Source of the DNA: a virus
Virus record (IMG/VR): IMGVR_UViG_3300023247_000001
Location: 1 to 61,059 of that record
Length of the DNA stretch: 61,059 bases
Reading direction: 5' to 3' (one strand)
Below are positions 1 through 61,059 of the stretch, one piece after another. The position numbers were made by a program, and so were the translations under genes. Numbering within the stretch: the stretch's first letter is position 1; the number at the start of each line of letters is the position of its first letter. Under the pieces are notes generated by a model that worked only from the letters and a program-made list of their open reading frames with translations, was not told the DNA's origin and made no database searches.

Positions 1-127
1 TCAATCGGGAGAAATACGCTGAAATCGTCCATCTGGCTCCTGTAAACGCAAAAAGGCCCGGACGATTGAGCTTTGATAAGCCGTCACGTCCGAGCCAGAT
101 TGTTTCTGTACCCGTCGATTGAGATAT
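1..127. repeat. Terminal direct repeat copy 1 (circular assembly overlap)
   Basis: nt 1-127 read identical to nt 60933-61059; implies a circular or permuted unit of about 60,932 bp. Confidence 0.95.
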
Positions 128-132
128 TACCA
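33..132 (-). promoter_or_regulatory. Late leader cassette A, upstream of the protease/capsid operon
   Basis: Minus strand: TGGTAATAT (124-132), GACGGGTACAG (106-116), 10-bp stem GGCTCGGACG/CGTCCGGGCC (55-64 with 87-98), TTTTT (50-54), GGAG, then ATG. Homologous to cassettes B and C. Confidence 0.6.
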
Positions 133-235
133 CAGCAGGACAGATAAGCTCTTCAGGACAAAAAGAGCCCGACATCTTCGCAGGATGCCGGGCAGGAGGA
201 CTATGTGTTCCAAGGAGGTCGCCGGTACCACCGGT

Positions 236-637
236 CTAACGAGATTCTACAGCCTTCGCGAACGGATCCCTGCCAAAGACACACAACTCGTCAGTGCCAG
301 GTATGAAGATGCGACACAGTTTCGGGCGCGTCTCGTAGATTCCGCAACGACCCTCTGGTGTCAAGTTCGGGCAGTCATAGCGAACTGTGACGTAATCGCG
401 CCCACTCGCATCATCGTGGAAAGTTTCTGCGATAGCGACTGCCTTGAAATCGAGTCTGCGGTCATCAACCCATTTCTGCGCGTCCTGCTTCCAGTTATCA
501 ATCCAGAAAGATTCATGGACACGCGCCCCATCTGCGTTGGGATAGTTCAGCATCAACCCCTTACAGCACGCGCCAGGACTCGGACATATGGAGCAAAGTT
601 GCATTGCAGGATGAAGGATCGGAAGAAGATCACTCAT
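236..637 (-). CDS. Cys-cluster protein, YkgJ/UPF0153-like (CxxCxxCC zinc/iron-chelating domain)
   Basis: 133 aa; CSICPSPGACC near the N-terminus and GRCGIYETRPKLCR later; ATGA overlap with the upstream gene. Confidence 0.55.
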   Translation of the reverse strand: MSDLLPILHPAMQLCSICPSPGACCKGLMLNYPNADGARVHESFWIDNWKQDAQKWVDDRRLDFKAVAIAETFHDDASGRDYVTVRYDCPNLTPEGRCGIYETRPKLCRIFIPGTDELCVFGRDPFAKAVESR

Positions 638-1233
638 TGCTTGCGAGTCCTGTCGGCCTTGAGTTTCTCGACAATCTCCGCGGCAACTTGCCGATAAGCT
701 TCTGGCGTGTCTGGCCCTTTAGCAATGAGCATGTCAGCAATCTTCTCGGCATCTGTCTTCGGCTTGGCTTCGATGCGGCCGCGGCGTGCGGCAAGCATTG
801 CGTCCACTTTGAAAGATCGTTCCTCCTCAGTCTGGCAGCCTGGGCCAAACTTTACTGCCTCATTAAACGTGACAGGCCCAAGCAGTGCATCCACGATCAC
901 GCGGGCCGCTGCTTTCATACCTGAGCGAGAGTATGAACTTCCAGAATCAGAATTATACGCATCGCACATCTTTTCGATCAGGTAGCCGTCGAGCGGCGCT
1001 GGTTGTTCCTTGCGGATGTTGCGATTGGCGAGCACAGCGTTGATTACCGCGATTGCTTCAGCCGATATGCCGCCGTACAAAGATGTATTCAGCTTATTGC
1101 ATTCGCGGTCGCTTAGCGGTGCTCCTGGTTCCGTGGGGGGCATTCCGAGGATACTCAAAATCTCTGTAACCTCCATCGGAAGCACTCCATGCTTTCTCAG
1201 TTTCTTCACTTGTTCATTGGTTATTTGTAGCAT
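634..1233 (-). CDS. Hypothetical protein
   Basis: 199-aa ORF in the leftward gene string; coupled to the downstream gene by ATGA. Confidence 0.6.
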   Translation of the reverse strand: MLQITNEQVKKLRKHGVLPMEVTEILSILGMPPTEPGAPLSDRECNKLNTSLYGGISAEAIAVINAVLANRNIRKEQPAPLDGYLIEKMCDAYNSDSGSSYSRSGMKAAARVIVDALLGPVTFNEAVKFGPGCQTEEERSFKVDAMLAARRGRIEAKPKTDAEKIADMLIAKGPDTPEAYRQVAAEIVEKLKADRTRKQ

Positions 1234-1268
1234 TTCATCTCCTTGTGTCCTGCTGGTGGCTAGAGTTT

Positions 1269-1637
1269 CTATGCGCTGATCGGCTTGATGCGCGGGTCGC
1301 TGTTGGGCTTCTCGGTGAGCGCAATCTCATAGATGCGCAGATTCGTGATAGTCCTGATCTTGTTGCCATCAGGTTTGACCGGATCACAGCCACCGCCGAT
1401 GGACGGAATGTAATCCTTGAACGGGCCATGATTCATTTCTTCAGAAAACGGAATACTGATCTTGGCTACGAGAGTCTTCCCTTTTACCGAGAGGGCAGCT
1501 TTGCCGATAGTCCGTTTGATGCCGAAGTCTTTGACGACGCGGACAGGATTCGTAAACGACACGTTCTCAATTGAGATGGAGTCGTTGTCCTGATCCACCG
1601 TTCCGTCTGCAATCAAAACTACTGCTTCATATTCCAA
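1269..1637 (-). CDS. Hypothetical protein
   Basis: Frame of ORF 1269..1685. TTG at 1637 lies 7 nt after GGAGG and 4 nt after the upstream stop; the start could instead be 1685. Confidence 0.5.
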   Translation of the reverse strand: MEYEAVVLIADGTVDQDNDSISIENVSFTNPVRVVKDFGIKRTIGKAALSVKGKTLVAKISIPFSEEMNHGPFKDYIPSIGGGCDPVKPDGNKIRTITNLRIYEIALTEKPNSDPRIKPISA

Positions 1638-1641
1638 GGTG

Positions 1642-1980
1642 CTACCTCCATAGTCCAAACTTCTTTTCTGTTTGCCAGCCTCCACCGCCCGAGAGCATCC
1701 TCATGCGCTTGCGGAAGTTGAGTTGGCGCTTGGTGAAGTAAGCGGTGGCATGTAAGCGCACGATCTCCTTGGCTGCTGCGCCGCTCCAAAGTTGCTGAAT
1801 GGTGTAATCGCTTCTCCTGACCACCGACTCCAGTTCGTTCAGGTGGTATCCCTCGCGAATGAACTGTATTGCCAATTCACGAAGAGCAGCCTCGCGTTTG
1901 CGCAGTCTCTCTTCCATGGCAAACTTGATAATCTGTTCGTGAGGCGACGGTGGGTCAAGATAGTTGATTGGGTAGGCCAC
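1642..1980 (-). CDS. Hypothetical protein
   Basis: 112-aa ORF in the operon string. Confidence 0.55.
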   Translation of the reverse strand: MAYPINYLDPPSPHEQIIKFAMEERLRKREAALRELAIQFIREGYHLNELESVVRRSDYTIQQLWSGAAAKEIVRLHATAYFTKRQLNFRKRMRMLSGGGGWQTEKKFGLWR

Positions 1981-2272
1981 TTCCCACCTCCACGGTTGCC
2001 ACTTCGCCCAGGTGCATCCCGCCGATCATGACCCTATCGGCTACCTCTTCGAGCGTCTTCTTGCGCTCCCATACGAAGTTGAACGCCGCCGGGCCAACCT
2101 GCACCATGCGGAACTCGTCGTTGGGGAACCGCGTTTCCAGCGAGTCGGCCACGTTGGACAGCACTTCAAACTCGCCGCCAGGCTTGAACACGTCGCCTTT
2201 GCCGGCTGCCAGTATGATGGTCTTGTGAGTCCTGTTTCCGGGTGCAAACATCTTGATGGTGAGCTTCTTCAC
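1955..2272 (-). CDS. Hypothetical protein
   Basis: Frame of ORF 1955..2311; GTG at 2272 preceded by AAGGAG with a 5-nt spacer. Confidence 0.55.
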   Translation of the reverse strand: MKKLTIKMFAPGNRTHKTIILAAGKGDVFKPGGEFEVLSNVADSLETRFPNDEFRMVQVGPAAFNFVWERKKTLEEVADRVMIGGMHLGEVATVEVGSGLPNQLS

Positions 2273-2389
2273 TTCGACTCCTTGTAAATCTTCCACTGTT
2301 CGGCAAGCCACTCAGGACTTACCGGAGGCGGTGTGTTAGTTGGCTGCATGTTAACCTTTCTGCGATTCAAGTCCTGATCGCGGCGATGC

Positions 2390-2776
2390 CTAGACCAGCG
2401 CCTCGCGGGCCACGGTCGCTCGGCTGTTTGCGTAACCGCGGACTTGATCCATGTGCTTCATCCACTCGTCGTGTCCGGCCTGTTCATGGATCGTCTCAAG
2501 CGACATTGCGGCCTCCGTGAGCGCATTTCTAAGCCGCTTCACTTCTTGCCCAAGTTGACCGCTAGATTCTGCTGCGTATTCCATCTGATCCTTGAGCAGC
2601 TTGGTGCGCTCACCAAGGGTCTGGTATGGGCCGGTTGCCGCAGGAAGGATTTCTTCCACTTCATCCAATTCGTAAATCACGCCGTCATGTAACTCATGCC
2701 CCTCACTGCAAGACATGTTTGGGAACTGTCCAGGTGCTACCAATCTGCTGAGTAATTCTTGCGTCCGTGCGTTCAT
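2390..2776 (-). CDS. Hypothetical protein (coiled-coil-like)
   Basis: Frame of ORF 2390..2797; ATG at 2776 preceded by AAAGGAAG. Confidence 0.55.
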   Translation of the reverse strand: MNARTQELLSRLVAPGQFPNMSCSEGHELHDGVIYELDEVEEILPAATGPYQTLGERTKLLKDQMEYAAESSGQLGQEVKRLRNALTEAAMSLETIHEQAGHDEWMKHMDQVRGYANSRATVAREALV

Positions 2777-2935
2777 TTGCTTCCTTTCTTCAGGCACCGC
2801 CGCGCCAGCGACGAAGTTACTTGGCTTTCTTCTGTTTGTTGAGCGCCTGGCTTATGCGTCCCATCCACTTCAGGACTCGCAAGACGTGACGAGGACCGCG
2901 TGCAAAGCGCATACGGCCCGGTAGACGTGGGATGT

Positions 2936-3247
2936 TCACTTGGACCGCCATTCAAATGTGATGGGGTCGGTCGATAGGCTCCTCCAGCGCGTCAGGTATC
3001 CAGTCTTGAGGCTCAGAAGAACTGTTCCTTGGACAGGAGCACCGGCCTCTTTCAGTTTGAGCAGCACTAACTGTTCAGGGTCCTGTCGTTGCCGCATAGC
3101 CTTCAGTATCTCAGCAGGATGCAGAGTCACGGTGATAACGGTCGTGTCGCCTTCAGGACTCCCGTCGTCAACCACGCACGATTCGGGAATCTCCATTGCG
3201 GACTGGTGCCCACCTTGCTCTGTTGTGACGAGAATTATTTTGCTCAT
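2936..3247 (-). CDS. Hypothetical protein
   Basis: Frame of ORF 2936..3259; ATG at 3247 forms an ATGA overlap with the upstream stop; GGAGGG RBS. Confidence 0.6.
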   Translation of the reverse strand: MSKIILVTTEQGGHQSAMEIPESCVVDDGSPEGDTTVITVTLHPAEILKAMRQRQDPEQLVLLKLKEAGAPVQGTVLLSLKTGYLTRWRSLSTDPITFEWRSK

Positions 3248-3873
3248 CCCTCCACCCACTTTCCCAGTCCCTTCGCTACAGCGATGGTCGCCAGGGTCAT
3301 ACTGCGCACCGTGGCGATGGTGCCGATGCTCACCACTCGCCCTTGGCTTTCCAGTTCGCGCATGATCTGCGCCTGGTTCCAGTCGGTGTGGAGCATCACC
3401 AGCGCGCGGACGGCATCGGTTGCGGTGTGTTTGGAATTGACCATCTCGTCTACCATCTTCACGTATTGCGGAGGCACGTCAACAATCGGCCCCTCGTGAA
3501 ACATCGGCGTCTTCAGGTCTTCATCAAGAGCTGTCGTGACAGAGTCCATGATCTGCTGCGGTGTTGGCTTCTCGGGCCAGCCAGCATCCACCACGGCATC
3601 GACGATCTTCGGTATGCTGGACGCTTCATCAACGACGATCATTTGCGGGTTGAACCCTGGGCAATGCTCCGGGTCCTGATGCGCCTTGACGCGCTTGGCC
3701 TGTGCGTTGTACCAATCCTGAGCTTCCTTGCTCAGGCGTTCCCAATCGTTATCTGACGCTTTGGACACGGCCAGCACAAGTCGCCGCAGGTAATGTCCGT
3801 CCGGTTCGCCCTCAGCTTGGGGTAAAAACTCTGCGCCGGCCGCTGCCAGCAGTTCACTGTAGATGGTGGTCAT
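3244..3873 (-). CDS. Hypothetical protein
   Basis: 209-aa ORF, protein-like composition. Confidence 0.6.
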   Translation of the reverse strand: MTTIYSELLAAAGAEFLPQAEGEPDGHYLRRLVLAVSKASDNDWERLSKEAQDWYNAQAKRVKAHQDPEHCPGFNPQMIVVDEASSIPKIVDAVVDAGWPEKPTPQQIMDSVTTALDEDLKTPMFHEGPIVDVPPQYVKMVDEMVNSKHTATDAVRALVMLHTDWNQAQIMRELESQGRVVSIGTIATVRSMTLATIAVAKGLGKWVEG

Positions 3874-4052
3874 TTTCCCTCCACGGGATGAATGCGATAG
3901 GTCTCGGCAGGATAGTGCTGATGGGCACGTGTCAACGCTTCTTCTGCTAACCGCTTTGATACGGGTTTCGGTTTCGAGCTGGTAGGGTCAGTCCATTTTG
4001 TGGATCGATAGCGCTTGCCATCTTCACTCTTGATTTGGACGATATATTTCAA
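3870..4052 (-). CDS. Hypothetical small basic protein
   Basis: Frame of ORF 3870..4103; TTG at 4052 overlaps the upstream TGA (TTGA); AGGAG 8 nt upstream. Confidence 0.4.
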   Translation of the reverse strand: MKYIVQIKSEDGKRYRSTKWTDPTSSKPKPVSKRLAEEALTRAHQHYPAETYRIHPVEGK

Positions 4053-4219
4053 GATTGCATCTCCTGTTTCTTCCTGCCGATCAGGCTTACGAGCAGGTTG
4101 CATTGGGTTGGGGTGAATGTTTGGTGGCCCGGCCAGTTGGCCTCGATCAAGTTCAGGACCTCGATCATCGGTACATGGGTCTTCTCGTAGACCTCGTCAA
4201 TCATCTCGGGGAGCGTCAT
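4049..4219 (-). CDS. Hypothetical small protein
   Basis: Frame of ORF 4049..4255; ATG at 4219 in an ATGA overlap with the upstream gene. Confidence 0.5.
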   Translation of the reverse strand: MTLPEMIDEVYEKTHVPMIEVLNLIEANWPGHQTFTPTQCNLLVSLIGRKKQEMQS

Positions 4220-4455
4220 TCCGGCGACCTTTCCAGAGTCAACCAATCCCCCCATGATCCGTCAAAGTTCCTCCATCGCCCTACAACTTGTTCACCTTCC
4301 GCATTAAACGCAGGAATAAATGAGCTTTGTTCGATACTTATTCCGCACAAACATGCAAGTTCTAAGAGCGGAGGAGGAATCTTTACGGTGATGCGAGGAT
4401 CTCTGAGAATGGCTTGATACATTTCGGGAGTGACCACCAAATTGCATGGAATCAT
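4216..4455 (-). CDS. Hypothetical small protein
   Basis: Internal ATG of ORF 4216..4569 at 4455, in an ATGA overlap with the stop of 4452..4667. Confidence 0.5.
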   Translation of the reverse strand: MIPCNLVVTPEMYQAILRDPRITVKIPPPLLELACLCGISIEQSSFIPAFNAEGEQVVGRWRNFDGSWGDWLTLERSPE

Positions 4456-4667
4456 GCGCGCCTCGGTTCTTTCGGCGGGTGAGTCCCGTACTTGGCGATG
4501 AACTCGTCTGAAAGGCGGAAGGGGCAGGAGTCGCCATGCTTGTAGAGGGGGTTGATGCAGAGTTTGCAATAGCCCTCCTCTAACGTATCCTCACGGTCAT
4601 CGTCGGTCATCTCGTGCAGAATGCCCACAATTGCTTCAGCATCTGCTTGTCTGTTGGTTGCGTACAC
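4452..4667 (-). CDS. Hypothetical small Cys-containing protein
   Basis: 71 aa; GTG start preceded by AAGGAG with a 5-nt spacer. Confidence 0.55.
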   Translation of the reverse strand: MYATNRQADAEAIVGILHEMTDDDREDTLEEGYCKLCINPLYKHGDSCPFRLSDEFIAKYGTHPPKEPRRA

Positions 4668-4669
4668 GT

Positions 4670-4921
4670 CTACTCCTTTGCTGCCATATGAGCAGCTTCA
4701 TGGTCACTTGCGTATCCGCTCCATAGGAGTTCGCTGTCAATTCCGCGGACTTCCACGTGGATGAGTTCCTTAGGAATCATGGTGGCCTTCAGTGTCCTGT
4801 TGAGGACGGTAATCAGAGGCAGGATGCCCAACCGGCTTGCACAGGCCGGGCACTGCTCTGGAGAGTCGCCGATCGCATCGCAATCAGCGCAGAGGTAGGC
4901 ATTGCGGAGGTTAACGTGCAT
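4670..4921 (-). CDS. Hypothetical zinc-ribbon-like protein
   Basis: 83 aa with CADC...CPAC cysteine pairs. Confidence 0.55.
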   Translation of the reverse strand: MHVNLRNAYLCADCDAIGDSPEQCPACASRLGILPLITVLNRTLKATMIPKELIHVEVRGIDSELLWSGYASDHEAAHMAAKE

Positions 4922-5180
4922 GGGCCACCATCCAGTGGGCCAGGAACATGATGGGGTGATGCAGCTCCCACAGACCCCAGATTACGAGTCCTGTAAAGAC
5001 CTCCAAGATGATAGCGTTGCGGACACCCTCAAGGGCATACCCTTCACCAACGAGTTCGCTGACGTCGGGACCCTCTCCGAGGATGTTGGCGTGTGGATAT
5101 TCGGGCGCGTGATAGGCACCAGTAGCGTCAAAACCGTAATCGGTCATGATTTGATTCGTGATCCGTTCTGTATCGGTCAT
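4911..5180 (-). CDS. Hypothetical protein with hydrophobic C-terminus; first gene of the leftward early string
   Basis: Internal ATG of ORF 4911..5357 at 5180, preceded by AAAGGGG; lies downstream of the leftward promoter. Confidence 0.5.
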   Translation of the reverse strand: MTDTERITNQIMTDYGFDATGAYHAPEYPHANILGEGPDVSELVGEGYALEGVRNAIILEVFTGLVIWGLWELHHPIMFLAHWMVAHAR

Positions 5181-5208
5181 CTCAAGACCCCTTTCTGTGA
5201 ACAGGATT

Positions 5209-5237
5209 ATTAAACCACCACTCGCACGGTTTATCAA
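5209..5237 (-). promoter_or_regulatory. Sigma70-like leftward promoter
   Basis: Minus strand TTGATA (5232-5237), 17-nt spacer, TTTAAT (5209-5214); the -35 overlaps operator copy 5227-5238. Confidence 0.5.
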
Positions 5238-5333
5238 CGTAAATCTTTCGCGCTTATTAAACTTTTCTGTTGACATGCGCACTAGGGGTGCTATTCTCGG
5301 TTTATCAACTAAACGGTTGTCGTTAATCAACCG
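5227..5333. promoter_or_regulatory. Operator-like repeats in the divergent switch region
   Basis: CGGTTTATCAAC at 5227-5238 and 5298-5309; inverted repeat CGGTTG/CAACCG at 5314-5319 and 5328-5333. Confidence 0.55.
5270..5297 (+). promoter_or_regulatory. Sigma70-like rightward promoter
   Basis: TTGACA (5270-5275), 16-nt spacer, TATTCT (5292-5297); the operator copy starts 1 nt downstream. Confidence 0.5.
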
Positions 5334-5349
5334 CAAAGGAGCAGCAAAA

Positions 5350-5697
5350 ATGGACACGGCAACGAAGAAGATCGTGAATCACGCTATTAATCATCTCTCT
5401 GATCGCCAGTTTCTCGTCCGCACTGCTGATGACTGGAATGATCTTGAGTCGGCGAAACATATCCTTCGCGAGTTGCGCGATCACGGCGAAGTGTATCTCC
5501 ACTCGAATCTTGACTATGATGCGACCTACCGAATGGTGTGCTTGGATAACCCCTCACTTGGGCTCGATCAATCGCTAGCCACCACTGCCCGTATTATTGC
5601 TCACCCTGCGGTACCGGGCGCATGTGTGCACCAGATGCCGGATGGCATGTCTTCGGTGCTGTATGGTCGCTGCATCCGGTGTGGATCTAGCCTTTAA
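5350..5697 (+). CDS. Hypothetical protein (rightward cassette)
   Basis: ATG at 5350 preceded by AAAGGAG; 115 aa; C-terminal CIRC. Confidence 0.55.
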   Translation: MDTATKKIVNHAINHLSDRQFLVRTADDWNDLESAKHILRELRDHGEVYLHSNLDYDATYRMVCLDNPSLGLDQSLATTARIIAHPAVPGACVHQMPDGMSSVLYGRCIRCGSSL

Positions 5698-5755
5698 CAT
5701 CCGCCGCGCGGTCCTTGCCGTAAGCGATTTGAAACATAGTACTTGAGGAAATTAA

Positions 5756-5983
5756 ATGGAAAAGTTGGTTTTTGAGACGCCGAACTATCGCGGCTACAAC
5801 GTGAAGGCTTACTACCTCAACGATGGGTCAAACAATGCCCGCGTGGAACTGTGGAACGGCGATACGCTGGTGCAGACTGGCCAGTGCCCTGCGTACAAGG
5901 TTTTCAACTACCAGGCCCATGCGAACGACATGATTGATGATCTTGTGGGCGATATGGAAAACCTCGTCACCGATATTCAGTAA
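5756..5983 (+). CDS. Hypothetical protein
   Basis: 75-aa ORF preceded by GAGGAAATTAA; followed by hairpin GCCGGGC/GCCCGGC (6010-6029). Confidence 0.55.
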   Translation: MEKLVFETPNYRGYNVKAYYLNDGSNNARVELWNGDTLVQTGQCPAYKVFNYQAHANDMIDDLVGDMENLVTDIQ

Positions 5984-6044
5984 GGCACTCACCCTGTAGT
6001 ACAGCGCAGGCCGGGCGCGCAGGCCCGGCAGAATCGAGACGAAA

Positions 6045-6128
6045 ATGGACATCTACGGAAAATGGGATTGGCGCATTCTGGCAGTGCTCATCATCGGCGG
6101 CCTGATTGCAGGGTGGATGATCGGCTGA
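6045..6128 (+). CDS. Possible 27-aa membrane peptide
   Basis: MDIYGKWDWRILAVLIIGGLIAGWMIG; read manually because it is below the ORF-track cutoff; weak RBS. Confidence 0.3.
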   Translation: MDIYGKWDWRILAVLIIGGLIAGWMIG

Positions 6129-6186
6129 TTGCTAGACTTGGGGCCTGCACAATTTACTAACCGTAGTACAGGAAGGAGGGTAGCCT

Positions 6187-6474
6187 ATGGACTTCAGGAC
6201 TCGAATAAGCTTGGATGGTATGGGTTCTGAAGCTACTACTCAAACGCAGCCGCAACCGAGCCGGGCGGTATATCCCGGCACAAGAAAGGAAACCATGGAA
6301 CTAGACTTGAAACCAATCAACACGCGGCAAGCCATCGAAGATGCGCACGCTGACCTGTTCATAGCGCTCCGCTATGGCCTCACCATTGGTCAGCCGACTG
6401 ATGCGCTTGACCGTGAACACGTAGAAAAGGCTTGCGCAATATTGGACCTCATCCGCAAAGCAAACCCTCTATAG
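6187..6474 (+). CDS. Hypothetical protein
   Basis: 95 aa; GGAGGG 6 nt upstream of the ATG. Confidence 0.55.
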   Translation: MDFRTRISLDGMGSEATTQTQPQPSRAVYPGTRKETMELDLKPINTRQAIEDAHADLFIALRYGLTIGQPTDALDREHVEKACAILDLIRKANPL

Positions 6475-6663
6475 CTTCCCGCTCTGAAGAGTCTCCCAAC
6501 GAATCGGCCGGCCATCCTCGAAGATCAGGATGAACCGGCCATAGAACTTTTCGGGAAGAATAGGCCTCAAAGCCATCGCAGCTCGCAGGATTGATTCAGC
6601 CGTCACCGGCATAGACTTCAGGGCTGACTCCTCGTCAATTCTTATGCGTCCTGTTGCCGCCAT
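6469..6663 (-). CDS. Hypothetical small protein
   Basis: 64-aa ORF directly downstream of the head morphogenesis gene. Confidence 0.45.
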   Translation of the reverse strand: MAATGRIRIDEESALKSMPVTAESILRAAMALRPILPEKFYGRFILIFEDGRPIRWETLQSGKL

Positions 6664-7281
6664 CTATTCCTCTCCCTCTGATTCGCTCTCGTCCTTCGCT
6701 TCAGAATAGCCGATACCGTCCCTACACGCAGGATGAAATGGAGGGCAGTCATCTCCAGACGGGAAATCCTCGTCGATAGGGATGAGACCCGCATCTGCAT
6801 TTTCTTGGCACTCTTCACAGCACCCCTCACCTGGGAAGCTCTGCTTGAACTTCTGCCCTGTTCCCTTGGCAGCCTCATGCTTGCCATGGTTGTAGGCGTA
6901 CATGCTTTCGGTCCTGCTGATGGTCAGGGCGCGCGCCGCGCTGAAGTCCTCGCTCTGCAAGATGTTGTGCTGCAACTCGGTCGTCGTCCATCCTTCATCG
7001 ACCGACTTGCTTATCAACTCTCGTAGGTTCTCGCGTGTCGTCTCTGTGATGGCGTAGCGGGCATCAGGATTATCAACGATCTCGCCCTTGTCTGTGATGC
7101 GCTTGCCCACCAGCTCCGCGCCGCGCTCCCGCGCCATCTGACGCGCCTGGTCCAAGACTTTGGTCCATATGTCGCTGTCTTCGACAATGCCGCGGTCGGT
7201 CAAGAACTCTGTGGCGCCAGCAACTGCATCAGTCTCAAGGTAGGGCGTCACCTCCGGGATCAGGTCGCCCCAGTCCACCAC
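6664..7281 (-). CDS. Head morphogenesis protein (Mu F / SPP1 gp7 family)
   Basis: ALTISRTESMYAYNHG and PPFHPACR motifs; lies just downstream of the portal gene; GTG start, N-terminus uncertain. Confidence 0.75.
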   Translation of the reverse strand: MVDWGDLIPEVTPYLETDAVAGATEFLTDRGIVEDSDIWTKVLDQARQMARERGAELVGKRITDKGEIVDNPDARYAITETTRENLRELISKSVDEGWTTTELQHNILQSEDFSAARALTISRTESMYAYNHGKHEAAKGTGQKFKQSFPGEGCCEECQENADAGLIPIDEDFPSGDDCPPFHPACRDGIGYSEAKDESESEGEE

Positions 7282-7388
7282 GACGTCTATCGTGTCCTGA
7301 TCTTCTGGCTTCTTCTTCGCAGCCTTCGCCAGTTTCTCGACGGTGAGTCCTGCTGCCGCCTCTTTTCCTTTGCGCTTGAGGTAGGCCG

Positions 7389-9062
7389 CTAGTACCTGCT
7401 CCAGTGACTTCCCCGCTTTGCTAAAGGGCGGTCGGATTCCGTCCCGGCCTCCTTCTTCACTGACGCACTCTTACCGCTCTGTTGCGCACCGGGCTTACCC
7501 GATCCTGAATCTCCGCCAGCGCCGCCCATGGCCGGCTGTGGCATCGCCGTCTGCGCCGCCAGGACCGACAAGGGCATCCATCCGGTGCCCGTCTTGACCA
7601 TCGGCACGTCGCCGCCTTCTACCGCGTCCAAGCCGTCCCGGTCCCGTAGTTCGTTGATTGTTCTGGCACCGAGAGATGTATTGGCGATGTCGATAGTGGC
7701 CTGGTCAGTCGCCGCCACTTCCTCGTTCTGGTCGAACACGTGGCCGATGTCGTCCCATCCCCAGCCGAGAAAGATCAGGCGCTCCATCAGGCTAGACCAC
7801 CAGAGCATCTCGCCATTGAGTCCCTGGGCGCGCATTTGCTCTTGAAGCTGCTCGGAGTTCGCCCGCGGCTCAGGCTCCTTGATGTAGGGCTTCGGGTCGG
7901 TCCTGAATGCGCGGCAAACGATGCGGGCCATCCACTCGTCGTATTCTGACTTGAGCAGGTCGCCGGCCGATCCTTTCATCTCGAATGGCTTTCCACCGCC
8001 AGGGATGAACCGCATCTTGGACTTGAGCTTGAGATTCCCGCTCATCAGTGCGTCGAACGTTCCTTGCCATAGCGCAATCTGCTCAGCAGTCCAGTTCTCC
8101 GGGCAGCAAACCATCACGTCAGGGCATGTGCCTTCGTTCCAGAAGTTGAGCATGTACATCGTCTTGCGGACCTGTTGGGTCGCCTCCATCAGGATCTGCT
8201 CAACCTCAGAGTATCCGTAGATCGGGAACTGAGCCCACCGATGCCGCGGCATGTAGACAATCTCGCGCTCAGTGAAGTTGTCCATCGGGAGGCCCTTTAC
8301 GATCTGGACATAGGCCAGGGAGGGCCAGTCAGGGATGCGACCGCGGTCGTCCACTTTTGGAACGATGGTATTCCCGTCAATACATTCCAGCGCGTAGGGC
8401 TTTGTGCCGGCTCGATTCTTCCAGATGTAGACGGTGGCCGCATCGATGGTGTACCGCTCGCGGAAGATCATCTCCATCCATTGCGGGTACGGAATCTTCC
8501 GGTCTGGCATCTTGAAAAAGGCGTTGAGTTCCTTGATGCGCGGGTCATCTTCAGACTTCACGCCCTTGGCCGGGTTCTTCAGGACGAACTTCCACGGCAG
8601 ACTCACCAGCTCATCGACGCGCGCGCTCAACTCATTGGCGATGATTCCCGAGCCCCGGACGATGCCCCGCAGCATCTCCCCAAGGACGATATGCCGGTTG
8701 ACGATCTCAAGGTTGTAGCCGGTGGGATAGTCCCACTCGCGGGCGTCCACAATCGATGGGGGGCCGAACGGCGCGACGGGTTGATAAGGGCTGAAGCGGT
8801 TGCGCTCTTCGTCTACGTCGGCAATGAAGTCGGAGGGAAGGCGACGGTCATCGGGGCCAGGCCGATCATTCTCAGGGTCCCGATTTGGCAGAGTAGGACG
8901 AACTCCACCGCGATTCTTTGCGCTCAGAAGCCCATACCGCGGATTCAGGAGCGTCATCGATCCGCCTGTGGAGTCCGGCATCTTCTGCAATGCCTTGTCG
9001 TTCAGCCGCTTCCCAAACACTGTATCGTCGTTGATCTCGGTCGGTTCATCCCACAAGGCCAT
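7389..9062 (-). CDS. Portal protein
   Basis: 557 aa; position between large terminase and the Mu-F-like gene; portal-like size and composition. Confidence 0.75.
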   Translation of the reverse strand: MALWDEPTEINDDTVFGKRLNDKALQKMPDSTGGSMTLLNPRYGLLSAKNRGGVRPTLPNRDPENDRPGPDDRRLPSDFIADVDEERNRFSPYQPVAPFGPPSIVDAREWDYPTGYNLEIVNRHIVLGEMLRGIVRGSGIIANELSARVDELVSLPWKFVLKNPAKGVKSEDDPRIKELNAFFKMPDRKIPYPQWMEMIFRERYTIDAATVYIWKNRAGTKPYALECIDGNTIVPKVDDRGRIPDWPSLAYVQIVKGLPMDNFTEREIVYMPRHRWAQFPIYGYSEVEQILMEATQQVRKTMYMLNFWNEGTCPDVMVCCPENWTAEQIALWQGTFDALMSGNLKLKSKMRFIPGGGKPFEMKGSAGDLLKSEYDEWMARIVCRAFRTDPKPYIKEPEPRANSEQLQEQMRAQGLNGEMLWWSSLMERLIFLGWGWDDIGHVFDQNEEVAATDQATIDIANTSLGARTINELRDRDGLDAVEGGDVPMVKTGTGWMPLSVLAAQTAMPQPAMGGAGGDSGSGKPGAQQSGKSASVKKEAGTESDRPLAKRGSHWSRY

Positions 9063-9088
9063 GGTGTGTGCTCCCGTGGTCTAGTGTA

Positions 9089-9310
9089 TCAATGATCCAG
9101 CCATGCCCTCATAATCTTCGACAGGATAGCCTCGGCCTCTATTGGAGGGACATGAAAGTAATCCGTGAGGGTGAGGACGATCTTGTCTGGCTGCTCAAAT
9201 GATCGGCAGCATCTGCGCACGAATTCTATCAACTCGCACTTGTATCTGAAGAACTCGGGATCAGCATCGGCTAGCCGGACTTCATCGATAAACTCGTCAA
9301 GTGTGTTCAT
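9089..9310 (-). CDS. Hypothetical acidic protein
   Basis: 73-aa ORF. Confidence 0.5.
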   Translation of the reverse strand: MNTLDEFIDEVRLADADPEFFRYKCELIEFVRRCCRSFEQPDKIVLTLTDYFHVPPIEAEAILSKIMRAWLDH

Positions 9311-9316
9311 CTCTCC

Positions 9317-9661
9317 TCACTTTCCTTGGCACATCAGGCACTTGCAGCCCGGTGCGTGGGCTGGACGGGCATAGGAATCACGGTTGTCGGCAAGACTGAG
9401 GTTTTCTGGAGTCCTGCCAAGGGCGCGCTTGGGTCTGGTCTCGCGTGCCAGTTTCAGATCATTCGGCGGTGCGCCCATGGATACCCGTTCATGAAAGGTC
9501 TTCCCGCCTCGCTGGTGGCCCTCCGCTACCTCAACAGGACCCAGAGCAGACCAAAGCCCGTTGACGATCACCGCAGTCTGCGTCATTGATTCATTTTTGG
9601 CCCGTTTTTCAATCATTGCGGCCAGTTCATCGGGGAGGCGTATTGCAACTAGTTTGCTCAT
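9317..9661 (-). CDS. Ribbon-helix-helix (Arc/CopG-type) DNA-binding protein
   Basis: MSKLVAIRLPDELAAMIEKRAKNESMTQTAVIVNGL is a typical RHH N-terminus; internal ATG of ORF 9317..9727. Confidence 0.65.
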   Translation of the reverse strand: MSKLVAIRLPDELAAMIEKRAKNESMTQTAVIVNGLWSALGPVEVAEGHQRGGKTFHERVSMGAPPNDLKLARETRPKRALGRTPENLSLADNRDSYARPAHAPGCKCLMCQGK

Positions 9662-9670
9662 GGATGGAGT

Positions 9671-9711
9671 GTATAACGGACCGATGCGTATAACAAGAGA
9701 AATCGTATAAC
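9671..9711. promoter_or_regulatory. Three GTTATAC heptads at exact 17-bp spacing (candidate RHH operator)
   Basis: Plus-strand GTATAAC at 9671, 9688 and 9705; fills the gap between the terminase stop (9715) and the RHH start (9661). Confidence 0.55.
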
Positions 9712-9714
9712 GCT

Positions 9715-11445
9715 TCAGGACGCCCACGACGGCCTTGCACAGTCGGGGTGCATCCGGCGTATGCCCTCTTCAACCACGGTATCGCCGAGCGGTTTGCCGC
9801 AATAATCACAGAGGTCTTGGGGCGCAAGGGCAGCCATGGCGCGGTTGTAGGCGGTCAGAGCTGGAGCTTTGACGGGCGCGGTGACCGTAGGAGCAGGTCT
9901 GAAGCCGGGAGTCTTGGGATTTGGGTCCTGATCTCCACCAGTTTGCACCGCCGTGATGCCTTGGTAATACTCAAGCAGCCCGGCGCCGTTCTTCGCCACC
10001 TTGGCAAACGCCAGCATGATTGCCTCTGCCCGGTCAGGACTCTTGACCCCACGCTTCCGCATCGCTTCCTTGGACTCAATCTCCGTTTGGCCACGGCTGT
10101 TTGGCTTCCACCGGATGCTGGCAAGTTGGGAGATGGCTGTCTCGTCTGCGAGTCCTGATATGTCTCCGCTCTTCGCGCGCATCCGCAAGCCCCAGTACAG
10201 CTCAGCTTTCAGGTTCACGAACTGCTCTTTATCCGCCGGAGACTCGCCCACGTTGACTGCGTTCGATGGGAAACCAAGGTCCTGCAGATGCTTGTGGAGG
10301 TAGTAGCCGATGCCGGCCGAGTCAACGTTCAGGGTCCCGATTCTGTCTCCATACTTCCGGAGCGCGCTCACCAGTTCACCGCGGGGATCTGGATTGCCCC
10401 AGCCGACGATCTCAAGAATCTGGAAGCCACACCGCGCCACCATGACCGTCTCATCCTCGCCAGGACCAGCCACGTCGATTCCGATGCCCACCTTGCCCTC
10501 GTATGTCCGTGTGTCCCGTTGTGCGCGCTCTAGCCACGCCAAGGAGAGCAGGGCATCAGGACTCTGAGAGGGAAAGTCTCCCATGACGCGTGAATCCCAG
10601 CGGAAGTCGCCCGGCCCCCACTCCTCAAACCGCTCTTTGACCCACCGCCTGGTGGTCAGCCAAGGCATGACGTTCTGGTCAAGCTCTTCCTCGGTCAGGT
10701 CCATCAGATCGCGGCCGTTGGGGTCACCGAGCGTTACGGTGATCGGAGCTCCTTCTGAGTCCTGAGCCTCATATGAAAGCTTGATGCCTTTGAAGTTGGG
10801 CGTATCGAACGCGCTGATTGTGAACGGTTGGATGCTGGCCCGCTTGCTATGGAACTCGTCGTAGAATGCGCCGGATGAGATGGTGGGGTTGCCCAGCTTT
10901 AGGATGCGCACGTCGCCGCCGGCCCGAATGCCCTCAATCGCTTCGATGATCTTCGGGTCAACGCCGGGGGCCTCATCGATGATGATGAGCACGTGGTCGG
11001 CATGGAAGCCCTGGAACTTGACCCCCTCATCCTGCTGCTGGACGGTCGTCGTGAAGCCGAGTGCATAGCGCATCGGGTACTTGGTCTTATCAAACTCAAG
11101 TTTGGTGAGGTTTGCAGATGGGAAGGGATACTTGCTCTTGACGAGGGCTTTGTGGATTTCTCCCCACATCAGGACCTCAACCTGCTTTTTCGTCGGCGCC
11201 GTGGTCACCACGATGGCGTTCTCGTACCGGGCCAGCCACCAGAGGGTTATCTGTGCCGCGAGGAACGTCTTGCCTGAGCTATGGCAAGCCTTGACGTTCA
11301 CCTTGGCTTGGGGTTTGAGTAGGGCCTTGCAGATGTCTCGCTGTACGCTCCACAGGTCAGAACCCAGCCAGTGTAGTACAAACTTTATCGGGTCCGTGAG
11401 TGTATTACGGATTTTGGCCTTCTGTACTACAGTGAGCGGCTTCAT
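9715..11445 (-). CDS. Terminase large subunit
   Basis: Walker A CHSSGKT and Walker B IIIDEAPG, with a nuclease-type C-terminal half; ATGA-coupled to the small subunit; C-terminal CDYC...HPDC. Confidence 0.85.
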   Translation of the reverse strand: MKPLTVVQKAKIRNTLTDPIKFVLHWLGSDLWSVQRDICKALLKPQAKVNVKACHSSGKTFLAAQITLWWLARYENAIVVTTAPTKKQVEVLMWGEIHKALVKSKYPFPSANLTKLEFDKTKYPMRYALGFTTTVQQQDEGVKFQGFHADHVLIIIDEAPGVDPKIIEAIEGIRAGGDVRILKLGNPTISSGAFYDEFHSKRASIQPFTISAFDTPNFKGIKLSYEAQDSEGAPITVTLGDPNGRDLMDLTEEELDQNVMPWLTTRRWVKERFEEWGPGDFRWDSRVMGDFPSQSPDALLSLAWLERAQRDTRTYEGKVGIGIDVAGPGEDETVMVARCGFQILEIVGWGNPDPRGELVSALRKYGDRIGTLNVDSAGIGYYLHKHLQDLGFPSNAVNVGESPADKEQFVNLKAELYWGLRMRAKSGDISGLADETAISQLASIRWKPNSRGQTEIESKEAMRKRGVKSPDRAEAIMLAFAKVAKNGAGLLEYYQGITAVQTGGDQDPNPKTPGFRPAPTVTAPVKAPALTAYNRAMAALAPQDLCDYCGKPLGDTVVEEGIRRMHPDCARPSWAS

Positions 11446-11873
11446 TCTCCCTTGAGGATACTATCGAGCACGCTCACTTGCACTGGATTGTCTTTGTCGC
11501 CGGCCAGCGTGGTGCGGTCGCCGAACTTCTTCGGCTTGGTGCCCTTCAGCAAGAAGATCAGCAGCGTGTCGCTGTACTCCTGAACGTAGCCCACGCGCTT
11601 CCCGCCTTGAAACACCGGCTTCTTGACGCCATCATGCGCCCGGCGAACAGCTTCTTCCTCAAGCAAATCGGCCGCAATCTCCAGCGCCTTATCCCAATCG
11701 GCCTTGAATTCCTCGTCTTCGTCCCGCCAGTCATAAGCGGTCATTCGCCCCAGTCTGCTCAATTTGCATGCTTTAGTGACATTTCCAGTCACTTTCAAGG
11801 CGTCAAGGAACCGCGCGCGTTTTAATGGAGTCCGATTCGTTCTCGGCGGGCGCCCTTTTACGAGGTTTGCCAT
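11442..11873 (-). CDS. Terminase small subunit
   Basis: 143 aa; N-terminal HTH-like RFLDALKVTGNVTKACKLSRLGRMTAYDW; lies directly upstream of the large subunit. Confidence 0.7.
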   Translation of the reverse strand: MANLVKGRPPRTNRTPLKRARFLDALKVTGNVTKACKLSRLGRMTAYDWRDEDEEFKADWDKALEIAADLLEEEAVRRAHDGVKKPVFQGGKRVGYVQEYSDTLLIFLLKGTKPKKFGDRTTLAGDKDNPVQVSVLDSILKGE

Positions 11874-11886
11874 GAGTTTATTAAAC

Positions 11887-12144
11887 CTATATCCACTTGG
11901 TTTTTCTGTCGTGTTCTTTTACGGGAGGCTTCTTTTCTTCTGCACGCCGAAGACAGACACGGCACACATCGTCAATTTCTCTGGTGTTGCGGAAAATCGA
12001 GTATCCGTGGCCGTCAGACCGATTCCACCCTCTCGCGCACATTGGATTTCCCACGTTGTTGAATGTGCCGCGATAGAGATGAGGAACGGCCTTGTCTTCG
12101 TTGCGATCCTGCCCGATCACGTATTCTCTGCGAGCAATCCTCAC
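11887..12144 (-). CDS. Hypothetical Cys-containing protein
   Basis: 85 aa; GTG start preceded by GGAGG. Confidence 0.5.
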   Translation of the reverse strand: MRIARREYVIGQDRNEDKAVPHLYRGTFNNVGNPMCARGWNRSDGHGYSIFRNTREIDDVCRVCLRRAEEKKPPVKEHDRKTKWI

Positions 12145-12340
12145 GTATGCCTCCGGCGGCTACGCCGCCCGCTTCGCCGGCAGGATCAGGACACGCTCCG
12201 AACGCAAGGCCAAGCCACGCTCACACACCAAGAGGTGTACGAAGAGCTGTACTCGGGGCTTGGGGAGTGTCTTTTGGGTCCTGTCGGCCATTGGATTTAC
12301 CACCATGACGGGATTATAAAGCATCTTGTGTCCTGATTTC

Positions 12341-12591
12341 CCATGAAACACGAACGCCCCACCGGAGTGAGGCGCCGCGCGCTGGATTCTGTTCCCAAGT
12401 TCCAGCAACTCGGACGGTGTTTAGGCCGCCATTTGAAGAGCAACCGCGGGACGGGCCGGGAAGGCCAGGACCTTGGCGTTCTTCGCGCTGTCAGTGTTCT
12501 TGGCAGTTTTCTGCTTGATTCTCGTTACGGTGAGCATCAATCCCGGCACGAAACTGTAGTCTGCTGATCCCGTCGAAACCGTGACGAGCCC
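12341..12591 (-). ncRNA. ssrA: tmRNA coding piece of a permuted two-piece ssrA gene (3' boundary approximate)
   Basis: 5' end GGGCTCG-TCACGGTTTCGACGGGAT is the canonical tmRNA 5' tRNA-like-domain (TLD) half. A tag frame follows. The 3' part GGGGCGTTCGTGTT can pair with the 5' end of the acceptor piece. Confidence 0.7.
12421..12504 (-). other. tmRNA tag-like reading frame (resume codon uncertain)
   Basis: Frame GCC AAG AAC ACT GAC ... GTT GCT CTT CAA ATG GCG GCC TAA gives AKNTDSAKNAKVLAFPARPAVALQMAA followed by a stop. Confidence 0.5.
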
Positions 12592-12656
12592 ACCAAAGCC
12601 CCAATCGATTTACGCTCCCCGTCGTTCAAAAGAACTCTGATGCAACGAAGGGGCTT
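12592..12656 (-). other. Intervening segment of the permuted pre-tmRNA
   Basis: 65 nt between the CCA end and the mature 5' end; its flanks (CCACCAAAGCCCC / GGGGCTTTGGTGG) extend the acceptor stem to about 18 bp. Confidence 0.6.
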
Positions 12657-12750
12657 TGGTGGACCCGGCGGGAGTCGAACCCGCGTCCGAAATCATCTTT
12701 CTACAGCGTTGACGTGCGTACTCTTGGGGCTTCACGGTGTTCTGTGGAGC
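12657..12750 (-). ncRNA. ssrA: tmRNA acceptor piece (5' boundary approximate)
   Basis: ...CTGTAGAAAGATGATTTCGGACGCGGGTTCGACTCCCGCCGGGTCCACCA: T-arm GCGGG/CCCGC, acceptor 3' strand CGGGTCC, discriminator A, encoded CCA ending at 12657. Confidence 0.8.
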
Positions 12751-12807
12751 GCCTCCACCATCACGTCAAAAGAGGACGTGAACTCAATGTTGATAAATGT
12801 ACCACGG

Positions 12808-13314
12808 TTATCGCGTTGCTTCAAATAAAAACCACGCGCGCCGCTCCGCCTCGTCAATCCACACCTCAATCATCGCGGTTGAGGCGTAGTCGTCGGCCAG
12901 GGCGCAGACTGTATGGGCGCTGCGCAGTTGGGCGATAAGAGTCCTGTTGTCGGCAAGAAGCTCCTTGAGCATCATCTCTGGCGCCGGGCCGGGCTCGTCT
13001 GAGTCCTGAATCCGCTGCAAACGGGCAATCTGACCAATCGACCGAATCGTGGTCCCGCCGATCTTGCGCACCCGCTCCGCAATGTCGTCCGTGATGCCGT
13101 AGATTTGCGTGGCTTGCTCGTCCAGAAGCAGGTGCCAGTCGCGGAAGTGCGGGCCGGTCATGTGCCAGTGGAAGTTCTTTGTCTTCAGGTACAAAGCGAA
13201 GCAGTCGGCCAGAAGAGCGTTCAGCGATTCGGAGAGCTTATCAACGTTCGCAGGACTGAAACCGTCTGCAACGTCTGAGCCTTGATAATCTCCGGTGGAG
13301 AATGGGAAGTCCAT
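12808..13314 (-). CDS. dps: Dps (DNA-binding ferritin-like protein)
   Basis: LKTKNFHWHMTGPHFRDWHLLLDE...DDIAERVRKIGG...WIDEAERRAWFL match Dps family hallmarks; ATG at 13314 with GAGG upstream (GTG at 13323 is also possible). Confidence 0.9.
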   Translation of the reverse strand: MDFPFSTGDYQGSDVADGFSPANVDKLSESLNALLADCFALYLKTKNFHWHMTGPHFRDWHLLLDEQATQIYGITDDIAERVRKIGGTTIRSIGQIARLQRIQDSDEPGPAPEMMLKELLADNRTLIAQLRSAHTVCALADDYASTAMIEVWIDEAERRAWFLFEATR

Positions 13315-13360
13315 GGTGGTCACCTCGGAGACATTGTAGGCGTTTTGGGTCCTGATGCAA

Positions 13361-13391
13361 CAGAAAACCCCCGGCTGGTTGGCTCGGGGGT
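13361..13391 (-). terminator. Terminator-like hairpin in the dps leader
   Basis: Minus strand ACCCCCG-11 nt-CGGGGGT followed by TTTTCTGTT; lies between the candidate promoter (13487-13495) and the dps start. Confidence 0.5.
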
Positions 13392-13486
13392 CTGTGTGAT
13401 TTATGCGGTCGGATCAGGTCTGACTGTCGAGGAAAGAGGCTGATGAGTGGTAAGAGGTTCGCAACTCCTCCGACCGCTTGAATAAA

Positions 13487-13495
13487 TTCTACCAT
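13487..13495 (-). promoter_or_regulatory. Extended -10 promoter candidate for dps-ssrA
   Basis: Minus strand TGGTAGAAT; no good -35. Confidence 0.4.
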
Positions 13496-13502
13496 ACATT
13501 TT

Positions 13503-13532
13503 TGACATTTACGGCAAGAGTGTGCAATTATT
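13503..13532 (+). promoter_or_regulatory. Candidate rightward early promoter
   Basis: TTGACA (13503-13508), 18-nt spacer, TGcAATTAT; lies at the divergence point of the two arms. Confidence 0.35.
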
Positions 13533-13884
13533 CAATCGTCGAGGGAATCGCAGGCTTATGAAAATGACCCCGAAAAATTCGGACCGTTCAATTTCATGGC
13601 ATTCTTGCGCCTCGGCTGCGCTCTCGCATGGTGACTTCATCCCGAGAGTTGGCGCCGCATACAGGATGAGACCGATTCATTCCGCCAAGACATGCAAAAC
13701 AAGAGGGTCTCAAGACTTTCTCTGAGGATGACGCTCAGAGAGATTGATGAGTCCTGAATCTGGCTCATTCGATCACGGCCAAACCAATGTGGGGCCAGGT
13801 TTCGAGATGTTTCAGATACTTCTCTTGTTTGAACAGTTGAGACCGTTGGCCGGAAGAACCGGGTAACCCACTAGGGAGAGGTTT

Positions 13885-14217
13885 ATGCCAAGAATACTAA
13901 ACAGAGAATCTTTGCCTGCGAATGAGAGGCTTGATAAAGCTTCTCTGCGGATGATTGACCACCTAACCCGTAAGTTCCTCAACAGTGCCCAGCGCAATCA
14001 CGCGAAACTTTGGGCCATGGACGCAGCTCATGCTGCCTTTGAACTGCATCCTGAGTTGCGCGAAGAGGGCTCACTGTTGCGGTATTTCGTCGCCAAAGAG
14101 GGGCGAAAGAATGGGCTACGCGGCGCGGCCTTGACCACGTTTGTCGAGAGTGAATTCAGCGCGGGAACTTGGTGGCATCTGGTTCCCGAATCAGTTTTGA
14201 AAGGGGAATCGAAGTGA
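13885..14217 (+). CDS. Hypothetical protein
   Basis: 110 aa; GGGAGAGG upstream of the ATG. Confidence 0.55.
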   Translation: MPRILNRESLPANERLDKASLRMIDHLTRKFLNSAQRNHAKLWAMDAAHAAFELHPELREEGSLLRYFVAKEGRKNGLRGAALTTFVESEFSAGTWWHLVPESVLKGESK

Positions 14218-14333
14218 ATGATCTTGCATTGAACATCAGGACCATGAGTGGTATTATTTTTTGTGTCCTGCGAAGCATTGGTTTCGCTCAACCTCAACAT
14301 CTAACCACCTCGGCTCCGGCCGCGTGAGGATTT

Positions 14334-15074
14334 ATGAACACTTCCGCATCAAACCAACATCTCATCAGCGTCCTAGACAAACTCTTCCCAACCTTTGAGC
14401 GCCTAAACGTAGAGCATCACGCCTACATGCAAGCGCAGAGTTACGTCTATGTGTTTCTTGTTGATTCAAAATATCTGAAGATTGGAACCTCACAGTCACC
14501 TTCCGGGCGGCTTCGTCAACTTCACTCCCCTGACGATCATCTCCCCCTCTCGCAGCACAACACAGAGATATTGTTCATGTTTCCTGTGCCAGGAAAGATC
14601 GCTCGCAGCGTCGAGCGCGACCTCTTGCACAGCAGGGAACTGCGCGGTAAGAAACTTACGAGCCGCATATTCACTGAGTGGTTTTCTGTCGAAGGGATAA
14701 CCAGAGCGGGCATAGAAACGCTACAGTTCTGCCTTCATGAGGATTGGTGCGCATCGCTAGAAACTCATGTTCGCGGATGGATGTATTGGGATGCCCCCAA
14801 CTCGCCAGGAATGGTCAAATTATTACACCTATCAGAGGATGTGGTATTGGCCTCCAAGGTGGTTTTTTGTCGGCGAGTGTATCTCGGATTGCGCACATCA
14901 GGGTGGATTGACTCCAATGGGCATCATTGCAACTTGGACCATCTAGGCTTCGAAGTGCAGGCATGGAACTTCGAAAAAGGCCAATTCATTCCAAAGTATC
15001 CAGCCAACATCAACAGTCTCACTCCAAAGGTTGCCGGTTTGGGTCCTGACGGGCAAGGGGAGTTCTTCGAATGA
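14334..15074 (+). CDS. T5orf172 / MUG113 (GIY-YIG-like) domain protein
   Basis: YVYVFLVDSKYLKIGTSQSPSGRLRQL...ERDLLHS...EWFSV fits the T5orf172 pattern. Confidence 0.6.
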   Translation: MNTSASNQHLISVLDKLFPTFERLNVEHHAYMQAQSYVYVFLVDSKYLKIGTSQSPSGRLRQLHSPDDHLPLSQHNTEILFMFPVPGKIARSVERDLLHSRELRGKKLTSRIFTEWFSVEGITRAGIETLQFCLHEDWCASLETHVRGWMYWDAPNSPGMVKLLHLSEDVVLASKVVFCRRVYLGLRTSGWIDSNGHHCNLDHLGFEVQAWNFEKGQFIPKYPANINSLTPKVAGLGPDGQGEFFE

Positions 15075-15841
15075 GCAGAATGGTTTGCCAGTTCTCATGC
15101 GGTGCAGCATCGGCGGTCGCAACAAAGCTGATTCTTGCGGCTTATGCGCCCGATGAAGTTCTGATCGTCAACGCCTTCATCAAAGAAGAGCATCCTGATA
15201 ATCGCCGCTTCTTTGCCGACTGCGAGAGGTGGTTTGCGCATCCCGTCATTGTCCTGAAAGATGAGAAATATGGTGCATCTACCCATGAGGTTTGGAAACG
15301 TAAGCGATTCATGAAGGGGTTACGCGGTGCGCCGTGCTCGCTTATTCTCAAGCGCCAATTGCTAGCCACCGTAGCGCAACCTGGAGATGTGAACGTTTTG
15401 GGTTTTACACGCGAGGAGTGGGACCGATTCGATTCTCTTTGCGAACGATTTCCCGATGAGAAATTCCGTGCTCCATTGATCGAAAAAGATCTAGGTAAGG
15501 ACGACTGTTTGGCTATGGTCGAGCGCGCTGGCATACAACTTCCGATGATGTACCGCATGGGATACGACAACGCAAATTGCATCGGGTGCCCGAAAGGCGG
15601 ACAAGCATACTGGCAGAACATCCGCGAGGACTTTCCACAAGATTTTGTGCAGATAAAGATGATCCAACAGGCCATAGGCCCCGGTGCCAACTTTCTACGG
15701 TTCCGGTCTGGCCCGCGCAACGGCGAGCGGATGAGCCTTGCAGAGTTGCCCGCTGGACGTGGAGACATGAATCGGGAACCGAGTTTCTCATGCTCCTTCT
15801 TCTGCCAACTGGCCGAGCAGGAAATCGAACGGGGCGAGTAA
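15071..15841 (+). CDS. PAPS reductase-like (PP-loop ATPase superfamily) protein
   Basis: N-terminal FSCGAASAVATKL loop and C-terminal Cys pair CIGCPKGG; ATGA-coupled to the T5orf172 gene. Confidence 0.6.
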   Translation: MSRMVCQFSCGAASAVATKLILAAYAPDEVLIVNAFIKEEHPDNRRFFADCERWFAHPVIVLKDEKYGASTHEVWKRKRFMKGLRGAPCSLILKRQLLATVAQPGDVNVLGFTREEWDRFDSLCERFPDEKFRAPLIEKDLGKDDCLAMVERAGIQLPMMYRMGYDNANCIGCPKGGQAYWQNIREDFPQDFVQIKMIQQAIGPGANFLRFRSGPRNGERMSLAELPAGRGDMNREPSFSCSFFCQLAEQEIERGE

Positions 15842-15850
15842 ACTTTCCGC

Positions 15851-15880
15851 TTGACACGCTCACAACCGTTCGGTTACAGT
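15851..15880 (+). promoter_or_regulatory. Candidate promoter upstream of the HTH gene
   Basis: TTGACA (15851-15856), 18-nt spacer, TACAGT; the -10 is weak. Confidence 0.3.
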
Positions 15881-15887
15881 TGCGGTT

Positions 15888-16106
15888 ATGAGGAAATACG
15901 ACAAAGACGACGTGATGCAGGACCTTCGTGACCTCATTGCAAAGTCCAACCAAAGCAAAGTGGCAGCAGGACTCGGATACACGCCCCAGTACATCTCTCA
16001 GGTCCTGAAGGGCAAGAAGGCGCTGACGGCCGATCTGGCCTTGCGCGTGGGATTTATCCAACTGCCCGATGCTTACGTGCGGGCACCGAAAGGAAAGGTG
16101 AAGTAG
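15888..16106 (+). CDS. HTH (Cro/CI-type) DNA-binding protein
   Basis: 72 aa; SKVAAGLGYTPQYISQVLKGKK is a typical HTH. Confidence 0.65.
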   Translation: MRKYDKDDVMQDLRDLIAKSNQSKVAAGLGYTPQYISQVLKGKKALTADLALRVGFIQLPDAYVRAPKGKVK

Positions 16107-16663
16107 TGGAAACTCTGCGAATCACCAAAGCAGACTTGAACGAGCGTAACGAATACACACGCTCACGCGACCTTGAATTCGAAGGCCACATCGAAGTTGA
16201 GGCATCGCTCGGATGGGTAGTTGTGCTCGGCTTCATTCGCGCTGGCGGCCGCTTGGGCATCGAGGCTGGCTCGGGCATCAAGGCTGGCTCGGGCATCAAG
16301 GCTGGCTGGGGCATCGAGGCTGGCTTGGGCATCGAGGCTGGCTCGGGCATCAAGGCTGGCTGGGGCATCGAGGCTGGCTGGGGCATCGAGGCTGGCTTGG
16401 GCATCGAGGCTGGCTGGGGCATCGAGGCTGGCTTGGGCATCGAGGCTGGCTGGGGCATCAAGGCTGGCTGGGGCATCAAGGCTGGCTTTTGGATTCACTG
16501 CAAACTCTCAATTTCGGTTAAACTGCGCATCTTTTCTGGCCTCTGCATGTGGCGTCTACCGCGTCCCGAAGAGCAGGAGATTGTTTGCGCCGAGCTGAAG
16601 TCTGGAACCGTGGCTTTCGGGACTCTGAAACTCTTGGAAGCGCCGAAGAAAGAAGGCAAGTAG
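16106..16663 (+). CDS. Hexapeptide-repeat (beta-helix-like) protein of unknown function
   Basis: 185 aa; 13 consecutive G-I-(E/K)-A-G-(W/S/L/F) units; GTG start overlaps the upstream TAG. Confidence 0.6.
   Translation: METLRITKADLNERNEYTRSRDLEFEGHIEVEASLGWVVVLGFIRAGGRLGIEAGSGIKAGSGIKAGWGIEAGLGIEAGSGIKAGWGIEAGWGIEAGLGIEAGWGIEAGLGIEAGWGIKAGWGIKAGFWIHCKLSISVKLRIFSGLCMWRLPRPEEQEIVCAELKSGTVAFGTLKLLEAPKKEGK
16256..16489. repeat. 13 x 18-bp near-perfect tandem repeat (in frame)
   Basis: GGCATC(G/A)AGGCTGGCT(C/G/T)G; only 2 of 18 positions vary, apart from the terminal unit, which ends TTT; all six frames stay open across it. Confidence 0.95.
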
Positions 16664-17874
16664 TGGACAACCAGAATGCACTGCAAGTTCAGGACACTGA
16701 CAAACTGGCCGAGTACCAAGAGCAAAGCATTTCCATGGTGCAGCAGCGGGAAAAGGCCAAGATCGAATCCCGCTACATCATGGCTTTGCGTCAACCGCGT
16801 GACCTTGAAGTGGTTCGCCAGAAGATGTTGCGTGAATGCAGCCGGCCATCTTTCTGTGCTCCTGACATGAGCAAGAACGGGTCGAGCGTCGCGATCTATC
16901 GTGTCCCGCGCGGCGGAAGCAAAATCGAAGGCGTTACTATCCGTTTTGCTGAGATGGCAAAGCGCTGCTACGGTCACATCTTCGTCGAAGTAACTCCGTT
17001 GGGCGAGGATGAGACGCAGCAGATTTACCAAGTCGAGGCAACCGACTATCAGAACAACGACGGCGGCAGTGAGATCGTGATTGTCCCGAAGCGCATCGAG
17101 CGCAGTTTTGCGAAAGACTCTGATGTGGTGTTGGGACGTCGTGAAAACAGCCAAGGCAAGACCACATTCACTATCGTCCCGACCGATGATGACCTTCAGG
17201 TAAAGCGCAACGCGCTCAACTCCAAGGCCCGGCGCAACGTCATCATGCAGTGCATCGATGGCTGGCTGGTCGAAGAGTGCAAAGCTAAGATTCGCGAGAC
17301 GGCGGCGGCGAAAGATGCAGAGAACCCCGGCGCGGCCAAGACGGCCATCTTCGACGCGTTCGCATCCATCGGAGTAACAGCAGCACAACTCAATGAGTAC
17401 ATCGGGCACGCAGGAGATTTGAGTCCTGCCGAGCTTGACGAGATGCGCAGCTTCTTCGGCGGCATCCAGCAGGGTTACACCACATGGGCAGAGATCGCGG
17501 CCAGCAAGGGCGAAGGCAAGGACGAAGGTTCAGCAGATCGCATCGAAGCGCTAGTGAAGGAACTGGAATACACGCCGGCTCAGGCCAGGACGAAGAAGGC
17601 GAAGTACGCAGGGCGCCCGAAAGAGTTGATCGAGTGGCTTGAGGGTGAAGTTGCCAAGAAGCGCAACGACGGAGGTTCTCACTCTGCCAAGAACGCAACG
17701 GCGCAGCAAGTAGAAGACCACAAGGAACCCAAGCCGGAAGCGAAGACCACTCACCGCGAGTCGGCAGAACCGGAGCCACAGCAGGACGCAAAGCAGTCGA
17801 GTCCTGTCGAGCAAGAGAAGCCAGCCGAGACGAAGAAGAGCGCGCCGGCCGCTCCGTCATTCGAGAACTGGTAA
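16663..17874 (+). CDS. Possible recombination-associated (ssDNA-annealing?) protein with Lys/Glu-rich tail
   Basis: Frame of ORF 16549..17874; GTG at 16663 overlaps the upstream TAG; lies next to a Cas4-like nuclease. The function is inferred from context only. Confidence 0.35.
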
Positions 17875-18004
17875 TCAAGTTTCGGCCATCCCCTCTTGGG
17901 TAAGCTGGCCGGAAGGTGCGCGGGTGCATACTGGGCTCCATATCCGCAAGGGTGTACGCTCCCGGCCCGCGCACCATAACTTCAGGACACAGAAAGGAAA
18001 AGGT

Positions 18005-18208
18005 ATGCAAGGTCAAGTGATTTGGTTCAATTCGGTGCGCGGATACGGTTTCATCCAACGTCACGATGGAGAGAAAGACCTCTTCGTCCACTACTCAGCC
18101 ATCCAACAGGACGGCTACAAGAAGCTCACAGAAGGCCAGCGAGTTACCTTTGAAGTCGAGCAGGGTCCGAACGGCTTGCAAGCTGCCAACGTCACAGTGG
18201 AGGGATAG
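18005..18208 (+). CDS. Cold-shock protein (CspA family)
   Basis: [33 protein letters not shown] contains RNP1/RNP2-like motifs; GGAAAAGG RBS. Confidence 0.9.
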
Positions 18209-18209
18209 C

Positions 18210-19526
18210 ATGAACGTCCCTGCGCTGCGCCAAAGCATTTATGAATCGATGGGGTGCGAGTCAGGCTATCGGCTCGTACACATCGACGGAGTGCGGTTCC
18301 CTGATACTGAGCCAGGGGACCGCGGTACCGATGTCCACGCGATTCATGCAGCCTACGCTGAGCATTGCGCAAAGAAGCACATTCCGGCGGACTTTGTGTA
18401 TCTTGACTCCCTTTGCAAAGCGGCCGGAGAAGAAGTGGCTCAGATCATGGAAACCAGCCGCGACAGCATGAGCATTGATTGGGCAAACTTCTTCGCGGCA
18501 GAGATCAGTTTCGGGCTCGGAGAGGATTTCAGCCCAACATTTAGTTATGACCATGACGGGCGCGTAGTAGATATGAGTCCTGTATGGGATGGTAACGACT
18601 TCGTAGACAGGTTCCTCAAAGAGCCCATGTGCTGCGGAATCATGGACGCAATCTACATCATGCCGGGCGGCAAAGTAGCTAGCATCGTCGATCTGAAGTC
18701 CCATCCTCGCCCGTTTGCTGCTGACACATTTCAAGGCAAGCTCTATAGCCTTGCTCTCATGATGCACATGCCCGAGCTACAGGAGGTTGAGTTTGGTCTC
18801 CGGTTCGTGCGTTATGCGAATCTGGTCAAGACTCAGAAGTACTTCCGCTCCGATGTGCCGGCACTGATGGACGAGGTTCGCCGGGTTCGTGCGCGCCAGG
18901 TTGCCATCCATGAGAAGGTGGCCAATCTCGAACCGCTCAGGACCCACGGCGGCAAGCAATGCACCTATTGCCCTTGCATGTTGGACCCACTGACCTACAA
19001 GTGCCCCACGATGCCTCTGAATCCGTATCTCAACCGCAAGCCAGACGAATGGCTTAGCGTCAAACTTGCAGCACAACAAACCATCGCATCGGCTGACAGG
19101 ATTCTGAAGGAGATGGTGGACGCGACAGGACTCGAAATCTACTCACAGGATGCCAACGGCAAAGTCTACAAGTACGGTCCGAAGCCATCCGAAGAAACTA
19201 TCGCTCCGCTGTTTGTTCAGGACCCGGATGGAGGTTTCAAGATGCCGATTCTGGACGCTTTGACTGACTGGTTCAACGCTAACCCGAAAGACCTCATTCC
19301 TCGCAAGGGAAGCCAGCCATGGTGCTGCAATCTGCGCATTGGATGGTCGCAGCTCAAGAGTTACATCAAAGCGAACAAGCGCGAGTTGATCCACAACAGG
19401 ATTAAAGACCTCGTAACCGTCAAGACAACCGTAGAGTACGGGATCACCAAAGAGCCAGAAGTCGATGACGGAGTGGAAGAGAAGAAACCTTGGGACGCTT
19501 CGGGTCCTGATGAGTTGGAGTTCTAA
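18210..19526 (+). CDS. PD-(D/E)XK nuclease, Cas4/RecB-like
   Basis: GIMDAIY...IVDLKS core and C-terminal cysteines CTYCPC...C; internal ATG of ORF 18066..19526. Confidence 0.65.
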   Translation: MNVPALRQSIYESMGCESGYRLVHIDGVRFPDTEPGDRGTDVHAIHAAYAEHCAKKHIPADFVYLDSLCKAAGEEVAQIMETSRDSMSIDWANFFAAEISFGLGEDFSPTFSYDHDGRVVDMSPVWDGNDFVDRFLKEPMCCGIMDAIYIMPGGKVASIVDLKSHPRPFAADTFQGKLYSLALMMHMPELQEVEFGLRFVRYANLVKTQKYFRSDVPALMDEVRRVRARQVAIHEKVANLEPLRTHGGKQCTYCPCMLDPLTYKCPTMPLNPYLNRKPDEWLSVKLAAQQTIASADRILKEMVDATGLEIYSQDANGKVYKYGPKPSEETIAPLFVQDPDGGFKMPILDALTDWFNANPKDLIPRKGSQPWCCNLRIGWSQLKSYIKANKRELIHNRIKDLVTVKTTVEYGITKEPEVDDGVEEKKPWDASGPDELEF

Positions 19527-19628
19527 CAGTTCGCGCGGGCAAATCGGTACGCCCAGACTAGGGAAAATGGGGCCGCGTGGAACCCTACCACAGCCCGCGC
19601 GATTCAACCTTTCAGAAAGGGAACGACA

Positions 19629-21551
19629 ATGAAACTCAGCACCATCCATCTTGAAGACTTTGGCCCATACGTGGACCAAACCGTCAATTTTGATCAGCCC
19701 CTCAACGTCATTCGCGGTGATCTTGCACAGGGCAAGACGAAGCTCTCGCAAGCCATCCAACTCAGCTTTGCAAGAATCTGCGATGGCATCGACAGCAAAG
19801 GCTCCGGCTTCCGCGACAAGATCCGTCTCGGGGAAGACAAGGCCATCATCACCGCCGGGCTGGAAACTGCGCAGGGAGCCATCCAAATCAGGACCACCTA
19901 CGGACCCGGCAAGAGGGGACGCGACTCTGTTGTGATTGCAGGAGAGGGCAGCAACTCGGTGAATCTTGCAGCCGGCTTCGAGCAGTACCTACAGCGTAGT
20001 GAGGAGCGGTTCTCTTGTGTCCTGGACTCGGAATACTTCACGCGTCCCGGCACAGATCAGCGCGCCATCCTCGCATCGCTGGTGTTGCCAACGCATCACG
20101 ACTTTGACGCGAAGATGGTCGCATTGGTCGAGAAGCATCTCGGCAAGGTCATCGACTGGAATGCGAGTCCTGTTGCCGTCATCGACAAGGTGTTTGGCGA
20201 CAAGAGCAGCGGAGTCTACAACGCCAGGACGCAAGCCAAGGCGGCTCTCGGGGCCATCTACATCCCACAGAAGCCGGTCCAGCCTCAGTATCCTGCCGAG
20301 TTGGTCCAGCAGAAGCTCTTGGCTCTCCGCGAGAAGGCATCGCAGGAAGCGAAGAAGGTCAAGCGCTCTGGCACAGCGCAGACCGGTCGGCTCGAACGGG
20401 AACTTGAGCAGGTAGCGGAAAAACTCAGCGCGGCATTCTCTGAGCGCACGGCGGCGATTGCCAAGCGTGGCGAGATTGAGTCCGAGATGGTGGACGGCGC
20501 GGCGCTTGCCAGTCTCAAGCAGATTGCCGGCCAGCGCTCAGCCTTCGCCACTCTCCAGACGGCCATCGATGCGCTTTCTGGCGATATTCAAGGGATGAAA
20601 GATGTCCAAGCAATCTTTGAGGGCCTTCGCAGCAATTGCCGGTGCCCGACATGCGGTCAAGGAATCACGCATGAGTTCATCAATGCAGAAATTGCCGAGA
20701 ATAAAGGGCGCGAACTGGAGTTGAATGAGAGCCGTGCGCAACTCACCCAGCAGCAGAAAGCGCTTGGCGACATCAAGGCGGCCGAGGAAGCCATCCAGAA
20801 GCAGGAGAAGTCTGTCGCGGCGAAGCTGGAGCAGGTCAAGAAGGTCACCGAAACCACCGAACGCATCGCCACACTGGAAAAGCAAAGCGGAGATGCCAAG
20901 GCCGCTTTGGAAACCGCCAAGGCTTCCGAGTCCGAGCCGGTCGATACGACAGCAATCGATGCCGTCAATACCGAAATTAGCGAGTGGGAAGCGCGGCTGG
21001 CGCCGGCAGTCCAGTACGAGTCAACGCTGAAGCAGATCGAGACGGCTACAAAGCAATGGCAGGACAAAAAGAACGACGTGGACGAGTTGGAAACACTCTG
21101 CGAGCACTTTGGCCCCAAAGGCATCAAGGCCACTCTTCTGCAGAAGCACATCGGCGGGTTCAATGAGTCTGTGAATCGTGTCCTGAACTGGTGGGGATAC
21201 TCGGCAACGCTATCTTTCGAGCCCTACAGTTTCGACGTGGTGACGCCTGAGACTACACCAAAGACCTTGCCGGTCAAGGAACTGAGTGGTTCTGAGTTGT
21301 TCCGGTTCCTAGTGGCCCTCCAGTGCGCAATCGCCGTCTATTCCAAGATCAAGATGGTCCTGATCGACAAAGCAGACATTCTGATCGATTCGCACCGCGG
21401 CAAGCTCTTCGCCGGGGTCAAGCACCTGCTCGATACTGGGCTACTGGAGAAGGCTTTCATTTTTGTCGCTGACAAGCGGCGTGAGGCTCCGAAGCAAGAG
21501 GGAGTCGGGTTCTACCTGGTGGAGAAAGGAAAGGTCGAACGCCTCTCATGA
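19629..21551 (+). CDS. SMC/Rad50/SbcC-like ATPase
   Basis: N-terminal P-loop GDLAQGKTK, long coiled coil with a CPTCGQ hook-like motif, C-terminal ABC signature region. Confidence 0.7.
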   Translation: MKLSTIHLEDFGPYVDQTVNFDQPLNVIRGDLAQGKTKLSQAIQLSFARICDGIDSKGSGFRDKIRLGEDKAIITAGLETAQGAIQIRTTYGPGKRGRDSVVIAGEGSNSVNLAAGFEQYLQRSEERFSCVLDSEYFTRPGTDQRAILASLVLPTHHDFDAKMVALVEKHLGKVIDWNASPVAVIDKVFGDKSSGVYNARTQAKAALGAIYIPQKPVQPQYPAELVQQKLLALREKASQEAKKVKRSGTAQTGRLERELEQVAEKLSAAFSERTAAIAKRGEIESEMVDGAALASLKQIAGQRSAFATLQTAIDALSGDIQGMKDVQAIFEGLRSNCRCPTCGQGITHEFINAEIAENKGRELELNESRAQLTQQQKALGDIKAAEEAIQKQEKSVAAKLEQVKKVTETTERIATLEKQSGDAKAALETAKASESEPVDTTAIDAVNTEISEWEARLAPAVQYESTLKQIETATKQWQDKKNDVDELETLCEHFGPKGIKATLLQKHIGGFNESVNRVLNWWGYSATLSFEPYSFDVVTPETTPKTLPVKELSGSELFRFLVALQCAIAVYSKIKMVLIDKADILIDSHRGKLFAGVKHLLDTGLLEKAFIFVADKRREAPKQEGVGFYLVEKGKVERLS

Positions 21552-22075
21552 TCGACCTGAAGATGTATCAGAAGCGTGTCGCCCAGCTCTACAACGATGA
21601 GCGTAAGTGGTGGCGCAAGGAACTCGAAAAGCAAGCCACCAAGGCGGGATTCGTGCTTGATGTTGCCCTGGACGAAATCCTGCCCTACACGCAAGCGCAG
21701 TTCGGAAAGTGGCTCTGGACAAAGATTCAACTTGGGGTGATCCTTTGCCCCTACTGTGGCGCTCCGATAGACATCCTGAGCATGGAGTTAGACCACAAGA
21801 CTCCAAAACGGCGGCATGGTGGTCCTGAACTCAGTAACAAGCAGGTTATCTGCCGCAAGTGCAACGGTAGCAAAGGCGACTTCACGCACGAGGAGTATGT
21901 GGAGATCGTCAAGTTCATGCAAGGCCCTGGTGCCCCGTTCCGGCAGCGATTGGAAGGCGTGATGAGGAACGGCGGCATCGGGAATATGATGAGAAACTTC
22001 CCGCGCAAGCAGAAGCCTGACAAGAAACCCGCGAAGCAAGAGGCTATCTACTTCACCGAACTTGGGGGATTCTGA
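21548..22075 (+). CDS. HNH endonuclease
   Basis: CPYCG...LDHKTPKRRHGG...N...CRKCNGSKG; ATGA-coupled to the ATPase gene. Confidence 0.8.
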   Translation: MIDLKMYQKRVAQLYNDERKWWRKELEKQATKAGFVLDVALDEILPYTQAQFGKWLWTKIQLGVILCPYCGAPIDILSMELDHKTPKRRHGGPELSNKQVICRKCNGSKGDFTHEEYVEIVKFMQGPGAPFRQRLEGVMRNGGIGNMMRNFPRKQKPDKKPAKQEAIYFTELGGF

Positions 22076-22278
22076 TGACAATCGCTGTGACTGTTGATCG
22101 AAGATGGGGAGGATTCTACGCAGGACACGGATATGCGTTTCGTCTATGTCTTGGCTTCATCGCCATAGATTTCTTCCCCGACAGCATGGAGTTGATGCTC
22201 CACCAACTTTTAGACAACCGGAAAGAGGTGATTCATGGCAGCAAAAGTGCAACCGACGAAACTGACAACGTTCTTTGA
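22075..22278 (+). CDS. Hypothetical small protein
   Basis: 67-aa ORF; the start overlaps the HNH stop. Confidence 0.4.
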   Translation: MTIAVTVDRRWGGFYAGHGYAFRLCLGFIAIDFFPDSMELMLHQLLDNRKEVIHGSKSATDETDNVL

Positions 22279-22909
22279 GGGGCACCGTCGCAAAGCGTTC
22301 CTCGTCCAGTGGATTCAACATTGCAATCGTGCCGGAGTCTCAACGATCAAGCTAGACATGCGGCTCCCGTTGCTCGGACCGACGTTGATAGGGATGAATC
22401 AGGAGATAGGCGAACCATTCTCGCTGATGGCGAAGGTGGATTCCAAGACGGAGCGTTCAGCGATCAATGTCGAGATCGAAGGCATGACGCTGGACATCTT
22501 CTCAACCGACACCAGCAAAGACCACTGGGTATCGACAACCGGCGCCAAGCTCATGAAGCTGTATCTGGCAACAGTGGGCGAAGGCGAGAAGAAGGAAGTC
22601 AACCTGCACATGGCAATCTATGTCCCATTCACGAAAGAGATGATGGAATGGGCATCGATCCACTTGCACAAGGACTTCTACATCGAAACGGTGTACTCAA
22701 ACTCAGAATCGAAACTGGCATTCGCCACGGCAGATGAAACTGAGTTCGTGGATGAAGAAGCCGAGGACGAGAGTCCCGATGAGGACGGCGAAGAAGAGCC
22801 GGAACTTGACCCCGATGCCGAGCAGGACATTCCGTTCGAGACAGCGCCGGCAGGGAAATCAGGACCCAAACAACTGAAAGCCTACCACCTGAACCACAAC
22901 ACGGATTGA
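22235..22909 (+). CDS. Hypothetical protein with acidic tail containing DIPF (SSB-like tip?)
   Basis: 224 aa; AAGAGG RBS; C-terminal EDESPDEDGEEEPELDPDAEQDIPFE. Confidence 0.55.
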   Translation: MAAKVQPTKLTTFFEGHRRKAFLVQWIQHCNRAGVSTIKLDMRLPLLGPTLIGMNQEIGEPFSLMAKVDSKTERSAINVEIEGMTLDIFSTDTSKDHWVSTTGAKLMKLYLATVGEGEKKEVNLHMAIYVPFTKEMMEWASIHLHKDFYIETVYSNSESKLAFATADETEFVDEEAEDESPDEDGEEEPELDPDAEQDIPFETAPAGKSGPKQLKAYHLNHNTD

Positions 22910-22919
22910 AGGGAAAGAC

Positions 22920-23483
22920 ATGTCGAACGCAGTTCGTTTATACAAGCCCGATGGCACCAGTGCTGGTGTTTTCATGTGCTCTGTTTGTCGCACGGTACAT
23001 GCGACGGAGGATCAGGCCGACTGGTGCCACGGTGAGCGTCTATGCGCTTGCGGAAAGAAGATTCAGCAGGGATACTTCCAGAGCAAGTGCAATGAGTGCC
23101 AGGGTAAGGAGTGGCGCGAAAAAGAAGCGGTGAAGGAGGCCGAACGCTTCGAGAAAGCAACTAAGATCAAGGCTTCCGATTACGCCGGTGAGCATGTCTT
23201 CTGCGGCGATCGGTATTACGATTCCGTCGAGGATGCTGTCGACCAGTTTCTTGAAGGCCAGGAACCGGAGTATGTGTGGGCGTGTCAGGATTCGCATCTA
23301 CCAAAAGTTGACCTTGAGGATGTAACATGCAACCTTTTGGACAACATGTGGGACGATGCCGACACTTCGGATCTAAACGGCATCGAAGAACTCGAAGCGG
23401 CGCTGAAATCCTTCAATGAGGCCAACGAATCAGTCCAGATGTGGGAAGTGGACTACTCAAGGGCGATCTTGGTTCAGGACTAA
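22920..23483 (+). CDS. Hypothetical zinc-ribbon protein
   Basis: 187 aa; CSVC...CHGERLCAC...CNEC. Confidence 0.55.
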   Translation: MSNAVRLYKPDGTSAGVFMCSVCRTVHATEDQADWCHGERLCACGKKIQQGYFQSKCNECQGKEWREKEAVKEAERFEKATKIKASDYAGEHVFCGDRYYDSVEDAVDQFLEGQEPEYVWACQDSHLPKVDLEDVTCNLLDNMWDDADTSDLNGIEELEAALKSFNEANESVQMWEVDYSRAILVQD

Positions 23484-23664
23484 AAAGAATCAAGACAGTC
23501 ACCTTGACAGACTCTCAACTGATTTTTCTTGACTCCCGAACTGGCGCGAATTACCTTTAATAAGTCCCGCGCGCCAGCAACGGACCTCACCCAGAGGGTT
23601 GCTCCTCTGGTCAGGGGGCGGTAGTCCTTCACTGCCGCTCCCGACCCCTTGAAGGAGGGATAGG

Positions 23665-23874
23665 ATGCCATTTCCTCAAGATTTTGACTCCCTACAGGCA
23701 GCAGGATACCGATTCGACAACCATGCGCGATGCCGTGGATGCAATGCTGAGGTCGAATGGTGGATCACGCCAAAGGGAAAGAAGATGCCCTTCAATCTCA
23801 TGGAAAAAGGTTCGAGTCCTGCCGTTGCTCACTTCGTTACATGCCCTGACCGCGACGAATTCAGGAGGGGATAG
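23665..23874 (+). CDS. Hypothetical small Cys protein
   Basis: 69 aa; GGAGGGATAGG upstream; CRGC...C. Confidence 0.55.
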   Translation: MPFPQDFDSLQAAGYRFDNHARCRGCNAEVEWWITPKGKKMPFNLMEKGSSPAVAHFVTCPDRDEFRRG

Positions 23875-24344
23875 TGACCGACTCCGAGCAAGAGAGAGCC
23901 ATCTACCTCGCCTATCCACGTCATGTGGCCCCGCGTGCAGCCCTGAAGGCTATTCAGAAGGCCACTGAACGACTGGTGAAGGATGGAGTCCTGCCAAGCC
24001 AGGAGACGGCGCGCCGGTTCCTCTGGAAGAAGGCCAGGGAGTACGCGCTGAGCCCGGCAGGCCAAAAGCCATCAGGACACGAAGACTTCCGCCCTCACCC
24101 TTCCACATTCTTCAATCAAGACCGCTTTATGGATGATCCTGCCGAGTGGCAGAAACCGAACGGAGCAAGCAATGGAAAGCAGACTGGTACGAAAGCAGAC
24201 AGGACAGTTGATGCAGTCAGAGCCGCTGTCTCCCAAGCAGCAGATCATAGTCGCCCTCGGGACACTGGCATTGATGAGGGGCGGAGAGTACAGCCAAGCG
24301 ACACTGACGGCCTTTTCGGAAGGACTATCGAAGGAACCGTTTGA
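23874..24344 (+). CDS. Conserved phage protein (AIYxxYPR...HPSTFxNQxRF type); the 3' tail is probably not the functional frame
   Basis: The N-terminal 100 aa resemble a family common in phage replication modules. The last ~170 nt overlap the next gene and have poorer third-position GC. Confidence 0.5.
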   Translation: MTDSEQERAIYLAYPRHVAPRAALKAIQKATERLVKDGVLPSQETARRFLWKKAREYALSPAGQKPSGHEDFRPHPSTFFNQDRFMDDPAEWQKPNGASNGKQTGTKADRTVDAVRAAVSQAADHSRPRDTGIDEGRRVQPSDTDGLFGRTIEGTV

Positions 24345-24693
24345 GGATGTGATTGCAACCATCCAGCGGATCTCGGAGAGCCCCCGTCGTGACCGGGAAA
24401 CCGCGTGTCCTGACTTCGGTACGCTTTTGGTGGCCATCCGGTCCATCCGGCACCCGCAAAGGCACCTGAGAGGCATTGTGGCGAAACTGGCGCGCATCTT
24501 TGGCGTGACGGCCGATGAGGAACTGCTCTCGCTGTACGAGGAGCGCGCCGGACACAGGACAGATCAGGACATGGATACGGCTTATCGAGTTCTGAGCCAG
24601 GATGAAACGCTGAAGAGGATGCCCACGCCAGCGCAGTTCTTGGCCGCTTGCGGGGTTCCGAAGATCTACCGGGGCGGGACGAGGCCGGAATGA
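24172..24693 (+). CDS. Hypothetical replication-module protein (possible helicase loader/organizer)
   Basis: Frame of ORF 24133..24693; good third-position GC from about 24172; ATGA-coupled to the methyltransferase gene. Confidence 0.5.
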   Translation: MESRLVRKQTGQLMQSEPLSPKQQIIVALGTLALMRGGEYSQATLTAFSEGLSKEPFEDVIATIQRISESPRRDRETACPDFGTLLVAIRSIRHPQRHLRGIVAKLARIFGVTADEELLSLYEERAGHRTDQDMDTAYRVLSQDETLKRMPTPAQFLAACGVPKIYRGGTRPE

Positions 24694-26114
24694 GGTATCT
24701 CTCCCTGTTCAGCGGCCTTGAGGGTGCAACCCTTGCTTGGCATCATCTCGGAGAGTGCGCCGCAGTCTCTGAGATTGAACCGGCGGCGTGCGCGGTACTT
24801 GCTGCTCACTATCCCGATGTTCCGAACCTCGGCGACATATCCAAGGTCACAGAACAGCAGATTCAGGACCTCGGACACATCGACATAGTGGTGTTCGGAA
24901 GCCCATGCCAGGACGTATCAATCGCCGGCAAACGCGAAGGAATGGAAGGATCACGCAGTGGACTTTTCTTTACAGCAATGCGAGTTGTTCGGTGGTCAGG
25001 AGCAAGATTCGCTCTCTGGGAAAACGTCCCTGGAGTCTTCAGTGACCACAAAGGACGAGGCTTTGCTTCTGTGGTTGGAGAGATGGCAGGGGTACACGTT
25101 GACGTACCGAAAAGTGGATGGAGAAACTCCGGTTTTCTCCTCGGGACAGACGCCCTTGTCGAGTGGGCAGTTTTGGATGCGCAATTCTTCGGAGTTCCGC
25201 AGCGGCGCCGTCGCGTCTTCGCTCTCAGAGATTCTGGAGACTGGGCCAGTAGACCGCCGATACTTCTTGAGCCCGAAAGCCTGCAAGGGCATCCTGCGCC
25301 GCGCCGCGAATCGGGGCAAGTCGCTCCCACCATCCCTGCGCGAAGCCTTGGAGGCGGTGGCCTTGGATCAGACTTCGACTGCGACGGGGGGGCAATTAGC
25401 GTTGGATGGGGGGGCAATAACACATCAGGACCCATCGAAGTAGCAACTGCGTGCAATGCTCACGGCGGATCGGGACGCATGGATTTTGAGAGCGAAACAC
25501 TGGTGACCGCGCCGATTACTGGACGCCCTTATGCGGATCGTGGCGCGGAAGAATACGGCCTCATTGTTGGTGCATTGACTCAAGGTGCGCACCCCGGCGG
25601 TTATAACGGACAGGACGCATACTCTGGGCACCTTGTCACGCATTCTCTTTCCGCCGATGGCTTCGACGCCAGCGAGGATGGAACGGGGAGGGGAACGCCG
25701 CTTGTGCCTTGCTGCATAACCGGAGACAAGACGCACACTTTGGATTCGTTTAGCTCAGGAAGGGCGACAGAGGACTCAACAGGAAGAGGATGCCCTATTG
25801 TTGCTTTTGACTGCAAAGCATCAGGCCGCAATGGATTCGGAATTGGCGAACAGTCTCCCACTTTGCGCAGTATGGGCCACAAGGACACGCACCAGAACGC
25901 CGGCGGGCAGGTTGCCGTTCTTTCACGCATGGCTGTGCGCCGACTTACTCCGCGAGAGTGCGAAAGATTGCAGGGAGTCCCAGATGGATTTACTTTGGTA
26001 TCGCGCAATGGTAAGCCGATGGCAGACGGGCCGCGCTACAAGATGCTCGGGAACGGCTTCGCTGTGCCGGTTGTGCGGTGGATAGGCGAGAGACTCGCAA
26101 AGGCGGTCAAGTGA
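24690..26114 (+). CDS. DNA (cytosine-5) methyltransferase with long target-recognition region
   Basis: FSGLEG (motif I), GSPCQDVS (IV), ENVPG (VI), QRRRRVF (VIII), GNGFAVPV (X); about 240 aa between motifs VIII and IX. Confidence 0.9.
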   Translation: MRYLSLFSGLEGATLAWHHLGECAAVSEIEPAACAVLAAHYPDVPNLGDISKVTEQQIQDLGHIDIVVFGSPCQDVSIAGKREGMEGSRSGLFFTAMRVVRWSGARFALWENVPGVFSDHKGRGFASVVGEMAGVHVDVPKSGWRNSGFLLGTDALVEWAVLDAQFFGVPQRRRRVFALRDSGDWASRPPILLEPESLQGHPAPRRESGQVAPTIPARSLGGGGLGSDFDCDGGAISVGWGGNNTSGPIEVATACNAHGGSGRMDFESETLVTAPITGRPYADRGAEEYGLIVGALTQGAHPGGYNGQDAYSGHLVTHSLSADGFDASEDGTGRGTPLVPCCITGDKTHTLDSFSSGRATEDSTGRGCPIVAFDCKASGRNGFGIGEQSPTLRSMGHKDTHQNAGGQVAVLSRMAVRRLTPRECERLQGVPDGFTLVSRNGKPMADGPRYKMLGNGFAVPVVRWIGERLAKAVK

Positions 26115-27472
26115 AATCGGACCTCCAGATAGGCGGGCTACCGGCCAACATCGACGCAGAGACGACCATCCTCGGGGCGATCCTGCTTGACAATGCTGCC
26201 CACGCCGAATGCGCAGAGAAGCTGACGGCAGACGATTTCTCGCTCGACTCGCACCGGCGCATCTTCCTGCGCATGATTGAGTTGATAAACGAGCAGCGCG
26301 CCGTGGACATCGTTACGCTGGCCAACGAACTGAACCGCTACAAGGAAGTGGAAGCCGTGGGCGGCGTGTCCTACCTCGCATCGCTCACGGAGGGTTTGCC
26401 GCGCCGACCGGTGATCGAAGAATACATCCGCATCGTCAAAGACAAGAGCCTGTTGCGGAGACTGATGGCCTTTTCCTCTCAGGCAATAGCGCGGGCCGTA
26501 GATGGGGAGATGCCGGCGCTTGAACTTGCTGGCAGGATGATCAAGCAGATCGAGAAGATTGCCGAGCCTTCGATGCAGTCAGGTAGCGCACTGGCAAGCA
26601 CGTTCATCGTCGAAACGTTGGCGGACATTGACCGCGAGTATCAGACGAAGACGAGCCCATGCATCCCGTCTGGCAATGCGTGGTTCGATGCGAAGACAGG
26701 AGGCGGCTACCGGCAAGCAAACATCACGCTCATATGCGCTAGGCCGAACGTTGGGAAAACGCCCTGGGCTGTCATGAGCATTGCTCACAATCTCAAGTTG
26801 GGTCGCAAGTGTGTCCTGTTCTCGCTCGAAAAGAAGAAAGAGTCAATCCTCCGTGACCTGGTTCCGTACTTCGTCAACGTCCCGAATCGCGTCGTCAGCA
26901 ACGCATGGATGCAGACGCCGGAACAGAACATGCTTATCCACGAGGGCATGGAGAGGCTTGCGGAGTGCAGTCACCTGCTCAGCATTTACGACCAGAAGAT
27001 GGACCGGGAGCAGATTTGCTGGGCGATCAAGCGCGAATCGAAGGACGGCCAGGAAGTTCTCTTTGAACTGGACCACTTTGGGATGGTCAAAGGATCAGGA
27101 CACGGAGAAGATCCGATCGAGCGCGACAACCTCACATCGGCGTCTATCCGCGACACGATCAAAGAAACGAATAGCGCAGTCGTCGTCCTGCGCCAGCTTC
27201 GGAAGGTCGCTCGCGAGTTTGCAGACAAGGCTCCCGCTCCTGATGACGTGAAGGGCTCAAGCAACGCGTGGGAAGACGCTTTTGCGGCGCTCATTATCCA
27301 TCGGGCAATCGACGGGGAAACAAAGCGTATGTCGCGCACATCGGAACTCAACCTTGCGAAGCTCCGTACTGGCGGATCAACAGGATCAACGAAAGGAAAC
27401 TTCAACGTGCAGAACCTTTGCTTTGAGGCCGAAGCGGAAATTGACTACGAAGGGCAGGACTACTATGCATGA
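26111..27472 (+). CDS. dnaB: Replicative DNA helicase DnaB
   Basis: N-terminus DAETTILGAILLDN...VDIVTLANEL...GGVSYLASL; Walker A ARPNVGKT; GTGA overlap with the upstream gene. Confidence 0.9.
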   Translation: MKSDLQIGGLPANIDAETTILGAILLDNAAHAECAEKLTADDFSLDSHRRIFLRMIELINEQRAVDIVTLANELNRYKEVEAVGGVSYLASLTEGLPRRPVIEEYIRIVKDKSLLRRLMAFSSQAIARAVDGEMPALELAGRMIKQIEKIAEPSMQSGSALASTFIVETLADIDREYQTKTSPCIPSGNAWFDAKTGGGYRQANITLICARPNVGKTPWAVMSIAHNLKLGRKCVLFSLEKKKESILRDLVPYFVNVPNRVVSNAWMQTPEQNMLIHEGMERLAECSHLLSIYDQKMDREQICWAIKRESKDGQEVLFELDHFGMVKGSGHGEDPIERDNLTSASIRDTIKETNSAVVVLRQLRKVAREFADKAPAPDDVKGSSNAWEDAFAALIIHRAIDGETKRMSRTSELNLAKLRTGGSTGSTKGNFNVQNLCFEAEAEIDYEGQDYYA

Positions 27473-27617
27473 AAATTCCGAGCGTCCTGATGTTGATTTG
27501 AACCTCATCCAGCGGCAACTTGCTGGCATAACCGAATTCCTCAAGAAGAACGTATGGAAAGGGAAAGATGCCGATCAAAAGAAAACCGAAGACTCCGGGG
27601 AGCGGAAGGCCATCTGA
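27465..27617 (+). CDS. Hypothetical small protein
   Basis: 50 aa; internal ATG of ORF 27282..27617 overlapping the dnaB stop. Confidence 0.4.
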   Translation: MHENSERPDVDLNLIQRQLAGITEFLKKNVWKGKDADQKKTEDSGERKAI

Positions 27618-27768
27618 TGCGGTAATGGACGCCTACGCTCAGCGTTACGAACTATCCGTGAAGCAAAAGACGCTTCTCAACCGCTACATAGTTCAAGTGT
27701 CACTCTGCCAGAGCGAGGAAGCGCGCCGATTGCTGTTAGGTGTAAGCCAGAAAGAAGTGGCGGCATGA
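27568..27768 (+). CDS. Hypothetical small basic protein
   Basis: 66 aa; GGAAAGGGAAAG upstream. Confidence 0.5.
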   Translation: MPIKRKPKTPGSGRPSDAVMDAYAQRYELSVKQKTLLNRYIVQVSLCQSEEARRLLLGVSQKEVAA

Positions 27769-28127
27769 TTCATCGCAGGACTCCACTGAAACGCTACACG
27801 CCAGTACGCAAAAAACGGCCAGGGATGCGCAAGGGGCAGCCGACTAGCGCAGAGAAGCAAGCGGCCAGGGTAATCTGCTACTCACGCGCCAATGGCATGT
27901 GTGAACTTCACAACGGGACTCACTGCCTTGGCTATGCCCCGCTCAACGCGCTGGACGACGAGGAACACCAAGGGCAACTGAGCCATCTCAAGCCAAAGCA
28001 ACGGTTCGGATGGTTCGAGTCAGAAGAGACGGGCCAGAAGCATCGCTGGAGTTGTTGGAGATGCCACCAGTTTGAACATCAGCACGGAAGTAAACCACAC
28101 ATCGAAAGGAAAGATCATGAACTATGA
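27765..28127 (+). CDS. HNH/NinG-like nuclease
   Basis: RRTPLKRYTPVRKKRP N-terminus; GMCELHNGTHC...SHLKPKQRFGW...CWRCHQFEH. Confidence 0.5.
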   Translation: MIHRRTPLKRYTPVRKKRPGMRKGQPTSAEKQAARVICYSRANGMCELHNGTHCLGYAPLNALDDEEHQGQLSHLKPKQRFGWFESEETGQKHRWSCWRCHQFEHQHGSKPHIERKDHEL

Positions 28128-29505
28128 AGAGTTTCTGGAGGCAAAGGCACAATACGGTGGAGATGCTGGATTCAAGGCTATCTCTATTCCCGATATGCTG
28201 TTCGACTTCCAAGGCGATACGGTTGAGAGGTCCCTGCGGAGAGGGCGCTCGTCTATCTTCTTCGATTGCGGACTTGGCAAGACTCCGATGGAATTGGCCT
28301 GGGCCGACAACGTGGTCCGCCACACAAATAAGAAAGTTCTGTACATCACTCCGCTAGGCGTGGCCAAGCAAACCATTCGAGAGTCTGAGAAGTTCGGCAT
28401 CGAAGCGCACCGTTCAAATGATGGGCAGCTTGTCTCTGGAATCAACGTCACCAACTACGAGAAACTCCACCGCTTCAATCCGAACGACTTCGCCGGCGCG
28501 GTGTGCGATGAGTCATCATTCATCAAGGCCATGAACGGCAAGCGGCGCGCACAGGTTACGGAGTTTCTGCGCACGCTACCTTTCCGCCTGCTGGCCACGG
28601 CAACAGCCGCCCCCAACGACTACGTCGAACTTGGAACATCCTCCGAAGCCTTGGGCGTGATGGGTCAGATTGACATGCTCAATCGCTTCTTCAAGAACGA
28701 CCAAAACACCAGCGACACACGCATGATGATTCGACGCGCGCCAAACCAAGGCGGTCCAGTTAGCGCAGGATGGCGATTCAAGGGACACGCCGAGGAACCG
28801 TTCTGGCGTTGGGTTTGCTCATGGGCACGAGCAGCACGCCGCCCTTCTGATGTTGGTCCATACTCCGATGCTCGCTTTGTATTGCCGCGACTCATTGAGC
28901 GCGAGCATATTATAGAAACGCGCACGCTCCCCGATGGTATGCTCTTTCCGCTGGCAGCAACCAACATGCAAGAGGAGCGCGAAGAACGGCGCCGAACCGT
29001 GCAGGAACGTTGCGAGATGGCTGCCTCTTTGGTGTCTGGGACCGGAAAGCCTTTCGTGATTTGGTGCCAGTTGAATCCTGAAGGCGACCTTCTTGAGCAT
29101 CTTGTTCCCGATGCCGTTCAGGTTTCAGGGTCAGACAGCGACGAAGAGAAGGAAGAGAAATACGAAGCCTTCGCAAGCGGTCAGGCCCGCGGTATCGTCA
29201 CAAAGCAGGTCATCGGTGGGTGGGGATTGAACTGGCAGCATTGCGCTCACGTGGTAGAGTTTGCGACGCATAGCTTTGAGCAGCACTATCAGGGTGTTCG
29301 CCGCTGCTGGCGTTTTGGACAAACGCATGATGTAATCAACGACCTAATTGCGACTGAAGGCCAACGCGGCATCAAAGAGAACTTGCGGCGCAAGCAGGTT
29401 GCCGCAGACAAGATGTTTGACGAACTGGTACGCCACATGAACGAGTCAGTCCGCATCGAAGGCGGATACAAATTCGAGAAAGAGGTAACAACGCCATGCT
29501 GGTAA
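28117..29505 (+). CDS. SNF2-family helicase
   Basis: DCGLGKT (motif I), DESS (II), LATATAAPN (III), QGVRRCWRFGQ (VI). Confidence 0.85.
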   Translation: MNYEEFLEAKAQYGGDAGFKAISIPDMLFDFQGDTVERSLRRGRSSIFFDCGLGKTPMELAWADNVVRHTNKKVLYITPLGVAKQTIRESEKFGIEAHRSNDGQLVSGINVTNYEKLHRFNPNDFAGAVCDESSFIKAMNGKRRAQVTEFLRTLPFRLLATATAAPNDYVELGTSSEALGVMGQIDMLNRFFKNDQNTSDTRMMIRRAPNQGGPVSAGWRFKGHAEEPFWRWVCSWARAARRPSDVGPYSDARFVLPRLIEREHIIETRTLPDGMLFPLAATNMQEEREERRRTVQERCEMAASLVSGTGKPFVIWCQLNPEGDLLEHLVPDAVQVSGSDSDEEKEEKYEAFASGQARGIVTKQVIGGWGLNWQHCAHVVEFATHSFEQHYQGVRRCWRFGQTHDVINDLIATEGQRGIKENLRRKQVAADKMFDELVRHMNESVRIEGGYKFEKEVTTPCW

Positions 29506-30578
29506 TCGATCAGAAAATCACAGACAAGTACGCCATCTACAACGGCGATTCAGTAGACATGCTCACCGCCTTGAAGGATGAGTCGATCCATTTTTCCGTC
29601 TACTCTCCGCCTTTTGCAACAGAGAATGGAGGAGCACTTTACCACTACAGTTCCTCTGATCGCGACCTTTCCAACTCTCGTACCTATGAGGAGTTTTTCT
29701 CTCACTACGAGTTCATCGTGCGAGAGATTCACCGGGCCACATTGCCAGGACGCATGACCGCTGTGCATTGCATGGATGTACCAAACAGCAACAGCGGAAA
29801 CGGAGACTCCTACACCGACTTCCCCGGCGACATTATCCGGTTGCATGAGCGGTGCGGATGGAGAATGGCCTCTCCTCGCATCTCGATTTGGAAGGAGCCG
29901 CTTGCTGTACGCAACAGGACTATGACGAAAGCTTTGGCCCATAAGTCGATTGTGGAAGACTCTTGCAACTGCGCAGTCGCCGGGGCCGACTATCTCCTGA
30001 TCTTTCGGCGCTCAGGGAAGAACGAAATTCCCGTCACTCACCGTCATGGGCTTATCAACTATGCCGGGACACGCAAGGTTCCAAAAGAGTTGCTCAAGTA
30101 CAAGGGGTGGACTGGAAACCAGATTGAGAATCGGTATTCGCAATGGATTTGGAGACAGTACGCTTCGAGTATGTGGGACGACATTCGCGGCAACATGGGC
30201 GACCGCAAAGAGAAAGGCGTCTTGCCCTACCGTGAGGCCCGCGAAGAGGAAGACGAGAAACATTTGCATCCCCTTCAGTTGGATGTCATCACGCGCTCCG
30301 TGGAGCTATGGTCGAACCCAAGCGAAACGGTTCTCACTCCATTCATGGGCGTTGGTAGCGAAGTTTGCGCCTCACTAATGAGCGGTCGCCGGGCGATTGG
30401 ATGCGAACTCAAGCCGAGCTACTACCGACAAGCCGTGCGCAATGTAGAGGAGGTAGAAAAGAACGGTTGGCACGACGACAGCGGCCAAGAGATGCTTTCA
30501 TTCCGTGAAGAGTTTGACGCGGTTGATCCTGAAGTCCAAGACGGGCCGATGGAAGATCCAAAAGAAATGGACTTCTAA
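29496..30578 (+). CDS. DNA methyltransferase, beta-class N4-C/N6-A (SPPF type)
   Basis: SVYSPPFATE (motif IV) precedes TPFMGVGSE (motif I); overlaps the end of the SNF2 gene. Confidence 0.8.
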   Translation: MLVIDQKITDKYAIYNGDSVDMLTALKDESIHFSVYSPPFATENGGALYHYSSSDRDLSNSRTYEEFFSHYEFIVREIHRATLPGRMTAVHCMDVPNSNSGNGDSYTDFPGDIIRLHERCGWRMASPRISIWKEPLAVRNRTMTKALAHKSIVEDSCNCAVAGADYLLIFRRSGKNEIPVTHRHGLINYAGTRKVPKELLKYKGWTGNQIENRYSQWIWRQYASSMWDDIRGNMGDRKEKGVLPYREAREEEDEKHLHPLQLDVITRSVELWSNPSETVLTPFMGVGSEVCASLMSGRRAIGCELKPSYYRQAVRNVEEVEKNGWHDDSGQEMLSFREEFDAVDPEVQDGPMEDPKEMDF

Positions 30579-30584
30579 CCCAAC

Positions 30585-30617
30585 ACCCCGCAGGACTCAA
30601 TCGAGCTTCTGCGGGGT
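30585..30617. other. 9-bp hairpin between the convergent arms
   Basis: ACCCCGCAG-15 nt-CTGCGGGGT; no U-run; overlaps the 3' end of the 1012-aa gene. Confidence 0.4.
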
Positions 30618-33600
30618 TACGTCCTTCTCCCAATCGAACTTCGCTGGCATTAGAATTCCCTGCTCCGTCCCACCCTCATGCTTTGTGAACGTTATGATTC
30701 GTCCTTTGCTTCCCGGCTTCAACTGTCCATAGGCCCCCAGCAGATTCCCGGTAATGATCTTCGCGCGCTGCCGAGTGTCGCTGAGATAGTCCTGAAACAA
30801 CTCGGCAATATCAGCATTGCGGCCAAGATTCGCCAGCGTGATCTTCTTGATTTGCGAACCTGGTACGCGCACCTCGCGCAAAGGTCCGTTGACGGCAATG
30901 TAGAACTTCAGAGAGCTGGGAGCGTATGGATTGCCGCTTACCTTCTTGCGACCGCGAATATCGTAGATAACGCCGTTGTAAGTGTCGCCGTTGATTTCGA
31001 TTCTGAGTCCTGATCCCACTCGAAAGTCGTTTAGAATCGTCCGCGACCATTCCCTAATGCGCTCGGCCCGTTCGATGATGTGTGGCGCTTCAACGGATGC
31101 GATGTATGGCTTGAACAAGCCCTCAAGGTGTGCGCTCAAGGCCCGCGCGTGGTACGTGTCCCGCTGCCATGGCTCGTACTTCATGAGGTCAGGACCATAA
31201 GTCTGTGCGATCAGTTCGGATACCTCCTCCGGTGTATAAGACTTTCCTTGCCGCTTGATTGAGTATGTCCCGAAGGTGGCGTCTTCCCCGAACGGCGATG
31301 AAGGATCAGACCCAACGTAGATGACGTGCGAGGTCTTCTGCTCTGCGTCGAAGTCGTAGGTCTTGGGCTCAAGGTCATTCTGCCCTGTCTCATCAAGATA
31401 CGCGATGTAGTCCGTGTAGCTCTCGGTGATCGTCTCCATAAACTCTCGCTGCTCTTTGACGGGCAAGAGTGCTGAGCGTCCTGTTGCCGTGCGTGCCAGG
31501 TCTTCCTCTGGAGTTCCGCCTTCCTCCTCCGACTTGTCCATCGTCAGGCCCATGAGACGGGCAATCTGCTCATTCTCGTGCAGCCACTCCGCGACGATCT
31601 TGTCGCCGTACTTGTTCATCATGTCTGGCGCCTCAATCGACATTGCCGACCGCGTGTTGCTCGACGTGTTGGCGTTCAGGCTCTTCAGTTTCTTGGCGAG
31701 GCTGATGGCCGGGCGAATCTCTGCGGGGATGGCCAGGGAGAGCATCGTGTACCTTGGCAGGACCATCTGGCCGGTCCTGTTCGAACGTCCGAGGATCTGC
31801 ATGAACACGTTCACGTCGCCGGCCGGTTGAGCAACGATCATGTGCCGCTGATGTTGGTCTTTGAACTTCTCGGAAGCGTGGAGACTGATTCCTGTCGAGC
31901 CCGCCTGGTTCAGAACCAAACAATCGACGCCGCCATTATTGAACAGGCTGCCGGTCTGCACGCGGTCCTTCCGCTCGCTGGCCGGGACTGAAGACAGGAC
32001 AGGGACGGGACCCGCATAGTTGATTCGATACGAGCGTCCGGTAATCTCTGCCACGGTAAAGCCGGCTTGCGTGATTCGAGTCCTGATCCAATCGATAGGC
32101 GACACCGGCAGCGTTACCGCAAGAGCGTCCAGAAGCCTCTCAGCTTCCCGGTACTTTGCTTCCGTCTCGACGTAGAGCAGATGGCGCGGGAACTCTTGGC
32201 GGTCATTGCCCATTGAGGTCTTGATGGTGTAGTGAAGGGTCCTGTCGAGGGCACGCCTGAGTATGGTGGACCATGAGAGCTTATCAAGCACTTCGCCCTC
32301 GCTCAAGTTCGCCGCACTCACATAGCTGTCGAGGAACGCGCCCATAGTGCTCTCAAGGGCGACAATTGGCTTTTCCCCGCGTCCGAGCGCTTCGATGGCG
32401 CAATCTGCTGCGGCATCCGACTTCAAGGCCAGGAGAAACTGCTTCACGATGTTGTGGACGATGGCGCTGAACTTGTGATGGTAGATCTTGATGTGCCGCT
32501 TCTTGTACTGGAGGCGCAGAGTCTCGAAATCGTTCTGATGATAGTCCTGATCTGCTTTGAAGATGGCCCGCAAGACTTCCGTCACCTGATCACATATATC
32601 CTCTTGTGTGTCCTGATTTCTGTCGTCAATGAAGTTCAGGATGCTGATGCCCTCAAAGGACCGCTCACGGCGCACGAGTTGGCCGGTCTGGGCGAGTTGG
32701 TGGCTCACGACGGTCTGTAGTGGTGGACCACCGGCGCGGATGGCGTCAGAGACACGCTGGTTGTCGGGAATGGCAATCGAGATGTCCGTCTTGGTGGCGT
32801 AGAGCGTCATGTTGTCCGGCCGCTTCGCCCACGTTGCCGACAGGAACATCACGCCGTGCGCCGCTGGAAGAACCTCTTGGAAGAACGCTCCTGTGTTCGA
32901 CTCATCGCCGCCGGCGTTGTGGGACTCGTCAAGGATGAAGACGGCTTTCGGCGCCAACCGTCTCAGTGCCTCCTGCTGGATGTTGATCGTATTGATCTGC
33001 GAATAGGTCAAGTACACGGCATTCCGCGCGCGCGGCAGTTCGCCAGTCTCGGCAATCCTTGTCAGGACCCCCTTCATGCTGCTCTTGTTGGCGAAGATTT
33101 TGCGTCCTGTTGCCTGCTCAGTTATCGACGCCCCGGCATTGAAGAGCAGAGGCCAGACGCTTGGACCGAAGCCGATGTCGTCAAGATCGCGTTGGAAGTC
33201 GGTGAAGAGGGTATCCGAGTAGGTGACGAAGATCGGCAACAGACCGTGAAGAATGGTCCACCGGCAGACAGCCGCCGCTACCCTACCCTTTCCAACTCCG
33301 GTCTGATCCGCGCACACCAGCGCCCTTTGCTTCCTGATCTGCCAGATGGCCAGGGCAATCGAATCAACCTGGAGGCCCATGAAGTAGCTCTGCATCTCCT
33401 TGACGGAGGGGTACTCCAGTTCGCGGGCCACGAACTCGTCCAAGTCGCCACCCTCAGCCCGGACGCGCTCCATAGCCACCCGCATCGGCTCTTTCATTGA
33501 TCGCGGGCACATCACTGCTTCATCTTGGAGGCTGGAAAGTGAGGCGTAGACCTCTTGATAAGCGTTCATATTCTCGACAGGACGCTGAATCCGAGTCCTG

Positions 33601-33635
33601 CGGTTGAGTAGCAATAGTCTGGTTGATAAGTCCAT
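30597..33635 (-). CDS. Strawberry-notch-like (SNO/SBNO) superfamily-2 helicase
   Basis: ADQTGVGKGR P-loop, FILDESHNAGG, LSATWAKRPDNM, NQAGSTGISLHA, QILGRSNRTGQ, C-terminal ITGNLLGA; the start could instead be the internal MNAYQ. Confidence 0.7.
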   Translation of the reverse strand: MDLSTRLLLLNRRTRIQRPVENMNAYQEVYASLSSLQDEAVMCPRSMKEPMRVAMERVRAEGGDLDEFVARELEYPSVKEMQSYFMGLQVDSIALAIWQIRKQRALVCADQTGVGKGRVAAAVCRWTILHGLLPIFVTYSDTLFTDFQRDLDDIGFGPSVWPLLFNAGASITEQATGRKIFANKSSMKGVLTRIAETGELPRARNAVYLTYSQINTINIQQEALRRLAPKAVFILDESHNAGGDESNTGAFFQEVLPAAHGVMFLSATWAKRPDNMTLYATKTDISIAIPDNQRVSDAIRAGGPPLQTVVSHQLAQTGQLVRRERSFEGISILNFIDDRNQDTQEDICDQVTEVLRAIFKADQDYHQNDFETLRLQYKKRHIKIYHHKFSAIVHNIVKQFLLALKSDAAADCAIEALGRGEKPIVALESTMGAFLDSYVSAANLSEGEVLDKLSWSTILRRALDRTLHYTIKTSMGNDRQEFPRHLLYVETEAKYREAERLLDALAVTLPVSPIDWIRTRITQAGFTVAEITGRSYRINYAGPVPVLSSVPASERKDRVQTGSLFNNGGVDCLVLNQAGSTGISLHASEKFKDQHQRHMIVAQPAGDVNVFMQILGRSNRTGQMVLPRYTMLSLAIPAEIRPAISLAKKLKSLNANTSSNTRSAMSIEAPDMMNKYGDKIVAEWLHENEQIARLMGLTMDKSEEEGGTPEEDLARTATGRSALLPVKEQREFMETITESYTDYIAYLDETGQNDLEPKTYDFDAEQKTSHVIYVGSDPSSPFGEDATFGTYSIKRQGKSYTPEEVSELIAQTYGPDLMKYEPWQRDTYHARALSAHLEGLFKPYIASVEAPHIIERAERIREWSRTILNDFRVGSGLRIEINGDTYNGVIYDIRGRKKVSGNPYAPSSLKFYIAVNGPLREVRVPGSQIKKITLANLGRNADIAELFQDYLSDTRQRAKIITGNLLGAYGQLKPGSKGRIITFTKHEGGTEQGILMPAKFDWEKDVTPQKLD

Positions 33636-33682
33636 ATCAGTGCATTGTAAATCATAATTTGCTCCACTTTAGGATATTTATC

Positions 33683-33710
33683 AAAAAGAAAAGCGCCCTC
33701 GAAAGGACGC
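33683..33710 (-). terminator. Rho-independent terminator at the end of the lysis operon
   Basis: Minus strand GCGTCC-TTTCGA-GGGCGC followed by TTTTCTTTTT; sits in an AT-rich gap. Confidence 0.65.
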
Positions 33711-33768
33711 CTCTCTCTGCTCTGGCTACTACCGCAATCCTCCTACATGTTGAATTTGACTCCTAAGC

Positions 33769-34500
33769 TCATCTCAAAAGGTAACCGCCCACCTGTGCTC
33801 CGAAGAGAATGTCGCTCTTTAGCACGCAAGGAAGCGTTGGGTGTAGCGTGCATTGAGCCAACTTTTGCTCAAGCTGAACCGCCGTGGTAGTGAACTGCGC
33901 TCCGTTCGCCAGCATGATCGTGACGTTTGGACTTGCCATGATGTCGTTGGCGGTTTTGATAGTGGTATCCAGGTCATTTCCGGTGGCTGTGTAGCTGGCT
34001 ATGAGGGGCCTCAACTGCATCAGCAAGTCGTTGGCCGTCTTGGCATCTATCGTGACTGTCTGAATGGCTACAGTGGCCGCGTCAGCCGTCTTAGACAGGT
34101 GTCCCGCTGTATCCTTTACCGCATCGCCAGCCAGATTGAGGTTCTGCGCCGCCGCCGTGATGAGCGGTTGCGTCTGTGCCACCTGCTGTTGCATTGTCTG
34201 GACAGCTGCGCCGGTGTCTTGCACCGTCATCCGAACCGCCGGAATCAGTCCACAAGTTTCAGGGCGCCCCAACTTGCACGGCTTGAGCACGGCAATGGTA
34301 ACGTCGCGACTCTCGGCTGTAACGTCTAAAATGCCCTGGTGCGCGTCCTTGATTGTTTGTGAAAATTCTGGCCCCGGCGCGGAGTTTCCCCACTTGTCTA
34401 CGGCCACGATCAAATGGTGCGATATCCCGAAGCATCCCCACACGGTCAGCCCGAGTAGGGATGCTGAAACTACGCCGACGGCGATGGGTAGGAGGCGCAT
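33769..34500 (-). CDS. Membrane-anchored protein (N-terminal TM, Ala/Thr/Gln-rich ectodomain); possible spanin-like or lysis accessory
   Basis: MRLLPIAVGVVSASLLGLTVWG hydrophobic N-terminus; ATG at 34500 preferred over TTG at 34506. Confidence 0.5.
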   Translation of the reverse strand: MRLLPIAVGVVSASLLGLTVWGCFGISHHLIVAVDKWGNSAPGPEFSQTIKDAHQGILDVTAESRDVTIAVLKPCKLGRPETCGLIPAVRMTVQDTGAAVQTMQQQVAQTQPLITAAAQNLNLAGDAVKDTAGHLSKTADAATVAIQTVTIDAKTANDLLMQLRPLIASYTATGNDLDTTIKTANDIMASPNVTIMLANGAQFTTTAVQLEQKLAQCTLHPTLPCVLKSDILFGAQVGGYLLR

Positions 34501-34502
34501 GG

Positions 34503-34595
34503 TCAACCCTTCTTCTTGGCGAAGATGAATTTCAGCGCGGCCACAAGTTGCGACCAGGCGCTTGGCGCGGGGATTACTAACGGGTCTTTGCTCAT
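34503..34595 (-). CDS. Possible 30-aa peptide
   Basis: MSKDPLVIPAPSAWSQLVAALKFIFAKKKG; GAGG 5 nt upstream. Confidence 0.3.
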   Translation of the reverse strand: MSKDPLVIPAPSAWSQLVAALKFIFAKKKG

Positions 34596-34600
34596 GGGAA

Positions 34601-34643
34601 CCTCAAAAATCGGGCGGTCCAAGCCTCTCGACAAAAACCGCCC
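34601..34643 (-). terminator. Terminator-like hairpin inside the lysis operon
   Basis: Minus strand GGGCGGT-18 nt-ACCGCCC followed by GATTTTTGAGG. Confidence 0.45.
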
Positions 34644-34693
34644 ATGGCCACAATTGCGCTGCTCGTTTGACGTTTCCCCGCAGCGCAATATCG

Positions 34694-35020
34694 TTAGAGT
34701 TTGATGTTGAGCGCTTCGAAGTCAGCCACAACGGTTTTTTCGCCTGCGATGAAGTCCTTGACGACAGTCTGCACGAGGCTTACGGTTGTTTCGCTCAGCG
34801 TGATAGCGCTTGTCACGTTACCTGTGCTGGCGGCGGCAGCGGCCTTCTCGGCGGCGGCGACGGTTTTCACCACATCGTAGAAAACTGCCATCGAAGCGGC
34901 AATAACTGGGCCGGAAAGGGCACCGTAGATCTTCTGGATGGTTTTGGCGCCGTTCACAATGTCATTGAGAAACGTGCCGATTTTGGTTCCTGCGGATTCA
35001 AGTGTGCTGAGAAAAGACAT
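34694..35020 (-). CDS. Hypothetical Ala-rich protein
   Basis: Internal ATG at 35020 preceded by AAGGAGG; 108 aa. Confidence 0.55.
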   Translation of the reverse strand: MSFLSTLESAGTKIGTFLNDIVNGAKTIQKIYGALSGPVIAASMAVFYDVVKTVAAAEKAAAAASTGNVTSAITLSETTVSLVQTVVKDFIAGEKTVVADFEALNIKL

Positions 35021-35039
35021 GTCTTGCGCCTCCTTGGCG

Positions 35040-35285
35040 CTACTTGTTTGCGTCACCGGGAAAGGTGGCGCCAGGGTTGTTGATTGTGGCGTTGGGTCCT
35101 GTGGAGTTGCTGGTTGCACTTGCGTGGCCGGCAAAGGCCCCGAGGGCTCCGCTGACCAGGTTGCTTGCGATTGCGAGGACTGCGGTTCCGACTGCGACCG
35201 GGTCCGGGTGAAAAAGAACGGCCAATGCAACGATCACCCCCAGAACTGCGAGTAGAACTGCCCAGAAGGGCTCGGGAATCTTCAT
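35040..35285 (-). CDS. Putative holin (two TM segments)
   Basis: MKIPEPFWAVLLAVLGVIVALAVLF...AVGTAVLAIASNLVSGALGAFAG; adjacent to the endolysin-like gene. Confidence 0.55.
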   Translation of the reverse strand: MKIPEPFWAVLLAVLGVIVALAVLFHPDPVAVGTAVLAIASNLVSGALGAFAGHASATSNSTGPNATINNPGATFPGDANK

Positions 35286-35422
35286 AGCGTTCCCTTCCCG
35301 CTGCAAACGCAGCATTTTAGATGCTCCTGAGTTCCTTCACGATGGCCAACCTGAATCCAACCTTTGCCGTCGCAAAGAGAGCAGATACGCTTCCACAATA
35401 GATTTTTGATAAACCAAATCAT
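35282..35422 (-). CDS. 46-aa DnaJ-type zinc-finger peptide
   Basis: MIWFIKNLLWKRICSLCDGKGWIQVGHREGTQEHLKCCVCSGKGTL has two CxxCxGxG motifs; ATGA overlap with the holin start; read manually. Confidence 0.5.
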   Translation of the reverse strand: MIWFIKNLLWKRICSLCDGKGWIQVGHREGTQEHLKCCVCSGKGTL

Positions 35423-35429
35423 ATTGGAA

Positions 35430-35942
35430 TCAGGATACACCAGACATGGATTGTTTTACGGCAGAATCGTATGCTTTCTGCAAATCCGCGCAGTAGCCGA
35501 CGACTCCTGCCGGCGGGTTGACTGTCTTGTGGCCGAGGTTCCAGATTTGGCCGATCTCAACCAAGTTCTTGGGTTCGAAGTGCGCCACATAGGAGTTGAA
35601 GTGGCTGACGAATGACCGTGCGCAATCATCAAGGCTGGTTTCGAGCTCGGCAGGAGTAAGCCCTGGGCAGTTGATCAGCATGGTCTGCCACGGGCCAAAG
35701 CTGGAAGCGCCATTGCGGCTGTATTGCGCCACCAAAGAACGCTGCGCAGGGCTCGAAGCCCATACTGAACCACCTACGTCATATGCGGGTTCATGCCGCG
35801 GTCCGCAGTTGGCTCCTGTGCTGCTTTCGTTAGATGCCAGAGCTGCCATGACGCGCTCGCCGTCGAGTCCTGCCGGGACTTTTAGAACCGGACCATACTT
35901 TGCGCAGGACGCCAAGACTTCACTTTTTGGAAAACTGTTCAT
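35430..35942 (-). CDS. Putative endolysin (lytic transglycosylase/lysozyme-like)
   Basis: ALASNESSTGA...SSFGPWQTM resembles the SLT catalytic Glu-Ser and GLMQ blocks; ATG at 35942 with a GAGGG RBS. Confidence 0.45.
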   Translation of the reverse strand: MNSFPKSEVLASCAKYGPVLKVPAGLDGERVMAALASNESSTGANCGPRHEPAYDVGGSVWASSPAQRSLVAQYSRNGASSFGPWQTMLINCPGLTPAELETSLDDCARSFVSHFNSYVAHFEPKNLVEIGQIWNLGHKTVNPPAGVVGYCADLQKAYDSAVKQSMSGVS

Positions 35943-36022
35943 TTCGCCCTCAAAGATCATCTGGTTGCGGTAAGTCTTTCGGAGTTTGTGGCGGGATAGG
36001 AAAATAATGCTCCACTACGCCC

Positions 36023-36364
36023 TCATCGACGAAACATCAATGTCAAGGCACCGCCTATCAGTGTTCCGATGAACGTAAAGGCGGAAGCGATGCCCGCGAG
36101 ATAGACTTTCCATGATTCCAGACGCAATACTCGCTTAGAAAGATCAGGGAGATCTTTGGTCCTCTCAATCAAGAGCCCAAGTTGAGACTTCAGGGCCTCA
36201 AGAGCTACACCATGTTCTTCGAGCAGTTTAGTCTGCGAGTTCTCTCGCTCTTTGGCGAGCGCATCACGCTCTTTGGTAAGCCGCTCAATGTCTTTTTGGA
36301 GAGCGTTCACACCCTCGAATTGACTTACATTTGTCCTGCGCTCAAGCATCTTTTCCCCTGTCAT
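36023..36364 (-). CDS. Coiled-coil protein with C-terminal TM anchor
   Basis: 113 aa; C-terminal VYLAGIASAFTFIGTLIGGALTLMF. Confidence 0.5.
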   Translation of the reverse strand: MTGEKMLERRTNVSQFEGVNALQKDIERLTKERDALAKERENSQTKLLEEHGVALEALKSQLGLLIERTKDLPDLSKRVLRLESWKVYLAGIASAFTFIGTLIGGALTLMFRR

Positions 36365-36377
36365 AAATTCAAATTCT

Positions 36378-37427
36378 TTACCAGCCTATTGCATACCAGT
36401 CCCAAGTCTCGCCGCTTGGCTCTGGGTTGACGGTGAACGTGCTGAGTGCCGTACAAGTGGCGGCGGCCGAAGCCGCAGACTGACCGCTCGATATTCTTGG
36501 GCCGCTATCGTTGGCGACAATCTTGCACTGCGAGGTCATGGCGATGGGAAGGTTCTGAGTGCATGGGGTGGTAGAGGTTGTGCAACTGATGGTTCCCCAT
36601 TCTTCTATCGTCCCATCTCCGAATTTTATGTAGCACCCATTGGCATTGCATGTGCGCGTCGTTCCGTTTCCAGACACAGCAGAGACTCTACCTTGGGCGT
36701 CTGTGGTGATCGATGAGGGGTTGGTCACCGTGCCGGCCGTGCCAGTGTTCGGAAGTCCAACGTTAGTCTTTCCAGTCCCGTTGCTGCCTACCACCGTTCC
36801 GTCGAAGTTTAAGATTGGCTGCTGGGCGAGCGCCGATCCGTTCTCCTGCACTGTTTGATAGTAGATGGTTGCGGGCGTGGGAAGCGCATTGCATAGAGCG
36901 TTTCCGTTGGATGCGATACCGTAGGCGAAGTATGATGCTGGGTTGCATGCTGTCGGAGTGGATGCAAGGGCATTCGCCGTACTTGAGTTGCCGGTCAGTG
37001 GGCCGATGAAGCCGGATGTGTCAGTGAGCGCGCCGGACATTATTCCACCTTTGGACCAGTCGTCTACCAGCGCAAGGTCATTGACGAAATATGTCCCATA
37101 GGACGATGAAATCAGGACCCCATAATGCCCCACGTGAGCGCAGAAGTAGTAGTTTCCGCCGGCATCGGCCGTGAATGGGTTTGTAGGGGTTGCCGTGCTG
37201 AGGGCTGTTGTGGTGTAGATGTTAACTTTGTTCGCCACGCAATTGGCCGCTGTCGATCCCGACGAGCAGAGCGCCACGGTCGCGTAGGGAATCGGAGCAA
37301 TGACGCCGTTTGAGATGGTCTGTGCGACATTGTTCAGGCAAACTCCGATGGGAGCCTGGGCAATGGCAAAGGCCGCGCACAGCCAGAGAGCAGTGAGGGC
37401 GATGATGCGCTTTACTGTTCGATTCAC
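36378..37427 (-). CDS. Tail-fibre-like protein with N-terminal Sec-type signal peptide
   Basis: MNRTVKRIIALTALWLCAAFAIAQA; GGIMSGALT collar-type motif; C-terminal GDGTIEEWG...WYAIGW fibre-tip-like block. Confidence 0.55.
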   Translation of the reverse strand: MNRTVKRIIALTALWLCAAFAIAQAPIGVCLNNVAQTISNGVIAPIPYATVALCSSGSTAANCVANKVNIYTTTALSTATPTNPFTADAGGNYYFCAHVGHYGVLISSSYGTYFVNDLALVDDWSKGGIMSGALTDTSGFIGPLTGNSSTANALASTPTACNPASYFAYGIASNGNALCNALPTPATIYYQTVQENGSALAQQPILNFDGTVVGSNGTGKTNVGLPNTGTAGTVTNPSSITTDAQGRVSAVSGNGTTRTCNANGCYIKFGDGTIEEWGTISCTTSTTPCTQNLPIAMTSQCKIVANDSGPRISSGQSAASAAATCTALSTFTVNPEPSGETWDWYAIGW

Positions 37428-37708
37428 AGGGCCTCCGGAGACTTCACCAACTGTGGGCCAGCAACTGCGGCCTCTTGCTGTTTCGAGTCCTGATTCGGTG
37501 CCTGCTGTTCAATCCTTCCAACGATCTGCGTCGAGATGATCTTCCGGCACTCTGGGTTACCGCAGAAGATGATGGTGCCAATCATGCCGCCAGGAAAGAT
37601 CTGGTTCATGATCGAGAGTCGGGCCGGATCGTCTGCACAATACGGGCAGGCTGGCAGCATAACAGGGGTCACAATAGCGGTTTCGTTCGGTTCAATCTTC
37701 GTTTCCAT
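37424..37708 (-). CDS. Small Cys4 protein, first gene of the third late operon
   Basis: METKIEPN...CPYC...CGNPEC; GGAGGG RBS; GTGA-coupled to the fibre gene. Confidence 0.55.
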   Translation of the reverse strand: METKIEPNETAIVTPVMLPACPYCADDPARLSIMNQIFPGGMIGTIIFCGNPECRKIISTQIVGRIEQQAPNQDSKQQEAAVAGPQLVKSPEAL

Positions 37709-37803
37709 CGGTGTTCCCTCCAAAGCGAAAGACTCGCCACTGAGCCTCTTATCAAGGTCCCGTGGCGAGTCAGACTGGTTCTGTACCCGTCAAAGCGATT
37801 GTA
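37709..37803 (-). promoter_or_regulatory. Late leader cassette B
   Basis: Minus strand TACAAT (37798-37803), GACGGGTACAG (37781-37791), perfect 10-bp stem GACTCGCCAC/GTGGCGAGTC (37731-37740 with 37762-37771), then TTTCGCTTT and GGAGGG. Confidence 0.6.
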
Positions 37804-37810
37804 CCGCACC

Positions 37811-38947
37811 CTAGTAGCGGTAAAAGGCCAGATGCGTGGCCGTGGGCGGCGGGGCGATGGTGTAGGTGATTGTTGCACCGCTCAATGTGAAGTCAACCCC
37901 TCCCGGCTTCAGGACTTGCCATCCGCGGTAAAGCCGAAGACTGGCGGCGGGATTCGGGGCTTGCGGCAACGTAAAGACTTTGTTGGTCCCGTTCAGCGTT
38001 CCGGTCGGGGTAATCCAATCCGCAAAGTTTGGTTCAGTTCCGCTTCCGGCGTAGGTTCCCCAAGCGAGAAAAGATGCGCTGCCAATCGGCACAGAGGGGA
38101 TGATCGTGTTTCCATCGAGGATGTAGTAATCTTCTCCCGATTCAGAGAACACCGAATCGAGCAAGCACCGTGCCGGCTTGAAGAAGTTGATGATCGTAGC
38201 CATGTAGCTGAGTTGATCTGGAGACGCGCCAAAATTCTGAAACATCCCATTGCGGTAGAGTTCAATGGAAATCGGGGCGTCTGGCAGTACCAGATTCGAC
38301 CCTGAGATGGTCGGCACTACGGCATCGAAGTAGAGTGGCGTCCCGTCCGTGGCCTTGCGCATCAGGACACACAACGAAGAATTCAACGTGGGGGCAAAGG
38401 ACATGGCGAGTACCGTCCCGGCCGATGTGTAGTCAACTCCTGGACGCTGCAAGAGTCCGTTGTAGAAGACGCGGAGAGAACCGCCCACCGGAATTGAAGG
38501 GAGACTGAATACGCGGTTGCTTCCATCGATTACTCCGATGGGTGATTGCCCTGACCCACTCACTCCGACGCGAAATACAGCCCATCCTTGATTAGCGGGG
38601 TAAGCAGACCCTCCCCACGATGCCTGCCCCTCATAGCAGGTTGCAGTGAAGCCACAAAGCCCAAGTGCTTGGACAATAGCTCCCGGTGTGCCCATGATCT
38701 TGTGGAGTGGCAGCGCGTTCTGGATGATGGTCTGTGAGGTAACGCCCAACGCCTGCATCGGGACGCTGGGAATCATCATGTCGAGTTCCCATATCAAGTA
38801 GGGGAGGATGGACGCGGGGAGATTGCTGCCTAGCGTCCTGATAAGCAAAGGCGTGAGGTCGATGGACTCAAGGCGCGCAGAGAGTTGCATGTGGGCTTGG
38901 GTGCGGAGGTCATTGATAGATGATGCGGGCCTGAGATTGTTTGCCAT
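37811..38947 (-). CDS. Baseplate/tail protein, P2 gpI-like
   Basis: N-terminus SIDLTPLLIRTLGSNLPASILPYLIWELDM...HKIMGTPGAIVQAL fits the tail protein I family. Confidence 0.65.
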   Translation of the reverse strand: MANNLRPASSINDLRTQAHMQLSARLESIDLTPLLIRTLGSNLPASILPYLIWELDMMIPSVPMQALGVTSQTIIQNALPLHKIMGTPGAIVQALGLCGFTATCYEGQASWGGSAYPANQGWAVFRVGVSGSGQSPIGVIDGSNRVFSLPSIPVGGSLRVFYNGLLQRPGVDYTSAGTVLAMSFAPTLNSSLCVLMRKATDGTPLYFDAVVPTISGSNLVLPDAPISIELYRNGMFQNFGASPDQLSYMATIINFFKPARCLLDSVFSESGEDYYILDGNTIIPSVPIGSASFLAWGTYAGSGTEPNFADWITPTGTLNGTNKVFTLPQAPNPAASLRLYRGWQVLKPGGVDFTLSGATITYTIAPPPTATHLAFYRY

Positions 38948-39064
38948 GTTGTTCAGGCCCTCCTGTGGCCCTCCCTCTATCGTAGATGCCGGCCTTGCTC
39001 AGGCACCGCACCTCTCGTGCCCGACCTGTAAGTAATCCTGAGCCAATCGCATCAGCTTTAGCGC

Positions 39065-41653
39065 TTAGTTCATCCGGTATTCTGCCGATATCGACAGGTT
39101 TGCCGAGGTACATGTGCCCGATGACACTCCGAAGGTGATGTAGTGCCCCGCCGTGAGCGTTGCACTTGAAACCGACCCATCAAAGTCAGTTGCACTTGTG
39201 ATGGTGACGGACCCCTTTGTAGTGGGGGAGCTACAAGACCCCGGAGAGGTTCCACAGTCGTACATCGTGATTACCGGGTTTACGGTGCATGTGAAAGTTG
39301 CTGCGGCCCCTTCAATATTCTCGACTGTGCCCGGTTTCACCACTTTGAAAACGCCGATGAATGCCCCAACAGGCAGGCTGGAAACTTGCCCGGTCGTTGA
39401 ATAGTATGACGCACGCGGCCCGGCTGAAATTGATGTGTCACCTCCGAAAGCGAAGTTAATTGCACCTATCCCAGCGGGGAATTGATTGCTTGAATTCACC
39501 CCCACATGCTTTGAGCATGTCGCTTGTGTGAGGCTAGAAAATGCCGACGCATGAACGTAAGTGCAAAACAACTCCCCGCCATAGCTGTCGGGGATGACGT
39601 GCATAATGTATGGTGTCGATCCCCACGCGGACGGTACGCCGAACATCACGCCCGCAGAATACCCCGCTGTCGGATAAGCGGTGGAGTAGTTGAGTCCCGG
39701 ATAGACTCCATCGACGGTTACGCTTGGACTCACAACCGATGAAGGGCTGTAGTCCATGTTTGGAACATAGGACGGTTCTGACAGAATCCTATTGATCGAC
39801 CCTGCCGGCGGGATAGGGAGCATGTGGCATCCGCCGCTTAGGAGTTGCGTGTTCGACGTGAGCATCGTCCCGTAGGCATAGTCACACCATCTCCACCCAG
39901 CCCAGCTATTCGGCTGATAGTGCGTATCCCAGGGGGCATTGGACGCGTCAAAAGATAAATTCCATCCCGCAGCAAAACCGGGCAAAGCTTTGACTAGATT
40001 GATGCCCTGCGAAAGCTGGTTGGGCACACTTGCTGGAGGGAAAGCTGGAGGGAAATACGATATTGCCGGATTATCTTCCACGCTCGTGATCGATGGGGGG
40101 AAGAGTCCCAAAAACTGGTTACTTTTGAATGGAGCGTAGTTGACCGCATTTAGCTTACCCTGGATGAAAGACAAGACGGACTGATAAATGACCTGATGGC
40201 CTGGGTTGTTGGGGTGGACGCCATCAGCACCAAGCAGTGCTGCATTATTGAGGGCAGGGACGGCGATTGTGTTCGCGGCTCCGTAGGTGGAGTTAATCCA
40301 AGCCGTCAGCGGGACGTAATTCACGCCGCTTGTTTCAAACAAAGGAAGCAGGTGGTAGACCGTAATCCCCGCTGCCTGCAGTTGTGAGACGATAGAAGCA
40401 TAGTTTGTTTCAATTGTTCCGAGCGCCACGCCAAATGCTACATCATTTCTCCCGATGCACAGGATAATCGTTTTGGGCTTCAAGGCGATCAATTCTGGAA
40501 TTCGGTTCAGCGTGTCATAGGTTGTTTCCGCGCCGCCGGCATCTACTGTCACGCGATAGTTATCCTGGAGCAGTCCCGACCAACTCAACCAGTATGGCCC
40601 GGCAAACTCCCCGAGCGTCTTAGAGTCGCCCACTGCCAAAATATCAACTCCGGTCGGTGTGCCAGAAGAGATGCTCAGGCTAGTAACCGTCTCCGTTCCG
40701 CCGAAGTAATAAATGGCGAACTTGCCGCTGTTCCCCGGCACGTATGGGTTTGTGGTGAGATTGGTCCACTGGTAGGAGGTTGAGACGGGGGCGCTTTGCG
40801 TCGTCACGTCATAAGCTGAGACGTTGATTATATCGTAGTTCCGGCTCACTGTCAGGCTAATGGTATCTCCTGCGGCGAGTGTAAGAGCCGTCGCGGATGT
40901 AGCCACGGGTGCCGTAACATTCGATCCAGCGTCAAGTGCCAACTGTACCTTTCCAGCAAGGGAATCGTTGGACAAATCGATCAGGCCGACAATGTTTTCA
41001 CGATACGAACTGACCCAGTTGTTGCTACGAGTTCCGATTCCGATTGCCGTGTTTGTGCTGATCGCGCCCGCAATGATCGTCTCCGTCATTGACCAGACAG
41101 GAAGATCAGTGGTCCAGTTGTAATCAAGAGTCTGCGAGTAGCTTGGCGTTCCGCCACTGAAAACAAAATTACCACCCGTGATCGTGGGAGTGGCACCATT
41201 GGATGTGAATCCATTAAGGTTCGTCCAATTCGAGCCACTATAAATTTGACCGAGTGCTGGAAGGTTATTTGTCACGACAAAGCCATTCGAGCACACGCTT
41301 CCTGCGGGCGCTCCAGATGGACATGCAGCGCCAGCTGCGAGGGTGCCTGAGAACGATGCGCTGGTGCCGGTGAGTGCGCCGGTCAGCGTACCGCCAGTTG
41401 CGGGTAGATTATTCACCCATCCAGAGGTTGTGCATTTGTACTCGACATTATTCGTCGTGTCCTGATAAGACTGTCCCCACTCTGCTCCATAGGGGTAAAC
41501 AGTGTAGTTTCCGTTCTGGGTGCACGTGATCGAAGGCGCACCAGAACCGGAAAGCAAATTCCATTTAATCTGATAAGTCGGGTCAATCTGCGTCTGAGCA
41601 AAGCAGGTGATAACTGACAAGATCAGGAAAATAAAGAGCGCGATTCGTTTCAT
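39065..41653 (-). CDS. Tail fibre/spike protein with SGNH (GDSL) esterase domain and N-terminal signal peptide
   Basis: MKRIALFIFLILSVITCFAQT; GGTLTGALTGTSASFSG; SGNH blocks AVGDSKT, CIGRNDV and DGVHPN. Confidence 0.65.
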   Translation of the reverse strand: MKRIALFIFLILSVITCFAQTQIDPTYQIKWNLLSGSGAPSITCTQNGNYTVYPYGAEWGQSYQDTTNNVEYKCTTSGWVNNLPATGGTLTGALTGTSASFSGTLAAGAACPSGAPAGSVCSNGFVVTNNLPALGQIYSGSNWTNLNGFTSNGATPTITGGNFVFSGGTPSYSQTLDYNWTTDLPVWSMTETIIAGAISTNTAIGIGTRSNNWVSSYRENIVGLIDLSNDSLAGKVQLALDAGSNVTAPVATSATALTLAAGDTISLTVSRNYDIINVSAYDVTTQSAPVSTSYQWTNLTTNPYVPGNSGKFAIYYFGGTETVTSLSISSGTPTGVDILAVGDSKTLGEFAGPYWLSWSGLLQDNYRVTVDAGGAETTYDTLNRIPELIALKPKTIILCIGRNDVAFGVALGTIETNYASIVSQLQAAGITVYHLLPLFETSGVNYVPLTAWINSTYGAANTIAVPALNNAALLGADGVHPNNPGHQVIYQSVLSFIQGKLNAVNYAPFKSNQFLGLFPPSITSVEDNPAISYFPPAFPPASVPNQLSQGINLVKALPGFAAGWNLSFDASNAPWDTHYQPNSWAGWRWCDYAYGTMLTSNTQLLSGGCHMLPIPPAGSINRILSEPSYVPNMDYSPSSVVSPSVTVDGVYPGLNYSTAYPTAGYSAGVMFGVPSAWGSTPYIMHVIPDSYGGELFCTYVHASAFSSLTQATCSKHVGVNSSNQFPAGIGAINFAFGGDTSISAGPRASYYSTTGQVSSLPVGAFIGVFKVVKPGTVENIEGAAATFTCTVNPVITMYDCGTSPGSCSSPTTKGSVTITSATDFDGSVSSATLTAGHYITFGVSSGTCTSANLSISAEYRMN

Positions 41654-41672
41654 GCTGAAGTCTCCTTGTGGA

Positions 41673-42959
41673 TTAGCTAACTGGTTGGTTCTTTGTGCCC
41701 ATAACGATGGTGAGGTTTACCGCAGTGCAGTTTGCCCATTGTCCTGCTGTGAGCAAGAAACTGCCGTCAGAAGTTGGCGTGAGTGGTGTCCCGCCGATGT
41801 TTGCGGTCAGCGTTAGTTGCATGTCGTAGACGCCAGAAACACTGAGCGCCGATTGCCATTGGCTCAGGACTATATCTTGCTCGATGTTTGCGGCGAGCGT
41901 CAAGGCGAGATTCTGGGCGGCCGCAGTGATTCCAGCGGCGATGGTCGAGTAACTGGCGTTGGCGTAGAGCGTGATCGCTCCGGTCACGGTGTAATCAACT
42001 TCGGTCACAGCCGAAACCAGAACGGTGTCGCAAAGAGGACGCACGGTCTGCGCACTGAGAGCCGATTGAACAGCGGAAAGCAGCGTGCCAGAGGCAATGC
42101 CAGAACTGTTTGGGGATGCGGACGGTTGCGTTACGGGTCCTGTCAGGACATAGACCTGCACCGTGCCCGGCGTTGTCGGCGTTGTCGGGACTTGCGCATC
42201 AACGATTGTCGAACTCACGTCAAGCGCGAGAGATCGGTACTGCCCTGATGGACCAGCCGTCGTGAGGTTGTTCGGCGCTGCCTGAATGCGCGTGCGGTAG
42301 TGGTTGTCTCCCGCAGTCGTTCCGGCCGGCTCTCCGTCAGTTCCATTGGCCGTTGTGGTAGTGTTGGCGACGGCAGAGACGAGCGGAAAAGAACCCATCA
42401 GGACACTGACTTGTCCGGCAATATAGCCGTTGCCGCTGAGTCCCGCCGTGGTGCATTGCGCCGCCACAGTGCCGACCGTCTGCCCGGCGACTATCGTGAG
42501 CGCCGCAGTCGTGGCGAAGATGTTGAGGCCGTCTTGAGTCCCGACCTGCGTGCCAGAGGCTATCGTGGTGTCGGATGACTGTGATGCAGTGAGCGTGAAC
42601 TGTAACGTCGTGGTGGCGTACTGCGCGGGTAGCCTGGTGCAATCCAGATACTCGCCGAGGTAGTCCAGCATCGGATAGACGGCGAACGCGAGCAGGTTCT
42701 GAAGACCGCAATACTGGATCGCATTTCGGACCAGAATCTCGCGGTAGGCGTAGAGATTGATAAGCAACTGCTCTACCTGGGCCGGGTAGAGGGTCCTGCT
42801 GGTGTAACTCTCAAAAAGCGTCACCATGTCGTTCAGGACACTCGTCGGGTCGAGGCCGTCTGAGTCGTTGACGAATGAAGGTGTGGGCAGGTCAACAGGG
42901 ACTGTCTGAGGAGTGCCGGTGGCCGGCGGGAACGAGTTCGCGGGGATTATGACCGGCAT
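41673..42959 (-). CDS. Baseplate protein, gpJ-like
   Basis: 428 aa; position after the gpW-like gene; LINLYAYREILVRNAIQYCGLQNLLAFA block typical of Baseplate_J. Confidence 0.75.
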   Translation of the reverse strand: MPVIIPANSFPPATGTPQTVPVDLPTPSFVNDSDGLDPTSVLNDMVTLFESYTSRTLYPAQVEQLLINLYAYREILVRNAIQYCGLQNLLAFAVYPMLDYLGEYLDCTRLPAQYATTTLQFTLTASQSSDTTIASGTQVGTQDGLNIFATTAALTIVAGQTVGTVAAQCTTAGLSGNGYIAGQVSVLMGSFPLVSAVANTTTTANGTDGEPAGTTAGDNHYRTRIQAAPNNLTTAGPSGQYRSLALDVSSTIVDAQVPTTPTTPGTVQVYVLTGPVTQPSASPNSSGIASGTLLSAVQSALSAQTVRPLCDTVLVSAVTEVDYTVTGAITLYANASYSTIAAGITAAAQNLALTLAANIEQDIVLSQWQSALSVSGVYDMQLTLTANIGGTPLTPTSDGSFLLTAGQWANCTAVNLTIVMGTKNQPVS

Positions 42960-43409
42960 TTAAGAAGCTCCTCCCACAGATATTGTCGTGCTCTCTGTGC
43001 CTATCGTAGTCGTGGTAGAACTGCTCGACCCCATATTCGGCTTCCAGTTGATCGTCACGGTCAGAGTCCCGATGTTCGTTGTGCTGGCTACCACATCGAC
43101 GCTCTCAAGTGTGATGCGCGGTTCCCAGTCGGCAATAGCGGCAGAGATGGCACCGATGATGGCCGGAATCGCAGCGGTGAGCGGCCGGTCAAGGAACTGC
43201 GTCAGGTCGCATCCAAACGTGGGGCGGAATGGATCTTCACCGGGGATTGTCGAAAAGATGATCTTGAGGCACTGGTGAACATCCGCATAGGACTGGCAAA
43301 CTTGTCCGAGTCCTGAACCAGCACCGCCCCCAGCCGTCGAGTCAAGCATCAGCTCCCAGCTCGACGACTGGATGTTGGTGAGGGTCGCATATGGAAAAGT
43401 CGTTGCCAT
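42960..43409 (-). CDS. Baseplate wedge protein, GPW/gp25 family
   Basis: IFSTIPGEDPFRPTFGCDLTQFLDRP...IADWEPRITLESVDV. Confidence 0.8.
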   Translation of the reverse strand: MATTFPYATLTNIQSSSWELMLDSTAGGGAGSGLGQVCQSYADVHQCLKIIFSTIPGEDPFRPTFGCDLTQFLDRPLTAAIPAIIGAISAAIADWEPRITLESVDVVASTTNIGTLTVTINWKPNMGSSSSTTTTIGTESTTISVGGAS

Positions 43410-43790
43410 CTAGTTCCTCGGAGGCCAGTTCCATTTGCCTTGCTTGGGATCAATGGATTCGCCCGCGCTGGTGATCCAAAGAGAATCGTTGCCGTCAAGG
43501 AAAGCCTGCCCGTTGACTCCCGGTTGACCTGGGCCATATTCATCAGGCCAAACTCGCACAATTAGGAGTGGAACAACGTCTCCCGCTGAAGCCGGGTTCC
43601 CAATGTGGGCTTGTGCTCCGATAGGCCACTGTTCCCCAATTACCGCTCCATCTGTGGCAATTTGTCCGTTATTTTGAATGCGGGCAGCAATTGCTTTGCC
43701 TGTGGTTCTGCGCCGGTTGATCTGTTTCGCATCATCTTCAGTCAGCGTGTACTGCACGATGCGACCGACTGACGGTTTTTGCTCGCTCAT
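43410..43790 (-). CDS. Hypothetical baseplate-module protein
   Basis: 126-aa ORF between the gpV-like and gpW-like genes. Confidence 0.5.
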   Translation of the reverse strand: MSEQKPSVGRIVQYTLTEDDAKQINRRRTTGKAIAARIQNNGQIATDGAVIGEQWPIGAQAHIGNPASAGDVVPLLIVRVWPDEYGPGQPGVNGQAFLDGNDSLWITSAGESIDPKQGKWNWPPRN

Positions 43791-43798
43791 AAATCCTC

Positions 43799-44443
43799 CT
43801 AGTTACTGATTTTTGTCAGGACACTCTCAATCGTACTTGCCGTCCATGGCGTTGTCGGCGCGCCGGTCACTCCACCTTGCGGGTCCGAGTGCGTGTGCGC
43901 ATTGAACGCTGTAACCAGTTTACTCACCAGCGCCAGCGCATCCGCTGCGGTGCCACCGTTGGAAAGAGAAATGCTGCTTGCAGCCTGAATCTCAACATTG
44001 CCCGCCGAATCCAGTTCAATGCTGCCTCCCGATGGTTGGCTGAGAACCATCTGGCCGCCGGCTCCGAGTGTCACCTGGAGCTGGTGTGTGCTGGTGTTGT
44101 AGTGGATGATCGTTCCATCGGCGAATTGGGTATAGCGATCGGCGGGTGTGAGTCCTGCTGGTGCCGAGTCCACGGTTGACGGGACTCCACCTGTCACGAT
44201 GCCGTTCTCGTCCCACTCATCCATGACCACCGACACCTGCTCGCCGATGTCCGGTTGCCAGAAGTCTTTGTCGTTCATCGTCTTCATGACTTGGACCGGC
44301 AACCAAAAAGAGAGCACGTTCGCCTGGTCGGGGAACTGCACGCGCACCCGATAGGGCGGCACAGACTCGATCTGCGCAACGATGCCCGTCCTGTAAGGCG
44401 GGTGGAACTGCTCCGTGTATGGTCCGCGTACTGAGTCTGGCAT
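43799..44443 (-). CDS. Baseplate assembly/spike protein, gpV-like
   Basis: GIVAQIESVPPYRVRVQFPDQANVLSFWLPVQV...GIVTGGV. Confidence 0.7.
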   Translation of the reverse strand: MPDSVRGPYTEQFHPPYRTGIVAQIESVPPYRVRVQFPDQANVLSFWLPVQVMKTMNDKDFWQPDIGEQVSVVMDEWDENGIVTGGVPSTVDSAPAGLTPADRYTQFADGTIIHYNTSTHQLQVTLGAGGQMVLSQPSGGSIELDSAGNVEIQAASSISLSNGGTAADALALVSKLVTAFNAHTHSDPQGGVTGAPTTPWTASTIESVLTKISN

Positions 44444-45526
44444 CTACTCTCCGTAGTCGTCCGAGGCAAACTGTGTGGCCGCGCCGGTTATCGTAGTCCT
44501 GAGTTCCAATGAGGTCTTGTACCCGTTCCGGTCCATCCGATGCTTGCCCTCATTGATAATCCATTTTATCGAATCGAGCGCCGTGCCAAATCCCGAAAGC
44601 ATGACCGGATTTCCGGCCCGGTAGACCATCGACCCTGGGATGATTACCTCGGCCTTCAGGACGTGCATATTGGCGGCGTGGAGGTGGGCTTGTGCGCGTA
44701 GAGTGGCCTGCTGTGCGTTCTCTATCCGCTCCCGGACTAGTAGGGTGTCCTGAAGCCCTAAGTCAGCGCCCTGGGTAGCTGTGGCCGCCGCATTGGCTGT
44801 CGCCTGAAGAAGTTTCTTTGACAGCGGGTCGAAATACATGACCACGGCTTTCTTATATGTCTTGTCGCCGTGGTGCTGCTGGTGAATCCTGAATCGCGTG
44901 GAGTCGGTCTTGTAGATGTACTGCGCACTCTTGTCTGCCAAGCTGGAGATGGTCTTCGCGTCCAGCTTCGGGCGACTGTAGAAGACAAGTTGATTGCCGC
45001 GGATAGTGAACTCGTAGTTATGCGCGTTGGCGATGCGGTGCAGGAATCCGAGGTCAGTTTCAAGACGCTGCGTCAGGCGTTGATAAGGAACATCGGGGCT
45101 CACCTCTGAAGGGTCCACGCTCATGCCGTACTGGTTGGCGATGGTGTTCGCTATCGAGACAAGAGACTGTCCCTCGTAGGCAACTGATTTTGGAGTCCTG
45201 ATGGCGTGCGTAACCCCGGCCTGGATGGCGCGAATCAGGAACGTGTCTGGCGGTCCCTCTGCTTCCCACTCGTCCACTTCAAAGTTCCCGCAGGACACGA
45301 GAGACTGGCCTTGATAACCAATGGACAGGCTCAGCGCTGTGCCGATCTTCGGCGGATTGTTCGCCCACGCGCGCGCTGAGTCCTCGACCTGAATCTCCAG
45401 CACATTGGCTTTGCCGCCAATCGCTTCGTCGTAGTGGATGTGCTGGGAATGGGTCAGCAGGTTTCCGGCGACTTGAGTACCGCCGATCATAATTTGCCAC
45501 GCCGGGATTTGTACGGATGCGCTCAA
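44444..45526 (-). CDS. Late control gene D-like baseplate hub protein
   Basis: 360 aa; gpD-like N-terminal block and position. Confidence 0.7.
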   Translation of the reverse strand: MSASVQIPAWQIMIGGTQVAGNLLTHSQHIHYDEAIGGKANVLEIQVEDSARAWANNPPKIGTALSLSIGYQGQSLVSCGNFEVDEWEAEGPPDTFLIRAIQAGVTHAIRTPKSVAYEGQSLVSIANTIANQYGMSVDPSEVSPDVPYQRLTQRLETDLGFLHRIANAHNYEFTIRGNQLVFYSRPKLDAKTISSLADKSAQYIYKTDSTRFRIHQQHHGDKTYKKAVVMYFDPLSKKLLQATANAAATATQGADLGLQDTLLVRERIENAQQATLRAQAHLHAANMHVLKAEVIIPGSMVYRAGNPVMLSGFGTALDSIKWIINEGKHRMDRNGYKTSLELRTTITGAATQFASDDYGE

Positions 45527-45831
45527 TCTTCCTGCTCCGGTAATTCAACTGTCTGACCTGCAAGAGCGTGGGTGCAATCGCCAAGAAACTGGATTTTCCC
45601 ATCAGTCACAAAGGAATGACAAACTCGCTCTGTGCGCCACTCTTTAAACTCCTCAATCGCATCAGGATTGGCAGGATAGGTCACTTTGATTGACGGGGTA
45701 AACGTGGGAGAGTTGACGCTCCCGTTCCACCCCCAAGCGTGCGCTCCTGCTATAGGTATGCCGTGGCTTTCTTTGCATCCTGGACATTCAAATATTGCGA
45801 AATTGTCGCTAGCTATGCTGACCTTTGCCAT
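45523..45831 (-). CDS. Hypothetical Cys/His protein
   Basis: 102 aa; CPGC...CHSF...C..H. Confidence 0.5.
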   Translation of the reverse strand: MAKVSIASDNFAIFECPGCKESHGIPIAGAHAWGWNGSVNSPTFTPSIKVTYPANPDAIEEFKEWRTERVCHSFVTDGKIQFLGDCTHALAGQTVELPEQED

Positions 45832-45834
45832 TTA

Positions 45835-46119
45835 TCAACCCCACGGCGTGCTGCTGGTTGTGCTGGTCGCTGGTGTGATCAGCGGGACGAAAACCTGAAC
45901 TCCCTGCGCCACATAGTCGCCAATCGGAATCCCTGGATTATTTTGGATAAGGGACTCCACCTCAAATGGGGTTCCATACATTTTCTGGCTTATCGCGTCC
46001 CAGCGTTCCCCTTTGGACACGTAAATAATTCCCGATGACGGTGCGGACGGATTGACGTAGGTGGTAACGAGTGACGCTGTCAGGACCCCGCTTCCACCGT
46101 TTGGAATTACAACTGGCAT
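45835..46119 (-). CDS. Tail protein X-like (LysM-like)
   Basis: GERWDAISQKMYGTPFEVESLIQNNPGIPI...VFVPLI. Confidence 0.65.
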   Translation of the reverse strand: MPVVIPNGGSGVLTASLVTTYVNPSAPSSGIIYVSKGERWDAISQKMYGTPFEVESLIQNNPGIPIGDYVAQGVQVFVPLITPATSTTSSTPWG

Positions 46120-46698
46120 TTATGCAGCCCTCGCAATCGTGCTCAACGGGACATTGGTGTACGGCGTCTGTGCCGGTATTCCCGAGGGGGAAGCCGTCGC
46201 GGGACTCACGACAAGCGTTGAGCCGGCCGCCGCGCTCTGTGAAGTAGTGAGCCCTGGGGGGTTGGTGTTGATTGTCGAGTTGCCGATGGTCCCGACCGTC
46301 ATGGTGTTGCTCTGTAGCGTGGACGGCGCGACATACTCGGTCAGTTCAAGATCCATCTCCGCTGCGATTACAGAGCCGTCGTCTGCCATCCACCGCTGTT
46401 TTAGACGGTAGTTCGAGATGACGAATGTCCCGAGGTTGTTCTTGTTCCCGAATACAAACTGCTGTGGAACGTGGAAGTCGGCAAGCTGCGTCAGCGCATT
46501 GATGGCCGTCTGCGGCTTGCACCAAAAGTTGTGAAGGTAGATCGACAGTTCAACGTGACGGAGATTGTCGTATATCCATTGCAAGACAGGCGGCGCACCG
46601 ATCACGTTGATCGCTTCGTAATGGTACTTTTTTTCGATCTCCAGTTTGGTCGGACTCGCAAGAGGCTGGAAACTGACTGGTCCGAAAGATGCAAACAT
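46120..46698 (-). CDS. Tail protein, gpU-like
   Basis: MFASFGPVSF...YHYEAINVIGAPPVLQWIYDNL...GTFVISNY...LELTEYV. Confidence 0.7.
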   Translation of the reverse strand: MFASFGPVSFQPLASPTKLEIEKKYHYEAINVIGAPPVLQWIYDNLRHVELSIYLHNFWCKPQTAINALTQLADFHVPQQFVFGNKNNLGTFVISNYRLKQRWMADDGSVIAAEMDLELTEYVAPSTLQSNTMTVGTIGNSTINTNPPGLTTSQSAAAGSTLVVSPATASPSGIPAQTPYTNVPLSTIARAA

Positions 46699-48500
46699 TA
46701 GCGTGCCCCCTCAAGTGACGGGTTTCCGAAACTGCGCCGTGCATCGTCGTGCTGGATGTCGTGAAGGAATCGCATCAGGTTATCGCTATGCTGGTCGAGC
46801 GCTCCGCGGACAGCACTCCCAACTTGCTGACCGTCAACTCCTGCACCAACTTGCACGGAAACTGTTGCACCCTCCATGTAGTGTAGATGCGTCTCCACTT
46901 CCCGTATCTGGTGAGAGATGTCTGAAGGTTCAGCCATGTGCGCGGAAAAAATTTCTGCCGGGGATGCTGCAAACCGAGGGTCGAAGTGCTGTTTATCGAA
47001 TGGGTGTACGGGCAGGGTGGGGTTCATGTGCGCGCCAGGATGCAAACCCATAGCCTCTTCGATGTCTTTGATGTGGTAGAGAGCCTCCGCGATTGCTACC
47101 AGTCCTGCCAAGGCAACGACTACCCATCCCAGCGGGTTCGCAGCGAAGACGAGGGACATTGCCTCTCCCGCTGTTGCCGCCCCACCGATAGCCGCCGTGA
47201 TGCCAAAGATGGCAGTCTGCATCATCCCAAAGAGTGCCGTAATGCCAGTAATCCTCGACGCGAGCGCGATGAATGGAGCAATCATCTTTCCGGCCCCGAC
47301 GATGCCTGCCAAAGTCACTAGCCCTGCAGAAGCTAGGGTCAGGTCGCCTATGATGCCAGTAAGCGTCGGGTGTAGCTTTGAGAACTCAGTGATTCCGACT
47401 GCTGTTCCTTTGAGTGCGTCAGAAATGCCGTCGATTTGAGGCTTGAGTCCTGCTCCCAGTGCAACCCGAAGGTTAGTTGCCGAGTCCGCCAGTTCCTTCC
47501 ATCCTGAAGACGTGAGTTCGTTGACCTTCTTTGCGTCCTTGGCTGATTCTCCTGCGTCCGCATTGAACCGGGCAAGTGTCGTGTTCATGTCACCCATGTT
47601 CTGCACCAGCAGTCCGAGTGCGTCATTCTGGCCTTTCATTTGGTTCACAAGGGCTGAGCGTTGCGCACTGGGTAAGTTGGCAATCTGCTGCAACGTCGCA
47701 ATCAGGTCGAGATGCTTCTCTTTCGTTCGCTGGATATGAAGTCCGTACCGGGCGAGTTCGTTGGTCCCGTTCTTGTTCGATTCGGTGAGCTTGTCGATGA
47801 TTCCCTTGACGACAATCGCAGCACCAGCGCGGCCACCTTGCCCGAGTTTGCTCAACTCAGCCCAAACGGTGAAGAGTTGGTCCACATCCACATGAGTCTT
47901 TCCGGCAACCTGCCCCAACTGCCGCAAGTCCCGCTCCATATTTCCAACCGGAGCATCGGACTTCAGGAAGCCGGCGCGCAACAGTGCCAGATTGTCGGAC
48001 AGTTTCTCAAGAGACTCGTTTGTGTCCTTGCCCTTGATTTTCAGGTTCTCGAAGGCTGAGCCGAGGATGTTTGACCCTGTCGTCGCATCCACCCGCAAGG
48101 CCGTTGCGAGTTGCGTGGCGATCTCCGTAGCCTTCAGGGTGGCACCCACATCCCCGAGTTTCTTGTACATGTTCTCCTGGGCTGTGGTGATGTCCTCCGC
48201 AGACTTCGGGAACTTGATGGAAAGCTCTTCCGCCTGCTCCTGAAACTGCTTCAATGCCTCCGCGCTGTCGTTCGTGACCATCCGCAGGCCAACCTGGGCA
48301 TCCTCAAAGGCAGACGCGGGCTCGATAATGCCCTTCAGCATCTCGTAGCCCGCTCCGATCTCTAACGCCGAATACCAGATGCCGTGGAGGCTGTCCGAGA
48401 ACGCTTCAAAGCTCTCGCTCACCTTCTTCAGCGGCTCTGTTGCCTCGTCGCGGAGTTGGACGAGAACCTTCAGGATGGATGTTTGATCGTCTTCGCTCAA
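46698..48500 (-). CDS. Tail tape measure protein
   Basis: 600 aa; helical N-terminal part, hydrophobic Gly/Ala-rich C-terminal part; position; TTG start. Confidence 0.8.
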   Translation of the reverse strand: MSEDDQTSILKVLVQLRDEATEPLKKVSESFEAFSDSLHGIWYSALEIGAGYEMLKGIIEPASAFEDAQVGLRMVTNDSAEALKQFQEQAEELSIKFPKSAEDITTAQENMYKKLGDVGATLKATEIATQLATALRVDATTGSNILGSAFENLKIKGKDTNESLEKLSDNLALLRAGFLKSDAPVGNMERDLRQLGQVAGKTHVDVDQLFTVWAELSKLGQGGRAGAAIVVKGIIDKLTESNKNGTNELARYGLHIQRTKEKHLDLIATLQQIANLPSAQRSALVNQMKGQNDALGLLVQNMGDMNTTLARFNADAGESAKDAKKVNELTSSGWKELADSATNLRVALGAGLKPQIDGISDALKGTAVGITEFSKLHPTLTGIIGDLTLASAGLVTLAGIVGAGKMIAPFIALASRITGITALFGMMQTAIFGITAAIGGAATAGEAMSLVFAANPLGWVVVALAGLVAIAEALYHIKDIEEAMGLHPGAHMNPTLPVHPFDKQHFDPRFAASPAEIFSAHMAEPSDISHQIREVETHLHYMEGATVSVQVGAGVDGQQVGSAVRGALDQHSDNLMRFLHDIQHDDARRSFGNPSLEGAR

Positions 48501-48646
48501 GGTTTCCTCCGCTTCGGAATGCGCTTCTCAACTGCCTTCGAGTAGGAGTGCATAACTAGATACCACCCCACCAAATCGCCTATTGACATGGAATCGATGG
48601 ATTCAGGACTGACCCCTTCATGTACCATCGCGCCCAGTGCTTCCAT
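48497..48646 (-). CDS. Small ORF in the -1 frame after the tail chaperone (possible frameshift extension)
   Basis: MEALGAMVHEGVSPESIDSMSIGDLVGWYLVMHSYSKAVEKRIPKRRKP; read manually; the frame stays open upstream into the chaperone gene. Confidence 0.4.
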   Translation of the reverse strand: MEALGAMVHEGVSPESIDSMSIGDLVGWYLVMHSYSKAVEKRIPKRRKP

Positions 48647-48648
48647 GC

Positions 48649-49059
48649 TTAGGACGATTGGTCTGTTGGCGCGTCCTGAGCGGGTTTCGGCGCGTCCGGC
48701 GCTGGAGGTATCGTTGCGATCAGCTGGTCTACCTTCAGGAGTAGACCAATCCTCTGGAGCAAAGGGCGCAATACCTGAGAGACCTCGGCACGAAAAACCA
48801 TCGCATCATCGAAGTCCATCTCGTCCACGTCTTCCATGCGGATGCGTTTGCCATCCACGAGGGAAAGCCGGGAAGCCAGAGCATCCTGAATCTTGATGCT
48901 ATCTGCGTTTTCGCCGGCGACCGTAGCGGCCAAGCGCTGGTCACGGCCGGTCCCTTTGAGCAAGATCACATGCTTGCCAGAGGGGAGGTCGAACTCGCGG
49001 CGAATCTGTTCGGGGGAGGGGGTTGTATCGGAAGTAAGTACGATGGGTCCTGTTGCCAT
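48649..49059 (-). CDS. Tail assembly chaperone (gpE/gpG-like by position)
   Basis: 136 aa between the tube-module genes and the tape measure; ATG at 49059 with a GAGGTG RBS. Confidence 0.5.
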   Translation of the reverse strand: MATGPIVLTSDTTPSPEQIRREFDLPSGKHVILLKGTGRDQRLAATVAGENADSIKIQDALASRLSLVDGKRIRMEDVDEMDFDDAMVFRAEVSQVLRPLLQRIGLLLKVDQLIATIPPAPDAPKPAQDAPTDQSS

Positions 49060-49104
49060 TTTAATCACCTCACGCCAGTGCTTGGCTATGGTTGTGGTCG
49101 GCCT

Positions 49105-49401
49105 CTACGTCCCTTGCGAGATGTTGAGCCGAACATTGAAAGTGCATCCGTCAGTCACGAAGCCGATGAACCCGCTTGATACTGCCGTCAAAAACTCAGC
49201 AGGCGCACCGGGCAAGATTGCGAGTCCCGTCTGGGGAGTGACCACAACAGGACTCGACGCACCCAGTGCTACATACACGGGTTCTGCTCCTACATTGACA
49301 AGACGCAGTGTTGCTCCCGTGCCAGGATTGGAGATTGTCTGCGCGATTCCGCTTGCTACGACTTGCTGCGAAGCGGACGGTGCATATCCATTGGCTGCCA
49401 C
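49105..49401 (-). CDS. Hypothetical tail-module protein
   Basis: 98-aa ORF. Confidence 0.5.
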   Translation of the reverse strand: MAANGYAPSASQQVVASGIAQTISNPGTGATLRLVNVGAEPVYVALGASSPVVVTPQTGLAILPGAPAEFLTAVSSGFIGFVTDGCTFNVRLNISQGT

Positions 49402-49404
49402 TTA

Positions 49405-49926
49405 TCAACCTCCGATGTTCGCTCGGTAACCGGCCAACTGGTCAACGCCATTCACGACGTACTGGTTCGAAAAAGCGTCAAAGAGGTAAATCTGGACGCC
49501 TCCGACGCTCAGGTCGACGTGGTAAACGTCGAAGCTGGAAGTGAACTCGACCAACTCCTGAGACTTGAAATCCACGTCGCCCACGTCGAACGGAACGCCG
49601 TTGAAGTTGTAGATGACAGGACTCTCGGAAATCTCCCCGTTCGCCGATAGGGTCTGCAAGTCGCCCAGGCAGCTTATGGAGCACGTCTGGCTGGACAAGG
49701 CCACTTGGCTGATGGTGTCAGGATCGAACGAAGACCATTTGATGGTGGACTCCATCATGTCCCAGCCGGTCGGGATCTTGATGCGCGCGGCCATGCCGAG
49801 GCCCTTGTAGTCTGTCCTGATGCGCTTGGGCTGAGGAATCTTGACTTCGGCGGCGCGCCCGAGGAGTTCGACACCGTTCAAGTACACGTTGCAATTGCTC
49901 AGCGAATTGATGACAAGATTTGCCAC
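49405..49926 (-). CDS. Tail tube protein (P2 FII-like)
   Basis: NVYLNGVELLGRAAEVKIPQPKRIRTDYKGLGMAARIKIPTGWDMMESTIKW. Confidence 0.75.
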   Translation of the reverse strand: MANLVINSLSNCNVYLNGVELLGRAAEVKIPQPKRIRTDYKGLGMAARIKIPTGWDMMESTIKWSSFDPDTISQVALSSQTCSISCLGDLQTLSANGEISESPVIYNFNGVPFDVGDVDFKSQELVEFTSSFDVYHVDLSVGGVQIYLFDAFSNQYVVNGVDQLAGYRANIGG

Positions 49927-49936
49927 GGTGCGCTCC

Positions 49937-52246
49937 TTATGCGGTCACGTTGAAGTTGCTGGTTGTGCTGGTGCTCGTTACGGATGCCCCGAGGTTCGCA
50001 AGCAGGCTGGTGTTGATGGAGAAGTTGTAAATGATCTGCTCGGCCGGCGGCGGCGGCATCACGCTTACTTCAAACGTGAGTTGCCCATTCGCCAGACTCG
50101 CAGGGGGGTTGTCAACCGGGTTGTAGGTGACCGTGCTTCCAGCAATCAATGCGCCCTGCTGAATCAGCGAGTTGATAAAGGCGTTCACGCTCTGCAAGAT
50201 CGAATTGATGAGGCCGTTGGTGATGGGCTTGTCGGCAAAGGGGAGCGAACTGTACTGGATGCTCTGCTCCACAACGTCGAGGGTCCTGCGAACGGCGATA
50301 AACGTGGTCACTGCGCCGCTCGACGGGAAGCTAGATGCCCGGTTGCCCCAGGTCCTGTATCCAGTCCCGAAGCCGTTGAATACCGTCATGATGCCGGCCG
50401 CGTTCAGCGCGTTCGTGTCCGAAGTCGGATCGTAGGCGCTCATGTAGAGACTGACATCAGGACCCAGAATCCCGTTGATGATAGTGTTCGACGGCGAGAA
50501 CCAGAAGCCATTGGCGATGTCGTTGGCTGCTGTAGCTCCGGCAACCCAAGTGCTGTACGGCGTGTCCACTGTGCCGGTAACGTTCGTGTATCCGATGGTC
50601 CCTTGTGCGCTCACCGTGACTCCGGTGGGGCTGATGGTGGTGGGCGTCTTCAACTGCCATGGGAAAGTGAGGGCGAGCCGGTCGCTGGCCTGATTGAAGG
50701 CATTTCCGGCGGCGCCACGGTTGGCGATAGCGGTTGCCACGGTCGTGTTCGGCGGCGCGTCGGTGAACGAGATGGCCCGGAGCTTCGTCGCCATGGCCAG
50801 CAGATTGGCGCTGGTCGACGCATCGTAGAAGGTTGGGGTGATGAGCAGTTTGGCGAACAGTCCCATCGTCTGGAATGTGGTCTGCAAGGCTTGGATGCCG
50901 GTGTAGGTGCTTCCGGTCACGGTCCCGATGATGTCGGTGTAGGCAACCTTGGACGGGTCGCAGTAGGCACCGGAGACCTGCAATGCCTGCGCTGAGGTGA
51001 TTGCGCCGCCGCTCTTGGTGTAGAGCAGGCCGTTCACGTAGTCGATGGTGTAGTCGGTGTTCTCGACGTAGGTCGTCGATCCGGCCTGGTTCTTTACCAC
51101 GACGGTGGTAGGCGGTCCAGCGAAGGTCACGTTGAAGGTGGCGCCGGTGCCACTTCCCGAGGTGCTGGCCTGAGATACAGGATTCGACGGCGTGGCCGAG
51201 TAGCTGCCGGCCGTCGTGATATTCGCAGTATTCACACCAAAGACGCCAAGGTTGAAGGTTGCCCCGGTTCCGAGTCCTGTTGAGCTTGCCTGTGTCAGTG
51301 CCGCGCTGTTCACCGTGAAGACGCCAGCATTGACGATGCTGAAGGTGGCCACGCCCAGGGTAATTGCCAGTTCGGCGCCAACCAGTCCAGCACCCGTTAC
51401 CGGCTCAAGAGTTGGCGCGGTAGGGTTGACCGTGTAGGAGCCCGCCAAGGTGATGGACAGTACCGCGGTAATCGCGCCGCTGGCCACCGTCACAGATGCC
51501 TGGAAGCGTGTCCCGGTTCCAGTCGTACCCGTGACGGTCTGAGTCCCGTTGGTGCCGCCGCTTCCGCCCGCCGCCACAGTGGCCGCTGTGACCTGCGTCG
51601 ATGTCACTGTGAGTTGCGGCGCAACTGAGGACGTGCCACCAGTGAGCGTAACGCTGTCACCTGCTGCGTAGTTGTGCGATGTAGCGCCGCCGGGGGCATT
51701 CACCGCCAGAGACACGAGCTTTGTCGTGGCCACCGTCAGGACAGCAGAGACGGAAGCGGTTCCACCAGCCAAGGTGATCGTGTCGGCTGTTGCATAGCTG
51801 TGGCTTGCCGCGCCGCCCGCCTGCGCCACGGTGTCAACCGAAGCGGTAGAAAGGGGAGTGTTGGGCAAGCCTGGACCAATTAGGCCCATGTGACCGAGTG
51901 TTACCGGCACACTGTTGGATGCGGGTCCTGTCAAGGGATTGGTCGCAAAGGTGCTTTGATGCAGGAGCGGGTTGAACACGTCGATGACGATGACGGCACC
52001 CGCGCCCTGGAGTTGAATGTCCGCAAGAGCTTCAGGAATCGTGTAGCCGGCAATCTGTTTACCGAAGTTCGACCCCTGCGCGGCGGACTGAATGAGCGTC
52101 GGGACATTGATTCCGGGTCCTGCTCCAGACGATGCCGACCACTGCGGAGCCGAGCCGATGAGGCCAATAACTGCCGAGTTGACCACCTGAATGGATACGC
52201 CGTTAGTGTTGACCTCGGTTACCGTGATGCCATGGAAGAAAGCCAT
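49937..52246 (-). CDS. Tail sheath protein with ~240-aa repeat insertion
   Basis: MAFFHGITVTEV...IGLIGSAP sheath N-terminus; ATG at 52246 with AAAGGAG; 769 aa. Confidence 0.75.
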   Translation of the reverse strand: MAFFHGITVTEVNTNGVSIQVVNSAVIGLIGSAPQWSASSGAGPGINVPTLIQSAAQGSNFGKQIAGYTIPEALADIQLQGAGAVIVIDVFNPLLHQSTFATNPLTGPASNSVPVTLGHMGLIGPGLPNTPLSTASVDTVAQAGGAASHSYATADTITLAGGTASVSAVLTVATTKLVSLAVNAPGGATSHNYAAGDSVTLTGGTSSVAPQLTVTSTQVTAATVAAGGSGGTNGTQTVTGTTGTGTRFQASVTVASGAITAVLSITLAGSYTVNPTAPTLEPVTGAGLVGAELAITLGVATFSIVNAGVFTVNSAALTQASSTGLGTGATFNLGVFGVNTANITTAGSYSATPSNPVSQASTSGSGTGATFNVTFAGPPTTVVVKNQAGSTTYVENTDYTIDYVNGLLYTKSGGAITSAQALQVSGAYCDPSKVAYTDIIGTVTGSTYTGIQALQTTFQTMGLFAKLLITPTFYDASTSANLLAMATKLRAISFTDAPPNTTVATAIANRGAAGNAFNQASDRLALTFPWQLKTPTTISPTGVTVSAQGTIGYTNVTGTVDTPYSTWVAGATAANDIANGFWFSPSNTIINGILGPDVSLYMSAYDPTSDTNALNAAGIMTVFNGFGTGYRTWGNRASSFPSSGAVTTFIAVRRTLDVVEQSIQYSSLPFADKPITNGLINSILQSVNAFINSLIQQGALIAGSTVTYNPVDNPPASLANGQLTFEVSVMPPPPAEQIIYNFSINTSLLANLGASVTSTSTTSNFNVTA

Positions 52247-52356
52247 TTTCTCCGCTCCTTTGCCGCCAAACGTGAAAAAGCCGGGACGAATCCGGCTTAT
52301 CAAGCCTTCTCCATCCCGGCCAGGTTGTTCCTGTACCGTCGATACAAAGTGTATCA
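52247..52356 (-). promoter_or_regulatory. Late leader cassette C, upstream of the sheath/tail operon
   Basis: Minus strand TGATACACT (52348-52356), GACGGTACAG (52331-52340), stem GCCGGGATG/CGTCCCGGC (52280-52288 with 52312-52320), TTTTT (52275-52279), then AAAGGAG. Confidence 0.6.
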
Positions 52357-52361
52357 GGTTG

Positions 52362-52970
52362 CTACTCTGATGGGACGATGACCTTATCTCCGCTCGGAGT
52401 AACGTTGAAAATCGCTTGCTGCAAGTTCGCCAGCGCGTAAGAGGGCAACAGCCGCGGGCGAATGGTGAGGACGTTGAAAGTCAGATCGTAAAGCCAGACG
52501 CGCCCTTGTGGGTCCTGTTCCGAGAATCTTTCCTCAGTGAAGTAGGCGTGACGGCATCCGGTAGGCTGGAATCCACCCAGCGCTGATTCAATCGCATCGA
52601 TGAGAGCATAGACTGAGCCGGCCCCACTGAGGTTCCACGCCGTCTTGCGCGCCTCGACATGGACCTTGAATTGAAGAGTGCGCTCCTGGACCATGCTCGA
52701 CGTTGCAAGCGGTTTCGAGAGTCCCGTGTTGCTGTAGGAGATCAGGACAAAAGCTATCGCCGATGATGCCCACCACGTATCAAGGTCAAATGCCGGGTAG
52801 ATGTAGACCGGGATCGCCAGGGAACCGGAAGCAAAGAACGCCACAAGTTGCGCGGCAATCTGGTTCTGAATTGAGTCCACGGTAAGGGACGCGGGGGGCG
52901 TGTTGGTCCTGCCGCCCCATGCCGTCGGGTCGATCTGTACCGGGAGCGCGCCATAGGTGGGGTCGCTCAT
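52362..52970 (-). CDS. Hypothetical protein (tail completion/terminator by position)
   Basis: 202-aa ORF immediately upstream of the sheath leader. Confidence 0.5.
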   Translation of the reverse strand: MSDPTYGALPVQIDPTAWGGRTNTPPASLTVDSIQNQIAAQLVAFFASGSLAIPVYIYPAFDLDTWWASSAIAFVLISYSNTGLSKPLATSSMVQERTLQFKVHVEARKTAWNLSGAGSVYALIDAIESALGGFQPTGCRHAYFTEERFSEQDPQGRVWLYDLTFNVLTIRPRLLPSYALANLQQAIFNVTPSGDKVIVPSE

Positions 52971-53414
52971 TTACGTGTTCGCCTTTGCGCTCAGTTTCTC
53001 GGCTCGCGCCGCCGCTTCCTCTGCCAACTTCTGATGCTCAGCCGCGCCCTTGGGGAGGTTGTCACGGTAGGAGTTGGCAGCTTGCCGATAATGGTCCTGA
53101 GCCTGTCCATGAGCGGCTGCGGCCTCCAGATGTTTGGCCTTCTGCTCGACAGTGAGTTCGGGCGGTGCCTGTATATCCTGAACGCCTCCCCAGCCGTAGG
53201 CCTTGCGCTCATGTTCGCCCTTCATCTGCGAGTGGTGCAGACCATGGGCAATGGCCAGGTGCATCTTCTCTTCGCTGGCACCGGCGTCCCGCTTTGCCAT
53301 TGCCAGTCCGCGCGTCTGGCCGCATAGAACACAAGTGCAGCCCACGCCGTGATTGTTGTATGGGTTAGGAGTTGCCGACTTCGCCATTCCCATTCTGGAG
53401 TCTTCGTAGAACAT
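52971..53414 (-). CDS. Hypothetical protein sharing an N-terminal decapeptide with 54574..55065
   Basis: MFYEDSRMGM...; helical His/Ala-rich C-terminal half. Confidence 0.55.
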   Translation of the reverse strand: MFYEDSRMGMAKSATPNPYNNHGVGCTCVLCGQTRGLAMAKRDAGASEEKMHLAIAHGLHHSQMKGEHERKAYGWGGVQDIQAPPELTVEQKAKHLEAAAAHGQAQDHYRQAANSYRDNLPKGAAEHQKLAEEAAARAEKLSAKANT

Positions 53415-53417
53415 TTG

Positions 53418-53888
53418 TCACCTCGAATGCGGCAGTACGATTTCTACGCCGAAGTTCTGTTTGCTCTGACGTTGCGACGATGAGCCTGTGATTGTCAAGG
53501 TGCGATGCGTGATCCAGCACTCTTGCACCAGACCGCCCAAAGTCAAGTCCGCCGTGGGTCCTACTGAGTCTTGGATGGCGCTCTCAACCGCATCCGCAAG
53601 GTTGTTAAGATTTGAGACATTGGTCTCATCTGGAACTTCGCCTTGAAGGGAAACAACTGAAATCGTGCAGAGTAGAGATACCCGCGCAGGCGCAAATAGA
53701 ACGCTACGGTCATAGATTTCACCGGCCTCCATCATGAAAAATGCGGGGTACTGCTCCTCGGCCAGGTCGGTATCAGGAACCGGACGACGGCCAGCATAGT
53801 TGAACGGGCTTGTCGGGGTCACGAGCGCCGCTTTCAACTGCGCGAAGAATGCCGAGTATATGGCCTCGCGGCCTAGTGGGTGTCCCAT
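53418..53888 (-). CDS. Hypothetical head-tail joining protein
   Basis: ATG at 53888 with GGAGG 7 nt upstream; 156 aa. Confidence 0.5.
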   Translation of the reverse strand: MGHPLGREAIYSAFFAQLKAALVTPTSPFNYAGRRPVPDTDLAEEQYPAFFMMEAGEIYDRSVLFAPARVSLLCTISVVSLQGEVPDETNVSNLNNLADAVESAIQDSVGPTADLTLGGLVQECWITHRTLTITGSSSQRQSKQNFGVEIVLPHSR

Positions 53889-53922
53889 CAGCAAGCCTCC
53901 AAAGAAAAATTAAACCAGATGC

Positions 53923-53950
53923 TTGACATTCCCGCAGAGTTTGATAAACT
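53923..53950 (+). promoter_or_regulatory. Sigma70-like promoter of the opposite-strand moron
   Basis: TTGACA (53923-53928), 16-nt spacer, TAAACT (53945-53950). Confidence 0.5.
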
Positions 53951-53998
53951 CGGTTTGTACCTGAAAAACAGCCTCAACCAGAGGCATTGGAGATAGGA

Positions 53999-54493
53999 AT
54001 GAAAAGTTACATCATCGAAGCAATTGCAACTACGAAGAGCGGCTCCTATGAAGGCCCCGGCAAGCAGCAGTGGATTGCCACCCTCACCAGCCTGAAAGCG
54101 GCCAAAGCAAAGTACACGGAGATGTGGGCCGATTCGAGCATCCTCGCATTGCTTATGCTTGAGTGGAAACCGGGAACCATCGAACCCTCCAACCGCCCTC
54201 TTGAGCATGGAAACCACGGACAACGGCAATGCGATGGTGGATGCCCTACCCTCACCGTTCTTGCCCATGCCGACAAACTCTTTGTGCGCGGCGGAAAGCC
54301 ATGCGATCCGCAAATATACGCTGATTGCGTGGGCCATGTGCTCAAGATCGGTGGAGGGAACGGGTTCGCGCTGAAAGCGCGCGCCTCTGATAATTGGATC
54401 ACGAGCTACGGCGATGTGATCTCCCCGGTAGGCGGAAAGCGCGATCTGCGAATTCCTGCGCAGAAGAGCGTGTTCATCTCTTGTGTGCGCTAA
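53999..54493 (+). CDS. Opposite-strand moron, hypothetical 164-aa protein
   Basis: GGAGATAGGA RBS; third-position GC about two thirds by manual count; own promoter and downstream hairpin with T-run. Confidence 0.55.
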   Translation: MKSYIIEAIATTKSGSYEGPGKQQWIATLTSLKAAKAKYTEMWADSSILALLMLEWKPGTIEPSNRPLEHGNHGQRQCDGGCPTLTVLAHADKLFVRGGKPCDPQIYADCVGHVLKIGGGNGFALKARASDNWITSYGDVISPVGGKRDLRIPAQKSVFISCVR

Positions 54494-54547
54494 TCTCCGC
54501 CGCGCCCAGTCCAAGGGTAAGCGGTAGCGTCTCGGTTGGTCCCGAGG

Positions 54548-54575
54548 GCCGGTACGTAACCCGGCGATCATTTTT
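54548..54575 (+). terminator. Weak terminator of the moron
   Basis: GCCGG-8 nt-CCGGC followed by GATCATTTTTA; the T-run is on the plus strand only. Confidence 0.4.
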
Positions 54576-55065
54576 ATAAATTCCACTCTGCCTCCGTAGA
54601 CATTCGGGGTGCAGGATTAGCACGATTGAAATTTTCTAAGGCTCTCTGTGCGCTGACTAGTGCGGGAGAACTCAATGATGGAATATTGCCAGTGTCGCGT
54701 TGGAACGCTCTCTCGCGGGCCTCTAGTATCGAAGATTTCTCGTCCTCAACTGCGTTAGATAGCCTACGGCGCTCATTTTTAGTTTTAGGAGAGAACTTTT
54801 CTTGTGTTTTTTGTTCAGATGATGCCGGTTTATCTCCTCCTCTATTGATAAATGCCATCATTGATGCTACATCATGGATGTCGTAAGGCGCTTTCTCCTG
54901 ATTCTTCCCGGCAACGTGGTCCTTGACGCTTTGCGGTCCTTTGTCCACTTCGCCGTCTTTCATGTGGACGTGAGTTCCGTTCATGGTGATCCACGAGCCG
55001 TCTTCATCGTCAGACTTGTGAAGATCGCCCTGCACCATCCCAATTCTCGGATCGTTGTAAAACAT
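54574..55065 (-). CDS. Hypothetical protein (MFYNDPRIGM N-terminus; WITMNGTHVHM block)
   Basis: 163-aa ORF; Lys/Glu/Ser-rich C-terminal half. Confidence 0.55.
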   Translation of the reverse strand: MFYNDPRIGMVQGDLHKSDDEDGSWITMNGTHVHMKDGEVDKGPQSVKDHVAGKNQEKAPYDIHDVASMMAFINRGGDKPASSEQKTQEKFSPKTKNERRRLSNAVEDEKSSILEARERAFQRDTGNIPSLSSPALVSAQRALENFNRANPAPRMSTEAEWNL

Positions 55066-55067
55066 GG

Positions 55068-55661
55068 CTATTCTCCCGACTCCTTGATTCCTTCATCTAC
55101 CGCCTGTTTCAATCGCGCTTCAATCCATGCCCGGTTAGCGTCAAGAGCAGGACCCGCGAACGGACGCGCCGGGATTGAGACGTGATGCACGAGAACGAAA
55201 AGCAAGTGGACGATGCCATCCATGACGCCGAACATGTAGACATTGTTGCCCACGTTTGAAAAGAAGATCCGATCATAACCGGCGTCTGCTGCGTCCCGTG
55301 GTGCGAACCTTGCCACGCCTGCTGATGTGAGCGCGTCTTCCATGGGAATGGCCAGCATGTGGCCGTTGGTTGCATCAATCTCCGCGCCGAACTCTTGCGC
55401 GGGACCGTACTTCAAGCCCTTTCCGGCCATCATGCCCCCGGTCAGGCCGTGTTCATCTTCCTCAACTGGCATTGCCGCCATAGATGCGGCAAGGTTTCCA
55501 GACCGTCTCTTGAGTCCTGATTCCTCGAAGTGCTGCTGCCCGTAGCTAGCCAAGTGTTCGCCGATGTTCGCCAGTTGGCGGCGCGCGGCTGTTCTGATGG
55601 CAGGACCCATGTGATCCAACCGTGCAGAGAGCCGCTTGCCGCCTTCTAGGGTGATGTCCAT
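55068..55661 (-). CDS. HK97 gp10-like head-tail protein
   Basis: MDITLEGGKRLSARLDHMGPAIRTAARRQLANIGEHLASYGQQHF resembles the HK97 gp10 family N-terminus. Confidence 0.5.
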   Translation of the reverse strand: MDITLEGGKRLSARLDHMGPAIRTAARRQLANIGEHLASYGQQHFEESGLKRRSGNLAASMAAMPVEEDEHGLTGGMMAGKGLKYGPAQEFGAEIDATNGHMLAIPMEDALTSAGVARFAPRDAADAGYDRIFFSNVGNNVYMFGVMDGIVHLLFVLVHHVSIPARPFAGPALDANRAWIEARLKQAVDEGIKESGE

Positions 55662-55663
55662 GC

Positions 55664-56464
55664 TTAGCTGGCGACTGCTGCGTTCACAGCGTTGGCGTAG
55701 TACCAGATGCCGCCGTGGGCCTCCAAAGAGAGCTGGCTGTTGGCTGTGGCAGCAAGGGTCAGAATGTGCTTGTTGCCATTGATGACATTGGCCGGGGTTG
55801 TCACGGTGTGCTGGTTCGTGGTGGTAGTGATGAAGAGCAATTCGGCTCCATCCTGACCGCCCGCTGAAGCCGGGCCCGCTACCGGGGCTCCGAGGGTCAT
55901 GGCCGCTACGCCAGCGTAGGTTACGAGCACAGTGCCGGTGATGATGCTGATGACCGCAGTCGCCGAATTCACCACCTGATCGGGCGTCATCGCTCCATGC
56001 GCCAGCGTTCCGGTAGTGTTGAACGTCGGAGCCGCTGTTGAATCGCCAGAAAGCCCAGCGTCAACTACGCTCATTGTTGCCAGCGTATTCAGCACACCGC
56101 CATAGCCATTCGGCACGTTGGGGGTAAGGTTCGATGCAATCTTGCCCTGGTTTGCGCCGCCCGTCACACGGTACACGTCATAGACGGCACCGGGGATCGT
56201 GTTCCACGAGATGGTGTTGGATGCCGTAGCCGAGAGCGTGGCCGCGCCGGTAGTGATCGTGACAGTTGCGGGTACCGTTTGAGTGCCGAGCTTGGCGACC
56301 ACGGCATACGTGTAGTTGGTCGAAGCGGGGGCCAGTGGTACGGCAATCACCACCGGAGGAGTTACGGGCACAGCCTGGACCGCCGTCACAAGAGCGTTGA
56401 CGAGGTCTGTCTGCTGGGCTACCGCAGGGTTGGGCGACGTGCTGATGATGTTGAGATTTGACAT
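55664..56464 (-). CDS. Hypothetical structural protein (Ala/Thr/Val-rich, Ig/FN3-like segment)
   Basis: 266 aa; YTYAVVAKLG...ISWNTIPGAVYDVYR. Confidence 0.5.
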   Translation of the reverse strand: MSNLNIISTSPNPAVAQQTDLVNALVTAVQAVPVTPPVVIAVPLAPASTNYTYAVVAKLGTQTVPATVTITTGAATLSATASNTISWNTIPGAVYDVYRVTGGANQGKIASNLTPNVPNGYGGVLNTLATMSVVDAGLSGDSTAAPTFNTTGTLAHGAMTPDQVVNSATAVISIITGTVLVTYAGVAAMTLGAPVAGPASAGGQDGAELLFITTTTNQHTVTTPANVINGNKHILTLAATANSQLSLEAHGGIWYYANAVNAAVAS

Positions 56465-56487
56465 TGTTTTGTTTCTCCTTTTGGTGG

Positions 56488-57321
56488 CTAGACGGTTCCC
56501 ATACCGTCAGTTGGGAAAACTTCGCGGTGCTTATCCAGCATCGAGATGGTGGACGGATGCGCATCCTTCAGGAAGTAGTTGATCCGGTCAGGACCCACAC
56601 CAGAGCCCGTATCGCCTACTCGGGTCCTGTTCTTGAAGAGCAGCGCCGATTGCTGCATACAAGCCAATTGGAAGTCGTCAGGCACCATGTTCGCGTTGCT
56701 TGGCAGGACCGGAATCGCTCCCTCGCACCGCCAGAAGATGCCGTTGTCATTCGTGAGCGAGTTGCGCGTCTGGAGCCATGTTCCCGGCGCCGTTGCGCCC
56801 GTCGTGCCGCCGTTGACGGACTCATAGTAGAATCCGCCTATCTGAATCTGCGCGTTGGCCAGGGTGACTGCGGCCGCCGTCCATCCCGGCAAGGTCAGGA
56901 CCCCAAGCTGCCCCGGCGTCATAAACCCGCCAGAGTAGTTCAAAGTGATGTTCTGACGACCTTCCCAGAAGCACTCATCACGTAGGTTGATAAACCACTT
57001 GTCCCACGAAAGATGCGATGCTGAGCCGTTCGCAGATGGGAGGATTACGTGTCCTGTTTCCCCGTAGAATCCTGCCAGTACGACAGACGAGACGTTCAGG
57101 ACCGGATAGATCAGCGCACGCATTGAGCGCCGGCCATTCCCGTTCCGAACCTCGGCGAAGGTGCCCACGGCCAGGGTGCGCGATACGTAGCGATTGATGC
57201 CGTCTGATACCGCAGTGATGATCTTTGACAGTGCGGGATCTGATGCGGTTGTTTGTCCCAAAGCGGGGCTTATGTAGTTCTTCAGGTCCGTCAATGTCGT
57301 CAAATCAACCGCATGAGGCAT
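56488..57321 (-). CDS. Head-tail connector/adaptor-like protein (gp6-like N-terminus)
   Basis: LTTLTDLKNYISPAL...LSKIITAVSDGINRYVSRTL. Confidence 0.45.
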   Translation of the reverse strand: MPHAVDLTTLTDLKNYISPALGQTTASDPALSKIITAVSDGINRYVSRTLAVGTFAEVRNGNGRRSMRALIYPVLNVSSVVLAGFYGETGHVILPSANGSASHLSWDKWFINLRDECFWEGRQNITLNYSGGFMTPGQLGVLTLPGWTAAAVTLANAQIQIGGFYYESVNGGTTGATAPGTWLQTRNSLTNDNGIFWRCEGAIPVLPSNANMVPDDFQLACMQQSALLFKNRTRVGDTGSGVGPDRINYFLKDAHPSTISMLDKHREVFPTDGMGTV

Positions 57322-57326
57322 CTGAT

Positions 57327-57593
57327 CTACTCCACCTTGATGCGCGCACTCTGCTTGCCAGCAACCTTGACTTCGCCCGGAACTGGCAAGTTCAAGTCCT
57401 TTGCGTTCGCGGCGATGGCGTCAAAGTCCTCTTGGCTCACCGTCATGCTGACCGGCGAAATCGTGAAGCCGATAGCCTGCAACTTTGCGACACTCTCCTC
57501 TTGCACGGTCACGAACCCGGTATCGTCTGCTTGGTAGTTCCTGCCATCGACAGAAACCTGCGAATTGCCTTCAGGACACTGCAATCTGACCAT
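57327..57593 (-). CDS. Hypothetical small head protein
   Basis: 88-aa ORF; GGAGGGAATGAA RBS. Confidence 0.5.
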   Translation of the reverse strand: MVRLQCPEGNSQVSVDGRNYQADDTGFVTVQEESVAKLQAIGFTISPVSMTVSQEDFDAIAANAKDLNLPVPGEVKVAGKQSARIKVE

Positions 57594-57605
57594 TTCATTC
57601 CCTCC

Positions 57606-57646
57606 AAAAAATAAGGCAGGAGGCGTTTGGTTGCCGCCGCCTGCCT
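57606..57646 (-). terminator. Rho-independent terminator after the major capsid gene
   Basis: Minus strand AGGCAGGCGGCG-9 nt-CGCCTCCTGCCT (one mismatch) followed by TATTTTTT. Confidence 0.7.
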
Positions 57647-57667
57647 CATTGTAAATCCATCCGTAGG

Positions 57668-59260
57668 TTAGAACGTCTGGGTTCCCGTCGGCTGGTTGAT
57701 GTTGGTCAGGATGGCGAAGGCTGGGGCGAAGTACAGGGCGAACGTCTCATCGACATACACGCCGTACTCATTGCGCCGGGTGCGCAGCGGCCAGGACACT
57801 TGCACATAGTCCTGACGGACACGCGCTTCGAGGATGTTGGCCACGCCGCTCAGGGGGTACGGAGAGCGATCGGACCAGAAGAGAATCGTGCCCGGAGGCA
57901 GGTTGGGGTGCGTTTCAATCGGCAGCGTGTTGCCGTAGATCTTGTTCTTGTAGGCGTTGACCGTGCGCCCGGCAACGATCTGAGAACCGCTTCCCGAGTC
58001 CGCCTCAAACACCATGCGGAGGCTGTTGTTGGTGCTGGCCGTGTTCAAGAACTGAGAGATGTTCGAGTTCAGGTCGGTCGAGCTAACCAAAATCCGGTCA
58101 AAGCCAATCTTGTACTGGTCGTAGGCAGCCTGGAAGACGGCGTCGAACTCGACGATGCTGGTACCGGCAATCGTCAGGCCCGCATTGCCGCTGGCGCCTT
58201 GGAAGATCAGCGCGCCGGAGCCCGCATATCCGAGAGTACCGCTGGCCACAACGGGGAGATTCGGGTTGGTTGCCATGGCGGTGCCAGGAGCGGAACCGGA
58301 TACGGAACCGTTGATCTGGCTGAGGATGCCATCGGGAAGCAGGGTGTTGGTCGAATTGTCCTGATACGCGCCGTTGACCTGAAGAGCGGTGATCAGTTGA
58401 TTGGTGGTGGACGGGACCGAGCTGAACTTCGCCTGGTTCGTGGTGGTGATGCCCTGGAGCCGGGCCGCGCCGGTCGTGGTCCCGAAGTACCAAGCGTAGG
58501 CTACGGCGTTGACCACAGGCGTAACGGTTGCGGTGATGATCTGGCCGGCAGTCGGGGTGATGGTGGCCTGTGCCGAAGGTTGAGCCGATCCGCCGCCCAC
58601 ATTGGTGATGGTTCCCGTGGTGCTGGTCAGTGTGACCTGCCCAGGGATGCCGTTGGCCATGCTGCCGGTGCGCCATCCGGCGTGACTGAGGGCAACGCAA
58701 ACGAGGTAGTAGGGAACGTTGGAAAGCGCCGAAGTAGTGCCGGCGGCGGTCAAGGTGGGCGTGGGAGTGATGCCCAGCGGGGTGGAGGCATTGCCGCCGA
58801 TGAGCGTCTGCTCTTCGCCCACCATGACACCTTGCAGCGTGGCCTGAATCGTCACGCCCTGAGCATCGGGCTTGAGGTTGAGAGCGGCCAGCCGCGCTTC
58901 CCAAGACACGGAACCTTCGAGGCCCATCGTCTTGTAGCTTGCCAATTGGTCCTGAACCGTGATGGCGGAAGCGGCCGCGCGCTCGCCCTCGGGGACGCCG
59001 ATGGAAACGTTGTTGACATTGATGCCGGTGACCCTCTTCCAACGGTGCGCCGTGCCGCCATCGGCAGGGACGCGGGGAAGGCTGGAGATCAGCGGAATCA
59101 ACTGCTTGAACGGGTGCATTTCCTGAACGATGCGGCTCAGGTCGTACCACACCAGCCCTGTGTTCTGGTCAACAGTGTCGGCCTTTGCGAGAGTGCCGAC
59201 ACGCTCGTCAATGGCCTGCTTGAAAGTGTCGCTTTGCAGGAACTTCTCAAAATCATTCAT
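57668..59260 (-). CDS. Major capsid protein
   Basis: 530 aa; directly downstream of the protease/scaffold gene; followed by a strong terminator. Confidence 0.7.
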   Translation of the reverse strand: MNDFEKFLQSDTFKQAIDERVGTLAKADTVDQNTGLVWYDLSRIVQEMHPFKQLIPLISSLPRVPADGGTAHRWKRVTGINVNNVSIGVPEGERAAASAITVQDQLASYKTMGLEGSVSWEARLAALNLKPDAQGVTIQATLQGVMVGEEQTLIGGNASTPLGITPTPTLTAAGTTSALSNVPYYLVCVALSHAGWRTGSMANGIPGQVTLTSTTGTITNVGGGSAQPSAQATITPTAGQIITATVTPVVNAVAYAWYFGTTTGAARLQGITTTNQAKFSSVPSTTNQLITALQVNGAYQDNSTNTLLPDGILSQINGSVSGSAPGTAMATNPNLPVVASGTLGYAGSGALIFQGASGNAGLTIAGTSIVEFDAVFQAAYDQYKIGFDRILVSSTDLNSNISQFLNTASTNNSLRMVFEADSGSGSQIVAGRTVNAYKNKIYGNTLPIETHPNLPPGTILFWSDRSPYPLSGVANILEARVRQDYVQVSWPLRTRRNEYGVYVDETFALYFAPAFAILTNINQPTGTQTF

Positions 59261-59326
59261 CTCAGATTCTCCTATTGCCGAGTTGCTGACTAAAAGCTGG
59301 AACCGCTGTGGACTGCGCTGGCCGGT

Positions 59327-60964
59327 CTAGTTGCCGCCCAGGTCAATCTTGAAGTTGGGGTCGTTGATCGACTTCGCAAACCCGCTGCCAGGGGTGCACA
59401 TCAGACCGAAAGCGCGCGCCGTGGCCTGCTCAGAGCTGCGCTGGTCGTTCGGATCAGCTTCGGAGAGCGATTTGTTGATCATCCGGTTGAAGTCAGCCTT
59501 GCCGTCGCTGGCCGGGAACACATCCCCGGTAGAGTTGGCAACGAACAGCTTCGGGCGGCGGCCGGCGGAGGGCTGATTCTCGATCACGGACATCTGACCC
59601 TTCAGGAAAGCGTTGTCGGCAATCAGCGGGGCGGTAGCTTCGGCCACAGCGGCCTTGACCATCGTCGCAATTGCAGCCGCAGAATAAGGCGAGTCGCCAG
59701 CGCCGCGGAAGGTGTTGCCCTCCACTTCGCCTTCAGTCATGCGCCGCGTGGAAAGCTCTTCGACGTTCTCCGAATGAGGCTTCTCGCCCAAGTCGGTTTC
59801 CGCCTTCTCGCCATCCCAGCCAGTCATGGCCTTGCCGAGCGCAGCGTGAGCCAGTTCGTGATGGTCGGCAATGTCGTTCATGTGTCCCGAAAGCGCCGTG
59901 AGGTGCTTCTTGAACTCATCGCCGCCGTCGGCCGCCTTGCCCATGCACTTGTGAAGAGCCTCAAGTTCATCGACCGCCTTGCCGTGGGAGGCCGAAGCCT
60001 TCTTGATGTGGTCATCGGCCTTCTTGATGGCCGCCTTTTTCCCTGCCGTGAACCGCTTCTGGAGGTCAGTATCCATGATGGTGCTCTCCTTTTGCTTTGT
60101 GCTGCCCGGCCAATCGGCGGGTAGAAGGTGGGTTGCGTTCAGCGCTTTCGCGCGTGTGACGATGTGAGCCTTGGCTTTCTCGGGGTCCGATGCGCGGCCA
60201 AAGGCTTGGACGGCGTTCTCAAGATCCTTCACGGTCTGGACAGGGAAAGAACCGTCGGGAAGCGCTACCCCAGTGCTACCGAGGTGCTTGCGTTCCTTTT
60301 CGCTGAACTCCCGCTTCTCAAGGTCAACGCCGTCCGCAAACTTGGCGGTCAGAGTGGCCATCTCATCGGCGGTCAGTTCCTCGGACTCAACAGGACTCAG
60401 ATTCGTGTCCTGTGCGGCTTTGGCAAGGTCCGGGAGTGCAATCTTCCCCATCCCGAGAATCGTCCGGAACGTGTCAAGCGCCTTTTCCATCAAAGTCTCG
60501 TTACTGGTTTGATTCTCCATCGACCCTCCAAAGGCGAGCCCACCGGCAATCTTCACGATGTCAATGCGACAATCGGAGTTCGCCGGCCGGTCAACGAGGC
60601 TGATCTCTCGCAAGGAAAGCGCCTTGACCACATCGCCAACCTTCTCCAGTTTGGAACCGCCGATACTGAATCCCTTGTAGACGCCTTCCTTGCACAGCTT
60701 CCACGCAGCGGGATCAACGATCTTGGCTCCGATGTACAGCCCTTTGGCGTCAATGTGGGCCTCTTTGGTCACGCCAACGGCATTGTTGGTGTGCATGGTC
60801 CTGATGTTCGCCCACTTCATGTAGTCGGGGAGGGCGGCCTTGATGGCGTCCAGCGGAACAATCTCCCCTTGCAGGTCCTTCGATGGCGTTGAGGCATAGC
60901 CCCAGACCATTCCGCTCTGCGCGTCCACCTTCTCAATCGGGAGAAATACGCTGAAATCGTCCAT
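59327..60964 (-). CDS. Prohead protease (HK97/S78-like) fused to a scaffold-like C-terminal region
   Basis: N-terminal ~140 aa ending REISLVDRPANSDCRI; long helical Lys/Glu/Ala-rich remainder. Confidence 0.7.
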   Translation of the reverse strand: MDDFSVFLPIEKVDAQSGMVWGYASTPSKDLQGEIVPLDAIKAALPDYMKWANIRTMHTNNAVGVTKEAHIDAKGLYIGAKIVDPAAWKLCKEGVYKGFSIGGSKLEKVGDVVKALSLREISLVDRPANSDCRIDIVKIAGGLAFGGSMENQTSNETLMEKALDTFRTILGMGKIALPDLAKAAQDTNLSPVESEELTADEMATLTAKFADGVDLEKREFSEKERKHLGSTGVALPDGSFPVQTVKDLENAVQAFGRASDPEKAKAHIVTRAKALNATHLLPADWPGSTKQKESTIMDTDLQKRFTAGKKAAIKKADDHIKKASASHGKAVDELEALHKCMGKAADGGDEFKKHLTALSGHMNDIADHHELAHAALGKAMTGWDGEKAETDLGEKPHSENVEELSTRRMTEGEVEGNTFRGAGDSPYSAAAIATMVKAAVAEATAPLIADNAFLKGQMSVIENQPSAGRRPKLFVANSTGDVFPASDGKADFNRMINKSLSEADPNDQRSSEQATARAFGLMCTPGSGFAKSINDPNFKIDLGGN

Positions 60965-61059
60965 CTGGCTCCTGTAAACGCAAAAAGGCCCGGACGATTG
61001 AGCTTTGATAAGCCGTCACGTCCGAGCCAGATTGTTTCTGTACCCGTCGATTGAGATAT
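60933..61059. repeat. Terminal direct repeat copy 2 (circular assembly overlap)
   Basis: Identical to nt 1-127; contains the first 32 nt of the protease gene plus its leader. Confidence 0.95.

Follow-up and report, generated by a model that had tools for sequence, protein, structure and literature searches.

A GTCCTG/CAGGAC word maintained at about three sites per kilobase throughout the genomes of a clade of peat-soil tailed phages

Phages rich in the Chi sequence of their hosts have been documented: phage LLS carries one Chi per 1.86 kb (PMC12315714), and Chi is enriched in lambdoid phages without RecBCD inhibitors (PMC3784561). Classical Chi-rich phages combine strong strand polarity of the sites and end clustering with the lack of a Rec module (PMC12315714). 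Another iterated word, HIP1 of cyanobacteria, correlates in its abundance with methyltransferases (PMC4390886). Here we analyse the word GTCCTG/CAGGAC in a 61,059-nt stretch of viral DNA, hereafter the window, which assembles as a circle. The phage in the window shows none of the three features of classical Chi-rich phages.

Counts, null models and coding context of the word

Exact counting in the whole window yielded 92 GTCCTG and 83 CAGGAC, that is 175 sites or 2.87 per kb, making GTCCTG/CAGGAC its top hexamer. An earlier note, made by eye, had arrived at about 175 occurrences or ~2.9 per kb; all twelve positions it listed within the first 3 kb were confirmed, while its G+C estimate of ~57% compares with a computed 56.0%. 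The last 127 bases of the window repeat the first 127 and contain no site, so that nothing is counted twice. Base composition predicts 36.4 sites, in agreement with the 35–40 estimated earlier, and Markov models of order 1, 2 and 3 predict 36.2, 35.6 and 58.9, respectively. The maximal-order model (order 4) predicts 119.9, a ratio of 1.46, this expectation being derived from overlapping 5-mers that are themselves inflated by the word.

Since GTC-CTG reads as Val-Leu and CAG-GAC as Gln-Asp, the excess could be an artefact of how codons, dicodons or dinucleotides are used. GTC, CTG, CAG and GAC are all preferred codons in this genome, high-G+C actinobacteria reach ~2 sites per kb through GTC-CTG codon usage, and the modest maximal-order Markov ratio points in the same direction. 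According to the earlier note, a codon-aware shuffle reproducing the count would dispose of the motif. However, synonymous shuffling within genes gave 75.0 sites (sd 5.6, maximum 91 in 500 shuffles, z = 18), and third-position shuffling, which keeps protein, codon usage and dinucleotides, gave 105.7 (sd 5.4, maximum 123, z = 12.8), the 30 intergenic sites being left unaltered in both nulls. Both shuffles fall short of 175, and the excess thus survives the codon-aware nulls. Among all 2080 hexamers scored against the synonymous null, CAGGAC reached z = 15 and the overlapping TCAGGA z = 11.8, as compared to z = 7.8 for the best unrelated hexamer, CATCGG.

As observed before, sites occur in coding (145 sites) as well as intergenic DNA (30 sites); the coding ones fall in every reading frame. 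Enrichment over the synonymous null is 4.2- to 8.1-fold in the out-of-frame classes, the two highest values being 7.8- and 8.1-fold, whereas the in-frame classes are least enriched (CAG-GAC 1.5-fold, GTC-CTG 3.1-fold). AGG accounts for 10% of Arg codons, yet 29 of the 85 AGG codons stand in a C-AGG-AC context and half of the 60 Arg-Thr pairs (30) use it. These figures bear out the proposed recruitment of AGG-ACN codons, and the four sites cited as examples indeed read C-AGG-ACT in frame. Of the 145 coding sites, 89 have CAGGAC on the sense strand (61%, as compared to the ~60% noted before); the shuffled null predicts ~71%, and the bias therefore reflects coding constraint rather than an orientation preference.

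The extended site, its conservation and its turnover

The real unit is an asymmetric site of about 12 bp, T-N-N-G-D-GTCCTG-A, and the hexamer counted in the earlier note is its core. The full consensus TNNGNGTCCTGA was found 29 times with 0.5 expected from composition (59-fold), and GNGTCCTG 111 times with 10.2 expected, whereas hexamers devoid of the flank features (VNNHNGTCCTG) are near background (32 versus 20 expected). Fourteen TNNGNGTCCTGA sites are on the plus strand, starting at 3668 (this one spanning 3668 to 3679), 9920, 10147, 10754, 12998, 13344, 15038, 19499, 31002, 32075, 32605, 37482, 43305 and 45190. The 15 sites on the minus strand have their low coordinates at 2870 (spanning 2870 to 2881), 6194, 9715, 10556, 16689, 17982, 19217, 22859, 24072, 27095, 38362, 42398, 50457, 56588 and 56895. 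The flanks described earlier hold for G at −2 (111 of 175 sites) and for A, G or T at −1 (non-C at 154 of 175). Position +1, with A at 87, C at 39, T at 39 and G at 10 sites, is better described as "not G, mostly A" than as "A or T", and T at −5 (96 of 175 sites) had gone unmentioned. The flanks are identical in every frame class and at the intergenic sites.

The array extends over positions 1 to 61059 on both strands, with Poisson-like placement (mean 2.87 and variance 2.80 sites per one-kb bin) and no strand skew along the genome (92 versus 83, uniformly distributed). Spacing per strand is ~660–735 bp with a coefficient of variation of ~0.9. The close pairs pointed out before are all present (the inverted pair GTCCTG-T-CAGGAC at 42137 to 42149, and CAGGAC at 24555 and 24565); as a class, close pairs are not over-represented, with 23 gaps below 60 bp versus ~27 expected from a Poisson process.

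Comparison with relatives of 85–91% nucleotide identity revealed that the mismatch rate inside the word is about half or less of that outside in every class, for instance 11.4% versus 24.9% at third codon positions and 5.0% versus 10.0% in intergenic DNA. The hexamer is retained at 80.8%, as compared to a median of 58% for the 544 hexamers compared. Aligned regions contain 892 sites in the window and 877 in the relatives, with 724 common to both. Thus, the word is kept by selection, with turnover of individual sites. Its presence in all frames, the recruitment of AGG, the same flanks at the 30 intergenic sites and the halved substitution rate strongly support selection for the word at the level of the DNA rather than the protein, as suggested before from codon choice. 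Codon-aware nulls, intergenic flanks, out-of-frame enrichment and the excess of the 12-mer refute an artefact of codon or dinucleotide usage, to which we assign practically no chance.

Alternatively, the word might be functionless, made and kept by clade-specific biased mutation, repair or gene conversion, a drive as proposed for uptake sequences and HIP1. Random placement, drifting dialects (see below) and site turnover at equilibrium would fit, repeated conversion back to the word could mimic conservation, and near-miss variants are depleted (GNGTCCT[A/C/T] 11 versus 26 expected; GNGTCGTG 1 versus 10). However, no one-off neighbour of the word is strongly depleted under the codon-aware null, and differences between relatives fall across all six core positions, mostly as ordinary transitions, with no single position or mismatch type dominating. 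We know of no enzymology for a drive that would restore any of nine specified positions, and we consider this explanation unlikely. The largest motif-free stretch (2.6 kb, positions 38841 to 41458) falls in an 862-aa tail-fibre-like gene (39065 to 41653, minus strand), which carries 1 site versus 7.4 expected (P = 0.005, uncorrected) and may be a recent import that has not yet accumulated the word.

Distribution among phages, modification enzymes and hosts

The word belongs to a phage lineage, a clade of tailed phages and phage-like elements from peat soil. It reaches ~3.3 sites per kb in 42 close relatives, and all 23 viral loci with a relative of the phrog_3657 protein encoded in the window (43–99% identity) are enriched in a CAGGA-core word with TnnGnGTCCTG architecture. 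The clade speaks in dialects, that is GTCCTGA in the window's own clade and GTCCTGC in sister lineages, where TNNGNGTCCTGC occurs 9–19 times versus 0.1–0.2 expected. The TnnGnGTCCTG architecture is likewise enriched at the loci found through the nuclease of the phage (see below), down to 44% identity; among them is a 112-kb element in which a Pfam RecT replaces phrog_3657 and which contains 55 GCAGGAC versus 3.5 expected. No enrichment was seen in ~150 unrelated viral contigs, nor in phages whose terminases are 46–49% identical.

A DNA-modifying enzyme, either methyltransferase or an unrecognised one, could target the word, more sites then meaning more protective modification. The phage encodes a C5-cytosine DNA methyltransferase (Pfam match PF00145, positions 24690 to 26114, plus strand), an N6/N4 DNA methyltransferase and a PAPS-reductase/DndC-like protein, and HIP1 provides a precedent. 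However, neither methyltransferase passes a test of co-occurrence with the word, which speaks against the earlier proposal that one of them modifies it. The N6/N4 enzyme (29496 to 30578) lies with an SNF2-like helicase (28072 to 29505) in a motif-poor mobile cassette (27618 to 30578, plus strand) with 3 sites versus 8.5 expected, the helicase gene having none versus 4.1. This cassette is 85–91% identical at the protein level in three phage contigs (L294, L298 and L299) that otherwise share nothing with the window and have 0.2–0.3 sites per kb, at or below expectation; the cassette was therefore rejected as determinant. The C5 enzyme was rejected as well because the close relative L181 is equally enriched yet has a swapped variable region in this enzyme; related enzymes occur in 79 other viral contigs without enrichment of the word, and the syntenic place in distant enriched relatives yielded no homologue. 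Likewise, the loci read from these distant relatives contain no homologue of the PAPS-reductase-like gene. Modifying enzymes usually protect six-base palindromes, which are avoided in the window. Modification is thus a quite improbable explanation.

The hosts are likely Acidobacteriaceae, as judged solely from Dps similarity. The word could be a motif of the host lineage, iterated like HIP1 or DUS/USS and inherited or mirrored by the phage. Its statistics resemble those of USS/DUS, with a core and weaker flanks, both orientations and all frames, and the true host might differ from the one assigned. However, the word shows no enrichment at five chromosomal loci of Acidobacteriaceae (GTCCTG 8–12 versus 8–10 expected under Markov-2; GNGTCCTG 3–4 versus ~4), contrary to what the earlier note had considered, and other peat phages are unenriched. 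Weak evidence comes from 185,579 species genomes scanned for three clustered sites, where the matches listed were all tandem repeats or high-G+C actinobacteria with ordinary GTC-CTG codons. A host-lineage motif is therefore very improbable.

A related idea is that the word is the Chi of host RecBCD or AddAB and that its accumulation turns the host nuclease into a recombinase. The Chi-rich phages described above are precedents, the word is short, asymmetric and selected, and the host loci show a ~3:1 strand asymmetry of TCCTGC versus GCAGGA, which counts as one observation because these loci are syntenic. However, the hallmarks are absent here: the phage sites lack strand polarity and end clustering, the phage carries its own Rec module, the word is not abundant at host-type loci, and the co-resident phages with the 85–91% identical cassette have it at or below expectation. 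We regard a host Chi as rather doubtful. Of the suggestion of a Chi-like or recombination signal, the hallmarks of the classical host form are thus not seen; a signal read by the phage itself is taken up below.

The replication/recombination module and possible readers of the word

The word tracks the clade that shares a replication and recombination module, all genes of which lie on the plus strand. The phrog_3657 protein (16663 to 17874) occupies the position of the single-strand annealing protein, where the relative L384 has a Pfam RecT gene. The RecB/Cas4-family PD-(D/E)XK nuclease with iron-sulphur cluster cysteines (18210 to 19526, Pfam PF12705) is the conserved marker of the enriched clade, its relatives at 44–95% identity being all in enriched contigs; in L381, where the nuclease is 35% identical, the enriched word is another one (GCTCGAG, 42 versus 7–14 expected). 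For the nuclease of the window, the best PDB matches of the AlphaFold model (mean pLDDT 76) are the Cas4-family ACE1, the AdnA nuclease, RecE, the AddB nuclease domain and Dna2, and the predicted fold, like that of Cas4, AdnA, RecE and AddB, points to a nuclease of the end-resection type. A conserved Rad50/SbcC-like ATPase (AAA_23, 19629 to 21551) adjoins it. Further conserved members are an HNH endonuclease (21548 to 22075), a protein predicted to be SSB-like solely from its acidic tail with ...DIPF (22235 to 22909) and a DnaB-type replicative helicase (26111 to 27472). A conserved protein of 173 aa (24172 to 24693), encoded immediately upstream of the replicative helicase region, is 73–81% identical in the distant relatives L279 and L281; it yielded no family or PDB match and is possibly a helicase loader or initiator.

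The word could serve as a dense binding array for a phage-encoded double-strand DNA-binding protein, either architectural/condensing or of small-terminase type. In the latter variant, it would be a distributed packaging signal that marks phage over host DNA for encapsidation. An asymmetric site of about one helical turn is what a monomeric reader would be expected to bind, the sites favour neither an orientation nor a position, the word is specific to the clade and has dialects there, and the host is motif-poor. Moreover, an Sf6-type small-terminase-like gene lies at 11442 to 11744, below the Pfam cut-off, and the circular assembly is compatible with headful packaging. However, no candidate binder was identified, searches of the conserved module turned up no helix-turn-helix or nucleoid-type protein, and the encoded Dps appears to lack a Lys-rich DNA-binding tail. 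We know of no phage that uses a genome-wide packaging word. The earlier suggestion of a binding site for a phage protein thus keeps a minor but real share of plausibility.

Tentatively, we favour the possibility of a Chi-like role, in which the word would be a dense "self" signal for the end-processing and recombination machinery that the clade itself encodes, that is the RecB/Cas4-type end-resection nuclease, the Rad50/SbcC-like ATPase, the annealing protein, the SSB-like protein and DnaB, with a sequence-reading component of this machinery as the putative reader. The spacing of the sites is random rather than regular and therefore gives no hint that long gaps without protection are selected against. 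Moreover, since the clade is defined by its module, shared ancestry confounds the association of the word with it, and another gene in common, outside the ~20 kb read from each distant relative, could be the true reader. To our knowledge, no Cas4/RecE-type phage nuclease or Rad50-like ATPase recognises a Chi-like sequence.

If the word is such a self signal, a nuclease or translocase entering any DNA end would reach a correctly oriented site within ~1 kb and would there switch from degradation to a protected, recombinogenic end, while motif-poor DNA of the host or a competitor would not be spared. Ends may arise anywhere, by headful packaging or recombination-dependent replication, and sites would therefore be needed everywhere and in both orientations. 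The word is kept at about three sites per kb throughout the genome, on both strands and in any frame, in a whole clade of phages.

An asymmetric word enriched at the DNA level

The window holds 92 copies of GTCCTG and 83 of CAGGAC, that is 175 sites or 2.87 per kb, which is exactly the number logged by eye in an earlier note on this DNA (~175); all 12 coordinates listed there for the first 3 kb and both of its close pairs proved correct as well. Measured G+C is 56.0% as compared to the ~57% estimated there, and the mononucleotide expectation of ~36 sites computed here falls within the anticipated 35–40. The word is the commonest hexamer in the window and also ranks first for enrichment, being 4.8-fold over composition. 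First- and second-order Markov models likewise predict ~36 sites, a third-order model 59 and the fourth-order (maximal order) model 120, the latter being made from overlapping 5-mers that are themselves inflated by the word. Within-gene shuffling of synonymous codons yielded 75.0 ± 5.6 sites (z = 18; maximum of 91 among 500 shuffles) and a third-position shuffle that also keeps dinucleotides 105.7 ± 5.4 (z = 12.8), based on 72 genes that cover 86% of the window and represent our own heuristic calls with a self-trained codon model. Both nulls are conservative, because the 30 intergenic sites were held fixed. Codon-aware shuffling, which the earlier note had considered as a possible source of the count, therefore does not reproduce the 175 sites observed. 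Across all hexamers, the synonymous null gave z = 15 for CAGGAC and z = 7.8 for the top unrelated word. In unrelated phage or host loci of ~13–21 kb, the top hexamers reach z values of 3–6.5 under the codon-aware null as compared to 7–8.5 in clade members at equal length; since values of 3–6.5 are usual in such loci, some apparent enrichments elsewhere, e.g. of ACCGGC in the comparison locus L045, are ordinary.

As a separate feature, the window strongly avoids six-base palindromes by comparison with the codon-aware null (observed vs expected: CTCGAG 0 vs 17, CCCGGG 0 vs 16, GAGCTC 2 vs 20, GTCGAC 3 vs 25, CAGCTG 3 vs 21, CGATCG 5 vs 24). CCTTAA/TTAAGG occurs once vs 23 expected, and the Shine-Dalgarno-like words AGGAGG and GGAGGA reach half of their codon-aware expectation. 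This avoidance pattern fits restriction-enzyme pressure, of which it is typical.

GTCCTG is non-palindromic and has asymmetric flanks. In the GTCCTG orientation, T occupies position −5 in 96/175 sites, G position −2 in 111/175 and a base other than C position −1 in 154/175, while A follows at +1 in 87/175 and G in just 10; the G at −2, the non-C at −1 and the A at +1 had already been read from the sequence by eye, there with T as an equal option at +1. The same preferences hold separately for every class of reading frame and for the 30 sites between genes and therefore belong to the DNA site rather than being an echo of codons. Each added flank raises the enrichment, from 111 observed vs 10.2 expected for GNGTCCTG to 64 vs 2.2 for TNNGNGTCCTG and 29 vs 0.5 (59-fold) for TNNGNGTCCTGA, as compared to 32 vs 20 for VNNHNGTCCTG, in which the flank features are absent. 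In the G-N context, near-misses are scarcer than expected: GNGTCCT with A, C or T as the next base is found 11 times vs 26 expected. A resemblance to the tRNA T-arm (TTCGAGTCCTG) was dismissed as the basis of the site; it is confined to some intergenic sites, and positions −4 and −3 are unconserved overall.

Under the synonymous null, in-frame CAG-GAC is the least enriched class (34 observed vs 22.4 expected) and in-frame GTC-CTG is among the least enriched readings (30 vs 9.6), whereas the out-of-frame readings C-AGG-AC (29 vs 3.7) and xGT-CCT-G (22 vs 2.7) are far more enriched. The recruitment of AGG codons described in the earlier note is evident: AGG is a rare arginine codon in the window (10%), yet one third of all AGG codons sit within the word, and half of the Arg-Thr pairs are encoded with AGG. 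Thus, selection on the word acts at the level of DNA and not of protein, as had been proposed. The reported ~60% preference of CAGGAC for the sense strand was reproduced as a number (61%), but the null predicts even more (71%), and there is no transcription-linked orientation preference. Genes contain 145/175 sites (83%), near the coding fraction of 86%. Counts in 1-kb bins are Poisson-like (mean 2.87, variance 2.80) and gaps between sites are exponential (coefficient of variation 1.08, or 0.92–0.93 per strand), which, with close pairs not in excess, rules out clustering, pairing or periodicity. The strands carry 92 vs 83 sites in a uniform spread without regional skew along the window. The T7 primase sites GGGTC and GTGTC resemble the G-D-GTC flank of the word, which is a lead only; neither Pfam nor PHROGs revealed a phage primase domain (T7 GTC or DnaG CTG type) among the genes scanned, and no primase-type strand switch (lagging-strand template bias) was seen along the genome.

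Conservation and turnover of sites among close relatives

Sheath, tape-measure, portal and large-terminase genes identify the window as a tailed phage, and no close relative was found among sequenced isolates. The assembly is circular: positions 1–127 and 60933–61059 are identical, which corresponds to the k-mer overlap of a circular assembly and thus to a true length of 60,932 bp, and alignments of relatives wrap around the ends of the window. IMG/VR holds 42 contigs with a terminase 94–99% identical to that of the window, all of which carry the word at ~3.3 per kb. In 41 of these 42 (the nearly identical L001 was left out), which are 85–91% identical in aligned DNA, the mismatch rate inside the word is about half of that outside or lower in every class, namely 11.4% vs 24.9% at third codon positions, 2.0% vs 6.3% at first codon positions and 5.0% vs 10.0% in intergenic DNA. 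The hexamer is retained in 80.8% of site–relative pairs as compared to a median of 58% for 544 hexamers. Turnover of sites is at equilibrium, aligned regions comprising 892 sites in the window and 877 in the relatives, with 724 in common.

Changes between relatives are distributed across all six core positions. This bears on the rival explanation that the word is the product of a functionless drive. A single-position drive of the very-short-patch-repair type should deplete one T-containing neighbour of the word, which is not seen: neither GTTCTG (41 vs 32 expected) nor GTCTTG (50 vs 42) is depleted, and under the codon-aware null no one-off neighbour is strongly depleted. Drive of this type was therefore rejected.

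Host, methyltransferases and a module travelling with the word

The sole clue to the host is a phage Dps/ferritin-like gene (12808–13314, minus strand), whose product shares 71–73% identity with the Dps proteins of Terracidiphilus and other Acidobacteria. Together with the source metagenomes, which we take to be of peat origin, this sequence similarity makes Acidobacteriaceae the likely host. In five chromosomal loci of 20.5 kb from this family, to which the phage is assigned through Dps only, GTCCTG occurs 8–12 times vs 8–10 expected (Markov-2) and GNGTCCTG 3–4 times vs ~4, i.e. without excess, which speaks against the HIP1-like motif of the host lineage suggested earlier. Scanning 185,579 species genomes for three clustered sites returned, among the matches listed, only tandem repeats and high-G+C actinobacteria; a terminase scan of the same collection gave no match, and a search through homologues of the cold-shock protein, meant to reach further host DNA, led to phage relatives only. 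Around dps in Acidobacteriaceae chromosomes (L177, L284–L287), TCCTGC outnumbers GCAGGA ~3:1 (20:6, 14:4, 13:6, 18:5; gene orientation uncontrolled) and GC skew is −0.05 to −0.09; as these loci are syntenic, the asymmetry counts as one observation. The window also encodes a permuted (two-piece) tmRNA at 12330–12773 (minus strand), which scores 87.7 bits with Rfam RF04321 (12421–12717) and 50.6 bits, marginally over the cut-off, with alpha_tmRNA, and is likewise called by ARAGORN. Its tag-coding stretch shares 74% identity with that of the distant relative L174, and a tmRNA is unusual in a phage with a likely acidobacterial host.

The enrichment does not co-occur with either methyltransferase of the window, contrary to the proposal that the word is a target of one of them. 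The N6/N4 enzyme resides in an SNF2-like helicase cassette (27618–30578, plus strand) and was rejected as determinant, the cassette being 85–91% identical in the non-enriched contigs L294, L298 and L299, which share only this cassette with the window and carry the word at 0.2–0.3 per kb; for the N6/N4 enzyme itself, identity to non-enriched contigs is 86–91%. Inside the window, the cassette is itself poor in the word (3 sites vs 8.5 expected). In these three peat phage contigs (37 kb), GTCCTG is found 8 times vs ~22 expected and GNGTCCTG 0 times vs 6; such co-resident phages may avoid the word. The C5-cytosine enzyme (24690–26114, plus strand) was rejected likewise, as its variable region is swapped in the equally enriched close relative L181. 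None of 79 other contigs with related C5 enzymes is enriched in the word, and distant enriched relatives yielded no C5 homologue at the syntenic position. That the word is the target of an unrecognised modification is a rival reading, and an unlikely one. The C5 enzymes of the window and L181 (9871–11427) have near-identical catalytic N- and C-terminal parts, whereas the variable region of 180–280 aa is rearranged and contains repeated ...SADGFDASEDGTGRG... segments, which suggests that target-recognition modules were swapped between close relatives.

Other Dps-carrying phage-like contigs (Dps 74–79% identical) contain 2.8–3.3 sites per kb, and L174 and L175 are enriched even though their remaining common genes are just ~48% identical to those of the window. 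The gene at 16663–17874 has relatives (down to 43% identity) in 23 IMG/VR loci, all of which are enriched in a CAGGA-core word; of each distant relative, ~20 kb were read. Common to the enriched loci is a replication/recombination module composed of this annealase-position gene (phrog_3657), a RecB/Cas4-type nuclease, a Rad50/SbcC-like ATPase, an HNH endonuclease, an SSB-like protein, a conserved 173-aa protein and DnaB. The predicted structure of the nuclease (mean pLDDT 76) has Cas4-family ACE1, AdnA, RecE and the AddB nuclease domain as top matches. Sequence searches of the PDB with three module proteins gave no hits for two and non-significant E-values of 0.24 and 0.6 for the third, and an IMG/VR search for more distant relatives with the nuclease alignment returned the same clade only. 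Phages related by terminase only (46–49% identity) are not enriched in the word. One contig with a terminase 46% identical, L043 (IMG/VR 3300037246, 4.6 kb), contains 16 copies of ACGTTG/CAACGT (3.5 per kb; 8 per strand) vs 2–7.5 expected, which in this small sample may be another lineage-specific word. At 16106–16663 (plus strand), the window carries an ORF of Gly-rich tandem repeats (GIEAGSGIKAGW...) with eight copies of the 16-mer GCCAGCCTCGATGCCC. The word itself is absent from this ORF, whose counterpart in the relative L281 is 57% identical, and the repeats are expanded in the contigs L268 and L275.

The T-N-N-G-N-GTCCTG architecture is common across the clade, with A at +1 in the window's own clade and C elsewhere, and some lineages move towards TCCTGCG. 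Among the strongest enrichments seen is that of L384 (ENA ERZ25039518 contig_8230, 112 kb), with GCAGGAC 55 vs 3.5 expected, TNNGNGTCCTGC 19 vs 0.2 and GCAGGA at 4.3 per kb; here, a Pfam RecT replaces the phrog_3657 gene and the nuclease is 57% identical. L384, much larger than the 60–72-kb genomes of the clade, also encodes ArdC, a resolvase, a DUF87 ATPase and an HTH protein of ParB-like type, has the ATPase and DnaB in common with the window, and may be a phage-plasmid. The most distant relative with the module (nuclease, ATPase, HNH, DnaB), L381 (Logan SRR29078249 contig, 21 kb; nuclease 35% identical), is at most mildly enriched in CAGGAC (19 vs 9.7) and carries GCTCGAG 42 times in 21 kb (~2 per kb, evenly spread) vs 7–14 expected. 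CTCGAG, contained in the latter word, is a palindrome absent from the window, and the L381 locus also encodes GroES/GroEL and an Acb2/Tad1-like protein. Another clade member, the 72-kb contig L382 (JGI 3300072492), encodes a tyrosine integrase, a prokaryotic ubiquitin-like/E2/ThiF cluster and GroES/GroEL. Judged from the integrase, some clade members may be temperate, and these could then provide a route to host identification.

A candidate self-signal and its known counterparts

Our data are consistent with a site that is under weak selection and of additive benefit, independent of position and orientation, and whose reader co-evolves with the clade. Sites for a duplex-binding architectural or packaging protein are a rival explanation. 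The reading we favour, possible but tentative, is that the clade's own machinery for end processing and recombination uses the word as a Chi-like "self" signal, because nothing but the module is known so far to accompany the word and because the nuclease belongs to an end-resection family. As the assembly is circular, DNA ends may arise anywhere, and with a per-strand spacing of ~0.7 kb a correctly oriented site would be close to any of them. However, the association between module and word is confounded by descent and the spacing is no more regular than chance, and we know of no recognition of such a word by these enzyme types. The wider proposal of phage-autonomous self-marking, in which a soil-phage clade writes its own Chi-like ~12-bp word at ~3 per kb to be read by its own RecB/Cas4-type nuclease and Rad50-like machinery or by another partner, appears rather improbable to us. 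Under such self-marking, phage DNA would be spared and recombined when the word is read, host or competitor DNA poor in the word would be degraded, and specificity would co-evolve along the clade from GTCCTGA via GTCCTGC to TCCTGCG, with the unrelated GCTCGAG in the most distant member. Literature searches returned nothing relevant for the word and nothing for over-represented heptamers in phages.

If the word were instead the Chi of the host, the classical hallmarks described for Chi-rich lambdoid phages (PMC12315714) might be expected, and these are not found. Chi in phages is strongly strand-polarised (20 vs 3 in the lambdoid phage LLS) and clustered at one end (PMC12315714; PMC3784561), and Chi-rich phages are devoid of an own Rec module or RecBCD inhibitor (PMC12315714), Chi being abundant in the host chromosome. 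In contrast, the sites described here are equal on both strands (92 vs 83) and uniformly distributed without polarity or end clustering, the window encodes RecB-family nuclease, annealase-position, SSB-like and Rad50-like proteins, and the host loci are not enriched. The two cases resemble each other in that a short asymmetric word is accumulated by phages far over expectation, sites turn over, newly imported modules are poor in the word, and a tie to DNA-end processing and recombination is plausible. HIP1 (GCGATCGC) of cyanobacteria is a palindrome and a host-lineage trait correlated with methyltransferases that recognise its inner bases (PMC4390886; PMC5861425). The word matches HIP1 in being hyper-abundant and conserved above its surroundings, in coding as well as non-coding DNA, and, like HIP1 even after decades, in having no settled function. 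Unlike HIP1, it is asymmetric, phage-specific and uncoupled from both methyltransferases; GCTCGAG of L381 is closer to HIP1 in look.

In form, the word agrees with the DUS of Neisseria and the USS of Pasteurellaceae: a ~10–12-bp site with a strong core and weaker flanks occurs in either orientation, in every reading frame and at random positions, at a density of ~1 per kb or above and with dialects 1–2 positions apart between related lineages. DUS/USS belong to bacterial chromosomes and competence machinery, whereas here the word is carried by a clade of phages and is missing from the presumptive host. DUS dialects of the CCTGAA type partly resemble the word, which is probably coincidental. 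The stoperators of Cluster A mycobacteriophages and the dispersed C1 operators of phage P1 are likewise asymmetric sites (13–17 bp) scattered over a phage genome; they are read by a phage-encoded protein, and specificity co-evolves between sublineages. The present word has dialects, and no repressor was identified for it. However, these number 10–35 per genome, mostly intergenic and oriented with transcription, as compared to 110–175 sites here, 83% of them in genes, in all frames and without orientation preference beyond coding constraint.

Chi, DUS/USS, HIP1 and KOPS are examples of genome-wide words that characterise cellular lineages, and to our knowledge phages usually just mirror or exploit them. 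It is thus unusual that the word is owned by a phage clade and missing from the likely host, with measurable selection and divergence into dialects. The word provides a simple signature for spotting uncultured clade members in soil metagenomes, and a testable handle, via synonymous removal of sites or nuclease assays with and without it. If a phage factor reads the word, this would represent virus-encoded discrimination between self and non-self by sequence density rather than chemical modification, with a bearing on phage recombination, degradation of host DNA and competition among co-infecting phages.

Follow-up and report, generated by a model that had tools for sequence, protein, structure and literature searches.

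A circularly permuted, beta-like two-piece tmRNA gene carried by an uncultured myovirus

The locus and its carrier

Between a ferritin-like/Dps gene and a conserved small ORF, on the minus strand of the window (the whole 61,059-nt stretch of viral DNA analysed here), lies a segment that the preliminary description proposed to be a circularly permuted, two-piece tmRNA gene carried by a phage. Run over the whole window, ARAGORN calls a single gene—a permuted tmRNA (tmRNA*) at 12330-12749 (-), with the tag AKNTDSAKNAKVLAFPARPAVALQMAA*—and Rfam returns two matches, both tmRNA. The stronger match is to RF04321 (tmRNA_permuted), at 87.7 bits against a gathering threshold of 47 (E=1.7e-15); it spans the full model at 12421-12717 (-). 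The other is to RF01849 (alpha_tmRNA), at 50.6 bits against a threshold of 50, while RF01850 (beta_tmRNA) scores the window copy at 50.2 bits, under its gathering threshold of 84. No glutamine riboswitch of the Melnitz kind was found in the window with Rfam. By gene call and covariance model, the segment is a genuine circularly permuted (two-piece) tmRNA gene, and the landmarks first given for it—a CCA end at 12657, a 65-nt spacer, and G1 at 12591—are all correct. Its parts and neighbours are as follows.

12325..12807 (-): whole tmRNA cassette, 483 nt, delimited by slot mapping and junction comparison
12657..12717 (-): acceptor piece core, from the RF04321 alignment, coordinates, covariation, and co-fold
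12713-12717, 12701-12706, and 12688-12694 (-): 5' strands of P2c, P2b, and P2a, in the acceptor piece
12668-12684 (-): T arm GCGGG-UUCGACU-CCCGC, aligning to the RF04321 consensus
12657-12667 (-): acceptor 3' strand CGGGUCC and encoded ACCA, the ACCA ending at 12657 as read from the sequence
12592-12656 (-): intervening segment of exactly 65 nt, a hairpin prolonging the acceptor stem
12546..12591 (-): start of the coding piece, with the acceptor 5' strand, the D-loop analogue GGUUUCGACGG, and the 3' strands of P2a, P2b, and P2c
12585-12591 (-): acceptor 5' strand G1-G7, GGGCUCG, with G1 at 12591; G3 pairs with U
12515..12545 (-): PK1 pseudoknot region, CGG...CCG and UUGAU...AUCAA, unchanged throughout the phage family
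12421..12504 (-): tag reading frame called by ARAGORN, with the GCC (Ala) resume codon at 12504 and UAA at 12421
12381..12406 (-): internal 3'-domain hairpin GCUGGA-N14-UCCAGC, matching the RF01850 hairpin
12344..12374 (-): terminal hairpin CGCCUCAC-UCCG-GUGGGGCG (12355-12374) and U-rich tail, closing the coding piece on its 3' side
12796..12824 (-): candidate promoter, TTGAAG-17 nt-TACATT, its extended -10 of the TGn type
12808..13314 (-): ferritin-like/Dps gene, the upstream neighbour, 168 aa from ATG 13314 (Pfam PF00210, 1.1e-24)
12160..12324 (-): conserved 54-aa ORF, the downstream neighbour; homology in tmRNA-less relatives starts at ATG 12324
1..127 (no strand): direct terminal repeat of 127 nt, identical to 60933-61059 (100% identity)

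Given this direct terminal repeat, the window is a closed phage genome, ~60,932 bp (~60.9 kb) long and without host flanks. Its gene content is that of a myovirus—terminase, portal, sheath, baseplate, and tape measure—and a scan of ~50 ORFs found no integrase, repressor, SmpB, or RF-1 domain. Repeat, structural genes, and terminase bear out the phage setting that had been proposed; the carrier is an uncultured tailed phage, a myovirus, and is probably virulent. There are no tRNA genes in the 61-kb genome, and the tmRNA cassette lies beside the terminase (DNA-packaging) genes. DNA searches of INPHARED, near and distant, found no relative of the phage, and its large terminase (TerL) has at most 34% identity to that of any deposited phage; the exact Dps protein, taken from its ATG start, occurs on at least 23 public contigs, three of them ~60-61 kb long. 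In public gene calls the tmRNA region is an empty 480-nt gap or is filled with spurious small ORFs. An 82-aa ORF with a TTG start (12160-12408), which would overlap the tmRNA, was rejected as an artefact; the true ORF starts at 12324, and public gene calls give it 54 aa.

Pairing, predicted processing, and the tag frame

As the preliminary description had it, GGGCUCG and CGGGUCC form a 7-bp acceptor stem with G3:U, the AlaRS identity pair, and a CCA end is encoded; the discriminator is A. The spacer flanks were said to extend this stem to about 18 bp, and the fold gives 17 contiguous pairs. The P2 pairings proposed between the two pieces (CUGUAG/CUACAG, GCACG/CGUGC, and UGAU/AUCA) are present as well; when the two pieces are co-folded in an independent thermodynamic prediction, 24/24 expected inter-piece pairs and 5/5 T-stem pairs are recovered. 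The T arm, with its canonical loop, and the D-loop analogue make up the tRNA-like domain to which SmpB would bind.

Comparison between copies tells the same story. The tested structures were derived from the window sequence and the Rfam consensus, which inflates the percentage of paired cells and not the count of compensatory changes: across seven cassettes 306/306 cells pair (100%), with compensatory changes in 6 pairs, and across 12 copies, including those from unrelated phages, 99.3% of 444 cells pair (3 unpaired), with compensatory changes in 15 of 37 pairs. None of 500 shuffles reaches the observed values for the seven cassettes, where slid controls pair at 36-43%, and none of 500 matches those for the 12 copies. 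The G3:U pair is present in 12/12 copies, acceptor pairs 4-6 show compensatory changes, and so do three of the five T-stem pairs in the 12 copies. Every cell of the internal hairpin (12381-12406) pairs as well; the change seen there, G:C to G:U, is one-sided. All PK1 cells pair in the 12 copies too, with changes that are one-sided only; since no compensatory change is ever seen, the data fit PK1 pairing without demonstrating it. Covariation and co-folding show the acceptor-stem and P2 pairing by which the two pieces would stay together, and the pattern of substitutions indicates that the tmRNA fold is under selection and the gene selectively maintained.

One structural claim did not survive. 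The 3' end of the coding piece (GGGGCGUUCGUGUU) had been described as complementary to the 5' region of the acceptor piece; this pairing amounts to only 5+5 bp here, is unconserved in relatives, and was rejected on its uncompensated breaks in L012, L031/L038/L032, and L029. A G-to-C substitution that breaks it is compensated inside the local terminal hairpin, which shows a compensatory C:G to G:C change in L031/L038/L032; comparison of the copies thus supports a local terminal hairpin in place of the claimed long-range pairing.

The tag-like frame described as ending in ...QMAA before UAA is the one called by ARAGORN, and it is conserved across alleles. It consists of 27 codons and UAA, with GCC (Ala) as the resume codon, and encodes a peptide whose C-terminal part reads ...AKVLAFPARPAVALQMAA (the tag-derived peptide is also given as ...KVLAFPARPAVALQMAA). 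Homologous alleles of 26-28 codons have K(V/L)L(A/T)FP and AL(P/Q)MAA in common and show synonymous third-position changes; the resume codon is Ala in all alleles compared. The distance from the end of PK1 to the resume codon is constant across alleles at 11-12 nt, and the PK1 sequence itself is invariant in 12 divergent copies. The tag is conserved in the manner of a translated reading frame, and its MAA ending is the RF01850 consensus tag end. At 27 aa the predicted tag is unusually long, about three times the beta consensus length; short-tag alleles of 10 aa, ADSFELPVAA and AAAFALPVAA, also exist in the family, in the same or similar contexts.

No such constraint is seen on the spacer that separates the two pieces. 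Across relatives it measures 3, 4, 65, ~80, or 120 nt, and its sequence varies freely—that of L012 is unrelated in sequence yet forms the extended stem. Spacer indels spare the functional halves in every case, both tRNA-like halves being conserved. The spacer thus behaves as an excised sequence would, and its lack of constraint, together with an RNase P-type junction at G1, suggests cleavage into two pieces.

Transcription signals can be proposed at both ends of the cassette. The -10 element of the candidate promoter and its surroundings are invariant in 7/7 cassettes; the -35 element falls in the last Dps codons, and the Dps 3' end co-varies with the presence of the cassette. The match in the window is weak (8/12) and below the scan threshold, so the scan leaves it uncalled; in L032, which has another upstream neighbour, the scan calls TTGACA-16-TACATT (10/12) with TG present and in the same register. 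At the other end, the terminal hairpin was called terminator-like and corresponds to the terminal hairpin of RF01850; with its U-rich tail it is likely an intrinsic terminator.

Known tmRNA systems, relatives, and the insertion slot

We took lineage-defining tmRNA features from the Rfam models. By these features the architecture is beta-type or beta-like, with the best lineage-specific model alternating between alpha and beta among family members. As in the betaproteobacterial two-piece tmRNA (RF01850), the order is acceptor piece, spacer, coding piece; the P2 helices agree as well, the T loop is canonical, a PK1 stem precedes the tag, the tag ends in MAA (consensus ...AMAA), and after it come an internal and then a terminal hairpin, here at 12381-12406 and 12355-12374. 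The sibling cassette L026 reaches 84.2 bits against the RF01850 threshold of 84, in an alignment that covers model positions 1-331 and both hairpins; other family members score 46-63 bits. Unlike the beta consensus, the window gene has a tag of 27 codons rather than ~10 and a spacer of 65 nt rather than ~29, and its carrier is a phage instead of a bacterial chromosome, with no cellular genome found to contain its PK1. The alphaproteobacterial two-piece tmRNA (RF01849), for which Caulobacter is the paradigm, is likewise permuted, and an AACAGAA motif in the 3' domain aligns; however, the window T loop is the canonical UUCGACU, whereas the alpha consensus is GGCgGUA, and most of the consensus sequence differs. 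The RF01849 score only just passes its threshold and lies far under that of RF04321—the reverse of the usual pattern (PMC11915505). On this marginal score and the non-alpha T loop, the gene was rejected as a clean member of the alpha lineage. The tmRNA database (PMC11915505) contains 11,946 permuted sequences, and 64 'beta-permuted' calls are scattered outside Pseudomonadota.

Permuted tmRNAs in phages are not new, and the preliminary description was mistaken in knowing of none. Buchholz et al. (2022) describe a two-piece ssrA in the OM43 phage Melnitz, and the same paper lists 53 ARAGORN-called permuted tmRNAs in deposited phages, among them phiCbK-like phages, pelagimyophages, cyanophages, and Bordetella PHB04 (PMC9004378); another is reported in Sphingobium phage Lacusarx (PMC5648845). 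We confirmed five in deposited phages with RF04321, at 79-109 bits: Bordetella PHB04, Xanthomonas Rb1, Stenotrophomonas QDWS359, and Tunturibacter Tunturi_4 and Tunturi_5. The gene is unannotated in all five deposited genomes checked. Among lineage-specific models, four of the five match beta best, though below threshold, and the best clan match of Tunturi_4 is the standard tmRNA model RF00023; Tunturi_4 has a 33-aa tag, and its tmRNA is paired with a gene for a rescue factor with an RF-1 domain. Like the window gene, the reported examples are complete permuted genes in non-integrating tailed phages. They differ from it in PK1, tag, and 3' domain, with only the universal tRNA-like core in common, and blastn against them finds nothing outside the T arm; most of their phages are 90-320 kb, with the gene usually among tRNA genes, whereas the window phage is 61 kb and carries a polymorphic cassette. 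One-piece tmRNAs, as in the mycobacteriophage Bxz1 group and Bacillus phage G, are also borne by lytic phages but have the standard gene order, in contrast to the permuted window gene with its full tag. The TLD-only RNA of DS6A is another phage-borne member of the tmRNA family, but has no tag frame.

The same tmRNA type is found on unrelated phage contigs with several unrelated backbones, which indicates that it circulates among unrelated phages. DNA searches of INPHARED with the tmRNA matched only the universal T-arm segment. The invariant PK1 20-mer has nine matches in species-representative bacterial genomes, all of them chance matches in coding DNA without a tmRNA, and the scan of those genomes identified no cellular donor or host. 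A metagenome scan with the same 20-mer gave 44 matches, about half of them chance (contigs of 386 kb and 202 kb among these); every true metagenomic copy sits on a phage-like contig no longer than 90 kb.

The 35-39-nt T-arm/acceptor part of the gene has matches in many temperate enterobacterial phages, in att regions derived from ssrA; att sites at the ssrA 3' end, used by temperate phages and genomic islands, contain this sequence too. Such sites are fragments beside an integrase; the window contains a whole gene, no integrase, and no host junction. The preliminary description had itself raised the alternative of a host ssrA copy used as attP. We find neither piece missing, a tag and a 3' domain in place, no integrase, and a cassette that is an indel in near-identical phages. 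The gene is complete, no integrase turns up among ~50 ORFs, and the genome is closed; the attP or host-fragment reading is therefore excluded.

Loci whose terminase is 94-99% identical were compared across the slot that runs from the stop codon of Dps to the following ATG. The slot is empty in eight loci, holds other inserts in 10 (TnpB, HNH, and small ORFs), and holds tmRNA cassettes of 361-1010 nt in eight. Empty sites read ...TGA|ATG..., and the cassette fills exactly the interval from Dps stop to ATG, so that Dps forms the left border of the hotspot and the 54-aa ORF the right. Because the cassette is missing from about two thirds of close relatives, it is dispensable; on these junctions the tmRNA is an optional accessory cassette, an indel in otherwise near-identical phages. 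It lies in a recombination and insertion hotspot and is probably swapped through the conserved flanks.

Probable role in ribosome rescue and competing explanations

We consider it likely that the locus is a genuine, selectively maintained, beta-like two-piece tmRNA, an optional cassette of a probably virulent myovirus that serves in ribosome rescue. The gene is probably functional; beyond the conserved fold, we infer the steps that follow. A single precursor transcript would start, probably, at its own extended -10 promoter (12824-12796) and end at the terminal hairpin (12374-12344). Host RNase P would cut 5' of G1 (12591), and the 65-nt spacer hairpin behind the encoded CCA (12657) would be trimmed, leaving an acceptor piece of ~60-130 nt and a coding piece of ~240 nt held together by the acceptor stem and P2. 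From established tmRNA biology, host AlaRS would charge the RNA through the invariant G3:U, and host SmpB and EF-Tu would bring it to ribosomes that have stalled; the phage, with no SmpB gene among its ~50 scanned ORFs, would depend on these host factors. Translation would resume at GCC 12504, and addition of the 27-residue tag ending in MAA would mark the product for host proteases and free the ribosome. The likely benefit would be a greater capacity for ribosome rescue during infection, when mRNA degradation and cleavage multiply non-stop complexes.

A working tmRNA could also serve takeover of the host or defence against it, by countering the mRNA or tRNA cleavage of abortive-infection systems or toxins, or by giving products a phage-specific fate through the long tag. 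We regard this purely inferential idea as unlikely. Presence/absence polymorphism in a hotspot that also takes TnpB, HNH, and small ORFs is typical of accessory and counter-defence genes; the long tag has its conserved internal K(V/L)L(A/T)FP, the Tunturi_4 tmRNA is accompanied by a rescue-factor gene, and unrelated phages have the same tmRNA type. Against it, no defence or anti-defence gene is linked to the tmRNA in the window, and the long tag is not essential, because short-tag alleles occur in the same or similar contexts. Quite unlikely, too, in our estimate, is a bolder proposal—that this is a phage-restricted, beta-like lineage, moving as a cassette between unrelated soil and peat phages, whose extended 26-28-residue tag re-routes the products of stalled ribosomes or neutralises mRNA- and tRNA-cleaving defences. 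If true, the gene would be a dedicated viral takeover or anti-defence RNA and not a borrowed housekeeping gene.

We think it very unlikely that the RNA acts as a decoy or inhibitor, occupying host SmpB or ribosomes so that trans-translation in the host is blocked or diverted—the role proposed for the TLD-only RNA of mycobacteriophage DS6A. In favour of this are the perfect conservation of the tRNA-like domain, literature reports that tmRNA is inhibited by a TLD-only molecule (PMC4131195, PMC11915505), and speculation by the Lacusarx authors on counteracting host tagging (PMC5648845). However, a decoy needs no tag frame, and here the resume codon, PK1 spacing, tag motifs, stop codon, and 3' hairpins are conserved across divergent alleles. 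It is highly improbable that the phage acquired a real tmRNA only recently and carries it as a neutral passenger in the course of being lost. Its lack in most close relatives and the incompletely encoded CCA of the family member L057 point that way, but so many compensated pairs, so few unpaired cells, spacer indels that spare the functional halves, and persistence of the family in several unrelated phage backbones argue against decay. The chance that it is a functionless host ssrA remnant, left as an integration copy or picked up by imprecise excision, is close to nil: the att-like T-arm/acceptor match apart, the gene is complete, no integrase is found in ~50 ORFs, the terminal repeat closes a genome with no host flank, the PK1 20-mer is in no tmRNA of species-representative bacterial genomes, the true metagenomic copies are restricted to phage-like contigs of 90 kb or less, and compensatory evolution within the phage copies is strong.

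Two-piece tmRNAs in phages are already known, and the present gene, read as an optional ribosome-rescue cassette, overturns nothing. Phage tmRNAs have been listed in genome papers and almost unstudied functionally, and there is a practical point as well—permuted tmRNAs often go unannotated in deposited phage genomes. The spacer range of 3 to 120 nt bears on the processing of permuted pre-tmRNA; short (10 aa) and long (26-28 aa) tag alleles bear on the purpose of the tag in infection; and phages with 94-99% identical terminases, with and without the cassette, provide a natural experiment.

A two-piece tmRNA gene and its fold

The minus-strand gene is a real two-piece tmRNA, as the preliminary description had proposed. 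ARAGORN, run on the 61-kb window, returned a single RNA gene—a permuted tmRNA at 12330-12749 (minus strand) with the tag AKNTDSAKNAKVLAFPARPAVALQMAA—and the Rfam model RF04321 (tmRNA_permuted) aligns to it from end to end at 87.7 bits (gathering score 47; E=1.7e-15). The alpha model (RF01849) also passes its threshold of 50, at 50.6 bits. The coordinates first proposed were all correct on reading the sequence:

12668-12684, minus strand: T arm, GCGGG-UUCGACU-CCCGC
ending at 12657, minus strand: acceptor 3' strand and ACCA
12592-12656, minus strand: spacer, 65 nt
12591, minus strand: G1 of GGGCUCG
12504-12421, minus strand: tag frame

The sequence likewise shows a 7-bp acceptor stem including G3:U, and P2 helices GCACG/CGUGC, CUGUAG/CUACAG, and GAU/AUC plus UCG/CGG. 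When the two mature pieces, as predicted, were co-folded on thermodynamics only, the T stem and 24 of 24 expected inter-piece pairs were recovered. The two-piece tmRNA is probably functional; it would need SmpB, AlaRS and RNase P from the host.

Substitution patterns across phage copies indicate purifying selection on the fold. In alignment A1 (seven cassettes of the window's phage lineage, 51-pair structure) 306 of 306 cells are standard pairs and compensatory double changes occur in six pairs, values that 0 of 500 shuffles reach, with slid partners pairing at 36-43%; in alignment A2 (12 sequences, 37-pair core) 99.3% are paired, with compensatory changes in 15 of 37 pairs and 0 of 500 shuffles matching—the percent paired is inflated because the structure tested was derived from the window sequence and the Rfam consensus, and because the aligned sequences share ancestry, while the compensatory-pair count and slid controls are free of that inflation. 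The acceptor 5' strand occurs in A2 as GGGCUCG, GGGGCCG, GGGGAUG, GGGGGUG, GGGCCUG, GGGCAUG, GGGCCCG and GGGUGUG, the 3' strand matching in every case, and G3:U is kept in 12 of 12 sequences. In one family member (L057, 3408-3851) the acceptor stem is followed by ACCU, not ACCA, such that CCA would need repair or addition; about 1 kb from its tmRNA lies a CyVA-1 sRNA match (RF02965; 4776-4855; 44 bits, threshold 41.4).

The spacer between CCA and G1 varies greatly in length.

CCA-to-G1 spacer in the window and compared loci
window, L031, L038: 65 nt
L012: about 80 nt, unrelated sequence
L032: 120 nt, near-perfect long hairpin
L029: 4 nt
L026: 3 nt

Long spacers always fold back, lengthening the acceptor stem. 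The extension, put earlier at about 18 bp, has 17 contiguous pairs in the window, and L012 keeps it with different sequence; the spacer appears to behave like excised sequence. A further pairing once suggested, between GGGGCGUUCGUGUU of the coding piece's 3' part and the acceptor piece's 5' end, fails through uncompensated losses in relatives: it is broken in L012 (U-C), in L031, L038 and L032 (C-C), and in L029 (4 of 10 pairs lost). The G-to-C change of L031, L038 and L032 is instead compensated within a local hairpin, CGCCUCAC-UCCG-GUGGGGCG (12374-12355), which is followed by a U-rich tail and called terminator-like by the scan. Upstream, a block with TGnTACATT is invariant in all cassettes of the window's phage lineage and is a candidate promoter; a promoter scan called TTGACA-16-TACATT in L032 (10/12), and the window equivalent, TTGAAG-17-TACATT at 12824-12796, scores 8/12, under the cut-off.

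Tag alleles are either long (26-28 codons; the window copy, L012, L031, L032, L045, L048, L057 and L093) or short (ADSFELPVAA, AAAFALPVAA, AE(P/D)FALPMAA). The resume codon is Ala, 11-12 nt past the pseudoknot PK1, in every allele except that of L051, where the start is probably mis-called. K(V/L)L(A/T)FP and AL(P/Q)MAA are common to the long alleles, which vary in their N-terminal half and differ synonymously at third positions (10 third- against 3 first-position changes between the window and L045), which fits a translated frame.

An optional cassette in a complete phage genome

Bases 1-127 of the window are identical to 60933-61059, so the window is a circularly closed or terminally redundant genome of about 60.9 kb, and the tmRNA lies in a complete phage genome, not at a prophage edge. 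The scenario of a host ssrA fragment serving as attP, raised at the outset, is dismissed by this closure and by the scan of about 50 window ORFs, which revealed no integrase, repressor, SmpB or RF-1-type rescue factor. The genes found are those of a myovirus that has a replication module of its own. They comprise small and large terminase, portal and Mu-F-like head protein for packaging and the head; a head protease/capsid region; sheath, baseplate wedge and tape measure for the tail; and, for replication and DNA modification, DnaB-like helicase, DNA methyltransferases, PD-(D/E)XK nuclease, SbcC-like ATPase and HNH endonuclease. Also encoded are a Dps/ferritin-like protein (12808-13314), a PAPS-reductase-like protein (phrog_424; 15071-15841) and a 1012-aa Strawberry-notch-like helicase (30597-33635). 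The Mu-F-like head protein (6664-7281) has 205 aa and no intein; that of L070, L071 and L073 (about 12034 onward) has 525 aa and an intein (PF14890). A tandem array at 16215-16538, in which an 18-nt unit is present at least 13 times (68-100% identity), sits within overlapping ORFs 16106-16663 and 16549-17874; multiple offset matches in the equivalent region of L049 and L055 suggest that copy number varies among relatives.

No close relative was found among deposited phages (no megablast match; TerL at most 34% identical). An identical Dps protein is encoded by at least 23 public contigs. Three are independent assemblies of about 60-61 kb with gene order as in the window, and in these the tmRNA region is a gap of about 480 nt without annotation.

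The tmRNA is a mobile accessory cassette of this uncultured myovirus. An IMG/VR scan by TerL gave 43 loci, 42 with 94-99% identical terminase, only some of which have the tmRNA. Its slot was anchored by the end of Dps and the start of a conserved 54-aa ORF (ATG at 12324).

Contents of the slot between Dps and the 54-aa ORF
empty (0 nt): 8 loci
unrelated 201-nt insert: 7 loci
unrelated 421-nt insert: 2 loci
unrelated 1256-nt insert: 1 locus
tmRNA cassette, 361-1010 nt: 8 loci, window included

At empty sites the Dps stop codon directly abuts the next ATG (...TGA/ATG...), which defines the cassette as exactly window 12325-12807. The final 20 nt or so of Dps co-vary with cassette presence, suggesting exchange by recombination via conserved flanks. 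The 201-nt insert (L013, L015, L023, L025, L033, L037, L040) encodes a 48-aa CxxC...CxxC protein, and L017 and L021 hold a 421-nt version of it; in L006 (5946-7201) the slot holds, in place of the tmRNA, an IS605-type TnpB element of 1256 nt (343-aa protein; Pfam OrfB_IS605 4e-28, Cas12f1-like TNB 1.9e-26). Adjoining and preceding the L032 cassette is a 141-aa ORF (2411-2880) with an HNH-like CxxC...WHADH motif, for which Pfam gave no match. In the relatives L074, L076 and L077 the two genes upstream of Dps, of 246 aa and 256 aa, give way to a pRha/ANT anti-repressor-type gene.

Sub-type, origin and documented relatives

Lineage-specific models normally score above RF04321, according to the tmRNA database authors (PMC11915505); the window tmRNA does the opposite, with RF04321 outscoring both alpha and beta. 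The beta model (RF01850) gives it 50.2 bits, formally under the threshold of 84, and the best lineage-specific model alternates between beta and alpha across family members. In L026, which has a short tag and short spacer, the beta score reaches 84.2 bits, and the alignment covers P2, the tRNA-like domain, the PK1 stem, the tag, and the internal and terminal hairpins. Tags of the window's phage lineage end in ...MAA, compared with ...FAMAA in the beta consensus, whereas those of other family members end in VAA, LAA or IAA. On the L026 alignment and score and the MAA ends we class the window gene as beta-like, its beta score being penalised by the 27-codon tag and 65-nt spacer.

Scanning IMG/VR with the invariant PK1 19-mer found the same tmRNA type on contigs otherwise sharing nothing with the window, some of 77-83 kb with the tmRNA within arrays of up to 28 tRNA genes. 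In L054 (3313-3730), L060 and L126, phage contigs of 49-90 kb with tag AAAFALPVAA in such an array (up to 28 genes), tRNA-Glu overlaps the 3' end of the ARAGORN tmRNA; this suggests 3'-end formation coupled to tRNA processing, not a terminator hairpin. The PK1 20-mer search of species-representative genomes and metagenomes identified no cellular donor or host: matches in nine species-representative genomes were rejected as chance matches in coding DNA, and all true metagenomic copies lie on phage-like contigs of at most 90 kb. Acidobacteriota tmRNAs are overwhelmingly standard (1589 genomes vs 5 beta-permuted), so a phage's tmRNA need not take the form found in its host. Supplementary Table 2 of PMC11915505 lists 658 genomes with 'beta-type' permuted tmRNA, 64 of them scattered outside Pseudomonadota (including Bacteroidota 23, Bacillota 7, Acidobacteriota 5, Patescibacteria 5 and several archaeal MAGs); these sporadic calls could be explained by beta-like tmRNAs on phages or prophages, of which the window's family is an example.

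The preliminary description knew of no phage-borne permuted tmRNA, but Buchholz et al. 2022 (PMC9004378) reported a two-piece ssrA in OM43 phage Melnitz, with 53 of 133 distinct phage tmRNAs permuted by ARAGORN. Their Table S1 covers phiCbK-like Caulobacter phages, HTVC008M, Mosig, cyanophages, Bordetella PHB04, and Stenotrophomonas, Citrobacter and Sphingobium phages. We confirmed permuted tmRNAs in all five deposited phage genomes fetched.

RF04321 scores in deposited phages
Stenotrophomonas QDWS359 (L082): 108.7 bits
Bordetella PHB04 (L078): 104.5 bits
Xanthomonas Rb1 (L081): 103.4 bits
Tunturibacter Tunturi_5 (L080): 86.4 bits
Tunturibacter Tunturi_4 (L079): 79.2 bits

None of the five records annotates the tmRNA; that of QDWS359 has a 'hypothetical protein' CDS across it on the opposite strand. 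Beta is the best lineage-specific model in four of five, yet under threshold; in Tunturi_4 the highest-scoring of the clan matches listed is the standard model RF00023 (41.1 bits). Immediately upstream of the Tunturi_4 tmRNA (PP885687.1, about 43.4-44.3 kb), whose tag has 33 aa, is gp53, an ArfB-like product annotated as a peptide chain release factor with an RF-1 domain, so this phage has two ribosome-rescue functions next to each other. These five tmRNAs have only the universal tRNA-like core in common with the window's family. The window tmRNA belongs to a kind documented before, within which it is a distinct and uncultured sub-lineage—of interest for its population-level polymorphism, extreme spacer-length variation and long conserved tag.

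Follow-up and report, generated by a model that had tools for sequence, protein, structure and literature searches.

What could a phage gain from a promoter that runs at once into a terminator, when the genes behind it are those that it expresses most? This question is raised by the window analyzed here, the whole stretch of 61,059 nucleotides of viral DNA. Since bases 1–127 repeat at 60933–61059, the window represents a closed circle of phage DNA of ~60.9 kb, and the phage is known from metagenomes alone. The timing of late genes by antitermination is textbook knowledge for lambdoid phages, yet beyond them it is understood in very few phage groups. The head and tail modules of the present phage are Mu/P2-like (a Mu F-like protein, P2-type tail proteins), and its nearest isolates are BcepMu and P2-like phages, with a sheath ~40% identical. 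No DNA-level match was found in ~50,000 deposited phage genomes, and a host search in genome contigs returned two distant MAG matches only.

Replication and DNA-modification genes occupy the plus strand from 13.9 to 30.6 kb. On the minus strand, a Dps-like gene, a two-piece tmRNA, the small and large terminase subunits, the portal, the Mu-F-like protein, and small ORFs run from 13.5 kb down to 0.2 kb. Three paralogous minus-strand cassettes, at ~30–134 (A), 37706–37803 (B), and 52244–52356 (C), stand one at each late-module boundary. On the same strand, cassette A is followed by the prohead protease/scaffold, capsid, and head-completion genes (60964 down to 52362), cassette C by sheath, tube, tape measure, baseplate, and fibre genes (52246 down to 37811), and cassette B by a 94-aa zinc-ribbon protein, a second fibre-like protein (fibre-2), four unknown ORFs, and a Strawberry-notch-type helicase (37708 down to 30597). 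The genes that flank the cassettes are as follows.

ATG at 30–32, ORF continuing at 59327–60964 on the circular contig, minus strand: prohead protease/scaffold gene behind cassette A, with weak Peptidase_S78 matches below the Pfam cut-off
49937–52246, minus strand: tail sheath gene, first of the operon behind cassette C
52362–52970: Gp37-like head-tail gene upstream of cassette C (Pfam Gp37 on the L208 homologue)
37424–37708, minus strand: 94-aa Cys4 zinc-ribbon protein, C-x2-C-x24-C-x4-C, first gene after cassette B
37811–38947: tail-fibre/P2-I-like gene upstream of cassette B

Every cassette is built in the same order, from a promoter through a 5′ box, a small hairpin (P1), a terminator hairpin (P2), and a U-run to GGAG and ATG. 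This anatomy, which is established with high confidence, is laid out below.

Cassette A
124–134 (hexamer 124–129), minus strand: extended −10 TGTGG-TAATAT, no −35
109–120, minus strand: 5′ single-stranded box AATCGACGGGTA
96–108, minus strand: P1, CAGA-AACAA-TCTG
87–95 and 56–64, minus strand: P2 arms, with apex GCTT-ATCA-AAGC at 70–81; ΔG −26.6 kcal/mol, z −3.3; covariation
50–54, minus strand: U-run
37–40 and 30–32, minus strand: GGAG and ATG
60933–61059, minus strand: terminal repeat of bases 1–127, equal to the first 98 bases of cassette A and cut off inside the −10 hexamer
Cassette B
37798–37803, minus strand: −10 hexamer TACAAT, 7 nt past the stop of the tail-fibre/P2-I-like gene
37784–37794, minus strand: 5′ box TTTGACGGGTA
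37771–37783, minus strand: P1, CAGA-ACCAG-TCTG
37762–37770 and 37732–37740, minus strand: P2 arms, with apex CCTTGATAAGAGG at 37745–37757; ΔG −33 kcal/mol, z −4.3
37721–37730, minus strand: U-run TTTCGCTTTG, weak and interrupted
37706–37708, minus strand: ATG
Cassette C
52348–52356, minus strand: extended −10 TG-A-TACACT, 9 nt past the stop of the Gp37-like gene
52334–52343, minus strand: 5′ box ATCGACGGTA
52321–52333, minus strand: P1, CAGG-AACAA-CCTG
52312–52320 and 52280–52288, minus strand: P2 arms, with apex GGCTT-GAT-AAGCC at 52294–52306; ΔG −32.3 kcal/mol, z −4.6; covariation
52275–52279, minus strand: U-run
52244–52246, minus strand: ATG

An earlier note on this DNA had described three such paralogues on the minus strand before the late operons, and all of them were recovered where it had placed them, with the parts that it had named: the −10-like hexamers TAATAT (A), TACAAT (B), and TACACT (C), two of them preceded by TGn (in A and C), and a T-run, GGAG, and ATG after the stem. 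Its further copy of A at 60965–61059 does correspond to a repeat, but this is the same locus on a circular contig. Other details had to be redrawn. The gap between the −10 hexamer and the following box, given as 6–7 nt, is 4 nt. The proposed “GACGGGTACAG(A/G)AAC box” is present as sequence but is a composite of the single-stranded segment WTYGACGG(G)TA and the 5′ arm of P1 (C-A-G-R). Finally, what had been drawn as a 9–10 bp stem topped by a mini-hairpin is one extended hairpin of ~20 bp, P2.

The number of copies also held. A covariance model built from eight alleles and run on the whole window with filters off scored the three cassettes at 56–89 bits (E 1e-12 to 5e-21), and no fourth copy was found on either strand. 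Since the next full-length candidate has an E of ~1, the cassettes are exactly three; the intermediate matches are partial and represent the reverse strand of the P2 hairpins themselves and nothing else.

Promoter activity of the cassettes is predicted from what occupies one position in many lineages. The window copies have a −10 hexamer and no −35 in any of them. At the cassette A promoter position, lineages D, E, and I carry TTGACA/TTGACT-N17/18-TAnnnT, and the −35/−10 promoters of distant loci read TTGACA-N18-TAGGGT (L120), TTGACT-N17-TAATCT (L189), and TTGACA-N17-TAACCT (L247). At the same position, an extended −10 is found in lineages G and H (TGTGATATATT or TGTGTTATATT) and in lineage F (CGTGATATATT), the loci being L244, L246, and L209, and the extended −10 types of distant lineages follow a TGTGnTATATT pattern. 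TACAAT is also retained in the distant B-type leaders L210 and L211. In distant leaders P1 starts 14–17 nt past the hexamer, the same distance as in the window. Because independent lineages have arrived in different ways at a good match to the sigma-70 consensus in this one place, the site would be hard to explain as anything but a promoter. Upstream of about −20, nothing is common to A, B, and C, and the A alleles occur in at least five different upstream contexts, which makes it unlikely that an activator like C of Mu or Ogr of P2 has a site upstream. The packaging/accessory unit that lies upstream of cassette A ends at an intrinsic terminator.

167–193, minus strand: intrinsic terminator ending the upstream packaging/accessory unit, 10-bp stem with 7 GC pairs, then TCTTTTTG

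A separate terminator just upstream of the promoter is also present in the distant lineages L245 and L246. Since the upstream unit has a terminator of its own, P2 would act on the transcripts of the cassette itself rather than serve as a mere end of the upstream operon.

P2 is a GC-rich hairpin directly followed by a U-run, which by sequence is the make-up of an intrinsic terminator, and termination at P2 is therefore predicted. It is a single extended hairpin of ~20 bp, with 20–22 near-perfect pairs in some alleles, a ΔG of −27 to −39 kcal/mol, and z of −3.3 to −6.7. The U-run is U5 in A and U4–5 in C, and in B it is interrupted and weaker (UUUCGCUUU), so not all copies need be tight terminators. 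As the earlier note had it, the stems covary: the lower stem of P2 is 95% paired, with double changes in 8 of 9 pairs, in arms that were picked by hand for this count and with covariation being expected of any terminator. The apex motif CTTGATAAG/CTTATCAAG is kept among the paralogues and in L189 and L211, and a 19-nt apex segment of the P2 of cassette B occurs in both orientations, at comparable frequency, among related loci. The U-run is separated from the ATG by only ~10–30 nt, and GGAG lies inside this interval. There is no room for another promoter before the ATG, and because the interval is this short, all late-gene transcripts must cross P2.

P1 is a 4-bp hairpin with an A-N-C-A-N loop, and it directly abuts P2 with no spacer. 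It emerged from the alleles of the C orthologues and of A and B, which identify the 3′ half of the “GACGGGTACAG box”, C-A-G-R, as its 5′ arm. In the C orthologues of close relatives, the promoter, the 5′ box, and everything past the U-run are kept, and P1 and P2 are wholly replaced with their structure retained. Thus, after ATCGACGG(G)TA, cassette C of the window reads CAGG-AACAA-CCTG, and its orthologues read CTCA-AGCAC-TGAG (L001), CTTG-AGCAC-CAAG (L004), and CCAA-AGCAC-TTGG (L015); a second A allele has CAAA-AGCAC-TTTG. Within the clade, P1 and P2 together behave as a replaceable module between fixed flanks. Covariation was assessed on 12 pentaloop alleles from the clade of the window and from lineages whose protease is 48–55% identical. 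All 48 cells are Watson-Crick pairs, with no G-U, and double changes occur in all four pairs. None of 500 shuffles reached the observed pairing or covariation score, and shifting the 3′ partner by one column lowers the pairing to 33–54%. In the loop, A1 and C3 are invariant and A4 is present in 11 of the 12 alleles, and the base 5′ of the stem is always A, a pattern typical of a hairpin that is read by a protein. P1 is thermodynamically marginal, and single-sequence MFE folding often leaves it out. Two distant alleles have tetraloops (ACAA, AAAC), one of them on a 3-bp stem. Ahead of P1, the 5′ segment WUYGACGG(G)UA is single-stranded, with ~8–11 unpaired nt, and in distant lineages its conservation is only loose (GUAAGGAGUA, UUUCGUCAGCA).

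Neither the 5′ box nor the P1 loop was found to pair in a conserved way with other parts of the leader. An antiterminator pairing between the 5′ box and the 3′ arm of P2 was rejected, as it amounts to 4 nt (GACG/CGTC) in A and C only and is missing from B, and a kissing interaction of the P1 loop with the P2 apex or the downstream region was set aside for want of consistent complementarity. A simple alternative-structure attenuator is excluded because P1 and P2 overlap by at most one or two bases.

The distant loci, fetched via the protease, the sheath, and two small proteins, carry leaders that are all orthologous by position: each stands immediately ahead of the protease gene or of the zinc-ribbon/fibre-2 pair. 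Their 5′ flank and P1, written as flank, arm, loop, and arm where the flank is given, are as follows.

L120 leader: GGAGTA-TCCG-AACAA-CGGA, then two tandem terminators
L209 leader: ...CAGCA-CAGG-AACAA-CCTG
L246 leader: ...CAGCA-CAGG-AACAA-CCTG
L247 leader: ...AGGTA-CTGA-AGCTC-TCAG
L210 leader: ...GACTA-CTGA-ATCAA-TCAG
L211 leader: ...GAGCA-CAGA-ACCAA-TCTG
L189 leader: CTG-ACAA-CAG, a tetraloop on a 3-bp stem
L244 leader: TCTG-AAAC-CAGA, a tetraloop

The layout of promoter, leader, terminator, and late genes is common to the three window copies and seven other lineages. In distant lineages the cassette stands once, ahead of the protease gene, and lineage F has a B-type cassette in addition; there are also lineages, such as L253, with a plain terminator in place of a P1-type leader. 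No cassette was found within 10 kb before the sheath gene in the distant lineages, from which it follows that cassette C is a recent duplication in the clade of the window. When ~1.5 Mb of related loci and the distant loci with 10 kb to either side were searched with a structural descriptor for further cassettes or cassette types, essentially the known orthologues only came back; the few extra matches are without promoter context. Rfam at gathering threshold found only the tmRNA in the whole window, and permissive Rfam scans of cassettes A and C gave nothing near the threshold of any family. Literature searches for a matching element yielded nothing relevant beyond general work on antitermination.

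Considering these elements together, it is proposed, at about even chances, that each cassette is the leader of a late unit and acts as a promoter-proximal attenuator that a putative trans-acting factor relieves. Host sigma-70 RNA polymerase would start at the extended −10 promoter and transcribe the ~8–11 unpaired nt of WUYGACGG(G)UA, then the 4-bp P1 with its A-N-C-A-N loop and the invariant A on its 5′ flank, and then, without a spacer, the GC-rich ~20-bp P2 and the U-run. By default the transcript would end at ~70–75 nt, leaving the protease/capsid, sheath/tail, and fibre-2 blocks silent. Late in infection the factor, most likely a phage protein, would recognise the nascent 5′ segment and P1, and would either travel with the polymerase, processively like lambda N from boxB, or block the nucleation of the adjacent P2, with read-through as the outcome. 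Such a factor and its nature are deduced from the arrangement: because a dedicated promoter meets a terminator at once, before the most highly expressed genes of the phage, read-through is probably regulated, and the two tandem terminators of L120-type leaders point to a tight default-off state. The signal that survives divergence is a base-paired element with sequence-constrained loop positions. A protein that reads the nascent RNA, in the way that N reads boxB, would account for it; less likely, the non-template strand would be recognised within a paused bubble, in the manner of RfaH at ops. A duplex-DNA site does not fit such a signal.

The earlier note had likened the cassettes to lambdoid PR′-qut-tR′ control by a Q-type antiterminator. 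The layout does resemble this system, in which the late genes are directly preceded by a promoter whose short leader transcript is cut short by an intrinsic terminator as long as no phage factor has modified the polymerase, and it is kept down to 48–55% protease identity. The Q specifics found no support, however. Q reads duplex DNA and needs a sigma-dependent pause, whereas the cassettes have a covarying hairpin, and a −10-like pause (TAnnnT) is not conserved, AACAAT in A being ACCAGT, AACAAC, or AGCACT in other alleles. There are also three cassettes per genome as opposed to one, and the lambda PR′ leader measures 194 nt as against ~70 nt here. The note had recognised no Q-like gene, and none of the ~60 ORFs matches a Q family. 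The signal is closer to nut/boxB than to qut. Like the N-nut system of lambda and P22, it would combine a small nascent-RNA hairpin of 4–5 bp and a five-base loop with conserved positions, a short conserved single-stranded segment on the 5′ side, and terminators downstream that are to be read through. The P22 boxB loop, GACAA, comes nearest to that of P1. Unlike boxB, however, the loop is A-N-C-A-N and not of the G-N-R-N-A type, and unlike nut, the element stands at late operons, 8–11 nt from the start site and touching the terminator, with no arginine-rich N-like protein found. WUYGACGG(G)UA bears no likeness to the boxA consensus, and this segment also varies in distant lineages.

The cis-acting antiterminator RNAs put (HK022), EAR (B. 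subtilis), and canT (Tn916) are much larger than the non-terminator part of the cassette, which is ~21–25 nt. They also act without a regulator, whereas the immediate terminator of the cassette implies regulation. In these cases a structured RNA lies between the promoter and the terminators of the long operons of a mobile element (PMC11658703). A different likeness is to the late promoters of Mu (Plys, PI, PP, and Pmom, with the activator C) and P2 (with Ogr), which are separate promoters that occupy the same boundaries between modules, one of them immediately ahead of the protease/scaffold gene. The Mu and P2 late promoters, at their module-boundary positions, have a −10 without a −35 and depend on an activator site upstream of the −10. 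The cassettes, in contrast, have no conserved upstream site, and no Mor/C or Ogr_Delta protein was found in the window; terminators in the leader are not known from the late promoters of either Mu or P2. Phage T7 repeats a promoter and a long near-perfect 5′-leader hairpin, an RNase III site, before its late blocks. The cassettes share with T7 this repetition of promoter and long leader hairpin before late gene blocks. T7, however, uses its own polymerase and hairpins without a U-run, whereas the cassettes have sigma-70-type promoters and a hairpin that, with its U-run, forms a terminator. The cassettes thus fail on what defines each known type, as no Q gene or conserved pause element, no boxA or N, and no activator site or Mor- or Ogr-type protein was found. 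The cassette type is absent from Rfam and has no equivalent in the literature searches.

Several other explanations bear on the same data. The late blocks could be served by internal promoters, leaky attenuators, and processing or stability hairpins with no dedicated antiterminator, so that partial read-through sets the module ratio and P2 is an RNase III site or a 5′ stabiliser. The length of P2, far beyond what termination requires with its 20–22 near-perfect pairs in some alleles, the kept apex motif, and the weak U-run of cassette B would all suit this arrangement, which we still consider unlikely: a strong hairpin with U4–5 past a dedicated promoter would waste most initiations on the most-needed genes, the tandem terminators of the L120 type point the other way, and the conserved P1 loop and its flanking A are left unexplained. 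Distinctly unlikely is a lambda-Q-type mechanism, in which a DNA-binding antiterminator would recognise the duplex near the promoter (e.g., ATCGACGGGTAC) and load onto a promoter-proximal paused polymerase, which then ignores P2. It would draw on the PR′-tR′ layout, on the +1 to +10 segment, which is near-identical among A, B, and C, and on a conserved phage protein with a confident C-terminal helix-turn-helix (3244–3873). A reader of duplex DNA, however, would not tolerate that the element conserved across lineages is a covarying hairpin; the initial transcribed region has no conserved sigma-dependent pause element, no Q-family domain was found in the ~60 ORFs, the position equivalent to that of Q upstream is a slot for accessory genes, and a search of the 10 kb that precede the L120-type cassette did not find the helix-turn-helix protein.

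Very unlikely, in turn, is a factor-independent antiterminator RNA of the HK022 put or Tn916 canT kind, in which the 5′ box and P1, possibly with P2, would make the polymerase resistant to termination. Such cis-acting elements exist (PMC11658703), a structured RNA does lie directly past the promoter and ahead of long operons, and the search for a protein factor found none. Yet the non-terminator part is only ~21–25 nt with a 4-bp helix, and if the element always worked, the terminator right behind it would be purposeless. Least probable is that the terminated leaders of ~70 nt are three paralogous small RNAs whose conserved 5′ seed (AUCGACGGGUA) pairs with host or phage targets, the position before late operons being secondary. 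A conserved 5′ end, covarying stems, and a hairpin with a U-tail are the usual make-up of trans-acting small RNAs, and there are three paralogues per genome. However, no good complementary site was found in the phage, the best being an 11-mer within a gene that has a single mismatch; the seed is poorly kept in distant lineages, where P1 and the position before the protease gene are conserved; and the late genes must still be transcribed through P2.

The cassette is a compact, sequence-defined element of ~95 nt with strong comparative support, whose natural alleles amount to ready-made compensatory mutants. Should the proposed attenuator be confirmed, the few known antitermination mechanisms would be joined by one with a new RNA signal and probably a new protein, the starts of late operons could be annotated by it across a large group of soil phages that are uncultivated, and a small portable off/on transcription module would become available.

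The trans-acting factor that this proposal calls for was sought in the window. Among the ~60 ORFs, Pfam and PHROG searches found no Q, N, NusG/RfaH/LoaP, sigma, RNA polymerase, Mor/C, or Ogr domain, many small ORFs being unassignable, and relaxing the cut-off to an E of 10 brought up no Mor or Ogr_Delta match. When all ORFs were scanned for stretches rich in R/K, TerS and a 120-aa Cys/His-rich early protein (27765–28127) alone came up, the latter without a family match, and no small protein with an arginine-rich N terminus stands out. The gene upstream of cassette A was considered as a Q analogue and rejected, as its slot holds interchangeable accessory genes: in the window a CxxCxxCC protein (PF03692) that is present in some relatives only, and in other relatives a 187-aa zinc-ribbon protein, an HNH/AP2 endonuclease, or a gene-free insert. 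A 118-aa protein (1955–2311) lies upstream of the cassette in six lineages and is missing on the contig of one close relative; it has nine homologues only and no family or PDB match, and its AlphaFold model (pLDDT 54) is too poor for a fold search.

Two further conserved small proteins are, with this one, leads for the factor. The 209-aa protein at 3244–3873 consists of a conserved N domain, a hypervariable linker, and the C-terminal helix-turn-helix, and it is present in the clade of the window and in lineages E, F, G, and H; it was not recovered near the L120-type cassette. Only its C-terminal three-helix domain is modelled with confidence, the model as a whole being too poor for a fold search, and no PDB or Pfam match was found. 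The 94-aa zinc-ribbon protein likewise has no Pfam, PHROG, or PDB match and is a speculative candidate. A possible but doubtful extension of the proposal is that uncultivated Mu/P2-like myoviruses of peat and soil possess an undescribed antitermination system, in which a minimal hairpin (4 bp, A-N-C-A-N, 5′ A) is fused to its terminator and would be recognised by a phage protein that has no relation to N, Q, or the NusG paralogues, the candidates being the 94-aa Cys4 protein behind cassette B, the leakiest copy, with positive feedback, or the helix-turn-helix protein. A positive-feedback loop via the 94-aa protein is conceivable because cassette B has the weakest U-run. The Cys4 spacing recalls that of Ogr, a likeness that is a lead at most, and the Ogr sequence set beside it in an alignment carries no weight. 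At every locus examined, including the distant L210, the 94-aa protein is the first gene behind the B-type leader.

In cassette B, the minus-strand leader before the zinc-ribbon/fibre-2 genes, the terminator hairpin P2 carries the 19-nt apical segment GGACCTTGATAAGAGGCTC, within window 37741-37761 (-), and its exact reverse complement, GAGCCTCTTATCAAGGTCC, is found in many relatives, among them L037, L038, and L045. Across the related loci examined, redundant ones included, one orientation occurs 26 times and the other 32 times; therefore, the segment between the P2 stem arms flips. Cassettes A, B, and C and the leaders of L189 and L211, two loci from distant lineages, share the apex motif CTTGATAAG/CTTATCAAG.

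The slot directly upstream of cassette A, the leader before the protease/capsid genes, is a hotspot for accessory genes and holds the following:
Window 133-637, minus strand: CxxCxxCC (PF03692) protein gene, which has a terminator of its own
L119 5324-5887, and also in L190: gene for a 187-aa zinc-ribbon protein
L209 4804-5322: HNH/AP2-type endonuclease gene
L208 10670-11240: stretch of ~600 nt that lacks called genes and Rfam matches
The 187-aa zinc-ribbon protein shows 72% identity between lineages in which the protease is only 55% identical.

A similar layout occurs in L321 (IMGVR_UViG_3300037308_000134), an AT-rich 103-kb phage unrelated to the window phage, in which an apparent sigma-70 promoter (TTGACA, then the -10 hexamer TATACT) is followed by a hairpin and then a terminator ahead of the protease gene. 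This element lies ~100-140 nt upstream of locus position 10001. The promoter-leader-terminator layout ahead of head genes may occur more widely than the motif of P1, the 4-bp hairpin of the cassettes.

The window phage also encodes a tmRNA:
12378-12773, minus strand: complete two-piece (permuted) tmRNA gene (RF04321, 87.7 bits; alpha_tmRNA, 50.6 bits)
12353-12376: terminator after the tmRNA gene
The gene is flanked by a Dps/ferritin-like gene (12808-13323) on one side and the terminase genes on the other. Its presence is a hint that the host, too, has a two-piece tmRNA; given the groups that carry one, such a host would most likely be an alphaproteobacterium. The tmRNA segment UUUCGACGGGAUCAG (12562-12576, -) resembles AAUCGACGGGUACAG of cassette A (106-120, -), which comprises the 5′ box and the start of P1, with UCGACGGG identical between the two. 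Since distant lineages do not keep the box, this likeness is probably due to chance, yet it remains an oddity in a phage with its own tmRNA.

Further genes of the window include:
30597-33635, minus strand: Strawberry-notch-type helicase gene (1012 aa), the last of the operon behind cassette B
3244-3873, minus strand: gene for a 209-aa protein
9317-9727, minus strand: gene for an Arc-like ribbon-helix-helix protein (weak PHROG matches)
Three modification-type genes (15071-15841, 24648-26114, and 29496-30578, +) encode PAPS-reductase-like, C5 cytosine methylase, and N6/N4 methylase proteins; together with the helicase gene, they make up a heavy load of DNA-modification and defence-evasion genes. 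The family of the 209-aa protein is restricted to this phage group, its members (177-269 aa) having a conserved 75-aa N domain that ends in CPGF, a hypervariable linker made of swapped modules, and a conserved C-terminal helix-turn-helix. The Arc-like protein gene sits between the portal gene and that for the large terminase subunit, an unusual site for a DNA-binding regulator.
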